From Gammaproteobacteria bacterium (GTDB taxonomy: Bacteria > Pseudomonadota > Gammaproteobacteria > Steroidobacterales > Steroidobacteraceae), in contig JAYVJR010000047.1 in the NCBI GenBank assembly GCA_043769085.1, positions 10,389 to 74,388 of the forward strand: a stretch of 64,000 bases of DNA. The letters run 5' to 3'. The notes beneath the pieces were generated by a model, which worked only from the letters and a program-made list of their open reading frames with translations, was not told where the DNA came from and made no database searches. This document shows positions 1 to 64,000 of this stretch, piece by piece. A program made the translations under genes and the position numbers. Each line of letters opens with the position of its first letter. Position 1 is the first letter of the stretch.

Positions 1-1
1 G

Positions 2-193
2 ACACGCCCAGGCCGCAGTTGGGGACGCGCGTTCGGCCGCAAATTGCAGAACCTAGCGCAAATCCCGGCGGCGGCGCTCAAGGGACTCGAACAAAAAACA
101 CCGATGCTGTTCGATCTTGCGAATTGGCCCAAGGATCGCGACGATGCCGTCGAATACAAAAAAATTCTCAGGCAAAAACGCGGTAAAATCTGA
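2..193 (+). CDS. C-terminal fragment of an unidentified protein (5' end outside window)
   Basis: Frame 2 is open from the window edge to TGA at 191-193 (...LFDLANWPKDRDDAVEYKKILRQKRGKI*). No recognisable motif. Confidence 0.3.
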   Translation, partial: TRPGRSWGRAFGRKLQNLAQIPAAALKGLEQKTPMLFDLANWPKDRDDAVEYKKILRQKRGKI

Positions 194-226
194 CCGCAGC
201 AGCAACGCCGCAGGAATACACGCAAA

Positions 227-1030
227 CTACTTCGAAGGCATATTCTTGAAACGCCGGTGCCAGTCGGTCTCCGCCGGCCCACTGCCGTTTGCCACTGAGA
301 ATATTCTATTTGCCGCATCCGGCAGCCCAGCGGCTGCAATCACGACCGTGGCCACATCATCACGGGTGATCTTCATACCGCTTTGATACTTGTCTCGAGA
401 AAAAATACGAATCGGGTGCATCCCACCCGGATCGTCAGTCATAGCGGTCGGACCCACAACGACAAACTCAAGACCCGATTGCATCAGCGCTTCTTCAGCG
501 CGCCCTTTCCAAATCAGTACGTCGCCGCCGATGTAATTTAGAAAATGGTCTTTTTTGCCCGATACCGACGACGTAATAATGACGAATCGCGTAGCGCCCG
601 CCGCCTTGGCTGCGCGCGCAAGATTGACAGTGCCTTCATAGTCGACGCGCTCCGGCCTGTTAGCGCCTAACGGCATTGCGGTGGCAACGGCCGAGATCAC
701 AACACTGACGCCTTGCAGCGCCGCTGGCAGGGTTTCAGGTCGAGTAACATCGGCTTCCACCCACTCGTATTGAGAGCCGATTTCATCGCGTGCGTCAGCC
801 ACATTGCGAGTCATACCCCGAACACGTACACCCACTGCCGCTAGCTGGCGCAGTACGACTCGTCCGTTCTTGCCGGTCGCACCCGCTAGCAATACCGTCT
901 TGCCGCGCAAATTCGCCAATGATTCAGCGCCGACCAGAGCCTGGGGATCTAGACCCGCGGCACTGCCGTGTGACACTGCAACGAGCCCGAGCAACACGGC
1001 GGCTGACCGAAAGCCGTTAGGTATTTTCAT
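227..1030 (-). CDS. NAD(P)-binding NmrA-like/atypical SDR protein with N-terminal signal peptide
   Basis: Internal ATG at 1030 gives MKIPNGFRSAAVLLGLVAVSHGSAAG, then the Rossmann motif VLLAGATGKNG. ATGA overlap with the upstream MFS gene. Paralog of 7042-7821. Confidence 0.8.
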   Translation of the reverse strand: MKIPNGFRSAAVLLGLVAVSHGSAAGLDPQALVGAESLANLRGKTVLLAGATGKNGRVVLRQLAAVGVRVRGMTRNVADARDEIGSQYEWVEADVTRPETLPAALQGVSVVISAVATAMPLGANRPERVDYEGTVNLARAAKAAGATRFVIITSSVSGKKDHFLNYIGGDVLIWKGRAEEALMQSGLEFVVVGPTAMTDDPGGMHPIRIFSRDKYQSGMKITRDDVATVVIAAAGLPDAANRIFSVANGSGPAETDWHRRFKNMPSK

Positions 1031-2322
1031 TGACTTTGACCTTTTACTGAAAAGTATGGACGCAAAAATTGTATCAGCACCCAAACAATTGCCACCGTGC
1101 CTGCAATGCCAATGGCTCGTTCCACGGACAATACAGTCGCCACTGCGCCCCAGACGACACTGCCCGCAGCCAAGGCCACCATCAATGCCACCATGGACAA
1201 TGACAACCCGCGAGCCAACAAGTCTCGCGGCAACAGCAATTGTGCCGAGATATTGATGCAAGTCAGCGCCACCGACCAACTAAAGCCGGCTCCGACCATG
1301 GCAATTCCAAGCATTACGGAATTATTTGCCGCCACCAACAACAGCATGCAAACGCCGCACAGCGCGGTCGCCGCCCACACCAGGCGCATGCGATTGAATC
1401 GGCGGGTGAACGGCGCCACTGCCAGCGCCCCCAGCACCGAGCCAATCCCGTAGCAACTCATCAGGACGCCCAAGTGCTGGGCCGCCGCGGACTGGCGGTC
1501 GCCATAGTGGGACACAACGAACGATGGCAGCAATCCCAGTACAGCGCTGACCCCAAAAAAACCGGCCAATACCTGAAGAAGCAAACTACGGAACTGCCGA
1601 TCTCGCCATGCAAATTGCAGGCCAGCGCTCAATGCCTCAACAATCCGCACATTGCCCACCGGCGCAACTCTTTTATGGTCACGCCAGCGCGCAACGATGA
1701 TCCAGAGTCCGACAAACGCGAGCGCATTCAACATCAGCGTGGCACCCGCGCCGATGGTGCCGATGAGCGCACCGGCAAATGCGGGGCCCACTGAGCGCGC
1801 CGCACTCGAGGACATTCCGTTGAGCGTCACCGCGCTTGGCAAGTCATCGAGTGGCACGAGATCTGGCAGTGTTGACTGCATTGCCGGTGTCATACCGGAA
1901 GATGCCAGACCAAAAAGAAACGTAATTGACAGCAGGTTGAGCGGCGACAACCCGCCAGAAAAAGCCAGCAAACCAATCGTACCGGTGGCCGCCATGAGCC
2001 CGGTCAACGCCACCAGCATGATCAGGCGCCGGTCGTACAGATCGGCCAGCACGCCCGACAGCAATCCGACCAGCATCACCGACAGGCTCATCACGCCCTG
2101 GATCAGACTGACCTGAAACGGGCTGCCACCGAGACTGACCATCAGCCAGCCTGCCCCTACAGTCTGCATCGAAGCGCCGATGAAGGCGATGAAAGAGAAA
2201 ACCCAGAAGCTCAGAAACATGTTGTTGCGCAAGGCGACCCAGGTTCCTGCAACAACTGCGCCGCGCCCGTCGTGCACAGGCCGGAGCGGGGCTTTCGGCG
2301 GATCGACTGGACCATCGTTCAT
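1027..2322 (-). CDS. MFS transporter
   Basis: About 430 aa and highly hydrophobic, with many predicted TM helices. The start at MNDGPVDPP (ATG 2322) lies 15 bp from an operator. Confidence 0.85.
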   Translation of the reverse strand: MNDGPVDPPKAPLRPVHDGRGAVVAGTWVALRNNMFLSFWVFSFIAFIGASMQTVGAGWLMVSLGGSPFQVSLIQGVMSLSVMLVGLLSGVLADLYDRRLIMLVALTGLMAATGTIGLLAFSGGLSPLNLLSITFLFGLASSGMTPAMQSTLPDLVPLDDLPSAVTLNGMSSSAARSVGPAFAGALIGTIGAGATLMLNALAFVGLWIIVARWRDHKRVAPVGNVRIVEALSAGLQFAWRDRQFRSLLLQVLAGFFGVSAVLGLLPSFVVSHYGDRQSAAAQHLGVLMSCYGIGSVLGALAVAPFTRRFNRMRLVWAATALCGVCMLLLVAANNSVMLGIAMVGAGFSWSVALTCINISAQLLLPRDLLARGLSLSMVALMVALAAGSVVWGAVATVLSVERAIGIAGTVAIVWVLIQFLRPYFSVKGQSQ

Positions 2323-2336
2323 GAGAGTCAAAATTA

Positions 2337-2352
2337 TTGCACACGTATGCAA
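2337..2352. promoter_or_regulatory. LacI-family-type palindromic operator (copy 1), TTGCACACGTATGCAA
   Basis: 16-bp near-perfect palindrome, 15 bp upstream of the MFS start. One of five copies of TTGCA[AC]ACGT[AG]TGCA. Confidence 0.7.
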
Positions 2353-2416
2353 CGTTGACCAGCGATTACCCGGCAGCGCCGCTCGCCGATGTTGACAACA
2401 AACAACACTGACGTTG

Positions 2417-2432
2417 TTGCAAACGTGTGCAG
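2417..2432. promoter_or_regulatory. LacI-family-type operator (copy 2), TTGCAAACGTGTGCAG
   Basis: Same motif, 53 bp upstream of the TonB-dependent receptor start at 2485. Confidence 0.7.
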
Positions 2433-2484
2433 CCTGCGGCAAACTCCCGCCTGTCTGATTTCTAAATTCGGGGGGGGTTCACAA

Positions 2485-5070
2485 ATGAAAATTCGCGCGG
2501 TATTTGCCGGCCTGTTGGTGTTCGTGGCGGGTGCTTGGGCGAGCGCCCAGGAAGCCGCTGTCCTGGATGAAATTCAGGTAACGGCGCGCCGCGTTACGGA
2601 AAACCTGCAGGTTGTTCCGGTTGCGATCACCGCGTTCACCACCGCAGACCTCGAAAAGCAGGGCATCAAGGACATCCGCGACATCGCGAACTTCACCCCG
2701 AACCTGACCTTCACGACCGAGAATTCGGGTCGCTCCAATGTTCCGACCATTCGCGGCATCGGGCTCGTGGACGGCCGCGGCTTCGACAACCCGGTCGGCG
2801 TCTTTATCGACGGCATCTTTGTGTCTGGCCGCGCGTCCAACAATGTCAGCATGCTCGATCTCGAACGCGTCGAGGTCATCAAGGGGCCGCAGAGCGCACT
2901 GTATGGGCGCAACACGTTTTCTGGCGCCATTAACTACGTTACACGAGCGACGCCCACGGAGTTTGCGGCCAAAGCCGAAGCGACCATCGGTACGGATCGG
3001 CTTTGGCGTTTCAGCAGCAATTTCGGCGGCCCGATCACTGACACGGTCGCCGCGCGCCTGGCACTGTCCTACGAAAACGACGATGGCACCTATCGCAATT
3101 CCGGCCCGCTGGGACTCGGCAATGGCATCGGTGGTGGCCAGAAAAAAGCGGCGTTGTTGTCGCTGCGCTTCAAGCCGCGTGACGATCTGACGATCGACGC
3201 CAGTGGCTATTGGTCCAAGGAACGCGTCGACAATCTGCCGAACACTCGGCTGGCTAACAACTGTGGCCGACTCGATCCAATGAATCCGGCCAATACGCAG
3301 GCCATCAGCAGCGACCTGAATAATTTCATCTATTACTGCGGCGAAGCGCCACCCAATGGTTCCGGATTCCTGTCGATGTCCCCGCAAGCGTTTTCGTATG
3401 ATGGTGAGTCCAAGCGCGGCACCGTGGCGGTCAACTGGGAGTTGCCGGGCGTCACCATTCAATCTCTGACTGCGTACACCACGATCAACAACTACGGACA
3501 GAATGACCTGGATCGTACCCAGACTGGTGACGGCGGCTACGGCTACATGTCGCGCGCGGCCTATGTGGCCGCGGGATCACCTCGCTTTATCTGCTCGGGA
3601 TTTGTCCCGGCGGGGCCCTGTTCGGCGGTCGCCGGAGGCGCCACCGCCCCGGTCTTCAACCAGATACGCGCAGCGAGTTTCAACACCTACTTCGGTGCCA
3701 GCGTTTTGGACAGCGACTACTGGTCGTCCGAACTGCGATTCACCACCTCCCGAGAGAAGCGCCTGCGCTGGCTCGGCGGCCTGTTTTACTTCCGCAGCAA
3801 GAACGATGATCAGACCCTGGTTGGTATCGATGCCAGCGAAGCCGTGCGCACGCTCGGCCTGCAGCCCTCGCAGATCCAGTTTCTGCTGCTTGATCCGGGC
3901 GCGATCATCCCGGGCTTGGCACCCAGGGGCGTCGCACTGAATCTGCCGCCGCCGGCGTTCCCGCCCAATGCGATTTTCTTGAACGGCGCGGGCGTCATGA
4001 GTGCGACTTACACACCGCTGGTCGACGTGCAGAAATCCATTTTCGGTTCAGTAGAGTTCGATTTCACAGACCGGTTCACTGGCACTTTGGAATTGCGACA
4101 TACGAGTGAAAAGCAGCAACTCAAAAACTTGGTCGACATCTACTTCGGTGGCCGCGGCACCTTTGACAGCTCATCCAGCTTCAATGATCCGCGCGTCACC
4201 TTGCGCTTCAAGCAGTCCGAGACCCTGATGTTGTACGCCTCTGCCGCACGTGGCACGCGCTCCGGCGGCATTAACGCCTTGATCACTGACCCGGCCTACA
4301 TCACCTATGATCCCGAAACTAACAACACCTATGAACTCGGAGTCAAATCGACGCTGGCTGGCGGTCGCGTACGCTTGAATGCGTCAGTGTTCCAGATCGA
4401 CTGGTCGAATGCGCAATTCCGCCAGGCGGCACCTGGCTCCCAGACCACAGGTACTCTGGTCAACGCGACACTCAACGTCGGCAGCATCACCAGCAAGGGA
4501 CTTGAAGTATCGCTGGCAGCAAATCTGACAGAAAACTGGTCCGTGGATGCCAACGTCGGCTACGCAGATCCTAAATTCGATAGCCAGACCTACGCGCAGT
4601 CGCTCGAACGGCTGTGTACCCAGACGACCAACACGCCAGTACCTATCACCTGCGTCGGTCGCGACATAGACGGCAACGGCAGCATCGATCGCTTCCAGCC
4701 GGATATCAGCGGCAAGCAGTTGACTCGCACGTCCAAGCTCACCGCGAGCCTGGGGCTGGAGTACTCACGTCCCATACTCAGCGATGCGAAACTTGTCGCG
4801 CGGCTGGATGCAGCCCACCGCGGCAAGCAGTTCGGCGACTTCATCAATTCAACCTGGGTTCCGGGCCGCACGCGCGCCAACCTGCGGGTCGGTCTTGAGC
4901 GCGAACATTACGACTTGGTGCTCTGGGTCGAGAATCTCACCGACGACGACACGCCGGATCAGGTCAGCGAGAACGCCTCTAACAACCTAGCGGCATCGTT
5001 TGCCTGGCAGTCAACCAGCATCAATCTGCCACAGCGGCGCTACGGTGTAACCGCACGATACCGGTTCTGA
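2485..5070 (+). CDS. TonB-dependent receptor
   Basis: Signal peptide MKIRAVFAGLLVFVAGAWASAQE. Plug motifs (IQVTARR, VEVIKGPQSALYGRNTFSGAINYV). C-terminal ...RYGVTARYRF. Confidence 0.93.
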   Translation: MKIRAVFAGLLVFVAGAWASAQEAAVLDEIQVTARRVTENLQVVPVAITAFTTADLEKQGIKDIRDIANFTPNLTFTTENSGRSNVPTIRGIGLVDGRGFDNPVGVFIDGIFVSGRASNNVSMLDLERVEVIKGPQSALYGRNTFSGAINYVTRATPTEFAAKAEATIGTDRLWRFSSNFGGPITDTVAARLALSYENDDGTYRNSGPLGLGNGIGGGQKKAALLSLRFKPRDDLTIDASGYWSKERVDNLPNTRLANNCGRLDPMNPANTQAISSDLNNFIYYCGEAPPNGSGFLSMSPQAFSYDGESKRGTVAVNWELPGVTIQSLTAYTTINNYGQNDLDRTQTGDGGYGYMSRAAYVAAGSPRFICSGFVPAGPCSAVAGGATAPVFNQIRAASFNTYFGASVLDSDYWSSELRFTTSREKRLRWLGGLFYFRSKNDDQTLVGIDASEAVRTLGLQPSQIQFLLLDPGAIIPGLAPRGVALNLPPPAFPPNAIFLNGAGVMSATYTPLVDVQKSIFGSVEFDFTDRFTGTLELRHTSEKQQLKNLVDIYFGGRGTFDSSSSFNDPRVTLRFKQSETLMLYASAARGTRSGGINALITDPAYITYDPETNNTYELGVKSTLAGGRVRLNASVFQIDWSNAQFRQAAPGSQTTGTLVNATLNVGSITSKGLEVSLAANLTENWSVDANVGYADPKFDSQTYAQSLERLCTQTTNTPVPITCVGRDIDGNGSIDRFQPDISGKQLTRTSKLTASLGLEYSRPILSDAKLVARLDAAHRGKQFGDFINSTWVPGRTRANLRVGLEREHYDLVLWVENLTDDDTPDQVSENASNNLAASFAWQSTSINLPQRRYGVTARYRF

Positions 5071-5078
5071 TGGCATGA

Positions 5079-5112
5079 GCCGCAGCCGGATCGTTCTAGA
5101 TCCGGCTGCGGC
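5079..5112. terminator. Bidirectional hairpin terminator between convergent genes
   Basis: Perfect 14-bp stem GCCGCAGCCGGATC / GATCCGGCTGCGGC with a 6-nt loop. It lies between the receptor stop (5070) and the YcnI-like stop (5158). No clear U-tract. Confidence 0.6.
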
Positions 5113-5157
5113 CTCCTTAACTTCAAAGGGCCGAGGCCAATAACGCTTCCCTGGGGC

Positions 5158-5778
5158 TCAGGGCTTCTTGCCTTCCATCGGCTTAGCCGCCATCATTTTC
5201 TTGCGCTCCGCGGCGATCACTTCAAACGGCGCAAAAAGCTGTGGTTGTGCCGGGGCGCTGAGGACCACAAACGGCGATGGCTTGGGGCTCAACCAGATGC
5301 GCCAAATCTCTTCCTCTTCTTTGACGGTGTCGATCCACTTGTCATCTGTGGCGCCGCATTTCTGAATGGTTTTGAAATAAACACGTTCGCCTGGCTTGTT
5401 GGGGAAGTTAGTTACGAAGGTGAACAGCCCCGCCTGGTTGCTTGCCAGTGATCCACCGGTCCAAACAACCTCATCCTGCACCTCAGTGATCTCGCGATTG
5501 CCAACTTTCTTGGGCACCGCCAGTTTCCGATTCGTCATTTGCAGCGTCCAGCCTGCCTTGGGTTCTGGCAGCAGCACGTTGACGTTGTCCGGTACCTTGA
5601 TACGAATCTCGGTCGTGGGGGCCGCCCCGCAGCCATGCGGTATGAGTAGCGTCAGCACCGCGCCTTCCCAACCCGCACTTTGATTCATTTGGGTGATTAC
5701 GATGTGGGCGTTGGCAGCCATCGGCACCCCACTGGTTATGGCCGCCACAGCCAAAGCGGTCCATCGGCAATTAGTCAT
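5158..5778 (-). CDS. YcnI/DUF1775-like periplasmic protein (possible copper-binding)
   Basis: Start MTNCRWTALAVAAITSGVPMAANA, then His as the first mature residue (HIVITQ), as in YcnI-type proteins. GGAG RBS upstream. Confidence 0.7.
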   Translation of the reverse strand: MTNCRWTALAVAAITSGVPMAANAHIVITQMNQSAGWEGAVLTLLIPHGCGAAPTTEIRIKVPDNVNVLLPEPKAGWTLQMTNRKLAVPKKVGNREITEVQDEVVWTGGSLASNQAGLFTFVTNFPNKPGERVYFKTIQKCGATDDKWIDTVKEEEEIWRIWLSPKPSPFVVLSAPAQPQLFAPFEVIAAERKKMMAAKPMEGKKP

Positions 5779-5820
5779 AGGATTCTCCTGAGTAAAATTC
5801 TGAAACCGGCACACTCATTG

Positions 5821-5836
5821 TTGCACACGTATGCAT
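5821..5836. promoter_or_regulatory. LacI-family-type operator (copy 3), TTGCACACGTATGCAT
   Basis: In the divergent intergenic region between the YcnI-like gene (start 5778) and the LacI-family gene (start 5902). Implies autoregulation. Confidence 0.7.
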
Positions 5837-5901
5837 AAATCTCGCCCCCTCCCTGTAGAGGATGGGCAGCATGCACTCCTATTGGGTATTATGGCTGCGC
5901 T

Positions 5902-6960
5902 ATGGCAATCAAAGGGAAAACCAAGTCGCGGCGCAAGCGCACCGTAAGCGCGAATGAATCCATTTGCACGTCTCGCGAAGTTGCGTTGCTGGCGGGTGTG
6001 TCGCGCTCCGCCGTGTCGCGCGTGTTTACTCCCAGCGCCAGCGTGTCCGAGAGCACTCGCAACAAGGTCCTCAAGGCCGCGAAAAAGCTTGGTTATCAAC
6101 CGAATGTGATGGCGCGCAGCCTCATTACGCGGCGCTCCGGCCTCATCGGCTTGATCATGGGCGAGTGGGAAAACCCGTTTTATACGACGATGCTCCGCAA
6201 CTTCACCGAGAAGCTGCACGCGCGCGATCATCGTCTGATGTTGCTGGCATGCGATCCGGAGCGCGACGTGGATGCTGCAGCCAGGATTCTCATGCAGTAT
6301 CGAGCGGACGGCATTGTGTTCGTCTCAGCCTCGCCGAGTGAGACTGTAGCGCGCGAGTTCACGCGCAGCGGCGGACGCATGGTGCTGGTTAATCGCGAAT
6401 CCAACCAACTGCCTGTCACCAGTATTGTCTGCGACAATGCGCGCGTCGGACGTGACCTGGCGCAGACGTTGCTGGCCGCGGGCTATCAGAGATTCGCTTT
6501 GTTGCGCGGCAACCCCGCGCTCAGGACCAGCATTTTGCGCAATAACGCGTTTTGCAAAACACTGCAGGCTGCGGGTGCTGGCAAGATCGTCCTGGAGAGA
6601 TCCAACCTGGTGGGGTATGACGCAGGCCGTGCGTTCGCGCGCGAGGCCATGAGCATGGACATGCCGCCCGACGCCATCTTGTGTCCAACCGATGCGACCG
6701 CGATAGGGGTTATCGACGGCGCACGACTCGACAGAAAAATAGATATCCCCGAGGTCCTCGGCGTCGTCGGTTTTGGGGATATTCCTATCGCCAGCTGGGG
6801 CAGCCATGACCTGACAACTGTCCGCTTGCCGATTGAACGCATGGTCGACGCTTCGATCGATGCATTGTTCGCCACCGGCAACCTGCCCATGACTCGCAAA
6901 GTGAATGTGGCCGCGGACATCGTAACGCGTGGCAGCACGCGCCTGATCCGTGTTGATTGA
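5902..6960 (+). CDS. LacI-family transcriptional regulator
   Basis: N-terminal HTH (TSREVALLAGVSRSAVSRVFT...TRNKVLKAAKKLGYQPN) followed by a periplasmic-binding-protein-like sugar-binding fold. 352 aa. Confidence 0.93.
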   Translation: MAIKGKTKSRRKRTVSANESICTSREVALLAGVSRSAVSRVFTPSASVSESTRNKVLKAAKKLGYQPNVMARSLITRRSGLIGLIMGEWENPFYTTMLRNFTEKLHARDHRLMLLACDPERDVDAAARILMQYRADGIVFVSASPSETVAREFTRSGGRMVLVNRESNQLPVTSIVCDNARVGRDLAQTLLAAGYQRFALLRGNPALRTSILRNNAFCKTLQAAGAGKIVLERSNLVGYDAGRAFAREAMSMDMPPDAILCPTDATAIGVIDGARLDRKIDIPEVLGVVGFGDIPIASWGSHDLTTVRLPIERMVDASIDALFATGNLPMTRKVNVAADIVTRGSTRLIRVD

Positions 6961-6977
6961 GGCAGCTATAGACTCTG

Positions 6978-6993
6978 TTGCAAACGTATGCAA
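6978..6993. promoter_or_regulatory. LacI-family-type operator (copy 4), TTGCAAACGTATGCAA
   Basis: 49 bp upstream of the start at 7042. Confidence 0.7.
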
Positions 6994-7041
6994 GCATTGT
7001 CCTTTGTGGCGTTTTTTTGATTTCATGGAAAGAGACTATCT

Positions 7042-7821
7042 ATGGCAAGCATGAGCAAACGGTCGGTGTTTTTGGCGTTGGCAATTCTGGCAACCGTGGC
7101 TCTGTCGCCGGTGCGCGTTGAGGCGGCCAAGCCGTCTGGCAAAGTGCTCATTGTGGGTGCTACTGGACGCAGCGGACCGGGGATGATTGACGCGTTGAAA
7201 GCGGCGGGATACACAGATTTATATGCTTTGGTGCGCGATGCCTCGAGCGCGAAAACCAAACTCAGCAGCGACATCAAACTCCTGCAGGGCGATGTCCGCG
7301 ATCCGGCAAGCCTCAAGGCCGCCATGCAAGGCGTCACCTACGTCGTGTCAGCCTTGGGATCCAATACCTTTAACGACCCTGCTAACAGCCCGGAGATTGT
7401 GGATTACCAAGGCGTGCGCAATCTGGCCGAGGCCGCCAAAGCGGCCGGTGTCAAACAGTACGTGCAAGTTTCGTCGATGGGCGTCACCAATCCAAATCAT
7501 CCTTTGAATCGTTTCGGCAAAGTAATGGACTGGAAACTCAAAGGCGAAATGGCGTTGCGCGCCAGCGGCGTTCGCTACACCATTGTTCGCGCCGGTGGTC
7601 TGGGAGATGAACCTGGTGGCAAGGTCGGCATTCGCGCACTCCAGGGCGACAAGCTCGACGGCGGACGCATTACACGCGCCGACGTCGGCACGGTGTGCGC
7701 GAAGGCTCTGGGCAATCGCCACGCGATCAACAAGACGTTCGAGATCGTCGGCGGCGACCCGGGCGCGACCGTAAACTGGTCAAGATTTTTCAGGGACCTT
7801 GCTGCAGACCCGACGCCGTAA
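7042..7821 (+). CDS. NAD(P)-binding NmrA-like/atypical SDR protein with signal peptide
   Basis: MASMSKRSVFLALAILATVALSPVRVEA, then VLIVGATGRSG. Collinear similarity to 227-1030 (YQGVRNLAEAAKAAG vs YEGTVNLARAAKAAG). Confidence 0.8.
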   Translation: MASMSKRSVFLALAILATVALSPVRVEAAKPSGKVLIVGATGRSGPGMIDALKAAGYTDLYALVRDASSAKTKLSSDIKLLQGDVRDPASLKAAMQGVTYVVSALGSNTFNDPANSPEIVDYQGVRNLAEAAKAAGVKQYVQVSSMGVTNPNHPLNRFGKVMDWKLKGEMALRASGVRYTIVRAGGLGDEPGGKVGIRALQGDKLDGGRITRADVGTVCAKALGNRHAINKTFEIVGGDPGATVNWSRFFRDLAADPTP

Positions 7822-7845
7822 GAGCGTTAAGAACAAGCGGCATCG

Positions 7846-8199
7846 CTACATCGGCGCTGTCGCTTGTTCCACCTTGTCGCCGCCATAACGTGAATACAAG
7901 CGACCGTAGATTCGCTTGATCATCGCCTCACGCTCGATCTTGAGCAGCACTTCTGTTGCCGCTGCTGGCCGACCTTTTTCAAGCGCGGCACGCAGGTCCA
8001 CACCCTTGTCCGCCAATAACTCTTCCAGGTGCACTTGGCGATCGCGCAGCACCCAAATTTCCGCGCCCAATTCCAACACGATTCCGATCAGATGGTCCAC
8101 GACTTCATTGTCAAAATAGACCGGGTTGTTAGGTTGAAACCCAGGCAGATCGCGCACGTAGTCCAGCGAATCGGCGGGATTTTTTGCTTTCTCACTCAT
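7846..8199 (-). CDS. Hypothetical protein, 117 aa
   Basis: ATGA overlap with the upstream methyltransferase gene and coding-like composition. No motif recognised. Confidence 0.6.
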   Translation of the reverse strand: MSEKAKNPADSLDYVRDLPGFQPNNPVYFDNEVVDHLIGIVLELGAEIWVLRDRQVHLEELLADKGVDLRAALEKGRPAAATEVLLKIEREAMIKRIYGRLYSRYGGDKVEQATAPM

Positions 8200-9290
8200 G
8201 GCTTGACTCCGACACGGCCAGTTCGCAGCGCCGCACCCTGGTCCATGGGATTGTAGGCACGCATTACGAAGCCGGCAGCACTCATCAGGTCTTCGATATT
8301 TGATCGGATGAACCCTGGCAGGAATGGCTCGCCATTGTCCGCGGCATCCATCTCTGCAAAGAACATGCTGTACACATCGCGCCCACGGTCGCCGGAGAAA
8401 TCCAGCACGGTGAACGTGCCACCCGGCCTTAAAACGCGAAAAGCCTCGGCGATCACACGACGCGCGATCGGCACCGGCACTTCATGGAAAAACAACAGTG
8501 CAAAAACGACATCGAAATGCCCGTCGGGATAGCGCATGTCTTCGGCGAGCATCTGCTTGAAATGCACATCGATGTTCTGCTCGACAGCACGCAGATGCGC
8601 GTAGCGCACCATGGCGGCACTGACATCAATACCGTGCACTTCAGCGTCCGGATAGGCGCGCTTGAATGCTGTCGTGGTAGCCCCTGCGCTCGCGCCCAAA
8701 TCCAGCACGCGACTCACCCGCCCATCCTCAGGCTTGGCCGCAGCGCGCACCGACATCGTCGACACCATGTCGTTATCCGCAGCGCCGCCCAGGAATACCT
8801 TTAAGCCGAAGTCATACAGCAGACCTGCCAAGGGCTCGGCACTGTAGCCCCGAGGCTGCAAGTGAATTTGTGTCTGCGCATAGTCGGGAATCGGTGTTTT
8901 GGGATCGTATTCGACGCTGCCCGGGCCCTGCTTGTCGGCCTCGTCGAGCGCCGCCATCAGCTGCTCACGCCGTCCGCCGAAAGCGCTCTGCAGCCGGTTC
9001 CAGAATGCCTCTTGCAGACTGCGCTTGACTCGGTAATAGGTTTTGAGCGCGGGGTCGGCCATCAGCACATTGATGGACTGACGCGTCGCAGCCGGATCGG
9101 CAGTTTGCGGCACACCGGCTTTCAACATGATTTCGCGGCTGTACTGCCCAATGGGACGCTGCTGGGCATGCAACAGGAAATTGCGCGCGTCCGCAATGAA
9201 ATCCACGTAGGCCTCATCGCGACGAGTCGGCAGCGCCGGATAGGGCCCGGCCACTTTGCCGCGCGGATAAACCAGTTCAGTGATCGACAT
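8196..9290 (-). CDS. Class I SAM-dependent methyltransferase
   Basis: Motif I VLDLGASAGATT and the downstream DVVFALLFFHEVP. Start taken at MSITELV (ATG 9290). Confidence 0.85.
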   Translation of the reverse strand: MSITELVYPRGKVAGPYPALPTRRDEAYVDFIADARNFLLHAQQRPIGQYSREIMLKAGVPQTADPAATRQSINVLMADPALKTYYRVKRSLQEAFWNRLQSAFGGRREQLMAALDEADKQGPGSVEYDPKTPIPDYAQTQIHLQPRGYSAEPLAGLLYDFGLKVFLGGAADNDMVSTMSVRAAAKPEDGRVSRVLDLGASAGATTTAFKRAYPDAEVHGIDVSAAMVRYAHLRAVEQNIDVHFKQMLAEDMRYPDGHFDVVFALLFFHEVPVPIARRVIAEAFRVLRPGGTFTVLDFSGDRGRDVYSMFFAEMDAADNGEPFLPGFIRSNIEDLMSAAGFVMRAYNPMDQGAALRTGRVGVKP

Positions 9291-9325
9291 ACAGCACCTC
9301 CAGAACATTGATTATCGCCAATTTC

Positions 9326-9341
9326 TTGCACACGTGTGCGT
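9326..9341. promoter_or_regulatory. LacI-family-type operator (copy 5), TTGCACACGTGTGCGT
   Basis: 36 bp upstream of the methyltransferase start. Confidence 0.7.
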
Positions 9342-9837
9342 AGTTTGTCGATTTGCCCTACAGGTGGCGTCGGATCCACAGCGCGGGCAACTCCCAGTGC
9401 CTGCCTACGGTATGCCACTCACAAATACGTTAGGCTAACGCAGTGAAAAGACGCCCAAGTAAAGATCAATGCGTGCTAAGGAGATTGTCACGTGCCTGGT
9501 CGTGATCTGGCTCCCAGCGGCTTAATGTTGTGAGATCTTGCGCGGAAGATTCTGCTCGAGAATCCCGCGGACTCGCGCGGCCAATTGACCGGTTACTCAG
9601 GACCTATCCGAGTTGAGCGATTGCTGTCAGATAGTCGGCTTCGGATAATAGTTTCGCCAAAACAATTGATGGCTAAACATACACTCGACTAGTGCAATAT
9701 TTCGAAATGTCACCAGGTGACTTTATCTATACTCGAACTCCCCCGGGAATCGGACCGGTCGTCGCAGGTGACGTCATGCGTGGTCGCATCGATGGAATCG
9801 CGAACATCGAAATCCGCGTAATCTGAGGACTCTCCTT

Positions 9838-10755
9838 ATGATGATTTCTAGACGAACTTTTGGTCGAACCGGTCTCGCGACCGGAGCAGCACTAGCGCTG
9901 GGCGGCGGCGCGTTGGCAGCATCGCCTGCCCCGTTGCTGCGCCGAGCCATCCCATCGACTGGCGAGACCATTCCGGTCATTGGTCTGGGCACTAACCGCT
10001 ATGGCGTTGACCAATCCGAGGCCGTGCGAGCGCCTCTACGAGCCGCACTCGGCCAATTTCACCAGCTCGGCGGCACTTTGGTGGATACGGCACCCGCCTA
10101 CAAAAACTCAGAGGAAGTCATCGGCGAACTCGTGGCGACTCTTGGAATCCACAAGAGCCTGTTCATGGCGACCAAGGTCGACACACCTAACAGGACTGAA
10201 ACAACCGACCAGTTCAATGCATCGGCGGCGAAACTCAAAATGCCGAAGGTCGATCTGCTACAGGTCCACAACCTTCGTAGCTGGCAATCATCCTTGCCAC
10301 TGCTGCGGGAGCTTAAGGCAGCAGGTCGCATTCGCTATGTGGGCATCACCACATCACGAGAGAATCAATACGAAGAACTAGAGCGCATTCTGCAGGCTGA
10401 AAAACTCGATTTCGTCCAGTTGAACTATTCGCTCGAGAGCCGCGACGCGGCCATGCGCCTGCTGCCTCTCGCGAAAGACAAAGGCATCGCAGTCATCGTC
10501 AATAGAGCGTTGGGTGGCGGCAAAATTCTCTCGGCGGTCGGCGATGCGAAACTGCCGGACTGGGCAGCGGAATTTGATTGCCAAAGCTGGAGTCAGTTCA
10601 TGCTCAAGTATGTGTTGTCGAATACTGCAGTGACTACTGTGATAGCTGGTATGACAAAAGTGAAGCATGTTGAGGACAACATGGCGGCAGGTCTAGGCCG
10701 TTTGCCTAGTGCGAAGCTACGTGCGCGGCAGGAAGCTTACTTCAGTTCACTTTAG
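9838..10755 (+). CDS. Aldo/keto reductase with Tat-type signal
   Basis: MMISRRTFGRTGLATGAALALGGGALAA, then AKR-like blocks (GLGTNRYG, DTAPAYKNSEEVIG, VGITTS). Confidence 0.88.
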   Translation: MMISRRTFGRTGLATGAALALGGGALAASPAPLLRRAIPSTGETIPVIGLGTNRYGVDQSEAVRAPLRAALGQFHQLGGTLVDTAPAYKNSEEVIGELVATLGIHKSLFMATKVDTPNRTETTDQFNASAAKLKMPKVDLLQVHNLRSWQSSLPLLRELKAAGRIRYVGITTSRENQYEELERILQAEKLDFVQLNYSLESRDAAMRLLPLAKDKGIAVIVNRALGGGKILSAVGDAKLPDWAAEFDCQSWSQFMLKYVLSNTAVTTVIAGMTKVKHVEDNMAAGLGRLPSAKLRARQEAYFSSL

Positions 10756-10795
10756 CAAATAGTATTGATAGATAGGCAATTTTCGTCCTACAGAC

Positions 10796-12109
10796 TCACT
10801 TCGCCAGCACCTTGCCGGCGTATGGAACCTCCACACCGCCATACCGTCTGACGCGAATGTTAGCCTGTTCGCCATGCCCGGCAAAACCTTCGAGGGCGCA
10901 GAGTCGCGAGCAGTAAGCACCAATCATTGCACTCGCCTCGTCTGTTAGTACGCGTTGATAAGTGCAGGTCTTCAGGAATTTTCCAACCCAAAGGCCGCCC
11001 GTGTAGCGCGCGGCCTTGCGGGTTGGCAACGTGTGATTGGTGCCAATCACCTTGTCGCCGTAGCTCACATTGGTGCGTGGGCCCAGAAACAAAGCTCCGT
11101 AGTTAGTCATACGGCGCAGAAAATAGTCCGGATCTCGCGTCATTACCTGCACGTGCTCGGATGCATATTGATCCGCGATACTCACCATTTCATCCTCGTT
11201 GTCGGCGACGATCACCTCGCCGTAAGCCTCCCAGGCTTTGCGGGCCACTTCCGCTGTTGGCAGGATGGACAACAATCGTTCCACCTGCTTAATCGTGTCA
11301 ATCGCCAACGCCTGAGAATTGGTCAGTAAAACTGCTGGCGAATCGGGGCCGTGCTCCGCCTGCCCCAGCAAGTCAGTGGCACACAGTTCGCCATCGACAC
11401 TGTCATCGGCGATTACCAGCGTCTCGGTCGGTCCCGCGAAGAGATCGATACCAACACGCCCAAACAATTGCCGCTTGGCCTCGGCCACGTAGGCATTGCC
11501 CGGCCCGATCAGTATGTCGACTGGCGCGATCGAGGCAGTGCCAAGTCCCATGGCCGCCACTGCTTGAATCCCGCCGAGACAATAGATTTCGTCTGCACCC
11601 GCCATCGCCTGCGCAGCCACTACTGCCGCGGCGGGCTTGCCCTGGTATGGCGGCGCACAGGTGAGCACTCGCGACACGCCCGCCACTTTCGCCGTGATGA
11701 TCGACATATGCGCAGATGCTAACAAAGGATATTTGCCGCCGGGCACGTAACAGCCCGCGGCGTTGATCGGAATGTGCTTATGGCCGAGCACAACACCCGG
11801 TAGGGTCTCCACTTCGACATCGCGCAAGGATTCACGTTGTACCCGGGCGAAATTGCGCACTTGCGTTTGTGCAAATTCGATGTCCTTGAGGTCCTGACCC
11901 GATAGCTGGTCAAGGCAGTGCTGAATTTCGCCCGGCGTCAGCCGATAGCTGTCTCTATTCCATTTGTCGAAGCGGATTGATAATTCGCGCACCGCCGTGT
12001 CGCCGCGGGCCTCGACGTCCGCTAAAATGGTTTCGACCGTGTCGCGCACGACGCGCTGGTCTTGCTCACGAGCTGCGGCCGCCCGGCCGCGCTTGATCCA
12101 GAATGCCAT
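10796..12109 (-). CDS. Histidinol dehydrogenase family protein
   Basis: 437 aa with HisD-type blocks ([40 protein letters not shown]). Not in a his operon, so it may be a paralog. Confidence 0.88.
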
Positions 12110-12650
12110 GAAAATTTGTCTCCGCGTGTTATCAGGTACTAGCCAAGTTCAAATAGACCGAGGGCAACTGCTCGATATTCAACTGCTTGATCTCACAGCA
12201 ATCACGGTCAAGAGCTGATGCATTTTGCCTGTTCCCCTGCCAAGGATTGCGTTAAGTCTTTCCATCATGCCATTTTTATTATTACTTGCCTGCCTTCGGG
12301 TCCGGCATCCAGAGCATGCGCGACCGCCGACACCGAGTGCGAGCAGCCCCTGATACGCCAAATCAACCCAAGATGCCGCGCCTCCAGCGAAGTGATCAGC
12401 CCTTGAATGATCCATTGCCTACCGCTCGACAGCGACGGAAACCCACACTGGTGAAGGTCACTGGACATAACGCGCAAAGATTCTTGCGATCCTGTGAGGT
12501 TGACTCCAAATCAGTGCACGAAGAGGCAAGTCGGCAATGCGTGGCTTTGCTGTCGCTGGCATTTACGCGCATATTATGCAACGCCTTTGGCGTAGCCGAC
12601 AGCGCCAATCAGGCCAATCAGGTTGCGTCGATCGAATTCCAGGAGCTCAT

Positions 12651-13244
12651 ATGCGTTATTTGTTAGTCGCCGTGATTGCTGTCATCTCGCTGTCATTCGC
12701 AACCGATGCGCTGGCGGATCCACCACCGTGGGCACCGGCCCATGGCTATCGTGACAAGGGCAAGAACAAAGGCAAGCGTCATCGAGAAGCTTATTACGTC
12801 GGCTATTCGGGTCACGAATACGATCGTGACTACGACATCGTTCGCAGCAACCGCTGCAATCGCGAGAAAGTAGGCGCGGTAATCGGGGGCGTTGTGGGCG
12901 GTGTGATTGGTTACGAGGTCGGCAGCCGAGACAACCGCGTCGTTGCGACAATTCTAGGCGCGGCTGCAGGCGCGTTGATAGGCGCCAAGATTGGGCGGGA
13001 CATGGACGATCGCGACCGGGCCTGCTGGGGCCACGCGCTTGAGCTTGGCACCACGGGCAGACGCGTAACGTGGATCAACGAAGACAACGGCGTACGTTAC
13101 GACATCACACCGGGTCATGGTGCGCGCCGCGGCGACCGTATTTGCCGCGACTACACGCTGGTGGAGTGGCGCGATCGCAACAGTGTCCGATCCTCCGGCA
13201 CGGCCTGTCAGATTCGTTCGGGCGAGTGGCAATTGGATCGCTAG
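12651..13244 (+). CDS. Glycine-zipper / 17-kDa-surface-antigen-like outer-membrane protein
   Basis: AGGAG RBS, then ATG 12651. Signal peptide MRYLLVAVIAVISLSFATDALA. Glycine zipper GAVIGGVVGGVIGYEVG...GAAAGALIGAKIG. Confidence 0.75.
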   Translation: MRYLLVAVIAVISLSFATDALADPPPWAPAHGYRDKGKNKGKRHREAYYVGYSGHEYDRDYDIVRSNRCNREKVGAVIGGVVGGVIGYEVGSRDNRVVATILGAAAGALIGAKIGRDMDDRDRACWGHALELGTTGRRVTWINEDNGVRYDITPGHGARRGDRICRDYTLVEWRDRNSVRSSGTACQIRSGEWQLDR

Positions 13245-13688
13245 CCGCAACCGAGATTTACCAGGCTATTTGCCGCGCTGGCTTATAGTTTCAAGAAACC
13301 AGCGACCAAACGTTGTCTACGCGTAACGCTGTTGGTGCTGGCTATTCCGTCCACAACTGTCCACAGGGCACGAGACTTACTTCGGTTTTCCTCAGAGCCA
13401 GCCGCGTCCAGGGACACGACGTGCTGCACCAGGTTGCCACCTACATCTGAAGCATTTTCGATTTCCAGGACGACTCCTGTGCTGACATCGTCTGCACCGA
13501 GGAAATCATCAATGAAAATATCATTGCAGGGCTCACCAACTTGAGCGCCGTCTTTGACGGCGTGCCCTTCAATGACTGGGCGTCGCATCCGGTATGGGCG
13601 GACACCTACTGCGGATTGCAACCCGCGATGCAGGGTGGCTACTGTCTGATGCTGGAGCTGTTGTGCCTCGGCCTGGCGGCAGTTTTTG

Positions 13689-14468
13689 TTAGAACACCAA
13701 GCCGCGTATGTCCCGAATCAGACGAATGGCGCTGAGAATAATGACCAACAACCCAACTGCGATCATCAGCGGCTTGCGCGGCAGGTCACGTGTGATCCGC
13801 GCCGCAATCGGCGTGGCTAACAAAGCGCCGGCGACCAGAGCCAAAGTGGCCAACGACAACTGCTCAAATCCCAGGTGCCGCACCAGAATGGCAAACACGG
13901 CGCAGGCGACAAAGGTTTCCGCGATGCTGCCCGTGCCGACGACATAACGAGGATTTGCTCCGGCCGCAACCAGATTGCTGGTCACCAAGGGCCCCCAGAC
14001 GCCGGACATTGCCTCCAAAAAACCACCAATCAGCCCCACGGTTCCAATCTTGGCGTGAGGCACGGTTGGCGGTGGTGTGCCGCGGGCCCGCAAAATGATA
14101 ATCACTCCGATCACGATCAGGTAGGCGCTAACAAAGGCGCCCAACATGGGTCCTGCATGCCGCGTCAGCACAACCGATCCCAATGCACCACCCAGCACGC
14201 CGCTCCCACCTAACACAGCCAGCATTCGCCAATCGACATTGCGCAGGGCGATGTGGCCAATACTGGAGGCGGCTCCAGTAAGAATCTTGGCGCCGTTGAC
14301 GGAGGCACTGGCAATTTCGCGTGGCAATCCGATGGCTGCCAGCACCGTCGAGCTTATAGCACCGAAACCCATGCCAATCGCTCCATCGAAAAGCTGCGCG
14401 ACGAATCCGATCGCCAGGAAAACCCAGGTCTGTGGTTGTTGCAGCAAGGTTAGTAAAGTTTCGATCAT
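13689..14468 (-). CDS. TauE/SafE family sulfite exporter
   Basis: 259-aa polytopic membrane protein with a duplicated Gly-rich TM pattern. Divergent from cysJ. Confidence 0.88.
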   Translation of the reverse strand: MIETLLTLLQQPQTWVFLAIGFVAQLFDGAIGMGFGAISSTVLAAIGLPREIASASVNGAKILTGAASSIGHIALRNVDWRMLAVLGGSGVLGGALGSVVLTRHAGPMLGAFVSAYLIVIGVIIILRARGTPPPTVPHAKIGTVGLIGGFLEAMSGVWGPLVTSNLVAAGANPRYVVGTGSIAETFVACAVFAILVRHLGFEQLSLATLALVAGALLATPIAARITRDLPRKPLMIAVGLLVIILSAIRLIRDIRGLVF

Positions 14469-14575
14469 AGGGCGCTAGGCTCGCATCTACTGGCCGTGCT
14501 TCTCATACGTTTTTGGTATCTGCTGATGCCATTTTTAGACCTTTTTCATATATACACCCTGCGCATAATGGTCGC

Positions 14576-16393
14576 ATGAACGCGCCCCCGGCTGCCTTGC
14601 TGCCGCCACCCCCGCTTGACCCGCAGTTGGCAAACAGCCTGCTCGCACTCAGCAGCCATGTCGATGCCGAAACGATTCGCTATATGTCAGGGTTCCTCGC
14701 GGGTGTGGCGGCGGAACGCCAACGGGCGGCAGGCACTGACAACAGCGACACAAAACCAGTATCTGACGCCTCCAGCATCACCCGCGCAACTATTCTCTAC
14801 GCGAGCCAGACCGGCAATGGTCGACGCGTCGCTGAAAAGCTACATCGCCAACTTGAGTCACATGGCCTGGCGGCACGCTTGATCAATGTGGCGGATTTCA
14901 AGCCTCGCGACATTGCCAACGAGAAGCTCCTGTACCTTGTTGTTAGCACCCATGGCGACGGCGATCCACCCGATGATGCACGTGCTTTCGTCGACTATTT
15001 GACAAGTCGCAAAGCACCGCGCCTCGAACAATTGAGCTATACCGTTTTGGCGTTAGGCGATTCGAGTTATCCCAAGTACTGCGCGACGGGACGGACGCTC
15101 TCCGAACGGCTCGCGGCCTTAGGTGCTAAACAGCTGACTGAGCGCGCCGATTGCGACGTCGACTATCAGACTGCTGCGGAAACCTGGTCGAACCACGCGC
15201 TGGAAATCGCGCGCGACCGACTGCAAAGCCCGCATATCGCAATGGTGTCAGCGCCACCGTCGCAACATGCAGCTGCGGACCGTGATGCGCCAGTCACCAC
15301 CGAGGTACTGGCACGCGTGCTTATAACGGCCCGCAGTTCAGATCACCCGGTTACGCATCTCGAGCTCGCCGCCCCTGCCGGGCTGCGAACCTACGAACCC
15401 GGCGACGCGGTCGGCATCTGGCATCGCAATCCCGCCCAAGTTGTCGACCGCCTGGTTGAAATTGTCGGCGCTGACCCCGGCAGTCCAATCGAGATCGACA
15501 GCAAAGAACGTTCTTTGCGCGACTGGCTCACCGACCATCGAGAAATCACCCGCCTCTCCCGTCCGTTTCTCGATGCCCACACCAAGAGAACTAACAACAG
15601 CGCATTGCATCAGCTGCGAGCGACCGAAACGCCGGACACATTGCGGACCTTGCTGCGCGACTGGCAGCCCCTGGACTTGCTGGAACGTTTTCCAGCACCC
15701 TGGTCGGCCGAGGACCTGGTGCGGGCTCTGCGCCCACTGACACCACGTTTGTATTCCATTGCATCCAGCCGCGCCAGCGTAGGCAATGAGCTGCACCTGA
15801 CGGTGGCGGCGGTCGACTACCGCCGCGATGGCCACCAACGTCTTGGCGCGGCGTCCCATTTCCTGGCCACACGGGGCAGCACCGAGACTGTTTCACTACG
15901 CGCCTATGTCGAGCCGAATCCCCGTTTTCGCCTTCCAGCCGACGACACGCGCGACATCATCATGATCGGGCCTGGCACAGGCGTCGCACCGTTTCGTGCT
16001 TTCTTGCAACACCGCGTTGAGAGTGGTGCACGCGGCCGTCACTGGCTGTTCTTTGGTGCGCGGCACCGATTCAGCGATTTTCTTTACCAGACTGAATGGC
16101 TCGAGGCGCGTCGCAACGGGACGCTGCATCGGCTCGATGTCGCATTCTCGCGTGATCAGTCTGCGAAAGTGTATGTGCAGCACCGCATTCGTGAACAAGG
16201 CGCCGAACTCGCACGCTGGCTCGAAAACGGCGCGCACATTTATGTCTGTGGCGACTCTCAGCGTATGGCTCCGGATGTCCACAATGCACTGCTGGATGTG
16301 CTGACACAGCACACAGGTCGTTCAGGGGACGCTGCTAACGAATTTCTTAATGAACTGTCGAGTCAACGACGATATGCACGCGACGTCTACTAG
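14576..16393 (+). CDS. cysJ: Assimilatory sulfite reductase (NADPH) flavoprotein alpha subunit
   Basis: Flavodoxin motif [10 protein letters not shown], then FAD/NADPH blocks ([25 protein letters not shown]), ending ...RYARDVY. N-terminus parallels E. coli CysJ. Confidence 0.92.
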
Positions 16394-16398
16394 GCCGA

Positions 16399-18072
16399 AT
16401 GAACACTAACAACAGCAAGGCTCCGCCCAGTGCGATCGAAAAGGTGAAAGCGGACAGTCGGTTCCTGCGTGGCAGTATTGTCAAAAGCCTACTGGACCCG
16501 ACCACTGGTGGACTCGCAGAGGCTGATGGCCATTTGATCAAACTGCACGGCAGCTACCAGCAGGATGACCGCGACATCCGCGAAGAACGCCGTTTACAGA
16601 AATTGGAACCGGCCTACAGCTTCATGATACGCACGCGCCTGCCGGGTGGCGTATGCACGCCGCAGCAGTGGTTGGCACTGGACGAGCTCGCGACCCGCTT
16701 TGCCAACGGCAGCCTGCGGCTCACTACGCGACAGGCCTTTCAGTTGCACGGTGTCATCAAGCACGACTTAAAACCGACCATTGCCGCGATGAATGCAGTG
16801 CTGATCGACACGATTGCAGCCTGCGGTGATGTCAATCGCAATGTGTTAGCCAGCGCGAATCCTCTGGCCTCACAAATGCATGCGATTGTCCACGACTGGG
16901 CTGTCAGACTCTCGGAACACCTGCTACCGCGCACACGCGCGTATCACGAAATCTGGCTGGATGGGGCGACGGTGGCAGGCGGCGAGCAGGAACCGATTTA
17001 CGGACCCACCTATCTGCCGCGCAAGTTCAAAGCCGCATTTGTGGTCCCGCCGATCAACGACGTAGACGTATTCGCTCAGGATCTTGGGTTCATTGCGATA
17101 GCGGCTAGCGATAGCAGCGCTGCTCTTGACGGTTTCAACGTCACGGCGGGCGGCGGACTGGGTGCTACCCATGGCGATTCGGCGACCTACCCTCGTCTGG
17201 CGGATACGCTGGGCTTCATCACGCAAGATCAACTGTTAGCTGTAGCGGAAGCTATCGTCACGACGCAACGCGACTTTGGCGATCGCAGCAATCGCAAACA
17301 CGCGCGACTGAAGTACACCATCGAGACCCTGGGGCTTGGCGCGTTTCGCACTGAGATCGAAACCCGCGCAGACATTAAATTTCAGCCGGCGCGGCCAGTC
17401 AGCTTCACAAGCAATGGCGATCGCTTCGGTTGGACGCAAAGTATTGATGGCAGCTGGGCTGTGACGCTTCGCATTCCCTCCGGCCGCATTGCTGATCTCA
17501 CCGACGCACCCTGGCGATCGGGGCTGCGCGCGATCGCATCGGTCCATACTGGCACGTTCCGTCTGACGCCTAACCAGAACCTGATCGTAGCGGGCATCTC
17601 CGCAGGTGCACGGCCCGTCATTGAATCGCTGATCCAGCGGCATGCTCTTTCTTTGCATGAGACTGCATCACCTGTACGCCTCGACGCCCTGGCTTGCGTG
17701 GCCCTGCCTACCTGCCCGCTCGCAATGGCCGAAGCCGAGCGTTACCTGCCGGCACTGGTCGGCGAAATCGAAATACGACTTCACAAGCATGGCCTCGACG
17801 GCCTGCCGTTAGGCCTGCGTATTACAGGCTGCCCGAATGGATGCGCCCGTCCCTACCTCGCCGAGATTGCTCTGGTAGGCAAGGCGCCAGGTCGCTACAA
17901 CCTGCATCTAGGCGGTGACGCAGCCGGTCAGAGACTCAACAAACTGTATCGTGAGAATCTGGACGAGGCGGCCATCTTTGCGGCTCTCGAGCCATTATTC
18001 GCGCGTTTTGCGACTGAGAAACAGCCTCAGGAAAGATTTGGAGATTTCTTATGGCGATCGCAGCTCATCTGA
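16399..18072 (+). CDS. cysI: Sulfite reductase hemoprotein beta subunit
   Basis: SNYLRG-type N-terminus (DSRFLRGSI). Siroheme/4Fe-4S cysteine cluster ([14 protein letters not shown]...[11 protein letters not shown]). Confidence 0.95.
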
Positions 18073-18785
18073 TACCGGCTGCCGGCCGCGGCGAAAAATC
18101 GGCCCTGTTGGCTATCGATGTCGCTATGGCAGATCACAGCGCTGAGCAGCGTGTCGAATTCGCATTGCAGAACTTGCCCGGTGCACACGTGCTGTCGTCA
18201 AGCTTTGGTGTGCAGGCCGCGGTGTCGCTGCACCTGGTCACGCGACTGGCGCCGAAAATCCCTGTCATTTTGGTTGACACCGGCTACCTGTTCCCCGAGA
18301 CCTATCAGTTTATCGACACCCTGTCCGAACGCCTCGGACTCAATCTTCAGGTAGTCAGACCGGCGGTGTCACCCACTTGGCTTGAAGCCCGGCACGGTAA
18401 ACTCTGGGAGCAGGGTATCGAAGGCCTCGAGCTCTATGCGCAAATCGCCAAAGCAGAACCGATACAACGCGCACTTCGAGAGCAAAATGCAGCAACCTGG
18501 ATCTCGGGTTTGCGCCGCTCCCAATCTAACAGCCGGTCCGCCATTCCATTCATTGATCTGGTGGACGGACGCTTCAAAGTTCAACCAATTGCTGACTGGT
18601 CTGATCGCGATGTCGGACGCTATCTCAAACAGCACCGTCTTCCCTACCACCCGTTGTGGGACAAAGGTTACGTGTCGATTGGCGACTGGCACACGACACG
18701 CTCGCTGCTGGAAGCCGGCAGTATTGAAGGTACGCGCTTTTTCGGGCTCAAGCGCGAGTGCGGTCTGCATGGCCTCGTCGGTTAG
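18051..18785 (+). CDS. cysH: Phosphoadenosine phosphosulfate reductase
   Basis: Collinear with E. coli CysH ([39 protein letters not shown]). The start could instead be ATG 18126. Confidence 0.92.
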
Positions 18786-18808
18786 CACACAGTCATAGAG
18801 AATTAATT

Positions 18809-20209
18809 GTGGACAGACTGCCACTCTTTCTCGACCTCCGAGATGTATGCGTCCTAATCGTTGGCGGCGGGCCCATTGCGGCGCGCAAATATCGCTTATT
18901 GCGCAGCGCAGGTGCTGCCGTAACCATGGTCGCGCCGCGACTGACAGACGTTAGCCTGCAGATCGCCGTTGGCCATGGCCAATTGCAGCATGTAGCCGCT
19001 TCCTTTCTTCCGGATCACCTAACGAACGCGAGGCTGGTGATAGCGGCTACAGGCTTGCATACGGTCAACGCAAATGTGGCCGCAGCGGCCAGAGCGCGCG
19101 GCATCTGGGTGAATGTCGTCGACGATGCAGAGCTGTCGAGCGCCATCGTACCCAGCATCGTCGACCGATCACCGGTAATCGTGGCGATCTCCACCGGCGG
19201 GGCTTCACCGGTGTTAGCAAGGAGACTGCGGGCCCGTTTGGAGGCCGCACTGGAGCCATCACTGGGGACGCTCGCGAGTCTACTAGCAACCTGGCGTCAG
19301 CGGTTGCGAGCACGCTGGCCACAGCCCGATGAGCGGCGCAAAGCTATCGATCAACTCCTGGATGGCGAATTGCCGCGGCATGTGGCCAAGGGTCAGCACG
19401 AGTTGGCCGAGAGCGTTTTGCGGAACGCGCTGGTTGCTGCGGCATCGGTTGCTCGTCCAACACTGGGGCATGTAACGCTGGTCGGCGCGGGTCCCGGCGA
19501 CCCAGGACTCCTGACACTTAAGGCTTTGCAGGCGCTGCAACGCGCTGACGTGATTCTGCACGACCGTTTGGTCCCGCCGGCCATCCTCGCACTGGCGCGA
19601 CGCGATGCCGACCTGATCGATGTTGGCAAGATGGGCGGCGGTCCCAGCACCTCACAGAGCCACATCCATGATCTTTTGTTAGCCAACGCGACAGCAGGAC
19701 GTTACGTCGTAAGACTCAAAGGTGGCGATTCTTTTATTTTTGGCCGGGGCAGTGAAGAAATGGCCATCCTGCGCGAGGCTGGCATCGAAGTTGACGCTAT
19801 CCCTGGAATAACGGCTGCTCTGGCGCTGAGCCTGGCAGGAATTCCACTCACGAGTCGTGGCGGCGCCGCCGGAGTACGCCTCCTGACCGCGCAACGCGCC
19901 GCGCTCTCGCCAGCACCAGATTGGCAGTCGTGGGCGGCGTCCGAGGAAACGCTCGTCATCTATATGGCCACTGCCTCTTTGCCCCTGATTCGCGAACGAC
20001 TGCTGCACTTCGGCATGCGCCCCACCATGCCAGTGGCTGTGGTTGAAAATCTATCGCTACCTGGACAACGAGTTATTGGCGGCACGTTAAATACATTGGC
20101 TGACATCGTACAGACCGGGCGTATCGGCTCGCCGAGCATTCTGGTCATTGGCGAGGTCGCTGCTAACGCCAAACTGACAGCCACTGGCGCAACGGACATT
20201 GCCGCATGA
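18809..20209 (+). CDS. cysG: Siroheme synthase (uroporphyrinogen-III methyltransferase / dehydrogenase / ferrochelatase)
   Basis: GTG start gives (M)DRLPLFLDLRDVCVLIVGGGPIAARK, matching the E. coli CysG N-terminus. C-terminal SUMT block VTLVGAGPGDPGLLTLKA. Confidence 0.9.
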   Translation: MDRLPLFLDLRDVCVLIVGGGPIAARKYRLLRSAGAAVTMVAPRLTDVSLQIAVGHGQLQHVAASFLPDHLTNARLVIAATGLHTVNANVAAAARARGIWVNVVDDAELSSAIVPSIVDRSPVIVAISTGGASPVLARRLRARLEAALEPSLGTLASLLATWRQRLRARWPQPDERRKAIDQLLDGELPRHVAKGQHELAESVLRNALVAAASVARPTLGHVTLVGAGPGDPGLLTLKALQALQRADVILHDRLVPPAILALARRDADLIDVGKMGGGPSTSQSHIHDLLLANATAGRYVVRLKGGDSFIFGRGSEEMAILREAGIEVDAIPGITAALALSLAGIPLTSRGGAAGVRLLTAQRAALSPAPDWQSWAASEETLVIYMATASLPLIRERLLHFGMRPTMPVAVVENLSLPGQRVIGGTLNTLADIVQTGRIGSPSILVIGEVAANAKLTATGATDIAA

Positions 20210-21738
20210 GCCGTGTGCTGCGACTGGGTTCACGGCGCAGTGCGCTGGCGCGGGTGCAGGCGCATCAGGTAGGCGCTGAAATTCAACGCCTGGATCCCGC
20301 TGTCAGGCTCGAATACCGCTTTATTGAAGCGAGTGGTGATCGGAGCACTGAACCTAACGCAGGGCTCATCACGGCACGGGGCGGGTTCAGCGAAGACCTG
20401 GGCGTCATGCTGGAACAGGGAGAGATCGATCTCGCGGTCCATTCTTGGAAAGACCTGCCGTATCGAGAACGCGATCGCACGGTTGTCATTGCCACTCTGC
20501 CGCGCGCTGATGCACGCGATGTCCTGTTAGTAAGGCGTGGCTCGCTTTTGTCTGCGAGCCACGTAGGCTTAAAGATACTGAGCTCTTCCGCACGACGGCG
20601 TCACCATCTGGAGGAATTTCTGAACTGGGCACTGCCTGTAAAGCCGGCCAGTATTTCTTTCTCAGCGGTGCGTGGTGACATCGAAACGCGGCTCCGTAAA
20701 CTGTTGCGCGGCGATGGTGACGCCCTGGTGATCGCAAAAGCCGCACTTGATCGACTCATCGAGACACCGGCACTTGCGATTGCGGATACCGCGTTGGATT
20801 CACAGAACCTCCTGCTCACGACTCAGTCCATCGTCAGGCAGGCCATGAGCGAGTGCCGCGCCATGGTATTGCCGCTGCTCTATTGCCCCGCAGCACCAGC
20901 ACAGGGTGCGTTAGCCATTGAAGCCCCTGTTAGTACACAACATCTGGATTTGTGGCGCGAGCTCAACCACCCAGACACGTTCGACTTGGTCGACACGGAG
21001 AGATCCATTGCGCGTCGTTACGGGGACGACGAACCCCTGGGACTGACGCGCTTACGATTCGACTTCGGTGATGTGGAGTTTATGCGCGGCAGCTGGACTG
21101 ACCAACCAGCACAACGCGCCAAGCTGTACCGCTTCGGCACTACGCTGCCTCGCCCGCTGGATCCAGGCGCAGTCTGGTGCGGCGAACCACCGGAATCCGC
21201 GACTCGCACGCGACTCTCGACCGTTAGCACAAACACGCACTTTGGTGCCGATACCGGCCTACTCATTGCCAGAGCCGAGGCGCTGTCGGACGACAGCATT
21301 GTGGATGAACGGGCCATTGTCTGGACGCCGGGTCTGACGACCTGGCGCAAACTGGCCGAGCGCGGAATCTGGGTCACGGGCAGCGATGAGTCGCTGGGCG
21401 AAACCGGCGCGAGCGCCATCCGCGCCTGGTACCCCCGCACATTCCGTTGGTTAAAGCTTACCCATGAAAACGGATTCTTGACGGACCACGCACAGCTGCT
21501 GCCAACCTATCGCAGCTTGCGGCGCCATCCGATCGCGGACGTCAGTCGTTACTCGCATTTTTTCTGGCAAAGCGGCACGCAATTGCGCGAGTACCTGCGA
21601 GCATTTCCGTCATTAGCAAGCGCCTGGCATGGCTGCGGGCCCGGCAACACCTACCGTATCGCACGTGACTTGTTAGGATCTGAGCACGTCCGGCCGTTTC
21701 TGAGTGCCGAGCAGTTCCGCGCAGAATTACGCACATGA
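20206..21738 (+). CDS. Hydroxymethylbilane synthase-like protein with about 200-aa C-terminal extension (possible HemD-like domain)
   Basis: The N-terminal 300 aa align with HemC (LRLGSRRSALARVQA, DLAVHSWKDLP, RGDIETRLRKL). 510 aa against about 310 for HemC. ATGA overlaps at both ends. Confidence 0.65.
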   Translation: MSRVLRLGSRRSALARVQAHQVGAEIQRLDPAVRLEYRFIEASGDRSTEPNAGLITARGGFSEDLGVMLEQGEIDLAVHSWKDLPYRERDRTVVIATLPRADARDVLLVRRGSLLSASHVGLKILSSSARRRHHLEEFLNWALPVKPASISFSAVRGDIETRLRKLLRGDGDALVIAKAALDRLIETPALAIADTALDSQNLLLTTQSIVRQAMSECRAMVLPLLYCPAAPAQGALAIEAPVSTQHLDLWRELNHPDTFDLVDTERSIARRYGDDEPLGLTRLRFDFGDVEFMRGSWTDQPAQRAKLYRFGTTLPRPLDPGAVWCGEPPESATRTRLSTVSTNTHFGADTGLLIARAEALSDDSIVDERAIVWTPGLTTWRKLAERGIWVTGSDESLGETGASAIRAWYPRTFRWLKLTHENGFLTDHAQLLPTYRSLRRHPIADVSRYSHFFWQSGTQLREYLRAFPSLASAWHGCGPGNTYRIARDLLGSEHVRPFLSAEQFRAELRT

Positions 21739-22691
21739 AACGCTTGCAACGGCTACGTCGTACCACGGCGTTACGCGACCTGGTGGCGGAGACCGGATTC
21801 GGTGCCGCACAGTTGATACAGCCGTTGTTTCTAAACGCCACCGCCGACCCACCTAGCGCTATCCCGGGACTGTTAGACAATCAGACACACAATGAAACCT
21901 CAATACTGCAGCAGGTGGACGCGGACCTGGCCGCAGGTGTGCGGCACTTTCTCCTGTTCCCCGTTCCCGCCACCAAGGCGACGAAAACGTTTAGTGCCGA
22001 ATTCGCCGTCAACAGCATTGCTCGAATACGCGAACGATGTGGTGATAGTGCCAGTCTGTGGGTCGACACCTGCCTCTGCAGTTTCACGGACACGGGGCAT
22101 TGCTGTGTATTCGATGGCGCCGGCAGACAGGATCTGGCGGCAACTCTGCGCGAACTGGGCGATTTGGCGCTCACCTATGCCAACGCAGGCGCCGATGGCG
22201 TCAGCCCGAGTGACATGAATGACGGTCGCGTTGCCTGGCTTCGCGAGGTGCTGGATGCTCAGGGACATGAACTCATGCCCATCATGAGTTACAGCAGCAA
22301 ATTTGCCAGCCATTTCTACGGTCCCTTTCGGGCTGCCGCCCAGTCGAGCCCGCAGTATGGCAATCGACGCTCCTACCAGCTGGACGTTCGCTCTCGCCGC
22401 GATGCATTGGCCGCGAGCCAGCGCTGCGCCGACGAAGGCGCGGACTTGCTGATGGTCAAACCTGGCATGAGCTCCATCGACCTGTTAGCGCCCATCGCGA
22501 CAGCAACACAAAAGCCTGTGGGCGCTTATCAGGTCAGCGGCGAGTACGCCGCACTCACGTTGCTCGCTCGCGAAGGTCTGGGGGATTTTGATGCGATGCT
22601 GCTGGAATCCTGGCAGGTTTTCCGCCGCGCAGGCGCGAGTTACATCATCAGCTATGGCGCACGACACGCACGCCGCCTGGGATTTCCCTGA
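21735..22691 (+). CDS. hemB: Porphobilinogen synthase (ALA dehydratase)
   Basis: DTCLCSFTDTGHCC metal site, SYSSKFASHFYGPFR, LMVKPG and YQVSGEY blocks. Confidence 0.92.
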   Translation: MKRLQRLRRTTALRDLVAETGFGAAQLIQPLFLNATADPPSAIPGLLDNQTHNETSILQQVDADLAAGVRHFLLFPVPATKATKTFSAEFAVNSIARIRERCGDSASLWVDTCLCSFTDTGHCCVFDGAGRQDLAATLRELGDLALTYANAGADGVSPSDMNDGRVAWLREVLDAQGHELMPIMSYSSKFASHFYGPFRAAAQSSPQYGNRRSYQLDVRSRRDALAASQRCADEGADLLMVKPGMSSIDLLAPIATATQKPVGAYQVSGEYAALTLLAREGLGDFDAMLLESWQVFRRAGASYIISYGARHARRLGFP

Positions 22692-22692
22692 C

Positions 22693-23910
22693 ATGTTCGA
22701 CTACGATGGATTTTTCGACGACCAGTTACAGCAGTTGCACCGCGAGCAGCGATACCGGCGCTTTCGCATCCTGAAACGAGGTGACCGTCAATTTCCACAT
22801 GCGCTGTATCTGGGACCGGGCCGCGCCCCTCAGGACGTTGTCGTGTGGTGCAGCAATGACTATCTCGGTATGAGTCAGAGCCCGGTTCTGAACGATGCCG
22901 CTCGAGCAGCACTGAGCCGCTATGGAACAGGGGCTGGCGGCACCCGCAATATTTCCGGTAGCCACGATCTGATCGTCGAGCTCGAGTCCGAACTGGCGCA
23001 CCTGCACCGAAAATCGGCAGCGCTGGTTTTTTCCTCCGGCTATGTGGCCAACGACACTACGCTGGCCACACTGGGTCGCGCGCTACCAGGCTGCGTTTTC
23101 TATTCAGATGCCAACAACCACGCGTCAATGATCGAAGGCATACGCCGCAGCGGCGCCCGCTGCGAAGTTTTCACCCACAACGATTCGGACTCGCTGCAAC
23201 GTCTGTTAGCACGCGGCGACCCGACGAAGCCAAAAATTGTTGCATTCGAATCACTCTATTCCATGGATGGCGATATCGCACCAATCGCAGCCCTGGTTGC
23301 AGTGGCACGCCTGCACGGCGCGATGACCTATGTCGACGAAACACACGCCGTGGGGGTGCATGGTCCCGAGGGTGCTGGCCTGGTTGCAAAAGCAGGACTC
23401 CTGAGCCAGGTCGACATACTGCAAGGCGGCTTGGGCAAAGCCTATGGCGGAGTCGGCGGATTCATAACTGGGAACGCTGTGACCGTCGACTTCCTGCGCA
23501 GCGATGCACCCGGATTTATTTTTACAACTGCACTGCCACCGGCCGTAGTCGCAGCCGCTCTCGCCAGCGTTCGTCACCTCAGGCACAGCGATCGGGAACG
23601 TATACGCCTGTTCACTCTGACTGCCGAACTAAAGACCGCTCTCACTGGTGCCGGACTCCCGCTGCTCGACAACCCGTCGCAGATCTTGCCACTCATCATC
23701 GGCGACGCCGCGCTCTGCGAAAAACTGGCCGAGCGGTTGATAGACCGGCATGGCATCTACCTACAGCCTATTAATTATCCGACGGTTGCCAAGGGGTCCG
23801 AGCGTTTCCGCATCACGCCCACCGCCCTGCACACTGATCGGATGGCAGAACAGTTGCTGTCGGCCCTCGCGAGTGAAGTCCAGCGACGGCACGACGTCCG
23901 CGCTGCTTAG
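22693..23910 (+). CDS. hemA: 5-aminolevulinate synthase (PLP-dependent)
   Basis: Collinear with Rhodobacter-type ALAS: VVWCSNDYLGM, GTRNISG, NHASMIEGIRRSG, ESLYSMDGD, LGKAYG (PLP Lys), YLQPINYPTV. Confidence 0.9.
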   Translation: MFDYDGFFDDQLQQLHREQRYRRFRILKRGDRQFPHALYLGPGRAPQDVVVWCSNDYLGMSQSPVLNDAARAALSRYGTGAGGTRNISGSHDLIVELESELAHLHRKSAALVFSSGYVANDTTLATLGRALPGCVFYSDANNHASMIEGIRRSGARCEVFTHNDSDSLQRLLARGDPTKPKIVAFESLYSMDGDIAPIAALVAVARLHGAMTYVDETHAVGVHGPEGAGLVAKAGLLSQVDILQGGLGKAYGGVGGFITGNAVTVDFLRSDAPGFIFTTALPPAVVAAALASVRHLRHSDRERIRLFTLTAELKTALTGAGLPLLDNPSQILPLIIGDAALCEKLAERLIDRHGIYLQPINYPTVAKGSERFRITPTALHTDRMAEQLLSALASEVQRRHDVRAA

Positions 23911-24180
23911 CGGACTCCATGCGGCCGGTATATCGGCGGGCAACAGATCGTTCGCCTGCAAGAAGCGCGATTTTCCACGAGGTTTTTCGTTGAGCCCGAG
24001 CCCTCTCCCTGGCACCCGCTGTTGATAGCCGGTCAACACGCTCTGGCAACTTCGACCTAACAACGCGCTGGCGGATTGCAGACCTCCATGACTACTTCCT
24101 ATGCCGCAAGAAACACAGAACATAACGTCCCTTGATCGTAACGTTAGGTTCCTTAGTTAGTGCTACTCGCCCGACTCTCG

Positions 24181-26523
24181 CTATCGAACCACCGGTGCCG
24201 GATCAGGAATCAAGGCAACGACTTTGCCGAATTCCTGCCAGCCATTGCCGATGTCGACAGGTCCCTCACCGAACACTATTGTCGGATTGGTTGCTTGGCC
24301 TAAGTGAAAGTACACCGCAGCATTGAACCCTCTTTGCCCGGCAGCACCTAACGCGTCGCGAATCTTGAAAGCACCTGGTCCTGTGGACGTGTACCCGAGC
24401 GCACCCAAGTCCGCCTTGCCGTAAAGGCCGGTCGCGATATCAAATCCGAGCCAATAGAAAATATCGGCGTCGTCGGTGCGAGTTTCGGCCACCAGTGTAT
24501 CCGCCGCCGCAACCGCGGCTCCGCGTGCCGCCAGATCCATGTTGCGGTTTCGCTCCAATGAAAACGCCACCGCAAACTCATATCCTGACCGTTGCTCCGG
24601 TGCTAACGAGTCATGGATGCGCTGTTTGCCAGGCCCAGGCGCCGTTTGACCCTCTGCGGCAGCTAAGCCAATGTCAAATCCGTCTCGACTAGCAGCCGTC
24701 GATTGCCGGTTACGCAATGCCGTAAATAGCGGATCCGCAGCGGCGATCGAGGGTCCTTTAGCAGCGAGTGTGGCTAACGTCTGAGCGTCAATCGGCACAA
24801 AACTCGCCAGGAACACGCGGCAACGATCCTCAAGACTCGGCGCCGCTGGGCTGTTTCGAGCACGCGCGTTTCGTGCGACATCGCAAATTGACTGCATTGC
24901 CTCCGCGGGACTGGGCGGCGGTTTCGGACCATTCATTACCACCCGCCCGATGCCTCTCGGCGCAGAACTGTTGCCGTCTCTAAACCAGTATAATTTTCCG
25001 TTAGGCACAATGCCTAGAATCACACCGTCACTGTTCGGAACGATTTTGGCGAACGAGTTCCAACCCGAACCGACAAAACGAGGTTCTTGCCATTTGAATT
25101 CGCCCGTGGCGTAACCGTCGTGGCGATAGAACAATAAACTGCCATCTCGGCGAACCGCATAGATGGCGCCCAGACCGGTCGAGAAAACCTCTCTGAAACT
25201 ACCCCAACCGGATCCCACAACCTTGGCAGGTTGCCAACTGCGCATGCCGTGATCTGCGCCGTTATTTCTATACCAGACCAACTTACCGTCATTGGTGATG
25301 CCGTAGACGATGCCCTGGCCGCCCGAAAAGATACGCGAAAATGACCAACCGCTACCCACCTCTACGGGCGCAGTCCAAGCACTGCTGCCGTCGTTAAAAC
25401 CATCATGTCGATACCAGACCAGCTTCCCTTCAGCTGTTAGGGCATAGAGTGTGTTGCCACCCGCGGCAATAATGTCTCGAAAGCTGCCCCATCCGTTACC
25501 CACTTTTCTGGGGCCTTGCCACGCCGTCGAATTGGACTCTTTGCGATACCAGAGCAAATCGCCATTCGGACGAACCGCGTAAATCCAAAGTGGCTGATAG
25601 TTCGGCGGAGTCTGAGCAAATGTGCCAATGAACTGCGAGGGAGGCACGAAAGCACCCAGATAACGATTGATTTCATCCCGCAACGGGGCGACTGGCGCGT
25701 CCGCAAATTGCGTAGTAGATGCAGCCCACGTCCATGAGTCTGACTGAGGACACTCCTTGCCTGGCAAACAAGGACTGAAGGACCTGGCGTGAACACCGAA
25801 AAAAATGTCGCCCGCCACTGTCTTGATCAGAGACGCGCCGCCGCTGTCGCCACCCGCGATGGTCGGACCGCTGGCGGTGGGAAACCATACCAAATGATCG
25901 CCGCCCCGACCGGTCTCCCGGCTTGTATTGAAATTGGCTTCGCGGTAGAGATCGTCGCCGGACGTAGGCATTGCTGTCGCCCCGGCGCCTTGCGCAAACT
26001 GATTGATGCCGCGCCCGTAAGAGGTGACAGACAAAGGCACCATGGTGTTACCACCATAGAGATCCACGTTGTACCCGCCTTCGCGCCCGTTGAAGGGCTC
26101 TGGAACGCGAACAATGGCCATATCCATCGGTCGAAACGAAATGACACGCACTGACTTGCGTACCTGCACACTGGTGGTCCATGTCGCTGTTAGGGTGACA
26201 CTGTCTTCGGCAGTATTAATGAACTGCCCGGGTTTATCCGGGTCTGGGCTATCAATACAGTGAGCCGCAGTGATCACCCAGTTGTTTCGCAGCAGCGTGC
26301 CACTGCAGGAACTTCCGGGTATGCTGACCTTGACTAACCCATATTTCTCTTGATCCGCAGGACTGACCAAGTTTCCCGCCACGAGAGCCTGCGATGTGGA
26401 CCCGGTACGACCTTCCGGGCTTACCTGCGCCTGGCTCAGAGCGCCGAACACCAATGTGGTTGTCGCTATGACGCCGAAAGTCCGCCCGCCAAGTCGCAGC
26501 CGTTTGTTCAAGACCATGTTCAT
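24181..26523 (-). CDS. Secreted S1 (trypsin-like) serine protease fused to a tachylectin-like beta-propeller and an unassigned C-terminal domain
   Basis: Signal peptide. S1 triad (TAAHC, DMAIVRV, GDSGG). Four or five repeats of ...GKLVWYR..G....W.....VGSGW..F. The C-terminal 200 aa are shared with 41928-43922. Confidence 0.85.
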   Translation of the reverse strand: MNMVLNKRLRLGGRTFGVIATTTLVFGALSQAQVSPEGRTGSTSQALVAGNLVSPADQEKYGLVKVSIPGSSCSGTLLRNNWVITAAHCIDSPDPDKPGQFINTAEDSVTLTATWTTSVQVRKSVRVISFRPMDMAIVRVPEPFNGREGGYNVDLYGGNTMVPLSVTSYGRGINQFAQGAGATAMPTSGDDLYREANFNTSRETGRGGDHLVWFPTASGPTIAGGDSGGASLIKTVAGDIFFGVHARSFSPCLPGKECPQSDSWTWAASTTQFADAPVAPLRDEINRYLGAFVPPSQFIGTFAQTPPNYQPLWIYAVRPNGDLLWYRKESNSTAWQGPRKVGNGWGSFRDIIAAGGNTLYALTAEGKLVWYRHDGFNDGSSAWTAPVEVGSGWSFSRIFSGGQGIVYGITNDGKLVWYRNNGADHGMRSWQPAKVVGSGWGSFREVFSTGLGAIYAVRRDGSLLFYRHDGYATGEFKWQEPRFVGSGWNSFAKIVPNSDGVILGIVPNGKLYWFRDGNSSAPRGIGRVVMNGPKPPPSPAEAMQSICDVARNARARNSPAAPSLEDRCRVFLASFVPIDAQTLATLAAKGPSIAAADPLFTALRNRQSTAASRDGFDIGLAAAEGQTAPGPGKQRIHDSLAPEQRSGYEFAVAFSLERNRNMDLAARGAAVAAADTLVAETRTDDADIFYWLGFDIATGLYGKADLGALGYTSTGPGAFKIRDALGAAGQRGFNAAVYFHLGQATNPTIVFGEGPVDIGNGWQEFGKVVALIPDPAPVVR

Positions 26524-26558
26524 AGATGTGCCTCAAATTGAGTGTGTGCACGCTAATA

Positions 26559-26584
26559 AACAGTAAATGCGCGCAAATCCGGTC
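26559..26584 (-). promoter_or_regulatory. Candidate shared (ECF-type?) promoter, copy C: GACCG-N16-CTGTT
   Basis: On the gene strand: GACCGGATTTGCGCGCATTTACTGTT, ending 35 nt before ATG 26523. Same spacing as the three other copies. Confidence 0.5.
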
Positions 26585-26690
26585 ATGGTGGTAGCCGTCG
26601 TGCTGATACGACAGCTGAGTGACATCGGGTTTCAACGCACAAATAATGCGTCGCGGTCCAGAGGTCGCAGAACCGGACCGCAACTGGCGC

Positions 26691-29531
26691 TCACGGTGCC
26701 GACTCCAATAATGGCAACGCGGCCAACGATTCCGGTGCCTCAAACTGCGGTGTCTGTGGCCCGATACTTCGATCCCGCAAGCGTTCCACCGTGCTGGCCG
26801 CGGCCTCAAACCACTCGCGCACGTTGACGCGGCCGTCCCGATTGCGATCATTGGCCGGCTGCAGGCCTTGCAGCAAGCCGAGCGTAAATAGCCCGTGCCT
26901 GCTGCGCGCATATTCCTGGGACTCCTCGTCGCCGCGCGACGCTAACATGAACCCGATCCGCGATGAGGCGGAGCGTTTCACCAGCGAACGGGGATCAAAA
27001 CGACCTACGACGTTACGTGCCTGGCAGGTATCAACGATCAAAAATCGTCGGCCTGCCGTTTGTCGCAACCGCTCGAAAATTACTGCCCAACCGAGCAGCG
27101 ACGCAGAATCATCCACAACCTTCCCTGCTAACACGGCATCCACGTCCACACTGCGGGCATCGCGCGGTACAAAATAGTAGTTGCCTGCGTCGTCACTGAT
27201 GCCATGTGATGCTAGAAAGACCATCACCGTATCATTGCCACGCACATCGGCGAGGCGTGCAAGTATGCTGCGGATCGCGGCCTGCGTCGGTAGCGTCCCA
27301 AGATCCGACAGTGTCTGCACATGAACCTGGCGAAATCGCCTCGCGCCCCAGCGACGCAGCATCGCGGCCACCTCCTCCGCATCACGAGCTGCGTAGGACA
27401 GCGCCACGCCCGGATCCAACTGGGTAAAATGATTGACGCCCACCGCAAACACGTACAAGTCTCCGGGTTCAATATTGTCGGCTGCAGCAGCAGGCTCGGT
27501 GATCAGTCGCTCCACCAGTCCGAGTGACCGCCCGTTGGAGATCTCGACGCGTATCGTCCGATCGCTGCGCCCTAACGGCAACGGCAATTCGCGCACCAGA
27601 GTCTGCTGATCGCGGCCCGACAATGCGCGCTCCACCGTTCGCGTTTGCGGGATGTCATTGATGTAGACGGTCATGGCCAGCATTGGCAGGCCGCTACTAC
27701 TCGCCGTGAGCAACAGCTTGGCATTGCCACTTGCCACTAGAGTAAGTCGTGGCGGAAGCGGCAGTGTTGCTAACAACCCCGGTAGAGATCGTGACTTAGC
27801 AGCGGCAGAATCCGCTCGCAAGGCGCGCGTGACATCAGCCGGTTGATAAAGATCGTTTTCAAATTGAACCGCGCGGAAATAGTCCGGCCAGGTGTCGAAT
27901 CCATGCGCCCACTGCCAGCCGACGAGTTCATCGCCCAAGGGCGATGACGCATAGCGTCCGGATGGTGTCCAGGCCACCCATTGAGTTAGGCGTCTGCTAA
28001 CAAACAGTGACAGCACTTCCGCACCTGACGAGGCTGCGAACCAACGCACGGTTCCATCCGCCAGTAACGCCACCACCCAGCGACCGTCCGCACTCACGTT
28101 AACCTGCCGGACCGTGGTGCTGGTACGCACCGCCCAGCGTTTTTGGCCCTCGACGGACAGCGCATGCAGCGCCCATTCCGTGCCTGCCACAACCTGCCGG
28201 CCTGCCACATCGATGGCATACGAGTGCACACGCTCCAGTGGTTCCAGCGCTAGCGCACGACCATTGACGCTGAGCGACTCAGCCGAGAATGTCACCGTCA
28301 AATTGGACTGACGTGTCACGGCAGCGCGCAGCGCTGGCTCTTGAGCGCTCTGCGTTGTAAGCAGCAAATGGGCCACATCAAATCTCCATCCTGAGTTGTT
28401 GCCCGGTCGGCGCACGCCGACACCTGTTCCGTCCGCCGTCAAACGCAGTTCCGTGCGGGCATCGAAGTTGTCGACAGCGCCCTCCAGACGCCATCGCGGC
28501 TGCCCGTCATCGGACAGAATGGCTAACACGCCTTGTTCGGATCCGAGCAGCAGTTGCTGCGCCGAGATACTGACCAAGGCGCCAATCCGGCCGGTGGCCG
28601 TAACTAGCGACGGCAATGACCGGCCATCCGCCATGCGCCAGCGAGCAATTACGCTCTCTGAGCCGACGCTCGATTCGCCGGTGGCAAAAAAGGTACGACC
28701 GTCGCCAGACCATGCAACACGGGTCAGCTGGCGAAACCGATCCACCGCAGGCGGGATCAGCTGCCGTTGAACCGCCAGCGTATCGGCTCGCAATATGGTC
28801 ACGCGCGGTGCATCATTGAATCCGATCGCAACCTCCGCGCCGCTGGGTGAAATTGAGAGACCGAATGGCTCGCGACCTGCCAGTCCTGCGACGCTACGCC
28901 CTAACAGCGTGAAATCCGCACCATAGAGACGCACAAACCCGTCCAACGACGCTGTCAGCAACTGTCCTTGCGGCGTGAAATCCAGTTCCAGCAATTTGTC
29001 GCGATAGTCCCGGTCGCTGAATACTAGTCGCCGGTCCTGCAGACGAAACACGCGCAACCCTTCACGGCCCATCAGCCCAACGGCGAGGAAACGGCCATCG
29101 GGCGAGAATTTCAGACTGGCAACGACTTCTTCCAGATCCGGCAGCCGCCCTAACAGCGCGCCGGTCGCGCGATCAACCAGGTAAATGCAGGCGCGATGCT
29201 CGATGTCCCAGCATGTCCAACCGCCGGTCGCAAGCGTGTGCCCGTCCGGGGACAATGCCAATGCATACAGCTGCCCTTGGGCACCGGCCCTCGCCGGTAC
29301 TCTCAGAGTGTCAAGCAAGCGGCCATCGCTCAGCCGCCAACGGCGCAGCGTCTTGTCTTCCGACGCTGACCAAAACTCGCCGTGTGCAGGGTCGGCAACC
29401 AGCGCATGAACAAACGCCGCGTGTCGACCCGCTTCAATTTGTAACAAAGGATCGGACGCCGCCAGCGCCAGCCTCGCCAACAGGCAAAAGAACACCAGCC
29501 AGCAGCGCGACGCGCACACTGCAACGCTCAC
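26691..29531 (-). CDS. Signal-peptide WD40 beta-propeller protein with C-terminal caspase-like (peptidase C14) domain
   Basis: WD40-like repeats (SASEDKTLRRWRL, LALSPDGHTLATGG, LKFSPDGRFLAVG...). The C14 dyad context is VMVFLASHG and FLIVDTCQA. Its GTG start overlaps the TpsB stop (GTGA). Confidence 0.88.
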   Translation of the reverse strand: MSVAVCASRCWLVFFCLLARLALAASDPLLQIEAGRHAAFVHALVADPAHGEFWSASEDKTLRRWRLSDGRLLDTLRVPARAGAQGQLYALALSPDGHTLATGGWTCWDIEHRACIYLVDRATGALLGRLPDLEEVVASLKFSPDGRFLAVGLMGREGLRVFRLQDRRLVFSDRDYRDKLLELDFTPQGQLLTASLDGFVRLYGADFTLLGRSVAGLAGREPFGLSISPSGAEVAIGFNDAPRVTILRADTLAVQRQLIPPAVDRFRQLTRVAWSGDGRTFFATGESSVGSESVIARWRMADGRSLPSLVTATGRIGALVSISAQQLLLGSEQGVLAILSDDGQPRWRLEGAVDNFDARTELRLTADGTGVGVRRPGNNSGWRFDVAHLLLTTQSAQEPALRAAVTRQSNLTVTFSAESLSVNGRALALEPLERVHSYAIDVAGRQVVAGTEWALHALSVEGQKRWAVRTSTTVRQVNVSADGRWVVALLADGTVRWFAASSGAEVLSLFVSRRLTQWVAWTPSGRYASSPLGDELVGWQWAHGFDTWPDYFRAVQFENDLYQPADVTRALRADSAAAKSRSLPGLLATLPLPPRLTLVASGNAKLLLTASSSGLPMLAMTVYINDIPQTRTVERALSGRDQQTLVRELPLPLGRSDRTIRVEISNGRSLGLVERLITEPAAAADNIEPGDLYVFAVGVNHFTQLDPGVALSYAARDAEEVAAMLRRWGARRFRQVHVQTLSDLGTLPTQAAIRSILARLADVRGNDTVMVFLASHGISDDAGNYYFVPRDARSVDVDAVLAGKVVDDSASLLGWAVIFERLRQTAGRRFLIVDTCQARNVVGRFDPRSLVKRSASSRIGFMLASRGDEESQEYARSRHGLFTLGLLQGLQPANDRNRDGRVNVREWFEAAASTVERLRDRSIGPQTPQFEAPESLAALPLLESAP

Positions 29532-31207
29532 AAATTGAATTGCAAACCGACAAAGATCCGCGGCTTGCGATTGCCTTCCGACGCCACCAACTGATCGAGT
29601 GGATCGGCAAATTCAACGAACCCCTGCCAACGTCCGTCGGCGGACGTGAGTCGCATGCCGAGACCCCAGGAGGCCGCTCGATCAAGGGCCGCTTCGTTGA
29701 TGGGATCGTGACGACGGGCCTCGCCCCAATCACCAAATGCATAGGCCGAATACGCGGGACCATTGCGCAGCGGCACAACACTGGCGTAGCGCAGCTCTAT
29801 TTTTACGGCTTTGCCCTGATCTCCGGTCAATTCGGATGCATCATAGCCACGACCAAAGGGCTCGCCGCCGAAAGAAAACAGCTCGGGCGACAGCAGACTA
29901 TCGGAAGTTTTCTGCCATTGTGCCGCCGCTAACACCGACCAACCACCACCTAACGATTGTAATCGGGCGGCGTACAGTGTCATCTTGCTGAATGTGGCAT
30001 TGCCATTGAGCCGCGACAACGGCAATGCCGCGGTACCTGACATACGCGCGCTTAGTATGTCGAGTCCCCGCGTTCCTTCAAGGTCAAGCAGATTGACGCC
30101 ACGTGCCGCGTCGGTCCAGTCGACAGTCAGCCCGATGCTAACCGTGCGTACGCGATCCTGAGAGAGCTCCTCGCCTATCAACTCCGTACGGCCATCAAAC
30201 CCTCTTAGCGCCATGCGCAGAGCGACGTTGCGTGTGCGCGAACGCAGCAGTGGCAGGTTCGCTCCGAGCGTCAGTGCCTGGGCTTCGGTCTTGAGGTCAG
30301 GGCTCGCGAGGTTGGCCGCAATCCCGGGACGCGACTTGAGTGCCAGATATGACACCGAGCCGCTCGCGCCGCGCCCACCCACAGGTAGGCTGTACTGGGC
30401 GCTGCCATACTGCAATTCCCCATGCGGACTGAACCCGCCGCTGAGTTGCAATTGATCCCAATGCCCTAACACGCCGGCCAGAGAGACGTCGGCCAACACG
30501 CGCTGCGGGCCTAACGAGCGACTGTTACGACTGTTATATGCCGCTGTGGTGCGTAGCGCATTGCGTTGAACGTCGATCACGAGCTGCGCCGCCCCCGGCA
30601 TGGACGGCGATGGCAGCAGCGTACCGTGCGCCGTGGATCCGGCGAGATCATTAATCAGCAGCAACTGGCGTTCCAGCACCGCCGCTGTCAATGGTCGTGC
30701 AGCGCGCAGGGCATCGGCGTAACGCTCCAACCGTGAATTGTCCACAGGCATATCGCCGCGAAAAATCACACGATCGATAAATCCTTCAACGGCCAGCAGT
30801 CGCACGTGTCCGGACACTATCTCCTGTGCAGGCACTAATACCTGCGACAACAGATAGCCGTCACGGCGATAACGCGTCGTGAGTGCGTTGGCGAATCTGA
30901 ACAACTCCGCCACGGACATCTCGCGATTCAACAGATCGTGCGCCGCTGCCTGCAATTCTGCCGATGAATACACAGTCGCGCCGTCGAAGGCTATTGACTG
31001 CAACACGAAGCGCAGATTTTGCGCCTCCGGTGGCGCAACTTGCTCAGGAATGGCAGGCAATTGGCTGCGTTGCACCTCGGTCGGCGCGCGCAGTAGCTGC
31101 AATTCTCGTTGTATTTGCCCCGGCTCCAGACCTGCCGGAATGGTTACCTGCGCCACGACCGCGCCAATACTGGCAAAGTATCCCAACCCTAACAACAGAC
31201 ATTTCAC
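29528..31207 (-). CDS. ShlB/FhaC/HecB-family two-partner-secretion transporter (TpsB)
   Basis: Signal peptide, POTRA region (TTRYRRDGYLLSQVLVPAQEI..G.VRLLAVEGFIDRV) and a 16-strand-type barrel ending ...FVGLQFNL. Confidence 0.9.
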   Translation of the reverse strand: MKCLLLGLGYFASIGAVVAQVTIPAGLEPGQIQRELQLLRAPTEVQRSQLPAIPEQVAPPEAQNLRFVLQSIAFDGATVYSSAELQAAAHDLLNREMSVAELFRFANALTTRYRRDGYLLSQVLVPAQEIVSGHVRLLAVEGFIDRVIFRGDMPVDNSRLERYADALRAARPLTAAVLERQLLLINDLAGSTAHGTLLPSPSMPGAAQLVIDVQRNALRTTAAYNSRNSRSLGPQRVLADVSLAGVLGHWDQLQLSGGFSPHGELQYGSAQYSLPVGGRGASGSVSYLALKSRPGIAANLASPDLKTEAQALTLGANLPLLRSRTRNVALRMALRGFDGRTELIGEELSQDRVRTVSIGLTVDWTDAARGVNLLDLEGTRGLDILSARMSGTAALPLSRLNGNATFSKMTLYAARLQSLGGGWSVLAAAQWQKTSDSLLSPELFSFGGEPFGRGYDASELTGDQGKAVKIELRYASVVPLRNGPAYSAYAFGDWGEARRHDPINEAALDRAASWGLGMRLTSADGRWQGFVEFADPLDQLVASEGNRKPRIFVGLQFNL

Positions 31208-31749
31208 GGTGAATTCTCCGCTTGTCGCAATACTTCGACACGACGATTCTGCGATGCCTCGGGCGCGAGACCTGCCGCAGGTTGGCGGCTGCCTAAGCCA
31301 TTAATGATCATCAACCGGCCAGGAACGCCAAGCTCCACCAGTCGATCACGGACCGCTGCGGCGCGGCGCCTGGATAGCTCATCGTTGTAGGCCGGTTGCC
31401 CAAGGGCATCGGTATGACCGACGACTTGAATTTTGGCGGCCGGGTCCAGCGCGAGTATGCCGAGCGCCAGCGCCTGCAGTTGGGCCGTGGATTGTGCAGG
31501 CAACTCAGCCGAGTCGTAGGCAAAACCAACCTGCAGACTCAGCCCGTTCGAATTGCTCGTCGCGACATCAGCTACCCGCCGAATGGATCGTGTCTTCGTC
31601 GCTGGCTTCGGCGGTTGCAATTGTCGCACCACCTCATCGACTTCGAGTCGCTCGTCGGCGCGTACCACCTTGGGCTCCGCCGCGGACGCACCTATCGTGC
31701 GTGCCAGCAACACGATCAAGGACGTGAGGCTAACGACCGCGCGTGTCAT
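31204..31749 (-). CDS. OmpA-family peptidoglycan-binding protein
   Basis: OmpA_C block: VGFAYDSAEL...VVGHTDALGQPAYNDELSRRRAAAVRDRLV...NRRVEV. Start taken at MTRAVVSL; the ORF also allows 31773. Confidence 0.85.
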   Translation of the reverse strand: MTRAVVSLTSLIVLLARTIGASAAEPKVVRADERLEVDEVVRQLQPPKPATKTRSIRRVADVATSNSNGLSLQVGFAYDSAELPAQSTAQLQALALGILALDPAAKIQVVGHTDALGQPAYNDELSRRRAAAVRDRLVELGVPGRLMIINGLGSRQPAAGLAPEASQNRRVEVLRQAENSP

Positions 31750-33784
31750 CGCTGGAGCAACCGTTATCGGCATACGGTGTAGTGCATAGGTAGTCGCTCA
31801 CTCGACCATCGGTTGCATCGCCGTTGGTCGCGGGAGCGATTACGTGCTGGTTATTGGTAAAGACATCCGGACTGGCCCCGGCGACGCTACCGCTGCGTCC
31901 CAGATCCGCTGTGCGTCCGACACCCGGTCCGCCGGCTAACACGGTTGCGGCTGGCCCATTGTCGGTTCTATCACCTGCGGTTGGACGGGTCGACTCCGCG
32001 ACGTTCGGCGACTCGGCTCCGAGCGGCGGATCTCCCGGTGTGGGTGTGGGTGTCGGTGTGGGTGTGGGTGTGGGTGTGGGTGTGGGCGGTGCCGGCGGTG
32101 GTGGTGGTGTCAATACCACCGCGATCGATGTCAAGGGATCGCTCGCACTGCCCGCGAGATTGGTCGGCACCCCGCCACTGGGTCGCACGGTACCGACCGG
32201 AGTTTCAGTCAAAAACGCAAAGACGTTAGGCCCCGGCAGGGAGTTTTCATAGCCGTTGTTCGCATACGCGTGAAATAGCAGCGGCGCCTCCGTACGTCGT
32301 TGCGATAATCCGTCTTCGGTTACATAACTGCGCACCGTTGATCCAGGTGTCGAGTCTGAAATCAGACGTTGTTGTCCTTCGGTCAGTTGATTTTGCGAAT
32401 TGCGCAAATCGATAGACACAGCGGACGCGAGTGACAAAGTCCGTCCGACTATAGCGATGAATCCCGCCGGTTGACTATTCGCGCTGCGTGCAATCAAGTT
32501 GGCGGTGGCTGCCAGCGTTACCTGGCCCGCATCCGATAGCACTTCGATGATGCCAGCCTGCCTGCCAGTGCCCGCGGACACATTGAGCTCACCGCCAACC
32601 GCAGTGCCTTGAGTCGACACGACGCTGACGAAACCGCCCTGACCGCTACCACCACTGGCATCAGCGGCGCACGCCACTGTGCCGCAGGCGCGCACCTGAG
32701 CCCCCGCATCGATCTGCACCAGATCCGTATTGAGCGGTGAGCTACCTAACGGCCAACGGCCGCCGACGCTGATATTGCCGCCGCCACCGCCACCATTGGC
32801 CAACAATTGGGCCGTCGAAGTCAGAGTGACGTTATTACCGACGAGCGCGAGGTCGCCGGCACGATCAGCCGTAGTGACGCCACTCGCATTGAGCGTACCG
32901 CTTACGCGAATACCGCCGGACGCTAGCAATCGGATACTGCCGCGCTGGCCGTTCGATGCGGTCTGCGCGCGCACCACGCCCGTCAGATTAATCGCCTGAT
33001 CCATGACCGCGCTTGCTGCGGGAACAGAGAGCAGCAGAATCCGACCACCATCTGCTAACAACTGACCGCCAACGTCGAGCTGGATTCGGCTCGGGGCGCC
33101 CGTCGTATCAAGAACTGTAGCACTCAGGGAGTCGGGTGTGGCCAGTCGGATCAGACCATCGCCAAACAGATCCAGCGTAAAATAGCGGGCCGATCCCAAA
33201 GTGATTTTTCCCAGCCGCGCGGTGATCGTGCCTGAATTGCGCACCGACGGCGCAACCAGTGCGACCAGCCCGCCGTCTGCGACCGTGATCGTACCAGCAT
33301 TGCTGATCGTGGCCGTGTTAGCCGCTGTTGTTAGTTCGTTAAATGCGTAACGACCCAACGCCGACGCCGGATCCGCCATGAATGCGTCATTACCAATATT
33401 GGCCGTGCTCGCCACAAAACTTGCTGCATCGATTCGTGCGCTATTGCCGATGACGATGCCGTTCGGGTTGACGAGGTAAACCTGGCCATTGGCGCTGAGC
33501 GTGCCTTGCAGCGAAGAAAACTGGCTACCGGTCACTCGATTAAGCAGCGCGGCCTGGGCATTCGGTTGAACAAACAGCACACGCTCAGTCGGCCCGATGT
33601 CAAAGGAGCGCCAGTCGATGACGGCACGCGCACTGGTTTGTGTGACCGTGGTGCTGCCCGGAGTGCCTTGTATGGTTGCGCTCCCAGCGCGGACGACTCC
33701 GTTGACCGGGTCAGCGAACGCCGTTGTCCCGACAACGCCGCTGGCGAGCACCGCCGGAATCAGCGAGCTCCAGCGTCTCGTCAT
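31730..33784 (-). CDS. Short TpsA exoprotein with filamentous-haemagglutinin N-terminal (TPS) domain and a Thr-Pro linker
   Basis: TPS domain motifs (IDWRSFDIG, LNRVTG, LSANGQVYLVNPNGIVIG), Gly-rich beta-helix repeats, then PPPPPAPPTPTPTPTPTPTPTPTPG. No toxin-like C-terminus recognised. Confidence 0.88.
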   Translation of the reverse strand: MTRRWSSLIPAVLASGVVGTTAFADPVNGVVRAGSATIQGTPGSTTVTQTSARAVIDWRSFDIGPTERVLFVQPNAQAALLNRVTGSQFSSLQGTLSANGQVYLVNPNGIVIGNSARIDAASFVASTANIGNDAFMADPASALGRYAFNELTTAANTATISNAGTITVADGGLVALVAPSVRNSGTITARLGKITLGSARYFTLDLFGDGLIRLATPDSLSATVLDTTGAPSRIQLDVGGQLLADGGRILLLSVPAASAVMDQAINLTGVVRAQTASNGQRGSIRLLASGGIRVSGTLNASGVTTADRAGDLALVGNNVTLTSTAQLLANGGGGGGNISVGGRWPLGSSPLNTDLVQIDAGAQVRACGTVACAADASGGSGQGGFVSVVSTQGTAVGGELNVSAGTGRQAGIIEVLSDAGQVTLAATANLIARSANSQPAGFIAIVGRTLSLASAVSIDLRNSQNQLTEGQQRLISDSTPGSTVRSYVTEDGLSQRRTEAPLLFHAYANNGYENSLPGPNVFAFLTETPVGTVRPSGGVPTNLAGSASDPLTSIAVVLTPPPPPAPPTPTPTPTPTPTPTPTPGDPPLGAESPNVAESTRPTAGDRTDNGPAATVLAGGPGVGRTADLGRSGSVAGASPDVFTNNQHVIAPATNGDATDGRVSDYLCTTPYADNGCSSDDTRGR
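32037..32096. repeat. (GGTGTG)n hexanucleotide microsatellite, about 9 units, coding the (Thr-Pro)n linker of TpsA
   Basis: Read directly: gtgtgggtgtgggtgtcggtgtgggtgtgggtgtgggtgtgggtgtggg. In frame, so unit gain or loss keeps the reading frame. Confidence 0.9.
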
Positions 33785-33804
33785 GCCGCGGGTCGCGACA
33801 GCCT

Positions 33805-34923
33805 TCACCGATGTACCAAAGTAATCGTGACCTGACGCGCGGCCAGACTGCCGCTCGCCATTTCAGCGGGCGCAACCGCATCCAGCGCGAAGCTCGTGCC
33901 ATCTTCAACGTCGACTTTGCGTATCGACCGCGTTTTGGTTTTGAGACCGCGCGTTGCCGGGCGACCGCAATTACCGAGATTGAGCGACGCAGGGGTCGGC
34001 ACCGCATTAGGAGCGTTAGGATATTCCGCGTTAGGCATACCAGCGCTACCGACCTTGACGATACTGCGCGTCGCCGTCATCAGGGCCGAGTTTGCACAAG
34101 GCTGCAGCTCCAAAATCAGCACTTCATTGCCCGGTTCGTCTGCAAATTCGTAGGGTCCCAATGATTCAAGACCGCCGCCACCTGACTGCGTGCTATCGAT
34201 TTGTGTCGTCCGACCACGCCCATCGGTATTAAATACGCGGATGAGGCCCGGCAGACTCGGTCGGTAATGCACCATGAAACGCTCGCCGCCGCGAAATGTA
34301 TGATTCTGCGGATCGATCCGTTGACTCACGCCTCCCGGTGACAGCGTATGGATTTCGTAGGCAATCCCCGCATAGACATCGCCATTGTTAGGAAAGCCGA
34401 TGTCTGCTGCGCCGCCGGCAGCGCCCGGCATCGGGTAAGAATCGGTACCGGGATACGAGTCCTGGCCCGGGTAGCCATTGGCGCCAGGGTAGGTGTCCGG
34501 TGCGCCCCCAGGCATGCCCGGTTGGGGTGCTGCCGACGAATCAGGCGCTGATTCGTAGTTGGGATAGGGGGCAGGCATCGGTGCAGTCGCACCAGTCGCA
34601 CTGGGATACGCGAACTCAGCCGAACGTGTTGTTGACTTGCGACCCAGCCATTGGGTAATTGCGCCATTCATACCTTGTGACAAAGAGCTCGCAAGCGCAA
34701 CTCCTGAACTCTGAACAACCGTCGCCAAAGTCGCAGCAAACAGGTCACGCATGCGAAAACGCTGCGGTGAATTTTGGGCGGGCGCCGGAGAATTCGTAGC
34801 GTAGCCAGGGTGTGCGGCGGGATACGCCGGGGTTCCGGGCGACTGTGCACCAGCGATGGTTGTCCCACCAATGCTCAGCATCAGGAGTCCCCAACTTTTC
34901 CAACGGTGATTTCGGCGCGCCAT
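33805..34923 (-). CDS. Secreted Pro/Tyr/Gly-rich protein with DUF4384-like C-terminal domain (tentative)
   Basis: Start MARRNHRWKSWGLLMLSIGG, 7 nt after GAAGGAGA. Low-complexity YPG repeats. The C-terminal beta-rich domain is called DUF4384-like from memory only. Confidence 0.7.
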   Translation of the reverse strand: MARRNHRWKSWGLLMLSIGGTTIAGAQSPGTPAYPAAHPGYATNSPAPAQNSPQRFRMRDLFAATLATVVQSSGVALASSLSQGMNGAITQWLGRKSTTRSAEFAYPSATGATAPMPAPYPNYESAPDSSAAPQPGMPGGAPDTYPGANGYPGQDSYPGTDSYPMPGAAGGAADIGFPNNGDVYAGIAYEIHTLSPGGVSQRIDPQNHTFRGGERFMVHYRPSLPGLIRVFNTDGRGRTTQIDSTQSGGGGLESLGPYEFADEPGNEVLILELQPCANSALMTATRSIVKVGSAGMPNAEYPNAPNAVPTPASLNLGNCGRPATRGLKTKTRSIRKVDVEDGTSFALDAVAPAEMASGSLAARQVTITLVHR

Positions 34924-34974
34924 GAACATTCTCCTTCGCAGCCCGCTGGCAATAACGGGCTTTCTAACCAGACA

Positions 34975-35000
34975 AACAGTAAAACTTAGCCGTAACGGCC
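34975..35000 (-). promoter_or_regulatory. Candidate shared promoter, copy D: GGCCG-N16-CTGTT
   Basis: On the gene strand: GGCCGTTACGGCTAAGTTTTACTGTT, about 50 nt upstream of the first gene of the TPS/caspase operon. Confidence 0.45.
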
Positions 35001-35079
35001 AAGAGCTTCCAAAATTTTGAACTTGCCCATCGGCTGCGCAACGCGCAAATTCGCAGGCGTCGCCCACTAAGGTCGTGCC

Positions 35080-38019
35080 ATGCCGCCTGCTCCTTGGGAT
35101 CGGATTCAGTCCCTGTTCGATGAATTGACCGCACTGCCCGCGGCGGAACGGGCGGTCCGACTGCACGCCCTGCGCAGCGAAGACCCGTCGCTCTGTGCCG
35201 AACTGGAATCTCTGCTGCGCGCCCACGAGGAACCTGGCGGTCCGCTCGATGCGCCGCCCGTTTTCAATATCATTGGTGGCACCGAGGCAACGACCGACGA
35301 CAGGTTAGCGGCCGGCCTGCGAATAGGACCCTATCAGCTGGTGCGGCTGTTAGGAGAAGGCGGGATGGGTTCCGTGTGGCTCGCTGAGCGAGTCGACGGC
35401 CGGTTGAAACGCAGTGTCGCGCTCAAACTGCCCAAGTGGACCTGGACGCTGCGCGATGTGAACACTCGACTGGCGCGCGAGCGCGATATTTTGGCACGCC
35501 TGGAACACGCCGGTATCGCGCGGCTATACGACGCGGGCGTCGATGAGCTGGGCCGTCCGTATCTTGCAATGGAGTACGTACAGGGCGAGCCCATCGATCA
35601 ATACTGCAACTCGCGCGCGCTGACGGTTGTCGAACGCCTGCAACTCGTTCTGCAGGTCGCGCGAGCAGTGGCCTATGCTCATTCCCGCCTGATCGTGCAT
35701 CGCGACTTGAAGCCCAGCAACATCCTGGTGTCGGACGATGGCACAATTCGGTTGCTGGATTTCGGCATTGCCACATTATTGCAGGCGGATGACGATCTGG
35801 CCTCGCGCATCACCCAAGCAGGCAGTCGTGTCTTTACTCTCGACTACGCGGCCCCGGAACAAATTAAAGGCGAGTCGATCGGCACACCGACCGATGTATA
35901 CGCCTTGGGTTGTGTGTTGTATGCACTAGTCGCAGTTGCATCACCCTATCCAATCCCGCGCCGTAGTCCTGCTGCACTGGAGGACGCGATCGTCACGGGC
36001 AATACGCTGTTAGCCAGTGATGCTTGTCAAAACCCGGCGATCGCACGTCAGTTGCGTGGCGACCTGGATGCAATACTTAATAAGGCGATCAAGAAAAACC
36101 CCGAAGATCGGTACGCGTCCATTGATGCGTTCGCCGCTGACCTTACGCGTTTTTTACGCCATGAAACTATTGTCGCCCGGCCCGACAGCCGCTGGTACCG
36201 ATTTAGAAAGTTCGCCCGACGCAATCGTGTGGGCCTTGGTGCGGCTGGAGTTGCAGCCATAGCAGTTTTAGGTGGCGCTGGCGTTTCGTTGTGGCAAGCG
36301 CGCATTGCAACCGCCGAGGCCACACGGGCGAATGCGACCAATGCCTTTGTACTTTCACTGTTCCGTGACGCCAGTCCTTCCAGTGGTGGTGGCGCGGAAC
36401 TACGCGTCGTTGATCTGCTACAGCAGGCACTGCCACGCATCGAGCGCGAGTTTCGCAACGAGCCTGAGCAACAATTAGAGCTGTACCTCACTGTCGGGCT
36501 TAGTCTCAATGAACTGAATTCTTATGCGTCCAGCTTGGCGACGTTTGATCGGACTGCGAAACTGGCGCAGCGTCAACAGCTAACAGGAACAGATGCCGCG
36601 TTGCGCGCGCGCATTGGCGAGGCGAACGCCTTAGTCGCGACCGACAAACTTGATGCAGCCGCCCAGATTTTGGACAGCACTGAGCAGACTCTGCGACAGC
36701 GGCCACCATCGCTGTTGCTCGCCCATCTCTGGTCGACACGGGCTTATTTACATTTGAATCGCAACGATCCCCAAGCGGCCGTTAAATCGGACTCAGCAGC
36801 GACGGACTTAATTAAAAAACTGCTCGGTCCGCAGAATTTGGAATACTGGTTTCAACGTCGCGAGCTGGCTCGTGCGCAATGGCATGCCGATCAATGCGAC
36901 GCTGCCATTGCCAATGCCGACGAAATCCTGACGCAACTGCCTGCCTTACTGGGGTCAGACAGACACCCAGAAATCGCGGTCGTGCGCAGTGTCCGAGCGC
37001 GCTGTCTGTCGGAAACGCAGCGTGTTCAGGAGGCGCGTGCCGAGTTTGAACGCAATGAGCCCTTGATCCGCGCCGCTTTTGGCGCAGGGTCGAAAGACTA
37101 TGCCATTGAGATATTGTCCCACGCAGAGACCGAACGCCGAGCCGGCGCATCGGCGGCGGCCGTCAATCGATTCATACGCGGCAACGCCATTTTGGACGCC
37201 AACCACGTTACCGGCTATACGCGCATGGGGGCCGAAGCTGGACTGACGTTAACATTGTTGCAGAACCGGCAACTCGCGGCGGCGGCCTTGTCGGCCGACA
37301 GGTGGCGTCAATTTGCTATCGACAATTCAGGCCCGAAGGATCGCCAAGTTCGTATTGCGTCTTTTTTTGCCTTGTTTGCCCGAGCCCTCAGCGGCGAGCA
37401 ACCCGGCGCTCGGACACAATTAGAACGCATGCTGCAAATCATGCATGAGCAGCAAGACGGTTTTGTGATGCGCCCCCAAACGTTGTTAGGCTGGTATCAC
37501 GTGTTGCAACGAGCGCCCGATCTGGCTGAACAGGAACTAACGGCAGCGTTACCAGTTCTCGAGGCCCGCGGCGTCAATGATCAAACTTACATCCCGCTGG
37601 CTCATCTCTGGGCCGGTGTCGCCAGTCTCGACAGAGGTGATCTGACTCGAGCGCGAAAATCGTTAGATAGAGCGCTCGCCGAAAACATGAAGATGTATTT
37701 CGAAGTGACGCCGGAACGCGCCGACCTCTGGGTTGCACTGGCGCGCTTGAACTTGCTATCCGGGGACAACGCGGCTGCACTGACATGGTCGTTGCAAGCA
37801 ATTGCTTTTTGGCAGCAGCAAGATCCCAAAAGCCGCTGGTCGGGCGAAGCCGCCTACTGGCACGCCATGGCGCTGGATGCCAACGGTCGCCACAAAGACG
37901 CAGCGCTCAAGCTAAATGATGCGCTGATCTTGTTGCGGCAGTCATCCTTCCCGATAGATCGCAAGTGGACGGCCGAAGCGCAATCGCTCCTGAAGTCCGG
38001 GAAAATGTACAAGCGCTAG
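35080..38019 (+). CDS. Receptor Ser/Thr protein kinase with a single TM helix and extracytoplasmic TPR domain
   Basis: Hanks kinase motifs (GEGGMGSVW, VALK, HRDLKPSNIL, DFGIA, APEQ). TM helix GLGAAGVAAIAVLGGAGVSLW. About 550 aa of TPR-like helices. Confidence 0.92.
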   Translation: MPPAPWDRIQSLFDELTALPAAERAVRLHALRSEDPSLCAELESLLRAHEEPGGPLDAPPVFNIIGGTEATTDDRLAAGLRIGPYQLVRLLGEGGMGSVWLAERVDGRLKRSVALKLPKWTWTLRDVNTRLARERDILARLEHAGIARLYDAGVDELGRPYLAMEYVQGEPIDQYCNSRALTVVERLQLVLQVARAVAYAHSRLIVHRDLKPSNILVSDDGTIRLLDFGIATLLQADDDLASRITQAGSRVFTLDYAAPEQIKGESIGTPTDVYALGCVLYALVAVASPYPIPRRSPAALEDAIVTGNTLLASDACQNPAIARQLRGDLDAILNKAIKKNPEDRYASIDAFAADLTRFLRHETIVARPDSRWYRFRKFARRNRVGLGAAGVAAIAVLGGAGVSLWQARIATAEATRANATNAFVLSLFRDASPSSGGGAELRVVDLLQQALPRIEREFRNEPEQQLELYLTVGLSLNELNSYASSLATFDRTAKLAQRQQLTGTDAALRARIGEANALVATDKLDAAAQILDSTEQTLRQRPPSLLLAHLWSTRAYLHLNRNDPQAAVKSDSAATDLIKKLLGPQNLEYWFQRRELARAQWHADQCDAAIANADEILTQLPALLGSDRHPEIAVVRSVRARCLSETQRVQEARAEFERNEPLIRAAFGAGSKDYAIEILSHAETERRAGASAAAVNRFIRGNAILDANHVTGYTRMGAEAGLTLTLLQNRQLAAAALSADRWRQFAIDNSGPKDRQVRIASFFALFARALSGEQPGARTQLERMLQIMHEQQDGFVMRPQTLLGWYHVLQRAPDLAEQELTAALPVLEARGVNDQTYIPLAHLWAGVASLDRGDLTRARKSLDRALAENMKMYFEVTPERADLWVALARLNLLSGDNAAALTWSLQAIAFWQQQDPKSRWSGEAAYWHAMALDANGRHKDAALKLNDALILLRQSSFPIDRKWTAEAQSLLKSGKMYKR

Positions 38020-38116
38020 CAGGCTATTGAACCGCAATGATTGCGTGTGCAGATAGCGGTTTCTGGATCGTGAGCGCCTTGGCCATTGATATCAGGAGCT
38101 GCCGTTCGCTACCGGA

Positions 38117-41100
38117 TCAATCCAGTTGTTCAGGGATCTGGCGCATTTTCGTCAAGTCCGCGTTAGGCAACATCGCTTGTTTCTGCGCCCGCCGCAGCGG
38201 CTCGAGGTACTGCCTGCCGAGCTGTGAGTGTTGGCGTGCAATTGCATTGGCATCAATAACCAGTCGTCTCGCGTCCTCGATCCGCCCGGCTTCTGCAAGT
38301 GCTTCTGCAAGCGCCACGCTGGCCTGCAGAACAAGGGGACTTTTTCGGGACAAGTGGGCCCGCCGCCAATCGAGCGCTGTTCGCAGAATGGGCACTGCTA
38401 GATCGGCGCGACGTTGATGCGTGTAGAGCCGACCAAGGAGAACCATACGCTCATACTCGAGCATCTGGAAAAAAGCGGCTTCATTCGCGCCTATTATCGC
38501 CAGCGAGGGTGTTTGGAGCAGCGGCGCGGCAGCGAAGAAGTCAGTATTTTCTATCATAGCTCGAGCGCGTTGTATGCGAAGACTTTGCGCTAGATGCTTG
38601 TCCCGCCATGCCGTAGGCTCCCTGACTGCAGCTTCCTGGGCGGCTTTTTCTGCTGTGTCAATCGTGGCAATCGATTCCTCGATAGCCCCTTGAGCCAATA
38701 GGTTTTCGGCTCGAAAAAGCAGTAGATGCGATGTCAATACTGGTTGCCCTACTTTGTTGGAAATCTCTTCGGCTTGAGCCAGCGCCGAATCGGCTTCTTT
38801 GAAGCGACCCAGCATAGTGAGTTGGGGCGCCATAGCTAACAACATGTTAGCATGTTGTTTGGTATTTGGTCTTGTCTTTTCGCGCACAGAGATCGCACGC
38901 CTGCTGAGTTTTAGTGCCGCGTCTGGTTCACCCCAGAGAAACAAGGCTCTGCCCAGGTCCGTTCTGATTGTTGGCAAATGGAATGACTCATTGTCGCCGC
39001 TCTTGGCCACTGCGAGCGCCTCAGCACTGCGCAACATGTCGATAGCTTGACGGAACTTGGATACGACCCGCAGGAACCCGCCGTAACGAAGTTGTGTTTG
39101 TAGCGTATCGACATGGTCGGGGCCGTTGATCCTCCGTGCAATCTCAAGCCCTCTGCGGTAATTCTGTTCAGCAGGCACCTCCATCCACAGGGAGCGCTGT
39201 GCGTCAGCCAGCATCACAATGTTTTGAACGCGAAAAGCTTCCGGCGTACCAAGTCTTTCCTGCGTTTTTACCGCCAAGCGATACATTTGTTCCGACAAAT
39301 TGTGGTGCAAAGCGTCGCTTTCGGCGAGGCCGGCTCCAAGCAGGGCGTTGGCATAGTCCGGATCGTTAGGATAGCGATCCCGGAACAGCGCCACTGCCCG
39401 GTGCACGAGGAATAGCGCCTGCTTGAGATCCGTGCTGCGCCAGTACTCGCCAAGCCGGATATCCAGTCGTGCTCGATCCAGACTAACAAGATCATTCCGT
39501 GACTTCAGTAACGCGTCCGCCTCAGACAGTGGACCCATCGCGTTCTTCCAGCCTTCGGCGTCATAAAGCGCACCACCATATTTTTGAAGTGCGTCGATCA
39601 CGCGCGGATCATCGCGAGCAAAACTGCGCTTAGCCAGATCCAGACGACTCTTAAACAGGATGACGCTGGTATCGATAGCACCCATTTCCGAATAGAGAGA
39701 TCCGACCGTATTTAGAAGATCGTCATGGGTGACTGGATCGGATGTCTTCATGGATATCAGACGCTGAGCCGCGCGATCAAGTAGTTGCAGCGCCGTGGTG
39801 TTCTGTGCTTTCAGAGGGTCAACTTGCTGGCGGCTGTTCGAATTAAAAATGTCGAGCAGAAAATCTTTCACAAACGCCGCTTTCGTGGCCTCTGCGTTAG
39901 CAATGCGCGTTTGCGCCTCCGCGCGGCGTGATTGCTGCCCGGCCTGATCTGCCTGCCAAATAGCAGTGGCCAGACCCACTGCCAGAGACACAAAAACCAG
40001 ACAAGCGGCGACCACGGCCCAACGATAGCGCCGCAAAAAAGTGCCGAGGACGTACATTCCCACCCGTTCGCGCGCTGCGACCGGCATATGCTGTTGGTGA
40101 CTAACGAGGTCCTGTCGCAATTCATCGACCGTTGCATAGCGATGCGCCGGCTCTTTGCGCAGGCACTTCGCAACGATCGCATCCAGATCTCCTTGCAGCA
40201 GGCGCGCTGCAACCGGCGGCGCATCCCTGTCACGCGCAACTCGGCTGGGTGCCGGTGGTACGTCGTGAACAATTAGACGCACCATGCGTGATAGCGCCAT
40301 GCCCGCACTCGCCCAGGGACGGCGATCTGTTAGCAACTCGAACAGCAGCACACCAAGTGCGTAGACGTCTGTCGCTGTAGTTACCAACTCGCCGGTCAAC
40401 TGCTCTGGCGCTGCATAATCAGGCGTGAAGGGTGCTCGGGTTAGATCACCCTGATGCCAATTCTCCGGATCCAGTTGTTTGGCAATACCGAAATCAAGCA
40501 GTTTTACGCGGCCCTCAGGCGTCACAAGGATGTTCCCAGACTTCAGGTCACGATGAACAATCAGATTGCGGTGCGCATAGGCAACGACTTCGCAGACCTG
40601 AGAGAAAAGTGTCAGGCGTTCTTCCAAGTTTGAGCTGCGTGCGCGACAATGCTCGATTAACGGCACGCCAGCCACATATTCAACAACGGCGTACGGGCGT
40701 CCATCCGTCGCGAGCCCGCCGTCGAGCAGCCGTGCGATGCCCGCATGATCGAGTCGCGCAAGAATTTGCCGCTCAACATTAAAACGCGCCACCTGGCTCG
40801 CCGCCTCTGGTCGCAGCAACTTGATGGCCACCTGCTGTTCGAACGCGCCATCGGCTCGATGAGCCAGGTACACATCACCGGACCCGCCATGACCGATCAA
40901 TTCGCCGATTGCCCAAGTACCAATGCGAGTACCTGCGGCAAGCCGCGGCGTGCCATCCGTGGAATCGACTCCGAACTCGGGTGGCGAATCGAGCGGGCCT
41001 GTTGTTGTACCATGCGCCGTTAGCAGCGAGCGCAACTCCGCATGCAGTGGTGCATCGGCACCGCAAGCGCGAGCCAGGAAGACACTGCGCTGCGACTCGG

Positions 41101-41158
41101 GCAACTCAATGGCGCCGGCGAACAATGCTTCAATTCGCTGCCAACGATCCTGTTCCAT
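38117..41158 (-). CDS. Receptor Ser/Thr protein kinase with TM helix and TPR domain (paralog of 35080-38019)
   Basis: GHGGSGDVY, VAIK, HRDLKSGNIL, DFGIA, APEQ. TM helix AVVAACLVFVSLAVGLATAIW. Start at MEQDRWQRIEALF parallels the paralog N-terminus. 73 nt downstream of the sigma gene. Confidence 0.92.
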   Translation of the reverse strand: MEQDRWQRIEALFAGAIELPESQRSVFLARACGADAPLHAELRSLLTAHGTTTGPLDSPPEFGVDSTDGTPRLAAGTRIGTWAIGELIGHGGSGDVYLAHRADGAFEQQVAIKLLRPEAASQVARFNVERQILARLDHAGIARLLDGGLATDGRPYAVVEYVAGVPLIEHCRARSSNLEERLTLFSQVCEVVAYAHRNLIVHRDLKSGNILVTPEGRVKLLDFGIAKQLDPENWHQGDLTRAPFTPDYAAPEQLTGELVTTATDVYALGVLLFELLTDRRPWASAGMALSRMVRLIVHDVPPAPSRVARDRDAPPVAARLLQGDLDAIVAKCLRKEPAHRYATVDELRQDLVSHQQHMPVAARERVGMYVLGTFLRRYRWAVVAACLVFVSLAVGLATAIWQADQAGQQSRRAEAQTRIANAEATKAAFVKDFLLDIFNSNSRQQVDPLKAQNTTALQLLDRAAQRLISMKTSDPVTHDDLLNTVGSLYSEMGAIDTSVILFKSRLDLAKRSFARDDPRVIDALQKYGGALYDAEGWKNAMGPLSEADALLKSRNDLVSLDRARLDIRLGEYWRSTDLKQALFLVHRAVALFRDRYPNDPDYANALLGAGLAESDALHHNLSEQMYRLAVKTQERLGTPEAFRVQNIVMLADAQRSLWMEVPAEQNYRRGLEIARRINGPDHVDTLQTQLRYGGFLRVVSKFRQAIDMLRSAEALAVAKSGDNESFHLPTIRTDLGRALFLWGEPDAALKLSRRAISVREKTRPNTKQHANMLLAMAPQLTMLGRFKEADSALAQAEEISNKVGQPVLTSHLLLFRAENLLAQGAIEESIATIDTAEKAAQEAAVREPTAWRDKHLAQSLRIQRARAMIENTDFFAAAPLLQTPSLAIIGANEAAFFQMLEYERMVLLGRLYTHQRRADLAVPILRTALDWRRAHLSRKSPLVLQASVALAEALAEAGRIEDARRLVIDANAIARQHSQLGRQYLEPLRRAQKQAMLPNADLTKMRQIPEQLD

Positions 41159-41231
41159 TTTTGATCCTCTGCGGGGCATGTCATCGGGACTGCGAAAATC
41201 CTGGCGCACCATACCTGCAACGGTCGGATAT

Positions 41232-41822
41232 TCAGGTGCCTATTGCCGGATCGAGCGCTCGATTGAGCCAGGCGCGAGCTAACACCCAGTCGCGGCGAAC
41301 GGTGCGCTCCGAGAGATTGAGCGCCTTGGCGGTTGCCGCGTCATCGAAGCCACCAAAATAGCGGCATTCCACCACTTGGGCGAGTCGTGGCGCCTCGATC
41401 GACAAAACTTCCAAAGCATCATGCAGGTTCACGATCGTCGCGTCGGAGTCATCGCTACTGATGTCCGGCGCCGCCGTCAGTGGCACGTGCGCCGCACCTG
41501 CGCCGCGCTTGGACGTGAGCCGCGCCTGTGCATGGTTGACCAGCACGTGGCGCATCGCCAGTGCCGCGGCGCGCAGAAAGTGCTGATCGTCGTTCCAACC
41601 GGCCGCACTGCGGAGCTTAAGATAGGCCTCATTCACGAGCACAGTGGTTTGCAGCGTGTGGCCAGCACCGACTCGCTTACGCTCACGATGCGCCAAACGC
41701 TTGAGTTCATCGAAGAAGAGCGGAACCAGGCGATCAGCCAGCGCCCTGACCGGCGCGGCCGTTGCCGGATCAACCCACTGGGACAGGGAATCGGACTCAC
41801 TTTCGTCGGCCAATGGATTCAT
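41232..41822 (-). CDS. ECF-type RNA polymerase sigma factor (kinase-associated, TIGR02999-like)
   Basis: 196 aa. Region 2 (LVNEAYLKL) and region 4 HTH (AKALNLSERTVRRDWVLARAWL). Directly upstream of a Ser/Thr kinase, and no anti-sigma gene is present. Confidence 0.9.
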   Translation of the reverse strand: MNPLADESESDSLSQWVDPATAAPVRALADRLVPLFFDELKRLAHRERKRVGAGHTLQTTVLVNEAYLKLRSAAGWNDDQHFLRAAALAMRHVLVNHAQARLTSKRGAGAAHVPLTAAPDISSDDSDATIVNLHDALEVLSIEAPRLAQVVECRYFGGFDDAATAKALNLSERTVRRDWVLARAWLNRALDPAIGT

Positions 41823-41826
41823 GAAT

Positions 41827-42014
41827 CTAGTTTAGGCACAAAGGCCTGGAATTTCGAGATGGCGTGACCGGATCGGACGCGATTTGCTGTTCTGAAGTGT
41901 GTACTCAAAATTCAGAGCAGCGCCGCCATGAACAATGCCCGACGACGATCTATCTGCCTGTTTATTGGTGAAGCGATTATGACACTCTGCATCGGTAGTC
42001 GCGCGCTCGCGCAG
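41827..42014 (+). repeat. Duplicated 5' module (about 100 bp upstream region plus the first 29 codons), copy 1
   Basis: About 70-80% identical by eye to the reverse complement of 46041-46220. MNNARRRSICLFIGEAIMTLCIGSRALAQ vs MNHARRRSSYRFAGILFMTLCVESRALAQ. Confidence 0.7.
41866..41891 (+). promoter_or_regulatory. Candidate shared promoter, copy A: GACCG-N16-CTGTT
   Basis: GACCGGATCGGACGCGATTTGCTGTT, ending 36 nt before ATG 41928, in the divergent region next to the sigma gene. Confidence 0.5.
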
Positions 42015-43922
42015 GCCGACCAGATTTTGCCGCCGCTTGGCGGCCCAGGGGGTGGCCAGTTCGTGGCTCGCTGCCAACTGGGCGAAATTCTCAACGGTCT
42101 GGAATTACGCACTGGCGATGATGTGGACGGTATCCGCCCCATCTGCCTCGCCGCAAATTCGGCCAATGTCGCCGCGTCACGCCGCGCCTTTGCCACCGGT
42201 TTCGGTGGACCCGGTGCCGGCGTAGTCGCGCTCCTGTGTCAGGACACAGCACCTGCGGTGATCGGTCTTTTTGTCGCTTCGGAAGGCGCTGATTCCCAAA
42301 TCGTAAACAACATCCATCTATATTGCGGTCAGGTTGCGCCGGGACTAAAGCCGACTGGCTACCCTGCCGCTGTATTTGATGGGCCCGGCTATACCGCACC
42401 ACCACACCCTTTCTTTTTGATTGGCCAATCGGTTCAACGACAATCTGGAGACCAAAGTTGTCCCGACAATCTCGTCGCCGTCGGTATCAACGGCCGATCA
42501 GGTATTTGGTTGGACGCACTCGGCCTGATCTGTGGCGCAGCGCCTGCCAATCCTCGGCCGGTCATCTCATCAATCGGGCGGGTGGGCAGGCCGTCCACAC
42601 CCGGCCCGGCGCGTCCCATCTGCGAGGTCGCACGCGAGTCACGAGCGCGTAACTCACCTAACGCCCCTCGGTTGGAAGCCATGTGTGAGGCTAGTAAACC
42701 GACGGTTAGCTCAATCGGGCGGGTGGGCGGGCCGTCCACACCCGGCCCGGCGCGTCCCATCTGTGAGGTCGCACGCGAGTCACGAGAGCGTAACTCACCA
42801 AATGCCGCCCGACTCGAAGCCATGTGCCGCTCAGCAGACTTGCAGGCCCAGCCAGATCTGGCGACAAGCGGCCTGTTGATCGCACAGCAGGATCCGTTAG
42901 CCATGGCGCTTCGCGGTCAGCAAACGGAAGGCCCCGGCCAGCGAGGATTCGATATCGGCATGGCGGCGGCGGAAGGACAAACGGCACCCGGACCTGGCAA
43001 GCAGCGCATCCATGACGCTCTACCTCCGGCAGAACAACGCGGTTTTGAGGCGGCCGTAGCGTTTTCCCTGGAGCGCAACAGAAACGCCCAGTTCGCCGCC
43101 GCCGGAGCAATCATTGCGCGCGCGGACCCGGCAGTTGCGGCCGCGCATAACGTTGAATCAGACGTCTTCTACTGGTTGGGATTCGATATCGCGAGCGCCA
43201 TTTTTGGTGATTTGGCGTTAGGCGCGTTAGGTGATACCGAAATGAACGACGAACATACAAGGATTCTCAATGGCTTGAGCCCAGCCGGACAGCGCGGCTT
43301 CACCGCATCGATGCAGTATCACTTAAGCCGCGATTACGCCCGATCCCTGAGCATTGCTGTAAATCCTGCGATCGCGGATACCGATGTGGTAATCAGTCAG
43401 GTCTACGGCGGCGGCGGCAGCGCTGATTCTTCTTTTGTTAGCGATTTCATCGAATTGCTGAACCGAGGAACCTCCGCAGTCAATCTGAGCGGCTGGTCGA
43501 TTCAATATGCATCCAGCGGCGGACCTGGTTGGCAGGTTGCCCCACTGACGGGCACGATCGCACCCGGCGGGTACTTCCTGATCCACAATTCCAATGGCGC
43601 TGGAGCCGGGAACCCACTACCTAACGCCAATGTCCGCAGTCTCCCTTCGCTGGCAGCCAAAGCGGGGAAAATTGCGCTCGTTAGAAACAACGCCACGCTC
43701 ATTGGCTTCTGCCCGGCAAGCGCCTACATGGTCGATTTTGTCGGCTATGGCGCAGCGAATTGTTCCGAGGGAGGCGCACCGGTAGCGCAGTTAGGCAACC
43801 AAACCGCTGCAGTTCGCAACGCGGCAGGCTGCAGCGATACGAACGCGAACGCAACGGACTTTGAAGTGGCTGCGCCGCAACCACGCAATCAAGCCGCGGG
43901 CGCGGCGAATTGCGAACGCTAG
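41928..43922 (+). CDS. Secreted multidomain protein: Gly-rich lectin-like N-domain (tentative), duplicated Cys module, unassigned shared domain, C-terminal lamin-tail domain (LTD)
   Basis: Signal peptide. GGPGGGQF...VDGIRPIC repeats (jacalin-like, weak call). Shared domain GFDIGMAAAEGQTAPGPGKQRIHD...AVAFSLERNRN. LTD block VISQVYGGGG..FIELLNRGTSAVNLSGWSIQY. Confidence 0.8.
   Translation: MNNARRRSICLFIGEAIMTLCIGSRALAQADQILPPLGGPGGGQFVARCQLGEILNGLELRTGDDVDGIRPICLAANSANVAASRRAFATGFGGPGAGVVALLCQDTAPAVIGLFVASEGADSQIVNNIHLYCGQVAPGLKPTGYPAAVFDGPGYTAPPHPFFLIGQSVQRQSGDQSCPDNLVAVGINGRSGIWLDALGLICGAAPANPRPVISSIGRVGRPSTPGPARPICEVARESRARNSPNAPRLEAMCEASKPTVSSIGRVGGPSTPGPARPICEVARESRERNSPNAARLEAMCRSADLQAQPDLATSGLLIAQQDPLAMALRGQQTEGPGQRGFDIGMAAAEGQTAPGPGKQRIHDALPPAEQRGFEAAVAFSLERNRNAQFAAAGAIIARADPAVAAAHNVESDVFYWLGFDIASAIFGDLALGALGDTEMNDEHTRILNGLSPAGQRGFTASMQYHLSRDYARSLSIAVNPAIADTDVVISQVYGGGGSADSSFVSDFIELLNRGTSAVNLSGWSIQYASSGGPGWQVAPLTGTIAPGGYFLIHNSNGAGAGNPLPNANVRSLPSLAAKAGKIALVRNNATLIGFCPASAYMVDFVGYGAANCSEGGAPVAQLGNQTAAVRNAAGCSDTNANATDFEVAAPQPRNQAAGAANCER
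42558..42839 (+). repeat. Tandem 141-bp (47-codon) in-frame duplication
   Basis: P(V/T)(I/V)SSIGRVG(R/G)PSTPGPARPICEVARESR(A/E)RNSPNA(P/A)RLEAMC occurs twice. The two DNA copies are near-identical. Confidence 0.9.
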
Positions 43923-44039
43923 AAAGCCTCAGCCGCGAGATCACGCCGCTCGAGCTGACACTCGAGTCCCAGGGCAGCGAGGTCTCTGAAGACCAACGAG
44001 GCGGTCGAGACCGATCCGGCATTTGTTAGGGAATCACTG

Positions 44040-44600
44040 ACAGGATTGTCGCTGAGATCATTGCGGCGGTCAGTTGCGCATCTTCGACCAAAAGACCTCT
44101 AAAGATCTTGCGGCACATGCGACCCAAATTCATATGCAGGCGCTGCAAAGCCATGACCCTGCCGCTGGGCATGAGCCGCCCGATTGATCCTGGACTACCG
44201 GGTCCTGGACTCCTGGCGCATGTGCTGAGCTCGAACGCTCGATCCTCTCTGGCTGGGTCGGCGTGGCGTTTTTTATTGCCGTTAGTGAAAGAACTCTCGA
44301 ATCTTGTATTGAGCGCTAACAAGCTGCGTGCCGATGACACGTTGGTACCCGTGTTGGCGCCAGGCTTAGCGCGCGCGGCGCGCGGCGCGCGGCGGAGAAA
44401 TCGGCATTGACTCTGGCCATCCGCTACGCGCTGGTGCGGTGGGAAGCCCTCACTCGCTTTATTGATGATGGCAACATCGAGGTCGACAACAACATTTGTG
44501 AGCGAGATATGCGAGCCGTCGCTTTGGTAAGAAAAAATTGCATGTTCATGCGATCCGATCGCGGCGGCCAACGCGCCGCTGCTGGCGCCAGCGACTCAAG
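44040..44600 (+). pseudogene. IS66-family transposase remnant (internally deleted, frameshifted)
   Basis: RPKFICRRC...GPGLLAHVL...LRADDTLVPVLAPG, then in the next frame IRYALVRWEALTRFIDDGNIEVDNNICERDMRAVALVRKNCMF. These match conserved IS66 Tnp blocks, but large parts are missing. Confidence 0.75.
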
Positions 44601-44681
44601 AAACTGCTCAATCGAAAATGTTAGGAAAGATCTATTTGTCTTGTACCAACGGTTACGTTGCAACAGCGGTAAAGGCAGTTG

Positions 44682-46127
44682 CTATTGCGGCACCCGAATG
44701 GCGGTGGGGAGGTTTTCCTTGAACGCGTCTCGCGCACTCGGATTCCCCAGCAGCGGAATGAGATAGCTCATCGCCGTGTTGAGGTTCTGCTGTTCGCAGG
44801 CCGATTGCGCGAGCCGCACCTGCAGGTCGTCTGCGTAGCGCTGCGTGTTCGCACGCAGGTCAGCGATGAAATTCATCGTGAACTCGACATAGACGTCACA
44901 GTCCTGCGCGCTCGCCTGGCACTGCATATGGCGCGCCGGCTGCTGATAGGACGGATCGGGCGCGACCTGGCTGCAGTCGCGTTCTGCGGGGCGCGGTGGC
45001 ACGACGGGAGGTGTCGAAACGGCGGCCGGCTGCGCCTCCCCCTGCGACAGCGCGGCGCCCTGCACGGCACGGGCCAACGGAGAGCCCGCGTCGACGATCT
45101 GAGTGTCGGGGTGAACCACACTCTCCACGCCCACGCGCGGCGCCATCCTCTGCTTCGCACGGGACTTCACGCCGCCGTTCGCTCCGAAGCGAACCGCGTC
45201 ATTCGCCGCGATGGCCGTTGTACTCGTCAGCTGCTGCGCGAGCACTAGGCTGCGCACACGCGCGGCAATGATGGCGTTAATCTGAGCCTTCGCGTTTCGC
45301 TGCTGACAGCGAGTCTGCTCGATGCGAGTCTGCAAATCATCGAGCCACCCTTCAAACTGCTCCTGCGTGTACGCGAAGGTGTTGTTCGCCATCTTGTAGT
45401 CCATGATGCCGCTCGCGTAGTAGCGGATGTATTTGTTCACGTAGGACGGCGACGGAGCGGGCCGGCGACACGGCTGCTGTGCCGCCTGCGCCTGCGCGGC
45501 CTGATCTGTCGTGACGTTGCGCGAGAGCAGGCGCGCACTCATCTGCGCAAGCTTGGATTGCTCGCAATGCAGGCGCTGTACGCGCACCTGGATGTCGCCG
45601 AGGATGTCGATTTCCCTGCGCCGCAGAAAACCTGTGCCGGCGATGACAGCGGTGACGTCCGGAAAGCCGGTGCCCACGCGGCCGCTCGGATAGGGAGCGT
45701 ACTGCACCGGCGGCTCGAATGCGCATTCGCTCGCCATCTGTAACTCAAACTTGAACAGCAGGCGCGTGTTGGCGGTCTGGCATCGGACCTGCTCTGTGAG
45801 CGCCTGCAGGTCGCCCATCACCTGCTCCAGGTTCCGGATTGTCGAAGTCTGGGAATCGATCACCATGCGCGTGTCAAGAAAGCCGCTGGAGTTAGTGCGC
45901 CGGTAGCTACCGTCGTACGGGCGGGGAGCTGGTCCCTTTGGGCACGGCGTCAGGTCCGGCGCCACCACCTGAGATGCGAGCGCCGCATAGCTGAGAGTGG
46001 GCTCGCGGACGGCGGACGTGGAGATCTGAGGGCTGCCCTGCTGCGCCAGCGCGCGACTTTCGACGCAGAGCGTCATAAACAGAATGCCGGCAAATCGATA
46101 GCTAGATCGTCGACGAGCGTGGTTCAT
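44682..46127 (-). CDS. Secreted hypothetical protein with four internal Cys-containing helical repeats
   Basis: Signal peptide homologous to that of 41928. Repeats: LQALTEQVRCQTANTRLL, IQVRVQRLHCEQSKLAQM, LQTRIEQTRCQQRNAKAQ, LQVRLAQSACEQQNLNTA. No family recognised. Confidence 0.7.
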   Translation of the reverse strand: MNHARRRSSYRFAGILFMTLCVESRALAQQGSPQISTSAVREPTLSYAALASQVVAPDLTPCPKGPAPRPYDGSYRRTNSSGFLDTRMVIDSQTSTIRNLEQVMGDLQALTEQVRCQTANTRLLFKFELQMASECAFEPPVQYAPYPSGRVGTGFPDVTAVIAGTGFLRRREIDILGDIQVRVQRLHCEQSKLAQMSARLLSRNVTTDQAAQAQAAQQPCRRPAPSPSYVNKYIRYYASGIMDYKMANNTFAYTQEQFEGWLDDLQTRIEQTRCQQRNAKAQINAIIAARVRSLVLAQQLTSTTAIAANDAVRFGANGGVKSRAKQRMAPRVGVESVVHPDTQIVDAGSPLARAVQGAALSQGEAQPAAVSTPPVVPPRPAERDCSQVAPDPSYQQPARHMQCQASAQDCDVYVEFTMNFIADLRANTQRYADDLQVRLAQSACEQQNLNTAMSYLIPLLGNPSARDAFKENLPTAIRVPQ

Positions 46128-46220
46128 GGCGATGCTTCTTTAAAATTTGAATACACAGTTCAAAACAGCAATTCGCGCCCGATCCGGCCACTTCATCTCG
46201 AAACAGGTGTTTTGTCCTAG
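46041..46220 (-). repeat. Duplicated 5' module (upstream region plus signal peptide), copy 2
   Basis: Its reverse complement aligns with 41827-42014. Confidence 0.7.
46164..46189 (-). promoter_or_regulatory. Candidate shared promoter, copy B: GGCCG-N16-CTGTT
   Basis: On the gene strand: GGCCGGATCGGGCGCGAATTGCTGTT, ending 36 nt before ATG 46127. Confidence 0.5.
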
Positions 46221-46566
46221 ATTTTTACCCTAGATATATGTCCAAAAATTGTTGGACGTCGAAAGTGCGCCCGATACCCTGCCGCACTTACAGTTGGTCG
46301 GCGAAGACATGCTCACTGATCCGCCTGTAGGCGTTCACAACTTGTCCTTTCTGTAGATCGTTTGGCACCTGTCACGGACTAGGTCCGCGTCGCCCCAGAG
46401 GCAGCCGCCACACCGGATCAAACTTGCGAATCATTCGCGGCAACGTCGCAGCGCTGGGCTTGGACTGGGAACTTGGCATCACGCACCTCCTGATCTCGGG
46501 TGCGCGCGACCATGCCTTCAGAAAATCTGCTGTTCCATGTGTGTTGGCCGTACTCGTACAGCAAAC

Positions 46567-46583
46567 GGGGTGAACCTCACCCC
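46567..46583 (-). terminator. Possible hairpin terminator downstream of 46663-47622
   Basis: GGGGTGA-ACC-TCACCCC, a 7-bp stem. On the minus strand it is followed by GTTTGCTG. Weak U-tract. Confidence 0.35.
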
Positions 46584-46662
46584 CTCACCGCTCTCGTCCC
46601 TCAATTGCGTCAAATTTTTCCCAATCTTTTTGGCGAACACAATGACGCTTTCGATGGAATTG

Positions 46663-47622
46663 TTAGCTCACTGCCGCACGCAAGGCATCCGGTATGGGTT
46701 TCTCGAACTCCTCCCAGCGCGCCTCGAGCAGATCAGGCCGGTCGCGCTCAGCACGGGCGCGGAACTCGGGCGGTAATTCATGCGGCCCGCGCAACTTGCG
46801 GCCGCTCCATGCGCCGAGCATATGCCCAGGCCTATCGCCCATCAGCATCCACTTTGGAAACGGGGAAATGTAAAACCCCGCGGTCTGGTAGAGCAATGAC
46901 GTAATGCGCGGGTTGTCAAACTCGCGCCGCGGCACGAAACTGCAGGAACTCTCGACAAACATCTTCGGCCAGCTCTCAGGCACGGGCCGAATCTGCTCCA
47001 TCTTGATCAGCTCGCCTTCGCGGCGAAACATCAGATTCGGAGTCACCCATTGCGGCTGTGGCTGGTCAAGAGTCAGGAATCCTCGCGGCGAATGCAACAT
47101 GCCCGGATCGCCTGTCAGGAACATGGGCTCAACTTTAAGCGTCTCCCCGGTCACTGGATTGTTAGCAGCATCCGACCATTGCCCGGTACGCAAATCCCGC
47201 GGAAACGACATGTTATGGCCGTGAACGCGCCAAGTCTCGCGGCCGATCCGCCGTAGGTAGGAATACTCCAGTCCTTCGAAGCGCACTATCGGCGTCGGCC
47301 TAAAGCCTGGCGTCACCAGGTACTGCGTAAAGTGGTACCAGGAGGTCACTTGCGCCTCATCGCGCATATCGCGCTCGAAACGCATGTGGGCGCGAAACCG
47401 GCCCATCTCGTCCGGGAACTCGACGAACGATGACTCGATTGGATTCAAGCCACCGGACTTCAGGCTGGCGGCTTCAGCGGGCGAAGCCGCCGTCAAAGCG
47501 CCGCTACCTAACAAAATTGCCGCAGTACCGCCGCCCAGCAGGTCGCGCCGGCCAACATCAAGCGTCCCGGTGTCGGTGGCAAGATCTGCCATCCAGGCGC
47601 GCAACCACCGCTCCGGATTCAT
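46663..47622 (-). CDS. Tat-signal periplasmic protein, DUF1838-like (tentative), paralog 1
   Basis: Twin-arginine motif GRRDLLGGGTAAILLGSGAL. Strong similarity to 52374-53270 (WYHF, RFEGLEYS, HGHNMSFPRDLRTG) and weaker similarity to 50200-51054. Confidence 0.75.
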   Translation of the reverse strand: MNPERWLRAWMADLATDTGTLDVGRRDLLGGGTAAILLGSGALTAASPAEAASLKSGGLNPIESSFVEFPDEMGRFRAHMRFERDMRDEAQVTSWYHFTQYLVTPGFRPTPIVRFEGLEYSYLRRIGRETWRVHGHNMSFPRDLRTGQWSDAANNPVTGETLKVEPMFLTGDPGMLHSPRGFLTLDQPQPQWVTPNLMFRREGELIKMEQIRPVPESWPKMFVESSCSFVPRREFDNPRITSLLYQTAGFYISPFPKWMLMGDRPGHMLGAWSGRKLRGPHELPPEFRARAERDRPDLLEARWEEFEKPIPDALRAAVS

Positions 47623-47647
47623 AACGAGCCCTGCCTGTCATGACCTG

Positions 47648-50074
47648 TTACTTGGCGCCGAACGAGTAGCTTGCTGTCAGACCGTAAGTGGCTCTTTCGC
47701 CCTGGGTCACGTTCGGCACGAACGCGGCGCTGGTCGCGTTGAGCGGCGGCTGGAAAATTACCGCCGACACGAACTTCTCGTCCAGCACATTGCGACCCCA
47801 GAGCGCCACATCGAGCGGACCCTTGCGCACGCCGATACGCGCATTGACGATGGTTCGCGAAGGAATGGTGGTCAACCCGATCGTCAGGGCGTTGGTCGAC
47901 GAGGTGTAGCTGCCATCGGCGCGCGTGTACATCGTCCAATCGCCCGACACGGGCGTTTCGAAAGCCGCGTAGACGCTTGCCAGCCTGTTAGGTGACCGCG
48001 GCAAAGGCTTGCCGGAAATATCGGGCAGGGTCGCGCCGCGGAACACCAGCGACGGACAGAACCCGAGCGCCGCGGCCGGGATTGTTGTCCCAGTGCCACC
48101 GCAATAGCGCAACACGCCTGCATCGACCGTGCCGCTCTTGAAATGCGTGGGCGAATACGAGTAGGTCGCGCCCACCTGCAGCTTATCGGTGGCAGCGAAA
48201 TTGACACTCAGTTCAAAGCCTTTCGAGGTCGCATCGCCGACGTTCTGCACCAGATTGGTAATGAGCGGCGTAGGCGGTGTCGCCGGAATCTGGATGCCCG
48301 TGTAGTCGATGTAAAACACCGCCAGTTCAGTGCCAAGCCGGCGATTTAACCACTGCGCTTTCCAGCCGATTTCGTAGGTTTTATTCTCTGCAGGATTGTA
48401 GACCTGCAAGTCGGCGGGCACCGGCAGGTTGCCCGCTACCGGATCGGTCTTGCCGTTGAAATAGCCCGAAATCACGCCCTTGGCAGCGGACGCATAAAAG
48501 TGCTGCGACTCGGACAGCGTGAAATCCGCGTGCGTGCGCCAAGTTGTGTAATCGAAAGTACGCTGTTGATAGGTTGCAGGCCCTGCCACAACATTCACGC
48601 GCTCGCGGTTTTCTCGGTCGCGGCGCAGTTCCGCCCCAAAGGTCCACCCGTCAATGGGCTTGAATTCGACCGAGCCAAAGTACGCACCCTGGTAATCCTG
48701 GGCGACAAACCGGGAGAGTTCCAACATGGTCCGGGTCGGATCTTTGGAAACTGCGGCCGGGTTGGCGGCCACGAAGAAAATATCCGCCTGCGGCCGCTCG
48801 CCGGCCGCCAGGTTGCGGCCGTCATAGACCAGACGACCTTTGCTAACGTAATCGTTCTTGCTCAGAAATCCACCAATACCCCAATTGAACTTCTCGCCGA
48901 CACTGCCTTCCAAACGCAGCTCCTGGGTTTTGGTTTGTGTTTCGCCCTGACCAGAGCCGACGAACACTGGCAGCGCTTGCTGCCGCAACACCACGGTGGG
49001 CGCAGCGTTATTAACAATGTTGAACGTGTAACCGCGGCCATTGTTGAAGCCAAGCGCATTGTCGGATGCGTTGTCGGTATCTGCGTCGTAAACGGAGGTT
49101 TGGCTCTTGAGTGTGACTGGGCCGAAGTCATAACTCAGATCCAGTGATGCCAGCGTGACTTTGCGCGAAAATGCCAGCGAATCCGGATTCGCGGCGAGTG
49201 TTGGTGAGACCGGAACGTCACCACAGAAAGCGCTAAGAGGTCGCGCCGTCGGTCCGCAGTTGAAAGCCGGAACAATGTACGCAGGCGACGAGTCGCGCAC
49301 GTCGTCGGTGTGATAGGCGAACACTTTGGCAAGAAATTTTTCGTTAGGTGCGAATTCGAGAGCGATCGACACGTTCTTAGTGTCAAAACCACCCAGGCCG
49401 CCGCTGCGCTCGGCCTGATTGTCCCAGCTGCCATCAAAAGTGTTATAGCTGGCGGCGATTCGCGCTCGGAAGGTATCGCTCAGCGGACCGGATGCCATCA
49501 GACGAAATTCACGTCGGTTGTCGGTTCCGAGAGTTGCAGCCACCTTGCTGGTAAACGATTTGGTGGGTGCCGCTGGCACGTAGTTGATGGCGCCGTTGAA
49601 AGCGTTGCGGCCGTAGAGTGCCGACTGCGGACCCTTGACGACTTCGATGCGATCGACATCGAGTATTTCAAGATTTGTGGCACTCAGATTGGTCAGATAC
49701 ACGCCGCCGTAGAACACGGCAACATTTCGATCCGGACTGCCCAGGTTGGTCTGCGAGATGCCGCGGATGACGGGGGTACCGAGCTGGCTCTGGATGGCAT
49801 CGAAATAGGTCAACCCTGGCGTGAACAGCGCGACGTCATACAGGTTTTGGACGCCTTTGGCCTCGATGTCCTTGCTTGTCAGCACCGATACAGCAACCGG
49901 CACATCGATCAGCGTTTCCTCGCGCTTTCTGGCCGTGACGATAATTTCCTCGAGGCCGATGGACGCTGCCGGTTTGTCCTGCGCCAGACCGATCCCGACC
50001 GAAGTAATCGGCAACATCGCAGCAATGGCCACCAGTTTGAAGCCGCGAATGCGCAGCCAGTCTTGATTACTCAT
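47648..50074 (-). CDS. TonB-dependent receptor
   Basis: Signal peptide, plug motifs (EEIIVTARKREE, IEVVKGPQSALYGRNAFNGAINYV), ends ...YGLTASYSFGAK. Confidence 0.93.
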   Translation of the reverse strand: MSNQDWLRIRGFKLVAIAAMLPITSVGIGLAQDKPAASIGLEEIIVTARKREETLIDVPVAVSVLTSKDIEAKGVQNLYDVALFTPGLTYFDAIQSQLGTPVIRGISQTNLGSPDRNVAVFYGGVYLTNLSATNLEILDVDRIEVVKGPQSALYGRNAFNGAINYVPAAPTKSFTSKVAATLGTDNRREFRLMASGPLSDTFRARIAASYNTFDGSWDNQAERSGGLGGFDTKNVSIALEFAPNEKFLAKVFAYHTDDVRDSSPAYIVPAFNCGPTARPLSAFCGDVPVSPTLAANPDSLAFSRKVTLASLDLSYDFGPVTLKSQTSVYDADTDNASDNALGFNNGRGYTFNIVNNAAPTVVLRQQALPVFVGSGQGETQTKTQELRLEGSVGEKFNWGIGGFLSKNDYVSKGRLVYDGRNLAAGERPQADIFFVAANPAAVSKDPTRTMLELSRFVAQDYQGAYFGSVEFKPIDGWTFGAELRRDRENRERVNVVAGPATYQQRTFDYTTWRTHADFTLSESQHFYASAAKGVISGYFNGKTDPVAGNLPVPADLQVYNPAENKTYEIGWKAQWLNRRLGTELAVFYIDYTGIQIPATPPTPLITNLVQNVGDATSKGFELSVNFAATDKLQVGATYSYSPTHFKSGTVDAGVLRYCGGTGTTIPAAALGFCPSLVFRGATLPDISGKPLPRSPNRLASVYAAFETPVSGDWTMYTRADGSYTSSTNALTIGLTTIPSRTIVNARIGVRKGPLDVALWGRNVLDEKFVSAVIFQPPLNATSAAFVPNVTQGERATYGLTASYSFGAK

Positions 50075-50144
50075 GATCGTTAGCCCCCCAGGAAATCAAT
50101 TGGCGATCGAAACCGAACCGACGTTTACCAGCGCTGCAGCTACT

Positions 50145-50162
50145 TTGCTAATTATTTAGCAA
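50145..50162. promoter_or_regulatory. Candidate operator palindrome TTGCTAA-TTAT-TTAGCAA
   Basis: Perfect 7-bp inverted arms, 71 nt upstream of the receptor start (50074). No cognate regulator gene in the window. Confidence 0.4.
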
Positions 50163-50199
50163 GCGGAACCATACGATGGTTGCTTGGCGGCGCTGCCAC

Positions 50200-51054
50200 T
50201 CAACCCTTGAGCAACGCGCCCGGATCTGTGGCTATCTCTGGAAACTTCCGCTCAAACAAATTGCGCCACGTCGCTGGCATCGACGCGTAGCTGTAAACTT
50301 TGCGGCCGTAGCAGCGCGACACGTAGGCACCCTGGTAGTCGCCCATCTGCAGCCAGGCCGGAAAATCGAGGATGTCGTTGAACATCTGCGCCGCCGGGGG
50401 ATTCTTCATGCGCGGGTTCCACACATCGGCGACGGAGCCGATGTAGGTCGACCAGTCGTTAACCGTGAAGCTGCGCTTGCCGGCCTCGAGCGGTTCGGTG
50501 CGGAACATGATGTCGCCCTGTACGTGCACGCTGTCGCCCTCGACCCAGGCCGGCCCGATGTCGGTCTGGCGCGTCGTCTTCATGCCCGGTGCATCACCGC
50601 CCGTGAAGGCGCTGCCGCCGCGCTTCTCCATGACGGTGGTCGTCACCCGCGGCTTGCCGTAGGGCACGTCGACGGTCTTGCCGGTGAACGGGTTGTCGAA
50701 CTTCTCCAGCAACGTAGTGCCACCCGGCGCGGTGTAGAAGTTGCTGCCGGTCATCTTGACCTCGTACTTGCCGTCGGGCAGATCACGCGTCGTAAACCAG
50801 GCGGCGACGTACATGTCCCAGAACGGCGTCGCGACTTTGCCGGTGACCCCATAGCGCGTGCCCCTCATCCACCAGAACGTTAGCTTGTCGTCCAAGGAAT
50901 AGGCGAGCTTGCGGAACGCCAGCGCCAAGTGCTCCGGATTGGCCGGATCGAAGACCGCACCGCCCTTGCCGGCGGCAAGTGCGAGCGTGGGCAGCGTGGA
51001 GGCGCCGACGGTGGCGCCGGCGAGGAGTCCGAGCGCAGTGCGACGTTGAATCAT
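50200..51054 (-). CDS. Tat-signal periplasmic protein, DUF1838-like (tentative), divergent paralog 2
   Basis: MIQRRTALGLLAGATVGAS. Shares NPFTGKTV and FPAWLQMGD...GRKV blocks with the other two paralogs. Confidence 0.75.
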   Translation of the reverse strand: MIQRRTALGLLAGATVGASTLPTLALAAGKGGAVFDPANPEHLALAFRKLAYSLDDKLTFWWMRGTRYGVTGKVATPFWDMYVAAWFTTRDLPDGKYEVKMTGSNFYTAPGGTTLLEKFDNPFTGKTVDVPYGKPRVTTTVMEKRGGSAFTGGDAPGMKTTRQTDIGPAWVEGDSVHVQGDIMFRTEPLEAGKRSFTVNDWSTYIGSVADVWNPRMKNPPAAQMFNDILDFPAWLQMGDYQGAYVSRCYGRKVYSYASMPATWRNLFERKFPEIATDPGALLKG

Positions 51055-51069
51055 GTGGTTTACCTTTTG

Positions 51070-52224
51070 TTACCAGTTGCGCTTGCTGATGAAGTGCTTC
51101 GACGCCTCTTCAGCGGTTTTCGGCACGTAGCTCGCCTGCGCGTTAGGTCCGTTGCGCGGCACGAACTTGGCAAACACGGGCATCAGCATTTCGATCGGCA
51201 GGTCCGCGATGACACGCGTGCGGCGGAACTCCGCCAGCGGGATCACCGTGGAAACGAACTCTTCGTTGAACGAGCGGGCGCGTGCAGCGATGCGGCCGTT
51301 AGCTCCGAAGATCGCGGTGTCGCCCGAGCCGGAGAATTCCGGGAACCCGGGCTGCTCCGGCGAGATCGAGTTATTGCAGACCACGGTCCAGATTCGGTTG
51401 TGTAGAGAGATCATCTGCGTGTCTTCGAGGCTGTAACCACCGGAGGACGAACTCAAGCGAATTTCCAAGCCCTTCATCGCATGCGCGCGCATCACGTCCG
51501 GCTGCCCGGGTGTGATCGAACAGGATATGTTGCCGATGTCGGTACGCGCGATCGGCAGCACCGCATCCTCGCCGTACATCTCGCGGTACCGATCGAGCAC
51601 GTCATAGATCGAGGTCGTGAAGATATCCCAACCGGGCTTGAAACCGCGGGAATTGTTAGTTTTCCAATGGTTCGCGACCACCTTGCCATCGGGAGCGATC
51701 AAAATGCCATTGAGCAACAGGTGACCAGGCCAGTCCTTGTCCTTCGCATAGGTGCCGAAGCTGAGGTAGCAGCCGTACTGCCTAGCCTTTTTGCCGAGCG
51801 CTTCCGTCTCCGGGCCCGGAACCTCGATCGCGACCCGCAGCACCTCATCGAGAGTCCACGGATTCCATCCCATGATCGGCTGTTCGTGGAAACAGATCAG
51901 GTCCTGGGGACCCGGGAAGCCGTTCGCGGCATCGATCAGCTCGATCATGTGATCGACGTTAGCTTTCATTTCGCGCGCCGGGTTCTTGGTATCGCGGACC
52001 GCGCGGATGATCGACTGAACCGCCGTGACACGCAGCACCTCCTTGCGCAGTGCCACCATCTCGTACTTGCCCTTGTCGTGCACGCTGACTTTCGAGTCGC
52101 CTTGCGCGGCGTTCGCCGCACCGGCACCGGCGCTCAGCGCAGCGGCGGCCGCCCCGAGCGCAGCGCCGCCCAGCAGGTCGCGACGATTGACAGGTCGATT
52201 GGAACCAGATCTTGGATCGGACAC
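51070..52224 (-). CDS. Carbon-nitrogen hydrolase (nitrilase superfamily) with Tat signal
   Basis: GTG start, NRRDLLGGAALGAAAAAL. E-K-C contexts are LICFHE, ANHWKTN and GNISCSI. VVCNN block. Confidence 0.8.
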   Translation of the reverse strand: MSDPRSGSNRPVNRRDLLGGAALGAAAAALSAGAGAANAAQGDSKVSVHDKGKYEMVALRKEVLRVTAVQSIIRAVRDTKNPAREMKANVDHMIELIDAANGFPGPQDLICFHEQPIMGWNPWTLDEVLRVAIEVPGPETEALGKKARQYGCYLSFGTYAKDKDWPGHLLLNGILIAPDGKVVANHWKTNNSRGFKPGWDIFTTSIYDVLDRYREMYGEDAVLPIARTDIGNISCSITPGQPDVMRAHAMKGLEIRLSSSSGGYSLEDTQMISLHNRIWTVVCNNSISPEQPGFPEFSGSGDTAIFGANGRIAARARSFNEEFVSTVIPLAEFRRTRVIADLPIEMLMPVFAKFVPRNGPNAQASYVPKTAEEASKHFISKRNW

Positions 52225-52373
52225 GTTAGCTCCCTGAGTTCGTGGATGAGTGACTGCGATAGGCTGGCAGTCCGCGCGGAATCGAGCTGACCAAAATACC
52301 TCGAAACAAAATCATAAATATCTTGTAATTATTTGAAATTATTCAGATAAACTAGAGATATTGCATGCGCTGA

Positions 52374-53270
52374 TCACGCCAATGGCTTCAAGAACGGTCG
52401 GCGGTCGACGCTCAGCAACTGGGGATGATCCCGTTCAGCGCGGCGGCGAAACTCATCGGGAAGTTCGCCGATATCGCGCAATTTGTAGCCGCTCCACGAC
52501 GCAAACATGTGTCCCGACGCATCGCCCATACCCATCCATGCAGGCCACGGAAATACGTAGGCACCCGACACTTCAGAAGGCAACCATAACTGCGACGAAT
52601 CATCGAAGTTCGCAGCGGGCGTCGACTCGTAGCCCATTTCCAAAAATGTGACTGGCCATGACTCGGGCGGCACTCGGATCGCATCCACTTTGACGAAATC
52701 GCCCTCGCGCCTCAGTACACGGTAGTCGGGACGCGGCGCCACTGTCGGTTTGTCGAGCGTAACGACACCATGCGGCGAACGCACCAGACCCGGGTCACCG
52801 GTTAGCGCCATCGGGGGCACCGGCACGCGCTGCTTGGTGACCGGGTTCAGAACCTCGTCGACAAATGCACCGGTCCGCAAGTCACGTGGATAGGAAAGAT
52901 TGTGGCCGTGAATGCGAAATCGATGCTCGTCGAGCCGCTGGTGTCGTGAAAACTCGATACCCTCCCAGCGCACCACTGGCCTGGGCGCCATGCCGACTGG
53001 GACGGCAACCATGATGAAGTGATACCAATGCAGAATGTCGGCTTCGGCCTCGAGGCTGCGTTGAATACGCATCGTCTGCAGAAAGGTTTCGACCGGATCC
53101 AGCGTGACAAAAGAAGACGTCCATTGACGGTGCTGACCCACTCGCGGTTTGCTAACGCGCTTTGCGTGGGATGCTGCTACCGCAGCGCCAGCTCCCGAAC
53201 CCACCAGCGCGGCCATCACGGCACGACGCGGCCACAGATTCTTTTTTTCGGTGCTATGACCTGAATTCAC
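52374..53270 (-). CDS. Tat-signal periplasmic protein, DUF1838-like (tentative), paralog 3
   Basis: GTG start. WYHF, RWEGIEFS, HGHNLSYPRDLRTG, FPWPAWMGMGD. Collinear with 46663-47622. Confidence 0.75.
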   Translation of the reverse strand: MNSGHSTEKKNLWPRRAVMAALVGSGAGAAVAASHAKRVSKPRVGQHRQWTSSFVTLDPVETFLQTMRIQRSLEAEADILHWYHFIMVAVPVGMAPRPVVRWEGIEFSRHQRLDEHRFRIHGHNLSYPRDLRTGAFVDEVLNPVTKQRVPVPPMALTGDPGLVRSPHGVVTLDKPTVAPRPDYRVLRREGDFVKVDAIRVPPESWPVTFLEMGYESTPAANFDDSSQLWLPSEVSGAYVFPWPAWMGMGDASGHMFASWSGYKLRDIGELPDEFRRRAERDHPQLLSVDRRPFLKPLA

Positions 53271-53360
53271 ACGGTCGCCCTCTTGAACTGAACTGCGATA
53301 GCCTAGAAGCGCTGCACTGGGATATCAATCAAGTGTCCGCCGCACAGCGCAGGTTATTTG

Positions 53361-55775
53361 TCAGCTTCGCAGGCGCGCGCCCTGTGGATCGTAGAGCGGC
53401 TCTGTGCGCACTGTTGCGCGGCACATGTCGCCGAGAATATCAATCTCCAGCGTCTCGCCATCGCGCGCGAGTGCGGTAGGCACGTAGCCGGCCGCAAGGC
53501 TTTTGCCGACGCAGTGGCCATAGGCACCCGAAGTCACATAGCCTACGGGTTTGCCGTCCTGCAGGATGGACTCGTAACCAACAACGTCCACGTCCAGCGC
53601 AGCCACGTCGAGGATAACGAAACGGCGCGACGGGCCGCGGGCGCGCTCGGCAACAGCGGCGTCGCGACCCATGAAATCGTCTTTGCCGAAATCGACAAAA
53701 CGATCCAGCCCGGTTTCCGCCGCGGTGTAATCGGGGCGGAAATCCTTGTTGAACGATCCGTAGCCCTTTTCGAGCCGCAGCGATGACAACGCTCGACCGC
53801 CAAATCTTGTTAGCCCAAGATCGCGCCCTGCTTCCCACAGGTCATCGTAGAGCGTCGCGAAATAGTCCGGTGTGGTCCAGATCTCGTAGCCGAGCTCACC
53901 GGTAAAGCCCGCGCGCGTCACGATCGCGGGCGCGAAGCCAACTGCTGTCTCAGTGACCTGGAACAACTTGAACGCTTGTGCCGACAGATCGGCGCGCACC
54001 AAGCGCTGCAGCAATACCCTGGCGTTAGGTCCGGCAATCGAAACGCCCGCAAGCATGCTCGCGGCTGAGCGCACGAATACATCAGCAGGCGGATCTGATT
54101 GCCAGAACCAACGCAGGTGAAACTCTTCCGCGAACCCGGAACCCACAATGAGGTATCGATCCTGCGCGAGACAGGCAATGGAGAGATCACCGACGATGCG
54201 ACCCGCCGCATTCAACATCGGCGCCAGTCCCAGCCGTCCGGGCTTTGGAATGCGCGACGCGAACACGCGGTCGAGCCATGCACGCGCGCCGCGACCCGTG
54301 ACTTCGTATTTGCCGTAGTTGGTTGTTTCATAAATACCAACTTTCTCGCGCACCGCCCGACACTCGGCGGCTACGATTGGAAATGCCTCGGAGCGCCGAT
54401 AGGTCGGCGTTTCGCGCGGCGGCGCTCCATCGGTGGCGAACCACAGGGCCTGTTCGAGGCCGAAGTTGGTGCCCATGACCGCGCCGGCAGCTAACAACTT
54501 GTCATAAATGGGCGAGCGCCGTACCGGTCGCGCGGCTGGCAACTCTTCATTGGGATAGGCGAGGCGAAATCGTCGCGAGTAATTCTCCGGCACCTTGATC
54601 GAGGTGTATTTTGGCGTGGCAAAACTGCCGAAACGAGCCACGTCCATCGAAATAATGTCCTGGCCCGGATCGTTGTGCGCCATCCAGCGCGACAGCACCA
54701 GCCCAATGCCACCGCCCTGGCTGAATCCAGCCATCACACCACAGGCCACCCAGAAATTTCTCAGTCCGCGAACCGGACCGACCAGCGGATTGCCGTCCGG
54801 CGCGAAGGTGAACGGACCGTTGATTGCCTTGCGAATACCGACGCGGCCTAACGCCGGGAAATGTTTGAAACCGACTTCGAAGTAAGGCGCCAGCCGCGCA
54901 AAATCATCGGGTAGCAGTTGCATCGAAAAATCATCCGGGGTCCTGATGGGCGCCCATGGGATACCGTTAGGTTCATAGGTGCCGATCAACACGCCGCCGC
55001 CCTCCTGGCGCAAGTAGATCTCGCCCGCATAATCGGTCGTGTTGACGATTTCGCGATCGCGCTCCTTCAGCTCCGGGACGTCCTCGGTCAGCAGGTAGTG
55101 ATGTTCCATCGCGAGCACCGGCAATTCGATGCCGACCATATGGCCGACCTCGCGCGCCCACAGGCCGGCGCAATTGACGACATGCTCGGCGTGCACCGCG
55201 CCCTTGTCTGTTAGCACATCCCAGGAGTGATCGGGTCTTTGCGTCAGCGACAGCACGCGCGTAAAGCGTTCGACCGATGCGCCCAGCTGGCGCGCTGCTT
55301 TGGCATAGGCGTGCGTGGTGCCCGACGGATCGCAATGTCCGCCATCGGCGCGCCACAGCGCGCCGCAGAAGTAACTCGGGTCGATCAGCGGATTGAGTTG
55401 CTGCGCCTCCGCCATGGAGATCATCTGCGTTTCCATGCCAAGATAGCGCGCCCGCGAGCAGATGAGTTTCAGGCTGTCGAGTTCGCCCTGGGTAGCCGCC
55501 AACATCAGGCCGCCGTTCGGATGCAGCCCACAGGACTGGCCCGACAGCGCCTCAATCTCGCGGTATAGGTCGATGGTGTATTTCTGCAGGCGCGAGATGT
55601 TAGCTTCGCCATTGAACGTGTGCATGCCACCGGCCGCATGCCAGGTCGAGCCTGCGGTCAGCTCGCTTTTTTCGATCAGCATGACGTCGGTCCAGCCGAT
55701 CTTGGCGAGGTGGAAGAGCACGCTGGCGCCGACCACACCGCCGCCGATGACAACGGCTCGTGCGGAACTTTTCAT
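53361..55775 (-). CDS. FAD-dependent dimethylglycine/sarcosine dehydrogenase-like oxidoreductase with GcvT folate-binding domain
   Basis: MKSSARAVVIGGGVVGAS (FAD fold). About 800 aa with a C-terminal aminomethyltransferase-type domain (GFTGELGYEI). AAGGA RBS before ATG 55775. Confidence 0.9.
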   Translation of the reverse strand: MKSSARAVVIGGGVVGASVLFHLAKIGWTDVMLIEKSELTAGSTWHAAGGMHTFNGEANISRLQKYTIDLYREIEALSGQSCGLHPNGGLMLAATQGELDSLKLICSRARYLGMETQMISMAEAQQLNPLIDPSYFCGALWRADGGHCDPSGTTHAYAKAARQLGASVERFTRVLSLTQRPDHSWDVLTDKGAVHAEHVVNCAGLWAREVGHMVGIELPVLAMEHHYLLTEDVPELKERDREIVNTTDYAGEIYLRQEGGGVLIGTYEPNGIPWAPIRTPDDFSMQLLPDDFARLAPYFEVGFKHFPALGRVGIRKAINGPFTFAPDGNPLVGPVRGLRNFWVACGVMAGFSQGGGIGLVLSRWMAHNDPGQDIISMDVARFGSFATPKYTSIKVPENYSRRFRLAYPNEELPAARPVRRSPIYDKLLAAGAVMGTNFGLEQALWFATDGAPPRETPTYRRSEAFPIVAAECRAVREKVGIYETTNYGKYEVTGRGARAWLDRVFASRIPKPGRLGLAPMLNAAGRIVGDLSIACLAQDRYLIVGSGFAEEFHLRWFWQSDPPADVFVRSAASMLAGVSIAGPNARVLLQRLVRADLSAQAFKLFQVTETAVGFAPAIVTRAGFTGELGYEIWTTPDYFATLYDDLWEAGRDLGLTRFGGRALSSLRLEKGYGSFNKDFRPDYTAAETGLDRFVDFGKDDFMGRDAAVAERARGPSRRFVILDVAALDVDVVGYESILQDGKPVGYVTSGAYGHCVGKSLAAGYVPTALARDGETLEIDILGDMCRATVRTEPLYDPQGARLRS

Positions 55776-55877
55776 GGGCAATCCTTAATTCTTGCGTTGA
55801 ATCATATCGTTTCGTTCCGAACGGCACTGTGGCCCAGCTTGACGCCCGCACCCTCACGCGCGAACCTAGTGTGCGCA

Positions 55878-56813
55878 ATGACAGCCAAGGCCTCAAGAAC
55901 TGTGACCAATGCTGTAAAGCCACTGTGGCTGAGCGTGGCACTCGCGCTGATCGTCGCAGCTCCGCTCCAAGCCGCCGTCGTTGTCTCTTCCAAGCTGTCG
56001 TCCGAATCGGCCATGCTCGGCCAGATGATCCGCCTGGTGCTGAATGCACACGGCATTCCTACGGTTGACCGCACCACACTCGGCGCCACGCCGGTAGTCC
56101 GCAAAGCGCTGATTGCCGGCGAAATCGACATTTACGTTGAATACACCGGCAATGCCGGGTTCTTTTTCAATCGGGCGGCGGACCCCGTCTGGAAGGACCT
56201 GCGCCGGGGCTACGAGCTCGGCGCCAGACTGGATTTCGCGGCCCATCGCATCGTCTGGCTGACACCCGCAAACGCCAGTAATTCCTGGGCACTGGCGGTA
56301 CGGCGTGATGTCGCCACCGTCCAGCGCCTGAAAACCATGAGCGACTTTGCACGCTGGGTCGCAGGCGGCGGCGCGGTGGTGCTGGCGTGTTCGGCGGAGT
56401 TTGCCAATGCCGGCACGCTGCGTTCGCTTGAGAAGACCTACGGATTCCAGCTGCGATCCGACCAGAAGATCGTGCTCGCCGGCGGTGAGACCACTGCCAC
56501 CATCGCGGCGGCGGCCGCGGGCACCAATGACGTCAACACGGCGATGGTCTATGGCACGGACGGCGGCATCGCCGCCGCCGGACTGGTGATTCTCGAAGAC
56601 AACCGGCACGATCAGCCGATCTATGCGCCGGTGCCGATCATTCGGGAAGCGGCGCTCATAGCGAACCCGCAGATCCGCACGTTAGTTGCGCCACTGATGC
56701 AGAGTTTCGATGGCGACACGCTGCGCCAACTCAATGCACGAGTACAGATCGATGGCGAATCGACCCAAGCGGTCGCCGCGGACTATCTCAAGCGACGCGG
56801 CCTGTTGAAATAA
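55878..56813 (+). CDS. Glycine-betaine/quaternary-amine ABC transporter substrate-binding protein (OsmF/YehZ-like)
   Basis: Signal peptide. KLSSESAMLGQMIRLVL...IDIYVEYTGN block. First gene of a four-gene set with the same order and sizes as E. coli yehZYXW. Confidence 0.88.
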   Translation: MTAKASRTVTNAVKPLWLSVALALIVAAPLQAAVVVSSKLSSESAMLGQMIRLVLNAHGIPTVDRTTLGATPVVRKALIAGEIDIYVEYTGNAGFFFNRAADPVWKDLRRGYELGARLDFAAHRIVWLTPANASNSWALAVRRDVATVQRLKTMSDFARWVAGGGAVVLACSAEFANAGTLRSLEKTYGFQLRSDQKIVLAGGETTATIAAAAAGTNDVNTAMVYGTDGGIAAAGLVILEDNRHDQPIYAPVPIIREAALIANPQIRTLVAPLMQSFDGDTLRQLNARVQIDGESTQAVAADYLKRRGLLK

Positions 56814-57971
56814 GTGTTGCAGCGCCTTAGACCGCACAGATTGGGCCTGCTGCTGAGCGCCAGCGGATTGGTAGCGCTGCTGTGGCTGCCGTTCGTGGTC
56901 TTTAAGACCAATCGAATCCTGCCAGGTGTGCCGCATGCGCTGCTCGAGGTGCTAACAACCCCGGTTGCGCTGGCCTGCGTCGCAGCATGGATGCTGGTCG
57001 CAATCACGGCAATGTGGGGCACACATGCGGGCATCAGACTGGGCGCCGCGCTGCTGGGAATCGCCGCTGCCGCGTTAGCCATCGCAGCCGCCTGCAACGC
57101 CTTGACGCCGGCGGGCAACCAGGTCGTGCGGGTCGCGCCAGGATCAGGCTTCTGGCTGTTGCTGATCAGCCTGGCATTGGTGGCAACCGATGCCGTGACC
57201 CGACTACAACTGCGGCCCGCGCGGCGGGTGCTTTTGTTAGCACTGGTGCTTGCGGCACTTAGCGCCGCATTTGCGTTCGGACTATTCGACCAACTGTCGA
57301 TGATGCGCGAGTACGCCGTCAACGCCGAACGCTTCGGCCGCGAATTGCGCACACATCTGTTGCTGGCGCTCGGATCGCTGGCCGCCGCGCTGCTCATCGC
57401 CGCGCCGATCGGCATTCTGTGCCATCGCGTACCCTGGCTGCGCGCGGGTGTCCTCAGCGCTTTGAATTTCATTCAGACAATTCCCGCCATCGCGCTGTTC
57501 GGCATCCTGATGGTGCCGCTCGCGGCGCTGGCGGCTGCCTCGCCGGTCGCCGCTGCGTTAGGCATCCGCGGCATTGGCGCGGCGCCTGCGGTCGTGGCGC
57601 TGTTCCTGTACTCGTTGTTACCAATCGTGGCTAACATCGTCACCGGACTTGGCCGTGTTTCGCCCAGTGCGGTGCAGGCAGCGCGCGGCATGGGCATGAC
57701 CGAAGGCCAGATTCTCATGCGCGTCGAGCTGCCGTTGGCGCTGCCGGTGATCCTCACCGGCATTCGCATCGTGCTGGTGCAGAACATGGGTCTCGTGGCC
57801 ATTGCCGCACTGATCGGCGCCGGCGGTCTGGGTGCCTTCATTTTCCAGGGTATTGGCCAGGCCGCCATCGACCTGGTTCTGCTCGGTACCATTCCCATCA
57901 TCGCGCTGTCTTTTGCGGTCGCGGTGATGTTCGATGCCCTCATAGAATCCATCGACAAGGCACCGCGATGA
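56814..57971 (+). CDS. ABC transporter permease (YehY-like, 385 aa)
   Basis: GTG start abutting the upstream stop. Polytopic, with a BPD-transport EAA-type loop (AARGMGMTEGQILMRVELPLA). Confidence 0.88.
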   Translation: MLQRLRPHRLGLLLSASGLVALLWLPFVVFKTNRILPGVPHALLEVLTTPVALACVAAWMLVAITAMWGTHAGIRLGAALLGIAAAALAIAAACNALTPAGNQVVRVAPGSGFWLLLISLALVATDAVTRLQLRPARRVLLLALVLAALSAAFAFGLFDQLSMMREYAVNAERFGRELRTHLLLALGSLAAALLIAAPIGILCHRVPWLRAGVLSALNFIQTIPAIALFGILMVPLAALAAASPVAAALGIRGIGAAPAVVALFLYSLLPIVANIVTGLGRVSPSAVQAARGMGMTEGQILMRVELPLALPVILTGIRIVLVQNMGLVAIAALIGAGGLGAFIFQGIGQAAIDLVLLGTIPIIALSFAVAVMFDALIESIDKAPR

Positions 57972-58903
57972 TCACTGTCAAAAATGTCAGCAAGCAATAT
58001 GGTGCCACGACCGTCGTCGACGACGTATCGATGCACATCGAGCGCAATTCCATCTGCGCGATTGTCGGCAGCTCCGGCTCCGGCAAGACCACGCTGCTGC
58101 GCATGATCAACCGACTGGTCGAACCGAGCCGTGGCCAGATACTGATCGACGGCAACGATGCGGCGCTCGAGGCGCCGCATCTGCTGCGCCGGCGCATCGG
58201 CTATGTCATTCAGGGCCACGGGTTGTTTCCGCATCGCAATGTGGCTGACAACATCGCCACGGTGCCGCGATTGTTAGGCTGGGAGGCGGCGCGCATCGCG
58301 GCGCGCGTCGCCGCGCTGCTGCAGGTGTTTGAGCTTGATCCCGCGAGCTTTGCTCACAAGTTTCCGCATCAGCTGTCGGGCGGACAGCAACAGCGTGTCG
58401 GCGTGGCGCGGGCACTCGCCGCCGAACCGGCGCTGCTGCTGATGGATGAGCCCTTCGGTGCGCTCGATCCCATCATTCGCGACAAGGCGCAGGATGACCT
58501 GCTCGCCGTGCAACGCAAATTCGGTACGACCATCGTGCTCGTGACGCATGACATCGACGAAGCTTTTCGACTCGGCCATCGAGTCGCAGTGATGAGCGCC
58601 GGCCGCGTGCTGCAGTTCGACCGTCCGGCCGAGTTGCTGCGCCAACCCGCGGATGAGATGGTGGCGCGCATGATTGGCACCGCGGATCGCGCGCTGCGGC
58701 TGCTGTCGTTGACCAGTGCGGGCGAAGCGGCAGTCGCGGGCAGTGCCGCGGGACCCGCGGTCAATGCGTCGGCCAGCCTGCGCGACGTGTTGTCGGAACT
58801 CCTGTGGCGCGGCGCCGATGGCGCCACAGTGTTAGACGCCGCCGGTAAACCGGTCGGCCAGTTGAGCCTGGCAGGCATACTCGCGCGCGGGCGGTCTGCC
58901 TGA
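57968..58903 (+). CDS. ABC transporter ATP-binding protein (YehX-like)
   Basis: Walker A GSSGSGKTT, signature LSGGQQQRV, Walker B LLLMDEPF. ATGA overlap upstream. Confidence 0.93.
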   Translation: MITVKNVSKQYGATTVVDDVSMHIERNSICAIVGSSGSGKTTLLRMINRLVEPSRGQILIDGNDAALEAPHLLRRRIGYVIQGHGLFPHRNVADNIATVPRLLGWEAARIAARVAALLQVFELDPASFAHKFPHQLSGGQQQRVGVARALAAEPALLLMDEPFGALDPIIRDKAQDDLLAVQRKFGTTIVLVTHDIDEAFRLGHRVAVMSAGRVLQFDRPAELLRQPADEMVARMIGTADRALRLLSLTSAGEAAVAGSAAGPAVNASASLRDVLSELLWRGADGATVLDAAGKPVGQLSLAGILARGRSA

Positions 58904-59643
58904 TGCGCTGGATCACAGCGGTGGTGCGCTTCGCAGCGCTAGCGCTGCTGGTGGCGTTTCTGGGGACACCGCAGACGTTTGCGCCCTGGCTTGCGCCGCT
59001 GACAGAATTCGGCGCGCCGCCGATCTACGACCAGGGCAACCTGCTGACGCTGGCGTTAGCACATCTCGGCACAGTCTGCGTCGCGGCGCTCGCGAGCAGC
59101 ATCGTGGCCGTAGGCCTCGGAATCTGGGTGACGCGACCGAGCGGCGCGGAATTTCTGCCCTTGTCGCGCAGTCTGGTGAACATCGGTCAGACGTTTCCGC
59201 CCGTCGCGGTGCTGGCGGTCGCCGTACCGCTGGTAGGTTTTGGATTCAAGCCGACGTTGATCGCGCTGTTTGCCTACGGCTTGCTGCCGATCTTCGAGAA
59301 CACCCTGGTTGGGCTGCGAACCTGCCCGCCCGCGGTCCTGGAAGCCGCGAGCGCCATGGGCATGAATGCCCGTCAGCGATTGTGGTCGGTGGAATTGCCC
59401 TTGGCTCTGCCGCTTATCCTGGTAGGCGTGCGTCTGTCGCTGGTAATCAGCGTCGGCACGGCAACCATCGGCTCCACGGTCGCGGCCAAGGGACTGGGCG
59501 AAGTGATCATTGCCGGCCTGCTGTCGAACAACACAGCCTTCATCCTGCAGGGCGCACTGGTGACGGGTTTGATGGCTATCTTGCTTTACGATGGAATGAC
59601 AATTCTGGAGCAGCGCCTATGCCGCCACAGCCGCGTCGATTGA
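58903..59643 (+). CDS. ABC transporter permease (YehW-like)
   Basis: 246-aa polytopic protein with EAA loop AASAMGMNARQRLWSVELPLA. Its start overlaps the upstream stop. Confidence 0.9.
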   Translation: MRWITAVVRFAALALLVAFLGTPQTFAPWLAPLTEFGAPPIYDQGNLLTLALAHLGTVCVAALASSIVAVGLGIWVTRPSGAEFLPLSRSLVNIGQTFPPVAVLAVAVPLVGFGFKPTLIALFAYGLLPIFENTLVGLRTCPPAVLEAASAMGMNARQRLWSVELPLALPLILVGVRLSLVISVGTATIGSTVAAKGLGEVIIAGLLSNNTAFILQGALVTGLMAILLYDGMTILEQRLCRHSRVD

Positions 59644-59700
59644 ATCACGGCGCGTTTGCAAGCTAACAAATCCGGCAGACAATTCGTTACTATAGCGCGC

Positions 59701-60663
59701 ATGACAGACACCCCCGATCAGGACCTGACGGCCGTCCTCGCCGCCGCGAGCCAGCGCGCGCCAGGGGTCGAATGGCCGACGCTGCTGCTGATCCTCGGAA
59801 CCTACTGCGCCTGGCTGGCGCTTACGGCCGCTTACATCCAACTGCCATTCATGATCGTCGCGCCGTTGCTCGTGCTGCTTCTCGCGCTGTATGGTTCCCT
59901 ACAGCATGAAACCATTCACTCCCATCCGACGAGCAACACCTCGATCAACCGCGCCGTGACCGCGGTGCCGCTGCTGCTGTGGCTGCCCTATGAACGCTAT
60001 CGCGCCAATCATCTGAAACACCACCATGACGAGCGGCTCACCGATCCACTCGATGACCCGGAATCCTTTTACTGGACGCCGCAGGAGTGGCGGCAGCTGA
60101 ACCCGGTGACGCGCGCGATCTTCTACGCGCAGCAGACTCTCGCCGGCCGCATTTTCCTCGGCTCGTGGTGGGTCATCGGCCAGTTCTGGCGCAGCGAAAT
60201 CCGCGGCTTGATTCGCAACGAACAAAACCTGCGCCGCGACTGGTGCGTGCACCTGCTGCTGTGCGTGCCTGTGGTGCTGTGGGTGACTCAGGTCTGCGAC
60301 ATGCCTTTCTGGCTGTACGTGCTCGCACTGGTCATTCCCAGCAATGGCATCCTGTTGATTCGCTCCTTTGCGGAACACCGCGCGCGGCCCACAGTGCGGC
60401 AACGCATCGCCATTGTCGAAGGATCGAGATTGCTGGGTCCGTTATTCCTGTTCAACAGTTTGCACGCGCTGCATCACGCGGCTCCGGGCGTAGCCTGGTA
60501 CCGCCTCAACGCATTGTACCGCCGCACGCGCGCACAACTGCTCGCGGACAATGGCGGGCTCGTCTATCAGAGCTATATTGACGTGGCGCGGCGCTTCCTG
60601 TTCCGCGCCCATGATCTGCCGGTGCATCCGCAAGGACGGGTACCGTCGACTCAGGCAGGTTGA
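59701..60663 (+). CDS. Membrane fatty-acid desaturase family protein
   Basis: Three His boxes: HETIHSH, HLKHHH, HALHH. Hydrophobic N-terminal segments. Confidence 0.88.
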   Translation: MTDTPDQDLTAVLAAASQRAPGVEWPTLLLILGTYCAWLALTAAYIQLPFMIVAPLLVLLLALYGSLQHETIHSHPTSNTSINRAVTAVPLLLWLPYERYRANHLKHHHDERLTDPLDDPESFYWTPQEWRQLNPVTRAIFYAQQTLAGRIFLGSWWVIGQFWRSEIRGLIRNEQNLRRDWCVHLLLCVPVVLWVTQVCDMPFWLYVLALVIPSNGILLIRSFAEHRARPTVRQRIAIVEGSRLLGPLFLFNSLHALHHAAPGVAWYRLNALYRRTRAQLLADNGGLVYQSYIDVARRFLFRAHDLPVHPQGRVPSTQAG

Positions 60664-61466
60664 GCGTATCCGGCCTGCACGGCCTCTCGATCCCAAGCGA
60701 GCAGTTCTGCATACGATGCGACATCCACGCTCGCAAAACCGTCGAGCAATAAACTATCGGCCAGACTCTCGAACCAGGGGCGCGTCCTGGCATTCAGGAA
60801 CGCGGCACGCAGCGCCTGGACCATCGTAGCCGGCGCAGTGCCAGATGCGACGAACGCCGGCAACGGTGCCGGTTCAGTCGCATCGAGCACGCGAATGTCC
60901 TGCGTCAAGCTCGGTGCGTGTTTCGCGATCAATGTATGCCAATAGGAATCTAACGGGCCGATATCGATGTGCCCCTCACGAACGCTGTCGAGCACCTTGC
61001 GAGCGGTGATGAGGTCTCCCTGCATCTGGCCGTAGAGCCTGGGCCGTGCGTGCGTCCGGTAGCGCAGCAGATGATGTCGAAACGCATTGAACCCGGAATG
61101 CGAGTGCGCAACGGTGAAACCCGCGCGGCCGCCGAAACTGTCTTCCAGGGTCTGGAAAGCGGCGTCGCGATGTACGATCAGGTCACTGCGATACAGCGCG
61201 CGGCCCGCCGCCCAGGCAGCGCGCGGAATTGGCGCCGCAATCGGTGTCACCGGCGCGAGTTGCGTCGCGATTGGCAAGCCGCACATAAACACCGCGCCGA
61301 GGTCCGGCCGAGCCCAGAGTTGCTCAAGCGGCTGCGGCGCTGGGTAGGAAACATAGCTCATGCGCACACCGGCATCGTCCGCGACATGCTGCAGCAATTC
61401 GCGCCAGGCGGCCTCAACGTCCGGCGTCACCGCATACATGCGGGCGTTCATCAACCAGGCTGTCAT
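60651..61466 (-). CDS. PhnD/transferrin-type substrate-binding-fold protein without obvious signal peptide (tentative)
   Basis: Start MTAWLMNARMYAVTP overlaps the MttB-family stop (ATGA). The family call rests on overall pattern only. Confidence 0.6.
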   Translation of the reverse strand: MTAWLMNARMYAVTPDVEAAWRELLQHVADDAGVRMSYVSYPAPQPLEQLWARPDLGAVFMCGLPIATQLAPVTPIAAPIPRAAWAAGRALYRSDLIVHRDAAFQTLEDSFGGRAGFTVAHSHSGFNAFRHHLLRYRTHARPRLYGQMQGDLITARKVLDSVREGHIDIGPLDSYWHTLIAKHAPSLTQDIRVLDATEPAPLPAFVASGTAPATMVQALRAAFLNARTRPWFESLADSLLLDGFASVDVASYAELLAWDREAVQAGYAQPA

Positions 61467-62998
61467 GTCGCGCCAAGTTCGCGCGTGCGACGTGCGACAT
61501 ACTCGTCCAGCGCTTCTTTGATCGCAGGATCGAGCGGCGGCGCAACGTACTCCGCTAACAATTTTTTCCAGATGCCGGTGGCGCGTTGCGTGGCATTGAG
61601 TGCACCAGCGTCCTGCCATTTCTCGAAATTGCTCCAGTCGGACAGCAGTGGTCGATAAAAAGCCGCTTCATAGCGCGCCAGCGTATGTGGGGCGCCGAAA
61701 AAATGCCCGCCTGCCGGAACCTGGGCAATGGCATCGACCGCCAGATCGTCGTCGCTGAAGCTAACAGGTTTAAGGATCTCCGCCCAATTGCGCAGCAGCT
61801 CGGCATCGACGACAATTTTTTCCAGTGACGCGGATAGGCCACCTTCCAGCCAACCAGCAGCGTGATTAATCAAGTGACTGTGACTCAGGATGGCTGCCTG
61901 CAATGAAAACGCCGTCTCGTAGGTCGACTGCGCGTCAACTGCGGGCGATGCGTTGACGGCGCTGGTGCGCACCGGAATCTTGAGATGCCGGCCAATTTGC
62001 GCGCTGGCGATGACCGCCTGCACATACTCCGGTGTGCCAAACGCAGGCGATCCCGTGCGCATATCGACGTTCGATGTGAAACTGCCGAGCACGCACGGTG
62101 CACCGGGCCGCAGCATCTGGCACAAAACAATCACCGCCAGGGCTTCTGCGGTCTGCTGGACCAAGGCGCCAGCTAACGTGATAGGCGCCATTGCGCCCAT
62201 CAGCGTAAAAGGCGTAATGACGACGCACTGACCATGGCGCGCCATCACCATGATGTTATCGAGAATCTCCTCGTCCACCCGGCGTGGCGAATTGACGTTC
62301 GTCACAGTCATCAGCGTCGGCCGTGCTGCGAGATCCTGGATACTGCAGCCATGCTCGATGGCCGACATCGCAATGGCATCCTCTGCCTGCACGCCACCGA
62401 CGCCGCGCGCTGCCCAGACGATGTCGGAGCATTCGACATGCGCCTGATAGGCGGCAAGGTGCCTAATCGGAACCGGCACATCGACCGGCTCGACCACGAT
62501 GCCGCCTTGCCAGTGCAGAATACCGAGCGCATGCGTGAGACGCAGAATATCGCGGAAACCCTGCAGATTGCCGTAACGACGACCCTCTACTGCATCGCTG
62601 ATGTTAGGTGCGCCGTTGACGGGTCCGAAATTCACGACGTTGCCGCCGACCTGCAAATGCCGCTGCGCATTGCGCGCGTGAAGGGTAAATTGCTCCGGCG
62701 CATGGGCGAGGCAGGCTTGGACCACCTCACGTTCCAGGCGCACGATCTGGGTTTCCGGATCGACGCGCGCACCACCTCGACGGAATACATCGAGCGCCGC
62801 GACGCTGCGAATCTCAATCCCGGTCTCTTCCAGCACACGATAGGCCGCCCGCATGATTCGCTCAAGCTGCTCACCACTGAGTACCTCGAGTGGCGGCCAA
62901 GGATTGCTCAGACGTGGCAGTGGCGCCAGCGCCGCGCCGGTTGCGCGGGGCACGCGATTGCGGTCGCGCCGGCGAGATCCTGACGAGGCCTCAGTCAT
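61463..62998 (-). CDS. MttB-superfamily (trimethylamine methyltransferase-like) protein, non-pyrrolysine type
   Basis: 511 aa and uninterrupted, with no in-frame TAG. MttB-like TIM-barrel pattern along the full length. Confidence 0.9.
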   Translation of the reverse strand: MTEASSGSRRRDRNRVPRATGAALAPLPRLSNPWPPLEVLSGEQLERIMRAAYRVLEETGIEIRSVAALDVFRRGGARVDPETQIVRLEREVVQACLAHAPEQFTLHARNAQRHLQVGGNVVNFGPVNGAPNISDAVEGRRYGNLQGFRDILRLTHALGILHWQGGIVVEPVDVPVPIRHLAAYQAHVECSDIVWAARGVGGVQAEDAIAMSAIEHGCSIQDLAARPTLMTVTNVNSPRRVDEEILDNIMVMARHGQCVVITPFTLMGAMAPITLAGALVQQTAEALAVIVLCQMLRPGAPCVLGSFTSNVDMRTGSPAFGTPEYVQAVIASAQIGRHLKIPVRTSAVNASPAVDAQSTYETAFSLQAAILSHSHLINHAAGWLEGGLSASLEKIVVDAELLRNWAEILKPVSFSDDDLAVDAIAQVPAGGHFFGAPHTLARYEAAFYRPLLSDWSNFEKWQDAGALNATQRATGIWKKLLAEYVAPPLDPAIKEALDEYVARRTRELGAT

Positions 62999-63202
62999 CG
63001 TTAGTACACAAGCATCATGCAGTGAAAATACCCTTAAGCGATACCGGTGCGCCAGCGGCCATGGAAAAAAGCTGACGAGAACGTGATCATTGGCGGCAGT
63101 TGGGTCGGCTGCTCCGCCCGCGCGTGCGCAGCGTGACCGGAACGCCGGGTTACAATGGCGCCTGTGCCATTCTGACGCAGCGTTGCTCCGGAGTTTTTAA
63201 GC

Positions 63203-64000
63203 GTGAGTGAGTCTTCCGAACCGACAGGCACCGTTGCGACGGCCATCGCCCATGCGGCGCGCCTGCTTGAGGTAGATCCGGCACTCGCCGCCGAGCAGGC
63301 GACGGAAATTCTGCGCATGGTCCCGAACCACCCGCCCGCGATGTTATTGCTGGCCACCGCGCATCGGCGTTCGGGCAATCCGAGCGGGGGACTGCAGGTG
63401 TTAGAGCCTCTGATTCACGCGCAACCCAATTGGGCAGCCGCGCACTTCGAGCATAGTCTTGCATTGGCCAGCATCGGGCGCGGCGACTTTGCAATGCAGG
63501 CGCTCCGCAAAGCGCTGCACTTGAAACCCCGGCATCCCGACGCCTGGCGGGTACTGGCAGATCACTTGCTGGCGACGGGCGATTCAACGGGTGCCGATGC
63601 GGCCTACGCGCGTCATATTCAATGCTCGACGCAAAATCCGCAGCTGCAACAGGCTGCCGCGGCGATGCTCAAGAATGACATTCCGACCGCCGAGGCACTG
63701 CTGAAGAAGCACCTGAAGCAGGCGCCCACCGATGTGCCCGCGATACGCATGCTGGCGGAGGTCGCCGTACGCTGCGGCCAGGACGAAGACGCTGAGCGCT
63801 TGCTGGTGCGCTGCCTGGAGCTGGCGCCAACTTTCTCCGCCGCGCGTTACAACTATGCGACGCTCTTGCATCGGCGCAATAAGGCCGCAGCAGCACTTGT
63901 TGAAGTCGAGCGCCTGCTGGCCATCGATGCTAACAACCCGAGTTATCGCAATCTGTGCGCCGTCATACTAAGCCGGGTCGGCGAGGTCCAGCGTTCGAGC
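63203..64000 (+). CDS. TPR-repeat protein, N-terminal part (3' end outside window)
   Basis: Open from GTG 63203 to the window end, so it is absent from the ORF track (no stop). TPR-like helices (LKPRHPDAWRVLADHLLATGD, ELAPTFSAARYNYATLLHR). Confidence 0.6.
   Translation, partial: MSESSEPTGTVATAIAHAARLLEVDPALAAEQATEILRMVPNHPPAMLLLATAHRRSGNPSGGLQVLEPLIHAQPNWAAAHFEHSLALASIGRGDFAMQALRKALHLKPRHPDAWRVLADHLLATGDSTGADAAYARHIQCSTQNPQLQQAAAAMLKNDIPTAEALLKKHLKQAPTDVPAIRMLAEVAVRCGQDEDAERLLVRCLELAPTFSAARYNYATLLHRRNKAAAALVEVERLLAIDANNPSYRNLCAVILSRVGEVQRSS

Follow-up and report, generated by a model that had tools for sequence, protein, structure and literature searches.

Why would a sulfate-assimilation cluster of a gammaproteobacterium carry its own tetrapyrrole genes, reaching back to a 5-aminolevulinate synthase (ALAS)? 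We examined this question at positions 14576 to 23910 of the window, by which we mean the whole 64,000-nucleotide stretch of DNA that was analyzed. The window belongs to the MAG of an uncultured gammaproteobacterium, which is 95.85% complete and consists of 156 contigs.

Organization of the gene cluster

ORF reading and family profiles identified seven intact ORFs on the same strand, in the order cysJ-cysI-cysH-cysG-HemC/HemD fusion-hemB-ALAS (Table 1). An earlier sequence-only reading of this DNA had placed the same seven tightly packed genes here, and both its coordinates and its gene list were right. The cysJ/cysI, cysH/cysG, and hemB/ALAS junctions are gaps of 5, 23, and 1 nt, respectively, with GTG 18809 as the likely start of cysG. 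The cysI and cysH genes overlap by 22 nt, provided that cysH starts at ATG 18051, and the cysG/fusion and fusion/hemB junctions are both ATGA overlaps. The shared strand, the gaps of at most 23 nt, the two ATGA overlaps, and the preservation of tight junctions in two more distant contigs (L017 and L019) suggest that the seven genes are cotranscribed as a single unit. The promoter and terminator scans gave counts at or below shuffle expectation and were silent on transcript boundaries, speaking neither for nor against one transcript. A hairpin with a T-run was located at 14514-14531, in the TauE/SafE-cysJ intergenic region, by a hairpin scan that overall was not above its shuffles. An Rfam scan of positions 13000-25000 returned no match at E 0.1.

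TABLE 1 Features of the cluster and its upstream flank (window coordinates)
Feature	Position	Strand	Assignment and basis
TauE/SafE-family membrane protein	13689-14468	-	Sulfite-exporter family; PF01925, 90.6 bits; divergent from cysJ
Divergent intergenic region, 107 nt	14469-14575	.	Presumed promoter site (putative function)
cysJ	14576-16393	+	NADPH-sulfite reductase flavoprotein; TIGR01931, 677.8 bits (cut-off 668.15)
cysI	16399-18072	+	Sulfite reductase haemoprotein (sirohaem and 4Fe-4S); TIGR02041, 813.9 bits (cut-off 756.55)
cysH	18051-18785	+	PAPS reductase; NF002537, 274.9 bits (cut-off 154)
cysG	18809-20209	+	Trifunctional sirohaem synthase; NF007922, 513.1 bits (cut-off 400)
HemC-HemD fusion, 510 aa	20206-21738	+	PF01379, 137 bits, residues 5-241; predicted UROS fold in C-terminal part
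hemB	21735-22691	+	Porphobilinogen synthase; PF00490, 311.9 bits; NF006762, 303.6 bits (cut-off 297)
ALAS, 405 aa	22693-23910	+	Shemin/C4 route; TIGR01821, 547.6 bits (cut-off 338.55)

CysJ and CysI both exceeded the equivalog cut-offs for NADPH sulfite reductase, with Flavodoxin_1, FAD_binding_1, and NAD_binding_1 as the Pfam domains of CysJ. CysI was the only NIR_SIR enzyme found in a PF01077 search of the whole genome. CysG contains both the dehydrogenase/chelatase and the SUMT halves, with NAD_binding_7, Sirohm_synth_M, CysG_dimeriser, and TP_methylase in order. An assignment of CysH as an APS reductase was rejected, as the TIGR02055 score of 121 bits was under the cut-off of 235. The cysD and cysNC genes are located away from the operon, on contig C48. 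A genome-wide search for ALAD genes matched this hemB alone. Its translation shows the contexts of both active-site Lys residues along with a Cys-rich metal motif, features that we take to indicate the Zn type.

Identity of the ALAS gene

By family, the last ORF is a genuine ALAS and not KBL or BioF. It was well recognized by the ALAS equivalog (Table 1), and it scored under the cut-offs of the sister models bioF (334 bits; cut-off 426) and kbl (285 bits; cut-off 460), as well as those of the SPT models (at most 243 bits; cut-offs of at least 500). The five best PDB matches were all ALAS (354 to 439 bits), among them 7x98 (439 bits), human ALAS2 (405 bits), and 2bwn (394 bits); the best non-ALAS match scored far lower, at 215 bits. 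The protein thus belongs to the same enzyme family as the alphaproteobacterial and mitochondrial enzymes, and it is ~55 to 57% identical to alphaproteobacterial sequences. What differs is the setting, as the alphaproteobacterial enzymes occur in a haem or bacteriochlorophyll context, whereas this one occurs in a gammaproteobacterial host within a sulfur-assimilation operon.

A quick maximum-likelihood tree, with SH-aLRT support only and with three long-branch rows (two of the genome's own paralogues and L013), placed the window ORF in a 32-row clade (99% SH-aLRT) that holds every row labelled Gammaproteobacteria or Steroidobacteraceae. The alphaproteobacterial ALAS rows adjoin this clade. The genome's own KBL/BioF-like paralogues were distant outgroups, and the branches separating the ALAS rows from them had 99% support. 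The phylogeny, which the sequence-only reading had named as the check on its ALAS call, therefore upholds that call. The same reading had regarded an ALAS tied to sulfite reduction as notable, and this is borne out by current reviews, in which ALAS among bacteria is stated for alpha-proteobacteria only (PMC13564367) or for "some alpha-proteobacteria" (PMC7242693). That view is affected by a well-supported gammaproteobacterial ALAS clade, which would be used for sirohaem instead of haem.

Predicted structure of the HemC-HemD fusion

Structure prediction supports the fifth ORF as a HemC-HemD fusion at the fold level, in line with its initial description as HemC/HemD-like. In the AF2 models (pLDDT of 92.2 and 91.5), residues 1 to ~310 are predicted to form the three-domain hydroxymethylbilane synthase fold, and residues ~320 to 510 are predicted to form a compact uroporphyrinogen-III synthase (UROS) fold. 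Foldseek matched the HemC half to 1ah5, 1pda, and 4htg (E of 1e-19 over 293 to 303 columns), and the top 12 matches of the C-terminal domain were all UROS. With VIA-align, the C-terminal domain gave Z scores of 12.0, 10.4, and 9.7 against the UROS structures 4es6, 3d8n, and 3p9z, respectively, compared to 6.2 for the best unrelated chain, and 176 to 184 of 211 residues were aligned to UROS. This fold was revealed by structure prediction only. Residues 201-510 (window 20806-21735), covering the whole HemD-like part, had no Pfam match at E 0.1, and the fusion gene was not matched in the genome-wide HEM4 (PF02602) search. Compared to HemC (1PDA/1AH5) and HemD (4ES6 of P. aeruginosa and 3D8N of T. 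thermophilus), the predicted protein has the same three-domain HemC fold followed by the same two-lobed UROS fold. However, the two are joined in one chain rather than separate, and the UROS part, to which HEM4 is blind, has ~190 residues, compared to ~250 in known HemD.

The fusion exceeded the PF01379 cut-off (22.1 bits) and scored under the cut-off of the TIGR00212 hemC equivalog (141.5 bits versus 164). It keeps all of the substrate-binding residues of HemC, and the substrate and catalytic residues Arg11, Lys83, Asp84, Arg131, Arg132, Arg149, Arg155, Arg176, and Gln198 (E. coli numbering) were invariant in alignment A3. In contrast, the cysteine of the GGC motif (E. coli Cys242), whose equivalent carries the dipyrromethane cofactor in HemC (PMC7242693), is replaced by Asp or Glu, and the window protein reads G-D-D-E-P-L-G. 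The GGC cysteine was absent from 124 of 214 full-length family members, 122 of which have a Cys at position 217 of the window protein. Since the HemC half is without the cofactor cysteine, its activity is not assured. We see an about even chance that it builds the tetrapyrrole chain without a Cys242-type anchor. The cofactor might be held on another residue, for which the clade-invariant Cys217 is a candidate, or there might be no covalent primer, with the bilane passed directly to the fused HemD. If true, a Cys242-independent HemC would mean that catalysis of this step, whose mechanism is thought to be the same in all life, has been solved in a second way. The cysteine-less fusion thus offers an experimental handle on the need of hydroxymethylbilane synthase for a covalent cofactor.

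Other tetrapyrrole genes in the genome

We found no tetrapyrrole route in the genome other than the operon. Profile searches of the 95.85%-complete MAG detected no GluTR, no HemE, no HemL above the cut-off, no second hemB, and no HEM4 gene, and PF01379 matched one gene only, namely, the fusion. The sequence-only reading had proposed that the branch would not depend on the housekeeping haem pathway and had suggested looking for GluTR, HemL, and separate hemB, hemC, and hemD copies. None of these was found in the genome, and the claim of independence does not hold as worded, as no housekeeping pathway was found. The search for the AhbAB domain was also empty, so that, judged by this marker, the genome has no route from sirohaem to haem, and the presence of only two TP_methylase genes indicates that there is no corrin methyltransferase set. 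With the MAG in 156 contigs, these absences are not proof. The genome also contains haem-copper oxidase genes (546 and 198 bits).

Distribution and conserved linkage

Our genus set consisted of the genome itself and 24 sampled relatives, several of the 25 genomes being 99 to 100% complete; because these genomes are related, the counts are not independent. ALAS, hemB, and CysI occurred together in the same 6 of the 25 genomes. GluTR and HemE were detected in none of the 25, and COX1 was detected in all. The 19 of the 24 relatives from which hemB was missing kept COX1, and haem in those must therefore come from outside. In a family sample of 150 genomes from 40 genera, ALAS was found in three genera and GluTR in none of the three.

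The cluster recurs in more distant Steroidobacteraceae-type contigs, and the linkage survives rearrangement. The close relative L011 has the same seven-gene order as the window, and the more distant contigs read cysJ-cysI-cysH-cysG-hemCD-hemB-ALAS (L017) and, with cysG moved, cysJ-cysI-cysH-hemCD-hemB-ALAS-cysG (L019). In L030, hemB-ALAS adjoins cysH and sat-cysC, and the cluster is cut by the contig end; in L029, the calls for hemC and hemB are broken into fragments. ALAS therefore lies beside hemB and sulfate-assimilation genes in all six contexts (the window and these five), and the fusion is present in five, the sixth being the truncated L030. A TauE/SafE-family gene divergent from cysJ also precedes the cluster in L011, L017, L019, and L029. 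The ALAS of L031, which falls just outside the 32-row clade, is located with canonical hemC and hemE instead. Downstream of the cluster, the synteny of the window differs from that of its closest relative, L011.

Proposed role and alternative explanations

We consider it likely that one transcription unit links the assimilatory reduction of sulfite to its own supply of sirohaem made from glycine in a haem auxotroph. In this scheme, ALAS would convert glycine and succinyl-CoA to 5-aminolevulinate, and HemB would use this to form porphobilinogen. Four porphobilinogen units would be joined by the HemC part of the fusion, and the HemD part would close the ring to yield uroporphyrinogen III, which CysG would methylate, oxidize, and supply with iron to give sirohaem. 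The gene set of the operon could suffice for sirohaem synthesis from glycine and succinyl-CoA, as the sequence-only reading had suggested. The sirohaem would then be loaded into CysI, and CysJ and CysI would reduce the sulfite delivered by CysH. With no haem pathway, the host lineage would depend on external haem for its oxidases, in which case the whole branch of five activities would exist for one enzyme, CysI, and travel with it as a unit.

The operon could instead be the general tetrapyrrole pathway, with its uroporphyrinogen III or sirohaem converted to haem by unassembled or unrecognizable enzymes, and the host would then not be a haem auxotroph. The incompleteness of the 156-contig MAG leaves room for this, and a ferrochelatase-like ORF of 486 aa gave a weak match (28.6 bits) just above the Pfam cut-off. 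No clear haem receptor was found either, as none of 64 TonB-type matches in the genome was above the cut-off of the TonB-hemin receptor model (best score, 198 versus 317). However, HemE and GluTR were missing from all 25 genus genomes, including the most complete, the relatives without hemB must already take up haem from elsewhere for COX1, and no AhbAB domain was found, which makes this explanation unlikely. We regard it as slightly less likely still that the fusion does not function as a hydroxymethylbilane synthase and that the cluster makes porphobilinogen or another product or is a decaying remnant. The replacement of the GGC cysteine by Asp or Glu, the score under the TIGR00212 cut-off, the failure of HEM4 to detect the C-terminal half, and the fragmented hemC and hemB calls in L029 would fit such a loss. 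Against it, the window ORFs are all intact and overlapping, the nine HemC residues from Arg11 to Gln198 are invariant, and the cysteine-less form is kept in more than half of the full-length family members (124/214). The linkage of ALAS and hemB to sulfate assimilation is also constant, with the fusion in five of the six contexts, and the genome searches turned up neither a further HemC nor a further HemD that could supply CysG and CysI.

The product of ALAS might also be used outside tetrapyrroles, with the cys neighborhood being incidental. 5-Aminolevulinate is the source of C5N units in some natural products of actinomycetes, and a role in secondary metabolism has been attributed to ALAS-like enzymes outside the alpha-proteobacteria. 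However, the ALAS gene follows hemB after 1 nt, each of the contexts shows it linked to hemB and to genes of sulfate assimilation, and its flanks in the window contain no secondary-metabolite genes, so that this use seems very improbable. A dedicated supply of sirohaem for CysI remains our preferred explanation.

Comparison with known systems

A literature search found no published description of ALAS in sulfite reductase operons or in Steroidobacteraceae. The nirB-nirD-nirC-cysG operon of E. coli and Salmonella (layout verified in MG1655) likewise combines a sirohaem-making gene with the genes of a sirohaem-dependent reductase. However, that operon includes only the last enzyme, CysG, whereas the window operon includes all steps from glycine. 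E. coli and Salmonella draw their uroporphyrinogen III from a housekeeping haem pathway of the C5 type, whereas no housekeeping pathway was found in the genome of the window. In Bacillus subtilis, the cysH operon with sumT-sirB-sirC (ylnDEF) also brings sulfate-assimilation and sirohaem-branch genes together, but it starts from uroporphyrinogen III, without the ALA, porphobilinogen, and uroporphyrinogen steps, in a host that makes haem; the window operon adds the steps from glycine.

Free-living aquatic haem auxotrophs are likewise respiring bacteria without haem biosynthesis (bioRxiv 10.1101/2021.01.11.426183). Among them, acI genomes are without the common ALA-to-uroporphyrinogen steps altogether (bioRxiv 10.1101/2021.01.11.426183), whereas the window lineage has kept these steps, apparently only for sirohaem. 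The usual view of tetrapyrrole synthesis is of a pathway to haem from which side branches depart. In this lineage, the trunk would be retained for the sirohaem branch only, and genome calls of a haem pathway as partly present can then mislead. The presence of the operon would also predict which genus members are able to live on sulfate in place of reduced sulfur.

Gene content and layout of the operon

The seven ORFs of the operon all lie on the plus strand, and independent promoters have no space. Their identities were assigned with curated profile models and the cut-offs of those models (see the table). Read from the sequence, cysJ and cysI are separated by 5 nt and cysI and cysH overlap by 22 nt, taking ATG 18051 as the cysH start. 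The gap between cysH and cysG, with its GTG start, is 23 nt, the cysG/fusion and fusion/hemB junctions are ATGA overlaps, and hemB and the 5-aminolevulinate synthase (ALAS) gene are 1 nt apart. The ORFs, profile identities, and tight junctions match the seven-gene operon that the sequence-only reading had placed here. CysH is of the PAPS-reductase type, as the APS-reductase model scores far under its own cut-off. The N terminus of CysG from the GTG start resembles that of E. coli CysG, and the HemB translation has a Cys-rich, Zn-type metal motif with both lysine contexts visible.

Upstream of the operon is a divergent TauE/SafE-family gene. A hairpin in the intergenic region matched no family in an Rfam search. 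Two genes downstream, convergent to the operon, are absent 3' of the operon in a close relative (L011).

Features of the operon, its surroundings, and related loci (window positions unless another contig is named)
Feature	Position	Strand	Description
Operon	14576-23910	+	seven ORFs
cysJ		+	TIGR01931, 677.8 bits (cut-off 668)
cysI		+	TIGR02041, 813.9 bits (cut-off 757)
cysH		+	NF002537, 274.9 bits (cut-off 154)
cysG	likely start GTG 18809	+	NF007922, 513.1 bits (cut-off 400)
Fifth ORF (fusion)	20206-21738	+	510 aa; Porphobil_deam the sole profile domain, residues 5-241
hemB		+	PF00490, 311.9 bits
ALAS	starts ATG 22693	+	TIGR01821, 547.6 bits (cut-off 338.6)
Hairpin	14514-14531	+	7-bp stem, then TTTTT; 45 nt before cysJ start, in 107-nt divergent intergenic region
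Downstream gene	24181-26523	-	780 aa; trypsin-like protease domain, tachylectin/tectonin repeats
Downstream gene	26691-29531	-	946 aa; WD40 beta-propellers, C-terminal caspase (Peptidase_C14)
KBL/BioF-like paralogue	own genome, C82:20223-21386	-	298.9 bits to ALAS model, under cut-off; one in-frame TGA
Ferrochelatase-like ORF	own genome, contig C32, L008:1294-2754	-	486 aa; PF00762, 28.6 bits, marginal, profile positions 84-275
SOUL-family (haem-binding) gene	L017:16045-16677	-	~5 kb 3' of operon
L029 cluster region	GCA_046347165.1, JAXMGU010000007.1, ~4940-8570		Steroidobacteraceae MAG; expected cysG stretch ~4940-6470

Identity of the ALAS and of the HemC-HemD fusion

All sister models fell under their cut-offs on the last ORF (bioF, 334 versus 426; kbl, 285 versus 460; serine palmitoyltransferase models, at most 243 versus at least 500). 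The five best distinct solved sequences are all ALAS (7X98, 439 bits; human ALAS2, 405; Rhodobacter capsulatus 2BWN, 394; two yeast sequences, 354), and the next is an AONS/KBL enzyme at 215 bits. In a 53-row tree from a quick maximum-likelihood run, the window ALAS falls in a 32-row clade (SH-aLRT support, 99%) that includes all rows labelled Gammaproteobacteria or Steroidobacteraceae and adjoins alphaproteobacterial ALAS, with two KBL/BioF-like paralogues from the same genome as distant outgroups. Because the profiles, structures, and tree placement agree, the last ORF is an ALAS, as had been proposed, and grouping with KBL/BioF was not seen. The nearest public relatives (86 to 89% ALAS identity) are MAGs titled Gammaproteobacteria bacterium; further away, the ALAS and the fusion each have homologues that NCBI names Steroidobacteraceae. 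One of the KBL/BioF-like paralogues contains an in-frame stop codon.

An AlphaFold model of the fifth ORF, with 69 homologues as input, had a pLDDT of 92.2 and a pTM of 0.92. For residues 1 to ~310, the matches are whole hydroxymethylbilane synthases with all three domains (1AH5, 1PDA, and 4HTG; E ~1e-19 over 293 to 303 columns). Pfam matched nothing in residues 201 to 510, which include the whole C-terminal part, even at an E value of 0.1. Modelled alone (residues 300 to 510; pLDDT, 91.5), the C-terminal part retrieved uroporphyrinogen-III synthases (UROS) at Foldseek ranks 1 to 12, and a Foldseek-independent structure search gave 4ES6 (Z, 12.0), 3D8N (10.4), and 3P9Z (9.7) with 176 to 184 residues aligned, the best unrelated chain being at Z 6.2. 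Since the N-terminal part matches hydroxymethylbilane synthases and UROS tops both searches with the C-terminal part, the protein is, by its modelled folds, a HemC-HemD fusion, as read earlier, with a HemD part that is compact and divergent in sequence. The fusion belongs to a large family: searched exhaustively, its C-terminal half retrieved 489 clusters (50% identity), almost all of them in proteins of ~500 aa.

In an alignment of the fusion with E. coli HemC (MG1655), the substrate-binding and catalytic residues are invariant, namely Arg11, Lys83, Asp84, Arg131, Arg132, Arg149, Arg155, Arg176, and Gln198 (E. coli numbering), and acidic residues stand in place of the GGC motif, the cysteine of which bears the dipyrromethane cofactor in HemC (PMC7242693). 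Among 214 full-length family members, GGGC is kept in 90 and absent from 124; a cysteine at position 217 of the window fusion occurs in 122 of the 124 without the canonical cysteine versus 44 of the 90 with it, the members not being phylogenetically independent. The residue pattern suggests that the fusion either fixes the primer at another site or operates differently.

Tetrapyrrole and sulfur genes elsewhere in the genome

The genome is a MAG of 3.92 Mb in 156 contigs (95.85% complete). Whole-genome searches did not find glutamyl-tRNA reductase (GluTR; best match, 22 bits), HemE, a HEM4 domain, or an AhbAB-type sirohaem decarboxylase domain, and HemL had no match above its cut-off. hemB and the PF01379 gene are single copies, both in the operon. 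The only TP_methylase genes are cysG and a 302-aa ORF, and therefore there is no corrin pathway. The single NIR_SIR enzyme is the CysI of the operon, and CysD and a bifunctional CysNC are encoded on another contig, which completes sulfate assimilation. Apart from the operon, no tetrapyrrole route was found, and the one identifiable client of the operon is CysI. The sequence-only reading had regarded the operon as independent of the housekeeping haem pathway. However, because no other tetrapyrrole route was found in the genome, neither GluTR or HemL nor further copies of hemB, hemC, or hemD, it does not form a separate second branch. That interpretation holds for the operon, the ALAS, and the fusion, but not for the independence.

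Haem-copper oxidases are nevertheless encoded in the genome (546 and 198 bits), and the host presumably scavenges haem. No haem receptor in the genome reached the family cut-off. Of the late haem enzymes, the genome shows no sign except for a marginal ferrochelatase-like ORF, which could be another kind of chelatase or a means to use scavenged porphyrin.

Proposed pathway and comparison with known operons

In the proposed pathway, ALAS would form ALA from glycine and succinyl-CoA, HemB would convert ALA to porphobilinogen, and the fusion would convert this via hydroxymethylbilane to uroporphyrinogen III. Having both parts in one chain would curb the spontaneous ring closure that yields the useless I isomer. 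CysG would then make sirohaem for CysI, which with CysJ would act on the sulfite from CysH. One unit would thus couple cofactor supply to enzyme demand. We consider this mechanism as a whole quite probable.

Operons that combine a sirohaem enzyme with sirohaem genes are already known. The B. subtilis cysH operon, which includes sumT, sirB, and sirC, is such a case, as is E. coli nirBDC-cysG, the layout of which was checked in the genome. Unlike these examples, the window operon includes the entire path from glycine, begins it with ALAS in a gammaproteobacterium, has a HemC without the cofactor cysteine, and belongs to a host in which no haem pathway was found. A literature search found no description of this arrangement. 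A 2020 review places ALAS in "some alpha-proteobacteria" (PMC7242693), and a 2026 review in alpha-proteobacteria only, absent from all other bacteria (PMC13564367).

Conserved linkage and distribution

The same seven genes follow the same TauE gene in L011. In L017 (69% ALAS identity), cysNC-cysD-TauE is divergent from cysJ-cysI-cysH-cysG-fusion-hemB-ALAS; a SOUL-family gene lies downstream. In L019 (63%), TauE is followed by cysJ-cysI-cysH-fusion-hemB-ALAS-cysG with junctions still tight, and the linkage therefore persists despite the moved cysG. L030 has hemB-ALAS beside cysH and sat-cysC, and in L031, with an ALAS slightly outside the clade, the neighbours are canonical hemC and hemE. L029 has the same cluster with fragmented gene calls: between intact cysJIH and ALAS, no gene is called at the expected cysG stretch, and only short pieces of the hemC-like gene and of hemB (190 and 170 aa) are called, reflecting either assembly frameshifts or module decay.

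In the genus sample (own genome plus 24), one and the same set of six genomes (G000, the window's own, and G001, G002, G009, G015, and G020) has ALAS above cut-off, hemB, and CysI, and these six are among the larger ones (3.1 to 4.9 Mb). No genome of the sample gave a GluTR or HemE, and every one gave COX1. Carried as one unit, the trait could be passed on or lost all at once, in keeping with this all-or-none pattern. In the family sample (150 genomes, 40 genera), three genera have ALAS, each of them one of the twelve without GluTR. Outside the family but within the order, 16 genomes were searched, of which 12 have GluTR and 13 have HemE. Two GluTR-positive genomes, G040 (order sample) and G156 (family sample), are unpublished, and the conclusions are the same without either. 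Three genomes from other families (G026, G035, and G039) have no GluTR or HemE and a lower-scoring hemB (333 to 366 bits), as in the operon type; CysI is present in G035 and G039, and G035 has an ALAS-like gene slightly under the cut-off (311.6 bits). From these three genomes, the sirohaem-only arrangement may extend past this family.

Follow-up and report, generated by a model that had tools for sequence, protein, structure and literature searches.

Proteolysis at the periplasmic portion of an exoprotein of two-partner secretion (TPS) is known from CdrA, which a cysteine hook retains in CdrB and the periplasmic LapG sets free (PMC7616799, PMC4694147), and from FhaB, whose periplasmic prodomain is broken down by DegP and CtpA (PMC8263021). 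Also described are a TPS protein, PdtA, under the ECF sigma factor VreI (PMC7035377), pairs of ECF43 sigma factors and Hanks kinases (PMC13147305), and orthocaspases with WD40 or DUF4384 architectures (PMC7475262). The window analysed here, a stretch of 64,000 nucleotides from a gammaproteobacterium of the Steroidobacteraceae, contains a 22-kb block in which a TPS pair is tightly linked with an exported caspase-like protease, for which we propose a similar proteolytic step. The block is a genuine, conserved bacterial cell-envelope gene set, apparently without prior study, and it appears to be switched on, several lectin/protease exoproteins included, by a kinase-activated sigma factor. A full-text literature search found no paper defining the combination of sigma factor/kinase, TPS pair and WD40-caspase, the parts being known one by one, in agreement with the original prediction, made from the sequence alone, that this architecture had no functional description.

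The ORF and domain positions given in that prediction were borne out by Pfam/NCBIfam profile annotation (Table 1), as was the IS66 remnant within the block (DDE_Tnp_IS66, E=8e-18 for the better match). Our preferred reading, to which we give about an even chance of being right, is that of one regulon with three modules: regulation by the ECF43 sigma factor and its kinases, output from four promoters, and a TpsA tail docked and cleaved by the WD40-caspase.

Table 1. Features of the 22-kb block and adjoining promoter-like motif (window positions).
Feature	Position	Strand	Evidence or remark
Protease-tachylectin exoprotein, 780 aa	24181-26523	-	Trypsin E=3.5e-10 and Tachylectin E=8.6e-35 (Pfam); signal peptide
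TGACCG-N16-CTGTT	26559-26585	-	34 nt 5' of protease-tachylectin start codon
WD40-caspase	26691-29531	-	Tandem WD40 propellers and C-terminal Peptidase_C14, E=1.6e-10 (Pfam); N-terminal signal peptide
WD40-caspase, catalytic DTC	27024-27032	-	
WD40-caspase, catalytic SHG	27201-27209	-	
TpsB outer-membrane transporter	29528-31207	-	POTRA_2 and ShlB (Pfam)
OmpA-like periplasmic peptidoglycan-binding protein	31204-31773	-	Pfam OmpA E=1.4e-17; signal peptide
Short TpsA, 692 aa	31730-33808	-	TPS domain E=4e-27 (TIGR01901); signal peptide; beta-helix
TpsA, terminal Cys pair C675/C684	31757-31786	-	
TpsA, C-terminal tail GGPGVGRTADLGR	31895-31933	-	Followed by SPDVF, then terminal Cys pair
TpsA, Pro/Thr linker	32033-32107	-	
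Protein X, 372 aa	33805-34923	-	First gene of operon; signal peptide; family-less
TGGCCG-N16-CTGTT	34975-35001	-	5' of X-TpsA-OmpA-TpsB-caspase operon; region divergent from kinase 1
Hanks-type Ser/Thr kinase 1, 979 aa	35080-38019	+	Pkinase and TPR; N-terminal helical region
Hanks-type Ser/Thr kinase 2, 1013 aa	38117-41158/41212	-	Active kinase domain, one TM segment, periplasmic TPR
ECF43-type sigma factor, 196 aa	41232-41822	-	PF07638 E=6.7e-36; TIGR02999 180 bits (cut-off 126)
Sigma factor, QTT	41643-41651	-	LQTTVLVNEAY in region 2.2
TGACCG-N16-CTGTT	41865-41891	+	5' of LTD exoprotein gene
LTD exoprotein, 664 aa	41928-43922	+	Pfam LTD E=2.4e-16; signal peptide
IS66-family transposase remnant, degenerate	~44100-44560	+	DDE_Tnp_IS66 E=8.4e-18 and 8e-4, over two frames
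Cys-repeat exoprotein, 481 aa	44682-46127	-	Three helical repeats with Cys; no family
TGGCCG-N16-CTGTT	46164-46190	-	5' of 481-aa gene

The sigma factor was assigned to ECF43 by the criteria of PMC13147305, and no anti-sigma gene adjoins it in the block; directly 3' of it lies the gene of kinase 2. Kinase 1, which shares 39% identity with kinase 2 over about 510 aa and is the positional orthologue of the lone kinase in the related loci L003 and L090, carries the active-kinase motifs VALK, HRDLKPSN, DFG and APE, and has a single TM segment (around residues 384-403) and a TPR-like domain of some 570 aa in the periplasm. By analogy with EcfK/PknS and EcfP/PknT, and consistent with the QTT motif and the gene linkage observed here, the sigma factor would become active upon phosphorylation of the QTT Thr by one or both of these membrane kinases, whose large periplasmic TPR domains would sense a cue from the envelope or from outside.

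The 64 kb contain four matches to the pattern TGDCCG-N16-CTGTT where 0.08 would be expected, each 5' of a separate transcription unit of the block and nowhere else in the window, so that the shared promoter-like motif previously claimed for four transcription units is real. Since the pattern was built from the same four sites that it retrieves, its informative part is the absence of other matches, together with the orthologous sites in two relatives: L090 has the same two-block motif 5' of X (5055-5080) and of its tachylectin gene, and L003 has it 5' of its tachylectin gene. In a sister clade the genes for TpsA, X and exoproteins have a variant, TGTCC[AG]-N16/17-CGTAT, at equivalent 5' positions (three sites in L005, four in L091, and also in L057, L009 and L092). 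From their geometry and their conservation in relatives only, the two blocks may be read as -10/-35 elements. The site 5' of the LTD gene sits within an imperfect palindrome and may serve the divergent sigma gene too. In the preferred model the active sigma factor would initiate at the four TG[AG]CCG-N16-CTGTT promoters, whose positions are observed and whose dependence on the sigma factor we infer, and its output would comprise the X-TpsA-OmpA-TpsB-caspase operon and three Sec-exported proteins of lectin, protease or unknown function.

Among these exoproteins, the protease-tachylectin protein consists, in this order, of an S1 (trypsin-like) protease, a tachylectin propeller and a C-terminal alpha-helical domain (about residues 525-749). 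The latter shares 50% identity with residues 263-482 of the LTD protein, where it lies between an N-terminal Gly/Cys-rich, family-less domain and the Lamin-tail domain. No family was found for this shared domain of about 200 aa, and its AF2 model (pLDDT 88, all-alpha) gave no fold match in the PDB. In L005 and L092 a homologue of the LTD protein (48% identity for that of L005) is encoded 3' of the caspase gene, and L091 has one too. No Pfam/NCBIfam family was found for the 481-aa protein, whose signal peptide shares 65% identity with that of the LTD protein, or for the LTD protein's N-terminal half. The same holds for X, even at E<=1, and no Pfam domain was found among 99 of its homologues. 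The statement that all parts of the block belong to known families was thus wrong, because X, the 481-aa protein, the LTD N-terminal half and the shared alpha-helical domain are family-less. The gene of X most likely starts at 34923, as in public assemblies, and not at 35226; the AF2 model of the protein, in which a conserved helix and a disordered region rich in Pro/Tyr precede a C-terminal beta-sandwich that contains two invariant Cys, has no PDB fold match. Its earlier description as DUF4384-like is unproven, hhalign against DUF4384 proteins giving E=0.061 and a probability of 0.9%.

The WD40-caspase is called from 29519 in public annotation (942 aa), which is its likely start. Protease competence and location are supported by the catalytic residues His772/Gly773 and Asp830/Thr831/Cys832, invariant among 20 homologues with identity down to 28%, by an N-terminal hydrophobic signal segment in 53 of 62 homologues, none of which has a further TM segment, and by overlapping or near-abutting genes: the TpsB gene lies 8 nt from the caspase gene or overlaps it, and the two overlap by 4 nt in L003, L005, L090, L091 and L092. 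The OmpA-like gene overlaps both its neighbours; it is missing in the closest orthologous cassettes, and OmpA-like genes are found near the caspase in 13 loci.

The TpsAs linked to the caspase have in common a C-terminal motif, GG[RP]G-x-[AG]-x3-D[LF]GR, after which DVF and a pair of terminal Cys often come. A regex run over the six-frame ORFs of the fetched loci (1.37 M residues) matched the motif 18 times, always 1-54 residues from the C-terminus of a TpsA, or of a protein in the TpsA position, in a caspase locus, and never elsewhere. A DNA pattern for GGRGxAQxADLGR retrieved one metagenome contig, in which the gene of a WD40-caspase, 33% identical over 931 aa, comes directly after the tail. 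Of about 21 linked TpsAs, 7 (L018, L019, L024, L031, L078, L086 and L088) lack the strict motif or have a degenerate form of it, and several TpsAs that carry it have no terminal Cys pair.

The comparative evidence and the precedents of LapG/CdrA and DegP/CtpA/FhaB suggest that the tail of the exported TpsA is probably cut back by the caspase. According to the preferred model, TpsB would export the short beta-helical TpsA to the surface, while the conserved tail (GG[PR]G-x-[AG]-x3-D-L-G-R ... DVF ... C-x8-C) would stay periplasmic, with the probable role of a disulfide-bonded stopper. The Sec-exported WD40-caspase, produced in fixed proportion with TpsB, would dock the tail with its propellers and cut it, most likely after the conserved Arg, thus controlling how TpsA matures, is retained or is released; the role of periplasmic accessories, which possibly tie the machine to peptidoglycan, would fall to X and the OmpA-like protein.

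Two TpsAs, in L014 and L017, stop right after ...DLGRR, a D[LF]GRR end that would leave nothing to trim after the Arg, which fits a recognition or transpeptidase signal better than release by cleavage. The WD40-caspase could work as PorU (T9SS) and GPI8 do, which are transpeptidases of clan CD, recognising and removing a C-terminal sorting signal of TpsA and joining TpsA covalently to an envelope component such as peptidoglycan, LPS, the OmpA-like protein or X. The position of the motif, always within 54 residues of the end, resembles that of such a signal, and nearby genes repeatedly encode proteins that bind peptidoglycan (OmpA, PG_binding_1). The only match of the caspase domain among solved structures is the GPI-anchor transamidase (IIDTCQG aligned with IVDTCQA); however, at E=0.23 this likeness is not significant, and Pfam places the domain in C14 and not in C13 or C25. 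Moreover, the locus has no acceptor-synthesis genes, the terminal Cys pair C-terminal to the motif suits a stopper more than a leaving group, and type Vb secretion offers no precedent for such sorting, so that we consider this explanation quite improbable.

The co-localisation seen in the single stretch holds in other genomes. The ECF43-type sigma factor, TPR Ser/Thr kinase, X, TpsA, TpsB and WD40-caspase recur in six or seven independent Steroidobacter-like genomes, with full cassettes in L003/L087, L005, L057, L091 and L092 and different flanking genes each time; the cassette of L009 is partial, and no sigma gene was found in that of L090. Genes for tachylectin, trypsin or alpha-domain exoproteins usually adjoin these cassettes. 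A chance neighbourhood of unrelated accessory genes brought together by mobile DNA might be imagined from the IS66 remnant and from the separability of the modules, the TPS/caspase core occurring without ECF43 sigma factor and kinase, and L093 having shared-domain exoproteins, ECF43-type sigma factor and Ser/Thr kinase without that core. Such an origin is hardly credible, however, given that at least six genomes, with a caspase identity of 47-51%, have the full set between differing flanks, and given overlapping operon genes and a four-fold promoter motif confined to the block in 64 kb, with equivalent conserved sites in relatives.

The IS66 remnant, and the integrases, restriction-modification and Fic genes near the cassettes of other genomes, could also point to conflict, defence or programmed death, with the caspase as effector in orthocaspase or STAND-like immunity, or in a polymorphic-toxin/CDI TPS with releasing peptidase. 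Polymorphic toxin systems do use caspase-like domains as toxins or as releasing peptidases (PMC3482391), and WD40-orthocaspases are discussed for programmed cell death (PMC7475262). Here, on the contrary, the caspase is a separate Sec-exported protein and not a toxin-internal domain; the short TpsA lacks a toxin domain at its C-terminus, a VENN motif and an immunity gene; neither an NTPase nor a STAND module is present, PADLOC matches only the generic kinase domains, and the T5SS row of the polymorphic-toxin survey gives HINT as the only processing protease (PMC3482391). A conflict role is therefore very unlikely.

A stronger, though still unlikely, alternative is that the TPS/caspase module is the input of the sigma factor rather than its output alone. 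TpsA/TpsB would be a surface sensor and the WD40-caspase a site-1-like regulatory protease, and the cleavage product, or a cut X, DUF4384 protein or anti-sigma, would activate the ECF sigma factor through the TPR kinases. TPR sensor domains typically bind peptides, which counts in favour of this explanation. So do two mechanistically different ECF modules that repeatedly adjoin the caspase: ECF43 with a Ser/Thr kinase in at least six genomes and, in another clade, a classical ECF sigma factor with a TM anti-sigma-like protein of about 260 aa and a second small Peptidase_C14 directly 3' of the caspase (10 loci). In the Methylobacter locus the extracytoplasmic part of the Ser/Thr kinase is a DUF4384 domain (E=2.4e-23), and PG_binding_1+DUF4384 proteins occur in 10 loci. 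Target operons, however, usually adjoin ECF sigma factors, so that adjacency alone is no proof of an input role, and the ECF-like promoters 5' of X, TpsA and exoprotein genes make the cassette at least an output; the two readings could be combined, signalling then forming a feedback loop within the preferred model.

Linkage of TPS and caspase was counted in those non-redundant loci whose upstream flank measured 6 kb or more. TpsB was present in 3/3 loci at a caspase identity of at least 45% and in 16/16 at 36-44%, 14 of the latter with a BLAST-detectable TpsA, but in only 1/27 below 36%. The TpsB/TpsA/WD40-caspase core is found in Beta-, Gamma- and Deltaproteobacteria, Planctomycetales and Acidobacteriota (TpsB in 19/19 loci at or above 36%). 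Its order is tpsB-tpsA-caspase in Variovorax KK3 and Methylobacter, and in the clade of Polaromonas, Limnobacter and L008 the genes after the ShlB-type gene encode Pro-rich proteins that have neither TPS domain nor tail motif. The system is modular, the TPS/WD40-caspase core being far commoner than the sigma/kinase wiring, and the occurrence of WD40-caspases of about 30% identity without any TPS partner indicates that this protease family has further substrates.

Eleven convincing genes were recognised in the region 24181-46127, hereafter the block. Five of them form a minus-strand operon, whose consecutive genes either overlap by 4 to ~20 nt or are separated by gaps of 8 nt at most. Haem and sirohaem genes border the block at one end and DUF1838 and TonB-dependent receptor genes at the other, and the GC content of the block does not stand out from the surroundings. 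An IS66 remnant had been noted inside the block and was indeed recovered there, in degenerate form. A metagenome scaffold matches the window exactly, and among named relatives the closest are MAGs of Steroidobacteraceae and other Gammaproteobacteria. Scanning the window for Rfam families and tRNAs gave no matches. Directly after hemB lies the gene of an ALAS-like class-II aminotransferase; the ORFs as listed overlap, and the public gene call is shorter (418 aa); in L001, a public scaffold identical to the window (L numbers denote related loci), this gene lies within a hemC/cysG/PAPS-reductase/sulfite-reductase cluster. An ALAS would be unusual for a gammaproteobacterium.

Features of the block and its surroundings (window positions)
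Feature	Position	Strand	Remarks
ALAS-like class-II aminotransferase gene	21735-23910
S1-protease/tachylectin gene	24181-26523	-	After the operon, own promoter
Shared alpha-domain, first copy	24184-24957	-	~200 aa, 50% identity between copies
WD40-caspase	26691-29519/29531	-	Operon gene; 942-946 aa, two WD40 propellers and C-terminal Peptidase_C14
Catalytic Cys region of the caspase	27024-27032
TpsB	29528-31207	-	Operon gene
OmpA-like protein	31204-31773	-	Operon gene
TpsA	31730-33808	-	Operon gene
Protein X	33805-34923	-	Operon gene
8-bp hairpin	34985-35003	-
Ser/Thr kinase 1	35080-38019	+	Divergent from operon
Ser/Thr kinase 2	38117-41158	-	Sigma/kinase 2 pair convergent on kinase 1
PF07638-type sigma	41232-41822	-	Paired with kinase 2
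Upstream DNA common to the LTD and 481-aa genes	41865-41960, 46095-46190		~45 nt in common
Imperfect palindrome	41868-41905		Sigma/LTD intergenic region
LTD-containing exoprotein gene	41928-43922	+
Shared alpha-domain, second copy	42714-43373	+
IS66-family transposase remnant	~44100-44560		Degenerate, two frames; DDE_Tnp_IS66, E=8e-18; between LTD and 481-aa genes
481-aa exoprotein gene	44682-46127	-

The last product of the operon, the WD40-caspase, matched Peptidase_C14 (PF00656, E=1.6e-10). H772 and C832 are invariant, the His and the Asp-Thr-Cys being kept in 20/20 aligned homologues, as is the Asp at position Cys-2; the domain is thus predicted to adopt the p20-like fold with the catalytic His-Cys dyad that characterises C14 peptidases. 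Homologues span the full length of the protein, and at least 480 relatives were confirmed by scanning species-representative genomes. Members of the family have typical Sec signal peptides and no membrane anchor, and their genes are translationally coupled, or almost, to tpsB or tpsA. Association of WD40 with orthocaspases is known from cyanobacterial surveys (PMC7475262). The window protein shares the p20-like domain with intact His/Cys dyad with orthocaspases and metacaspases but, unlike the described orthocaspases, has the reverse domain order, with the propellers at the N-terminus and the caspase at the C-terminus, is Sec-exported, lacks any TM segment, NACHT or AAA module and is encoded within a secretion operon. 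Orthocaspases described so far are regarded as proteins of the cytoplasm or the membrane, with roles in cell death. For the block, a role in defence or cell death is unlikely, the protease being exported and no NTPase, toxin domain or immunity gene being present; PADLOC retrieved generic kinase-domain matches only, none being significant for the caspase domain, the TPS proteins, X or the exoproteins. A polymorphic toxin or CDI-type TPS system is likewise contradicted by the lack of a toxin domain, of a VENN motif in TpsA and of a small downstream immunity ORF. Caspase-like releasing peptidases were described for several export routes in a survey of polymorphic toxins, which reported only HINT for type V (PMC3482391).

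TpsA and TpsB, encoded in the same overlapping operon, show the features of a two-partner secretion pair. In TpsA, a signal peptide, an NPNG motif at residue 114 and a TPS domain (PF05860, E=4.1e-27; TIGR01901, 80.7 bits against a cut-off of 29.1) were found, and TpsB combines PF08479 (E=2.2e-19) with PF03865 (E=1.6e-20). A TPS domain after a Sec signal peptide, together with an Omp85-type protein of ShlB-type POTRA plus barrel, defines type Vb secretion, of which the two proteins would be the cargo and the transporter. Protein X, encoded by the first gene of the operon, most likely starts at nt 34923, resulting in 372 aa. It was earlier called DUF4384-like; no Pfam match was obtained for X, even at E<=1, nor for any of its 99 detectable homologues, and the hhalign comparison with bona fide DUF4384 proteins (PF14326) was not significant (E=0.061, probability 0.9%), the alignment falling on the DUF4384 core. 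The AF2 model of X has one half that is disordered and Pro/Tyr-rich, and a beta-sandwich that is confidently predicted but generic; Foldseek returned generic Ig-like matches only (E>=0.03).

The original prediction had made co-localisation of the orthologues in other genomes a decisive point, and the gene set does recur elsewhere in different surroundings. Where the caspase is 47-51% identical and flanks are available, every genome has the PF07638 sigma, the TPR kinase, X, TpsA, TpsB and the caspase, save L090, in which no sigma gene was found (L003/L087, L005, L057, L090, L091 and L092; partial in L009). The genes around the full cassette differ from genome to genome and include integrases, restriction-modification, Fic and metabolic genes. 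Tachylectin proteins adjoin the cassette in L003, L090 and L091 and a trypsin protein in L092; in L005, L091 and L092, the cassette is also accompanied by between one and three proteins that carry the shared alpha-domain or the domain at the N-terminus of the LTD protein.

Linkage to the secretion pair was counted over non-redundant loci for which 6 kb or more of upstream flanking sequence was available, TpsA being scored when BLAST-detectable. Both TpsB and TpsA were present at all 3 loci whose caspase is at least 45% identical to that of the window; at 36-44% identity, TpsB was found at 16 and TpsA at 14 of 16 loci, and below 36% at one locus each out of 27, caspases of ~30% identity having no TPS partner. 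The intermediate group includes Rubrivivax, Variovorax KK3, Azonexus, Rhodocyclaceae, Methylobacter, Deltaproteobacteria, Planctomycetales and Acidobacteriota, with operons typically in the order tpsB-tpsA-caspase and TpsAs of 725-2,700 aa. At ten loci the caspase gene is directly followed by genes for a classical ECF sigma, a ~260-aa anti-sigma-like membrane protein and a second, small Peptidase_C14, often with a PG_binding_1+DUF4384 protein nearby. In Methylobacter, an OmpA-like gene is present at the locus, together with that of a kinase whose extracytoplasmic domain is DUF4384. In the clade of Polaromonas, Limnobacter and L008, a ShlB-type gene is followed by genes for Pro-rich proteins with neither TPS domain nor tail motif. 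Neighbourhood conservation speaks for one system, built in layers.

A second type of locus was also observed in L008, L011, L012, L021 and L025 (e.g., L012, nt 470-14655), with the order ShlB-type gene, one or two Pro-rich proteins of 262-455 aa without TPS domain, WD40-caspase, classical ECF sigma, TM anti-sigma-like protein and small Peptidase_C14. Also encoded there are a PG_binding_1+DUF4384 protein and two proteins built of curlin-like repeats, each of ~24 aa and rich in N/Q/A/G.

The signature at the tail of TpsA is the most informative new observation. Across phyla, caspase-linked TpsAs show a hydrophobic stretch followed, near the end, by GG[RP]G-x-[AG]-x3-D-[LF]-G-R and, in many of them, by (D/N)[VI]F and a terminal Cys pair. 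In the window TpsA (692 residues), GGPGVGRTADLGR at residues 626-638 precedes SPDVF and then C675-x8-C684. When the six-frame ORFs of all fetched loci (1.37 million residues) were searched with the regular expression for this motif, 18 matches were obtained, all 18 within 1-54 residues of the C-terminus of a caspase-linked protein. In the metagenome collection, a DNA pattern for GGRGxAQxADLGR retrieved one contig, encoding a tail with the Cys pair and, immediately after, a WD40-caspase. The terminal Cys pair is conserved in L003, L005 and L057, occurs as C-x(n)-C in L020, L026, L086, L088 and L089, and is absent from other linked TpsAs, several of them motif-bearing; the motif itself is degenerate or absent in about one third of linked TpsAs. 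Two TpsAs end right after DLGRR, which is more in keeping with a signal for recognition or sorting than with a stopper to be removed.

Control of a TpsA through its periplasmic tail is known from the two systems that have been studied best. In CdrA/CdrB of Pseudomonas aeruginosa, a Cys-pair hook holds the TpsA C-terminus in or below the TpsB barrel until LapG, a cysteine protease of the periplasm dedicated to this task, cuts the tail and releases the adhesin (PMC7616799, PMC4694147). The window pair is likewise of type Vb, and its TpsA has a terminal C-x8-C with the conserved motif just upstream. However, LapG is a transglutaminase-like protease (DUF920) that cuts at a TAAG site and is controlled by the c-di-GMP receptor LapD, whereas the protease here is a clan-CD caspase with two WD40 propellers, encoded in the same operon, and its control is apparently transcriptional, by an ECF43 sigma and a kinase. 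Since the protease fold differs, the block has no LapD- or LapG-like gene and the window TpsA has no TAAG site, the block does not belong to the LapG/CdrA system, and the likeness is a functional analogy only. In FhaB/FhaC of Bordetella, the FhaB prodomain is kept in the periplasm and degraded in a regulated way by DegP and CtpA, thus deciding the fate of the surface protein (PMC8263021); SphB1 is also named among the prodomain-processing proteases. The FhaB prodomain is ~1,200 aa long and depends on housekeeping proteases encoded elsewhere, whereas the window tail is ~65 aa long, carries a short conserved motif and has a dedicated, co-transcribed candidate protease.

The C-terminus is the last portion of a TpsA to leave the periplasm. 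Given the periplasmic tail control in CdrA and FhaB and the caspase-linked tail motif, we propose that the tail is processed by the caspase: the WD40 propellers would dock the TpsA tail and the caspase domain would cleave it, probably after the conserved Arg, and would thereby decide between retention of TpsA on the cell and its release. Specificity for Arg/Lys is indirectly hinted at by two features, the Arg conserved in the tail as candidate substrate and the invariant Asp at Cys-2, a position at which Arg/Lys-specific metacaspases also have an Asp. When compared with PDB sequences, the full-length caspase profile was swamped by WD40 matches, and the caspase domain gave as sole match the eukaryotic GPI-anchor transamidase GPI8, which was non-significant (E=0.23; IVDTCQA versus IIDTCQG). 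Such likeness to a GPI-anchor transamidase may be regarded as suggestive, given the C-terminal signal on TpsA.

As for regulation, the sigma scored 124 bits with PF07638 (cut-off 21.1) and 180 bits with TIGR02999 (cut-off 126). In the ECF43 group, the acidic DxxD of region 2.2 is replaced by the Thr of a QTTA consensus, acting as phospho-acceptor (PMC13147305). The window sigma reads LQTTVLV at residues 57-63, with MQTTALV at the same place in L003 and LDTTSLV in the L005 clade. The gene of kinase 2 lies directly downstream of the sigma gene, that of kinase 1 ~3 kb away; both kinases have intact VA[IL]K, HRDLK, DFG and APE motifs, one TM helix and a periplasmic TPR domain of ~570-600 aa. No anti-sigma-like ORF was found by the sigma gene or in the block. 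Because both profile scores exceed the cut-offs, a Hanks-type kinase is adjacent, an anti-sigma gene is lacking and the QTT Thr is present, the sigma can be assigned to ECF43, and by analogy its activation through phosphorylation by the kinase is predicted.

Alignment of the upstream regions revealed a two-block element, TG[AG]CCG-N16-CTGTT, before four candidate transcription units, with its downstream end 34-50 nt before the start codons, thus leaving room for a short leader with a ribosome-binding site. The pattern TGDCCG-N16-CTGTT matched four times in 64 kb versus 0.08 expected (0/100 shuffles reached four), all four matches being correctly oriented upstream of the protease-tachylectin gene, the X operon, the LTD gene and the 481-aa gene. 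Since this pattern was built from the same four sites that it matches, the independent evidence consists of the absence of other matches in the window, of the sites in L090 (upstream of X and of the tachylectin gene) and L003 (upstream of the tachylectin gene), and of a related element in the sister clade. The latter, TGTCC[AG]-N16/17-CGTAT, lies upstream of TpsA, X and exoprotein genes (L005, n=3; L091, n=4; also L057, L009 and L092), ~0.04 chance matches being expected per locus by a rough estimate. Both clades share the upstream half of the promoter but not the downstream half, a pattern to be expected of related ECF sigmas; the L003 sigma is 66% identical to that of the window, those of the sister clade only 34-36%. 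These sites sustain the earlier claim of a promoter-like motif common to four transcription units, and the predicted regulon comprises the TPS/caspase operon and the lectin/protease exoproteins. A first pattern (CCGGAT-N4-CGCG...) was too specific, with 2 sites and none in relatives, and was replaced by the two-block one; a sigma-70 promoter and terminator scan of the block gave no enrichment over shuffles.

Further features were noted in these upstream regions. The palindrome between the sigma and LTD genes, GCTGTTCTGAA-N14-TTCAGAGCAGC, implies that a CTG(T/C)TC half-motif also faces the sigma gene, and may reflect sigma autoregulation or the site of a dimeric regulator. A stable hairpin, CTTGGCCGTTACGGCTAAG, coincides in part with the upstream half of the promoter motif of the X operon. 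Besides the upstream DNA that they have in common, the LTD and 481-aa genes encode signal peptides 65% identical (MN.ARRRS...MTLC..SRALAQ) and unrelated mature proteins, as if a promoter-plus-leader cassette had been duplicated.

The same sigma type (PF07638/TIGR02999), with QTT in place of DxxD, an adjoining transmembrane Ser/Thr kinase and no anti-sigma, is found in EcfK-PknS of Xanthomonas citri (T6SS) and EcfP-PknT of Vibrio parahaemolyticus. Unlike in these systems, two paralogous TPR kinases flank the regulon here, which is predicted to cover the secretion operon and the exoproteins and not T6SS or polymyxin-resistance genes. Another ECF sigma, VreI of the P. aeruginosa PUMA3 system, drives the TPS pair PdtA/PdtB and other secreted proteins as one regulon (PMC7035377), but is controlled by the anti-sigma VreR and the receptor-like VreA, not by a kinase, and no protease partner is present.

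Two exoproteins of the predicted regulon, the protease-tachylectin and LTD proteins, share an alpha-domain that has no Pfam model. Its homologues form 293 clusters, in Acidobacteriota, Burkholderiales and Luteimonas, where the domain is joined to Trypsin, Tachylectin, LTD, CAP or PASTA domains. AF2 predicts it with confidence as all-alpha (pLDDT 88), and Foldseek found no structural relative of it in the PDB (best E=2.9). Every part of the block had been attributed to a known family; this does not hold for the shared alpha-domain, X, the 481-aa protein and the N-terminal half of the LTD protein, which belong to no described family. Arrays of alpha-domain paralogues were also seen in L094 and L095, beside a 7TMR-DISM/GAF/cyclase gene. 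At another locus (L093, nt 9001-18391), three genes, coding for a shared-domain protein, a 594-aa protein and a Trypsin protein, come before those of a PF07638 sigma and of a kinase whose sensor is a PD40/Tricorn-like propeller; the locus has no TPS or caspase genes, indicating that the exoprotein/ECF43 module exists alone. As the modules are found both together and apart, the block is best described as a lineage-specific fusion of three modules, and not as one indivisible unit.

Two different ECF signalling modules repeatedly adjoin the caspase, which may hint at a role of the protease in feeding a signalling pathway, instead of or in addition to the processing of an adhesin. A far-reaching reading, which we regard as doubtful, would see in the TpsB-type transporter, the tail-bearing exoprotein and the periplasmic WD40-caspase a so far unrecognised envelope machine of several phyla. 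Its caspase-fold enzyme would read the C-terminal GGRGxAQxADLGR signal. It might be a transpeptidase acting on type Vb substrates in the manner of sortase or PorU; alternatively, its proteolysis might trigger signalling from the surface to an ECF sigma, by a route wired to anti-sigma factors or Ser/Thr kinases depending on the lineage.

Full-text literature searches gave no account of a caspase partnering a TPS pair, nor of this ECF43 regulon, in accordance with the original prediction that no characterised system joins a kinase-associated ECF sigma, a TPS pair and an exported caspase. Type Vb secretion, ECF43 with a Hanks kinase and Peptidase_C14 are known families. Two-partner secretion is regarded as the simplest Gram-negative route, for which a cargo and a pore suffice, and to our knowledge dedicated processing partners are limited to a few pathogens; we know of almost no non-death function assigned to a bacterial caspase homologue. 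In many environmental lineages, TPS pairs are here tied genetically to a caspase-fold protease with two WD40 propellers, and the short C-terminal signature of the cargo offers a directly testable candidate substrate. The block also brings to light a secreted alpha-helical domain that is widespread, belongs to no described family and has no structural relative in the PDB. If our proposal is true, a bacterial caspase homologue would gain a defined and plausible non-death role in the periplasm, and phosphorylation-controlled ECF43 sigmas a third known type of regulon, with a predicted promoter.

Follow-up and report, generated by a model that had tools for sequence, protein, structure and literature searches.

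Many ECF promoters have an AAC-containing -35 box and a CGT-containing -10 box, an arrangement that is common without being universal, and the presence of the motif upstream of the sigma factor's own operon (autoregulation) is likewise typical without being defining. Promoters of the sigmaR/SigH/SigE type have the form GGAAT-N18-GTT, and the sigma factors concerned are autoregulated and under anti-sigma control. To our knowledge, only two ECF43-type sigma factors have been studied so far. EcfP of Vibrio parahaemolyticus and EcfK of Xanthomonas citri have an xTTx sequence in place of DAED, are encoded adjacent to the transmembrane Hanks-type kinases PknT and PknS, respectively, and have no anti-sigma gene (PMC13147305, PMC8999054). 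The EcfP sequence is STTA, the second threonine of which is phosphorylated (PMC8999054), and the ECF43 consensus at the DAED position is QTTA (PMC13147305). Xanthomonadales account for 343 of the 1032 known members of ECF43 (PMC13147305). A published promoter consensus for ECF43, EcfK or EcfP was not found in the literature accessible to us.

The locus described here lies within a stretch of 64,000 nucleotides, referred to as the window. Its sigma factor resembles EcfP and EcfK in each of the above features and in being a Xanthomonadales/Lysobacterales-type gammaproteobacterial gene (PMC13147305, PMC8999054). It differs in having two kinases in the locus, and in that its ECF43 likeness comes from sequence and its phosphorylation is predicted. 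The predicted targets differ also, being genes for a secreted lectin, protease, TPS protein and caspase rather than for a type VI secretion system or polymyxin resistance.

The sigma factor and its neighbouring kinases

The regulatory genes of the locus are as follows.

41232..41822, minus strand: ECF sigma factor gene, TIGR02999 / PF07638, ECF43-like (Pfam and TIGR02999)
38117..41212, minus strand: Ser/Thr kinase 1, with a Hanks kinase domain, one transmembrane helix (residues 396-422) and TPR repeats (Pfam)
35080..38019, plus strand: Ser/Thr kinase 2, of the same architecture as kinase 1, transmembrane helix at 384-405 (Pfam)

The sigma factor is a small protein of 196 amino acids with regions 2 and 4 only, matching PF07638 with 124 bits over residues 29-190 and TIGR02999 with 180 bits (cut-off 126). 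The acidic DAED patch of region 2.2 is absent, its place being taken by the uncharged sequence QTTV at residues 58-61, within LQTTVLVNEAYLKL; most relatives have QTTA. The sequence SERTVRRDW occupies residues 171-179, residue 177 being located in the sigma 4.2 recognition helix. The first-pass annotation had described this as the only sigma gene nearby, and indeed neither Pfam analysis of the scanned ORFs nor tblastn revealed another in the window. Similarly, no anti-sigma gene was present among the Pfam-scanned ORFs of the window. The gene for kinase 1 starts 19 nt past the sigma stop codon, and its product is presumed to be the activator of the sigma factor. Kinase 2 has no sigma gene of its own and is divergent from site D, described below.

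Motif copies in the window and the genes that follow them

The pattern GRCCG-N16-CTGTT had been noted upstream of four transcription units in this region, and a pattern search of the window returned it at each of the four places, with the sequences originally quoted and with a spacer of exactly 16 nt in A, B, C and D. The bit scores given below were obtained with a family weight matrix trained on loci from other genomes only, the window being left out.

41866..41891, plus strand: site A, putative promoter for the gene of the secreted LTD-domain protein; exact pattern match, 31.0 bits
46164..46189, minus strand: site B, putative promoter for the gene of the secreted Cys-rich protein; exact match, 32.0 bits
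26559..26584, minus strand: site C, predicted promoter of the trypsin-tachylectin gene; exact match, 27.7 bits
34975..35000, minus strand: site D, a weaker candidate and putative promoter for the hyp-TPS-OmpA-ShlB-WD40/caspase operon; overlaps a hairpin; 12.4 bits

The predicted target genes are as follows.

41928..43922, plus strand: target of A, a secreted 664-aa protein with a lamin-tail domain (Pfam LTD) and a signal peptide
44682..46127, minus strand: target of B, a secreted Cys-containing 481-aa protein with a signal peptide
24181..26523, minus strand: target of C, a secreted trypsin-tachylectin protein (Pfam Trypsin and Tachylectin)
26691..34923, minus strand: target operon of D, encoding a 372-aa hypothetical protein, a TPS exoprotein, an OmpA-like protein, a ShlB/TpsB transporter and a WD40-caspase protein (Pfam)

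The target of B gave no Pfam or NCBIfam hit, and the gene coordinates of the D operon overlap or abut. Site A is divergent from the sigma gene, at a distance of 44 nt from its ATG, whereas site C sits between two tandem minus-strand genes and faces a gene in the proposed orientation only. The distance from CTGTT to the start codon, said to be 35-50 nt, was measured at 35-51 nt over the four sites (36 nt for A and B, 35 nt for C, and 51 nt to the ATG at 34923 or 45 nt to that at 34929 for D). The core TTTrCTGTT that had been attributed to all four sites requires shortening to TTrCTGTT, since site B reads AATTGCTGTT. The pattern itself was defined post hoc from the four sites.

Fewer than one chance match per window had been estimated, and this figure stood when 100 dinucleotide shuffles were searched, with 0.41 matches expected (largest count 3) as compared with seven exact matches in the window. 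The three further matches, at 18084 (+), 20414 (-) and 57336 (+), are all inside ORFs, have no other likeness to sites A-D and score less than 4 bits with the family matrix. Conversely, sites B, A, C and D, in that order, are the four top-scoring positions of the window with that matrix. In 200 Markov-null windows the best score had a mean of 11.5 bits, reached 17.6 at the 95th percentile and never exceeded 23.3; sites A, B and C all score above this last value, whereas site D is not significant alone. No sigma-70 promoters were predicted at A-D, the regional count being 6 as compared with 6.3 by chance.

Sites A and B are parts of one duplicated module of ∼236 nt with 71% identity between its copies.

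41779..42014, plus strand: module copy 1; aligned locally with copy 2, it matches in 178 of 251 columns (blastn E=2e-19)
46041..46286, minus strand: module copy 2, around site B; about 46240-46286 is left over from the sigma 5' end

Copy 1 comprises the first ∼40 nt of the sigma CDS, the intergenic stretch, promoter A, the 5' UTR and a 29-codon signal peptide; the signal peptides of the A and B target proteins are 66% identical. No further sigma remnant was found by tblastn. Some similarity to A and B is apparent also in the 5' UTR of site C, for which shared ancestry is possible. Given the A/B duplication and the possible common origin of C, the window provides at most two to three independent observations of the motif. 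Inspection by eye of the 5' UTRs of A, B and C revealed no consistent hairpin structure common to them.

The motif at homologous sigma loci

A comparative set was assembled from 83 loci of other Lysobacterales with a homologous sigma gene, amounting to 1.29 Mb. Within this set GRCCGGAT-N(k)-CTGTT gave 25 hits at k=13 and 2 at k=18, with none at any other k from 6 to 21. Sites of at least 20 bits are present at 57 of the 83 loci, and 36 of the 83 have one on the opposite strand no more than 250 nt ahead of the sigma start, which is the position of site A. Upstream of the sigma genes there are 71 sites on the minus strand and one on the plus strand, and the density in the first kb is 0.49 per locus-kb, as compared with 0.02 or less on the wrong strand. 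Copies in front of unrelated genes, in dozens of other genomes, are alike in the two boxes only. No site pointing into the sigma gene was found in the 1 kb upstream of it, either in the 83 loci or in the window, which suggests that control of the sigma factor is post-translational rather than autoregulatory.

The motif is directional. Among sites away from regulator 5' ends, a coding-like ORF start is present downstream of CTGTT only in 35 cases and on the other side only in 2, with starts on both sides in 3 and on neither in 8; the median distance from CTGTT to the start in the related loci is about 45 nt. A reverse reading, with AACAG...CGGYC directed toward the sigma gene as an autoregulated promoter, is geometrically possible for A and D, and was rejected because B and C face no gene in that direction and because of the 35 to 2 ratio in the relatives. 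Genes downstream of the motif, here and in related loci, encode signal-peptide proteins, their domains including tachylectin, LGFP, YadA, S74 and beta-propeller, and tachylectin genes are motif targets in loci L010 and L209 also. Initial assignments of targets from ORFs suffered from noise in GC-rich DNA and served qualitatively only.

The first base of the upstream box varies with a residue of the sigma factor. In 44 loci with sigma factors of the SERTVR-R-DW form (Arg177) the box is GGCCG or GACCG, whereas in the 15 loci with A, G, S or T at residue 177 it is TGCCG. The correspondence is without exception (44:0 and 0:15; Fisher p=2.5e-14, uncorrected for phylogeny); it is confined to one (Rudaea-like) clade and so may reflect a single evolutionary event. 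The resident sigma factor has the Arg177 form, which goes with GGCCG and GACCG boxes.

Loci L209 and L211 share the gene set; their PF07638 sigma gene is a more distant one, and an analogous motif, TGTCC-N17/18-CGTAT, precedes their TPS, tachylectin and hyp-ShlB-WD40 genes. A search of metagenome contigs with TGRCCGGAT-N10-TTVCTGTT gave at least 120 hits of mixed GC content, almost all of them chance-like; among the matches listed, only the best-scoring one (L127, 37.6 bits) adjoins sigma and kinase genes.

Interpretation of the motif

The four sites are real, and in all likelihood they are promoters of the class used by RNA polymerase with the resident (41232-41822) sigma factor of TIGR02999/ECF43 type. 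Of the two boxes, the upstream one (T-G-R-C-C-G-G-A-T) would be the target of sigma region 4.2, in which Arg177 probably contacts the first G of GGCCG; the downstream one would be TT-r-C-T-G-T-T, its core being G-T-T. On the model of EcfP/PknT and EcfK/PknS, the sigma factor should become active only when the second threonine of its QTTV sequence (T60) is phosphorylated by the neighbouring transmembrane Ser/Thr kinase, and kinase 2 may feasibly phosphorylate it likewise. The active sigma factor would then switch on three or four transcription units, all with signal-peptide proteins, namely those for the LTD protein, the Cys-rich protein, the trypsin-tachylectin protein and the TPS/ShlB/WD40-caspase operon. 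Binding to the boxes, the transcription start sites that should follow them, the phosphorylation and the identity of the acting paralogue are all predictions from sequence.

The initial proposal that the motif is a bipartite, fixed-spacing ECF promoter, and a mark of the resident sigma regulon, gained support from its conserved and rigid spacing beside homologous sigma/kinase pairs, its direction and its covariation with the sigma factor. Like ECF promoters it consists of dissimilar boxes at fixed spacing, oriented to genes, and it co-occurs and covaries with a sigma factor. Conversely, the boxes are TGGCCGGAT and CTGTT rather than AAC and CGT, although the L209/L211 flavour does have CGTAT, and the sigma gene has no motif in front of it. 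Written as GRCCG-N18-GTT, the motif has the same geometry as sigmaR/SigH/SigE-type promoters, with a five-base upstream box beginning with G and a GTT core. It differs from these in that the box is GGCCG or GACCG rather than GGAAT or GGAAC and is without AAC, that conservation extends to a T in front of the box and GAT behind it, and that the resident sigma factor is neither autoregulated nor paired with an anti-sigma factor. A sigma-54 promoter (GG-N10-GC, TGGCAC-N5-TTGC) was considered and rejected, A and C being without GG and the dinucleotide 10 nt on being CG, not GC.

Site D is much the weakest of the four, and its role as a promoter is moderately supported. At 12.4 bits, 0.39 hits of this strength are expected per window, and the site overlaps a hairpin (CTTGGCCG-TTA-CGGCTAAG, then a T-rich tail) that a terminator scan flagged at 35003-34985 on the minus strand. 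D could thus be a chance match or an intrinsic-terminator-like hairpin, with the TPS/caspase operon driven otherwise, though this is the less likely reading. No minus-strand gene that would need termination ends upstream of D, where kinase 2 is on the plus strand, and the region has 16 terminator-like hits, no more than the 19.3 expected by chance. Moreover, chance would place only ∼0.008 hits as strong as D at 20-80 nt ahead of the ∼45 gene starts in the window. In the close orthologue in L208 both boxes are kept (TTGGCCG ... GTTTTGCTGTTTGTCT, 17.4 bits), whereas the spacer has changed at 6 of 10 bases and the hairpin has gone. L209 and L211 have the motif flavour of their own locus in front of the orthologous operon.

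It is improbable, as a second alternative, that the promoter class is right and that the sites are read by a paralogous TIGR02999 sigma factor encoded elsewhere in the genome, or by several interchangeably, and not specifically by the resident one. The family is certainly very large, with 6554 hits at E<=1e-10 in our search and 343 ECF43 members in Xanthomonadales (PMC13147305). Furthermore, several genomes have two or more paralogous sigma/kinase pairs with one motif flavour (for example, L026 and L055 in OY970073.1; L020 and L023 in JADKJL01), and L020, L023 and L055 each have a second, more distant sigma hit. Since paralogous sigma/kinase pairs of one genome share the motif, the resident sigma factor is not singled out as its reader. 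However, the tight clustering of sites at sigma/kinase pairs, the 44 nt that separate site A from the resident sigma ATG and the fit between the Arg177 form and the GGCCG/GACCG boxes all point to the resident protein.

Less probable still is a role as operator, in which the motif would be bound by some other DNA-binding regulator (a response regulator or repressor, for example) instead of forming part of a promoter. The upstream box is without the usual ECF AAC, and a conserved sequence before co-regulated genes is equally operator-like; however, the motif is asymmetric, with dissimilar boxes at rigid spacing and a strict direction toward gene starts, the box base covaries with a recognition-helix residue of the sigma factor, and the sigma factor (83 of 83 loci) and the kinase (79 of 83) are the only regulators consistently present. 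No Rfam family was matched in 24000-48000. That the likeness of the window sites is a mere relic of segmental duplication without regulatory meaning is scarcely credible, for even if the A/B module takes in part of the sigma CDS and the 5' UTR of C somewhat resembles those of A and B, the motif precedes unrelated genes in dozens of genomes, with likeness only in its boxes, and keeps its spacing among homologous loci.

If the sites are indeed promoters read by the resident type of sigma factor, a two-part motif that stands beside related sigma genes in dozens of other bacteria would give a little-studied family of regulators a promoter code open to test. More tentatively, and with rather less assurance than for the four sites themselves, the motif could give the kinase-activated ECF43/TIGR02999 sigma factors of Lysobacterales their first promoter code, of the form T-G-G/A-C-C-G-G-A-T, N13, C-T-G-T-T, with TGCCGGATT...CTGTA and TGTCC-N18-CGTAT as sister flavours and Arg177 as specificity determinant. 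Each sigma/kinase pair might then control a local, fast-changing secreted arsenal (lectins, proteases, adhesin-like proteins, TPS/caspase), to which targets are recruited by copying of a promoter-leader-signal peptide cassette, as the A/B duplication suggests. Ser/Thr kinase sensing would thereby be linked to secreted lectin, protease and TPS-caspase gene sets. With the consensus and the matching sigma residue in hand, regulons should be predictable genome-wide in the clade, and the specificity rule would be testable by swapping one residue and one base; kinase-gated sigma/promoter pairs are also possible orthogonal parts. The usual means of predicting ECF promoters, from the sequence upstream of the sigma operon, fails for the ECF43 type because there is no autoregulation.

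The D operon itself resembles two-partner secretion loci of the TpsA/TpsB (ShlB/FhaC) type and CHAT/caspase-WD40 proteins in having a TPS domain, a POTRA-ShlB transporter and a WD40-caspase protein. It differs from both in that these elements form one unit, beside a sigma/kinase pair and behind the motif, and the same gene set recurs beside PF07638 sigma genes in L209 and L211.

Motif copies in the window and the genes behind them

The four sites proposed by the first-pass annotation as promoters of the resident ECF sigma factor (A, 41866-41891, +; B, 46164-46189, -; C, 26559-26584, -; D, 34975-35000, -) were recovered with the coordinates and sequences it had quoted, and each is an exact match to GRCCG-N16-CTGTT, so that the common 16-nt spacer holds. 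Seven such matches occur in the window against 0.41 expected (100 dinucleotide shuffles, largest count 3), in keeping with the earlier estimate of less than one chance match per window. The conserved core is shorter than had been claimed, being TTrCTGTT as opposed to TTTrCTGTT, because site B reads AATTG. Similarly, the reported gap of 35-50 nt to the start codon, counted from the last T of CTGTT, is correct for A (36), B (36) and C (35) but not for D (51, ATG 34923), unless the alternative start at ATG 34929 is used (45). The remaining three matches (18084, +; 20414, -; 57336, +) all lie within ORFs, having nothing further in common with A-D and no resemblance to the family motif described below; the surplus of intragenic matches over 0.41 probably reflects codon structure that is lost in dinucleotide shuffles. 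Of the four, B and C have a gene ahead of them in the proposed direction only, while A and D can in principle also be read on the other strand, toward a regulator gene.

Genes of the locus
24181-26523, minus strand: trypsin-tachylectin protein, behind C
26691-34923, minus strand: five-gene unit behind D (hypothetical protein, TPS exoprotein, OmpA-like protein, ShlB transporter, WD40-caspase)
26691-29531, minus strand: WD40 protein with C-terminal caspase domain (Peptidase_C14), last gene of the D operon
35080-38019, plus strand: Ser/Thr kinase 2, with the architecture of kinase 1 (transmembrane, TPR), divergent from D, without a sigma gene of its own
38117-41212, minus strand: Ser/Thr kinase 1 (Hanks kinase domain, one transmembrane helix, TPR repeats), beginning 19 nt past the sigma stop codon
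41232-41822, minus strand: sigma factor, 196 aa (PF07638; TIGR02999, 180 bits, cut-off 126)
41928-43922, plus strand: LTD-domain protein, behind A
44682-46127, minus strand: Cys-rich protein without known domain, behind B

No further sigma or anti-sigma genes were found in the window by tblastn or among the ORFs scanned with Pfam, consistent with the earlier remark that the resident sigma is the only one nearby; kinase 2 could provide it with a second input. A signal peptide is predicted at the N-terminus of the first gene product behind every site, and within the D operon the TPS and WD40-caspase proteins also start with one. The latter protein matches the NCBIfam caspase_w_EACC1 model weakly (42.6 bits, cut-off 140), and it is unusual to find a caspase encoded in a single unit together with a TPS exoprotein and the ShlB transporter of the latter; the arrangement recurs in two of the homologous loci (L209 and L211).

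Sites A and B share a duplicated module, and the four sites are therefore fewer than four independent observations. Positions 41779-42014 and 46041-46286 are identical in 178 of 251 aligned columns (blastn E=2e-19), the module covering the initial ~40 nt of the sigma CDS, the intergenic region, the motif, the 5' UTR and the whole of a 29-residue signal peptide; the two signal peptides are 66% identical, whereas the mature proteins are unrelated. Since the divergent promoter, leader and signal peptide have been copied whole onto an unrelated gene, new targets may be recruited by cassette duplication. The sigma-gene remnant upstream of B (46240-46286, +) opens a 30-codon ORF starting ATGTCCAAAAATTG. 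Site C resembles A and B in its boxes and slightly in its UTR, and D shares the boxes alone with the other three.

Conservation and orientation in homologous sigma loci

A search with the sigma protein, taking one genome per species, yielded 80 loci (46-71% sigma identity to the query), mostly from Lysobacterales MAGs (Dokdonella, Rudaea, Tahibacter, Rhodanobacteraceae, Steroidobacteraceae), with a few from Burkholderiales and one from a Gemmatimonadota MAG. Three extra loci from close homologues brought the set to 83 (1.29 Mb in total), of which 79 encode a Ser/Thr kinase. In this set GRCCGGAT-N(k)-CTGTT has 25 matches at k=13, two at k=18 and none at any other k from 6 to 21. An iterated weight matrix gave the consensus TGGCCGGATTcggCGCcGTTTCCTGTTt and ~120 sites, with a site of at least 20 bits in 57/83 loci; these matrices come from loci picked for containing the sigma, the only background estimate being that from wrong-strand flanks (~1 site per 100-500 kb). 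Scanning metagenome contigs with an exact 17-base pattern gave at least 120 hits, nearly all of them chance-like; among those listed, just the top-scoring hit (L127, 37.6 bits) adjoined a sigma and a kinase. After retraining without the window, the top four window scores were those of B (32.0 bits), A (31.0), C (27.7) and D (12.4), the next being 9.5. For comparison, 200 randomized windows drawn from a second-order Markov model had best scores averaging 11.5 bits (95th percentile 17.6, maximum 23.3). Because A, B and C exceed the null maximum, they belong to a motif family defined wholly in other genomes; the score of D alone is not significant.

The arrangement at A, 44 nt away from the sigma ATG, is common: 36 of the 83 loci have an opposite-strand site no more than 250 nt upstream of the sigma start. 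Upstream of the sigma gene, 71 sites are on the minus strand and one on the plus strand, none among the 83 loci points into a sigma gene, and plus-strand sites show a second peak just past the sigma/kinase pair. The sites thus point away from the sigma/kinase pair on both sides, and the sigma does not regulate its own gene via this motif. Given that sigma-adjacent sites, like A and D, could in principle be read both ways, direction was assessed with sites distant from any sigma or kinase 5' end; by heuristic ORF calls, a coding-like start lay downstream of CTGTT only in 35 cases, on the other side only in two, on both in three and on neither in eight, with a median motif-to-start distance of ~45 nt. 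Together with the spacing counts, these values bear out the earlier description of a fixed-spacing bipartite motif tied to gene starts.

Rudaea-like loci carry two back-to-back copies, the first pointing at the kinase gene (box TTGCCGGATT...TTGTTGTAT), the second at a secreted-protein gene. The kinase gene of this clade thus appears to be controlled by the motif as well, an arrangement that would amount to positive feedback.

Back-to-back motif copies in numbered homologous loci
L038: 13606 (-) and 13643 (+)
L053: 8184 (-) and 8221 (+)
L068: 13609 (-) and 13646 (+)
L045: 4606 (-) and 4634 (+)

The standing of site D

On score alone, site D could be a chance match, with 0.39 hits of at least 12.4 bits expected per window; in the zone 20-80 nt before the window's ~45 gene starts, the expectation is only ~0.008. 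Alternatively, D may represent a terminator-like hairpin with a T-rich tail instead of a promoter, given that a terminator scan flags 34985-35003 (-), where the upstream box of D sits inside an 8-bp hairpin (CTTGGCCG-TTA-CGGCTAAG) followed by TTTTACTGTT. Against this, no minus-strand gene ends upstream of D, and in the closely related locus L208, whose first operon gene is 83% identical, TTGGCCG and GTTTTGCTGTTTGTCT are retained while six of ten spacer bases differ (the alignment elsewhere being 87% identical) and the hairpin is destroyed. The orthologous L208 site scores 17.4 bits. Moreover, the D-operon orthologue in L209 and L211 has another, analogous motif in front of it. As judged from these comparisons, D is fairly likely to be a promoter.

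In L209 and L211 the same gene set (TPS, tachylectin, hyp-ShlB-WD40/caspase) adjoins a more distant PF07638 sigma with a DTTS patch and the recognition helix TDRTVRRDLEKARLLL. The gene set is conserved with respect to the window but the motif is not, each unit being preceded, 30-60 nt from the start codon, by TGTCC-N17/18-CGTAT, which contains the CGT common in ECF promoters.

Copies of TGTCC-N17/18-CGTAT
L209 (three): 3620 (+), 9937 (+), 9916 (-)
L211 (five): 3109 (+), 7428 (+), 9920 (+), 15622 (+), 9884 (-)

L208 (ERZ25039524 contig_41924) has many short, broken gene calls, including those for the sigma, WD40 protein and first operon gene; these look like frameshift errors of long-read assembly, and its gene content needs care. 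Separately, ATGGGCAAGTTCAAA (TTTGAACTTGCCCAT on the kinase strand) recurs ahead of the Ser/Thr kinase gene at ~35033-35047 in the window, at ~9400 in L208 and at ~5958-5972 in a further homologous locus, L006, and may belong to that gene's own promoter.

Proposed recognition by the resident sigma and its predicted targets

The motif covaries with the sigma protein. All 44 loci with sites in which the region 4.2 recognition helix is SERTVR-R-DW have GGCCG or GACCG as upstream box, and all 15 with A, G, S or T at the Arg177 position have TGCCG, with CTGTA downstream (zero exceptions; Fisher p=2.5e-14), although, since these 15 loci form one clade, the covariation may count a single evolutionary event. 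The resident sigma carries Arg177, in agreement with its GGCCG/GACCG boxes. With the spacer counted as GRCCG-N18-GTT, its layout equals that of sigmaR/SigH-type ECF promoters (GGAAT-N18-GTT). The upstream box would be read by region 4.2, with Arg177 likely contacting the first G, and the GTT core by region 2, transcription presumably starting a few nt downstream.

Rigid spacing, direction, conservation in other genomes and covariation with the sigma support, at the level of sequence, the ECF-type promoter originally proposed. Recognition of the motif across paralogous sigmas is possible, because genomes with several sigma/kinase pairs have the same motif flavour at each pair. That the motif is instead the operator of another regulator is unlikely: it is asymmetric and directional, its spacing is rigid, it covaries with the sigma, and the loci have no other conserved regulator in common. 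Its conservation in other genomes rules out a mere relic of duplication. Promoters of the sigma-54 and sigma-70 types do not fit, and no Rfam family matched the region.

An ECF promoter marking a regulon is a well-known kind of element, and the sigma is a member of a described group. Its region 2.2 reads LQTTVLVNEAYLKL, such that QTTV occupies the place of the acidic DAED patch of most sigma factors; the consensus of the kinase-activated ECF43 group is QTTA (PMC13147305), and EcfP has STTA, with the second Thr as phospho-acceptor (PMC8999054). Lacking the acidic patch, the resident sigma would, by analogy with EcfP/PknT and EcfK/PknS (PMC8999054, PMC13147305), bind core RNA polymerase only once the membrane kinase phosphorylates T60. 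No promoter consensus for the ECF43 group was found in the literature searched, which did not extend to the EcfP paper (Iyer et al. 2020) or the ECF reclassification supplements.

Once switched on, the system would yield several secreted proteins. The target products in relatives are secreted too, comprising tachylectin fusions, LGFP, YadA-head, S74-chaperone, beta-helix and beta-propeller proteins, and a recurrent 96-aa protein (e.g. ...AQSGAGPYDIKSVVIAGGGSP...). The last has no Pfam match; in Dokdonella-like loci, its gene is the one that most often follows the sigma-adjacent motif immediately.

Genes for the 96-aa protein in numbered homologous loci
L016: 3927-4217
L021: 859-1149
L030: 2687-2977
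L035: 9580-9870
L056: 9354-9644
L057: 3265-3555
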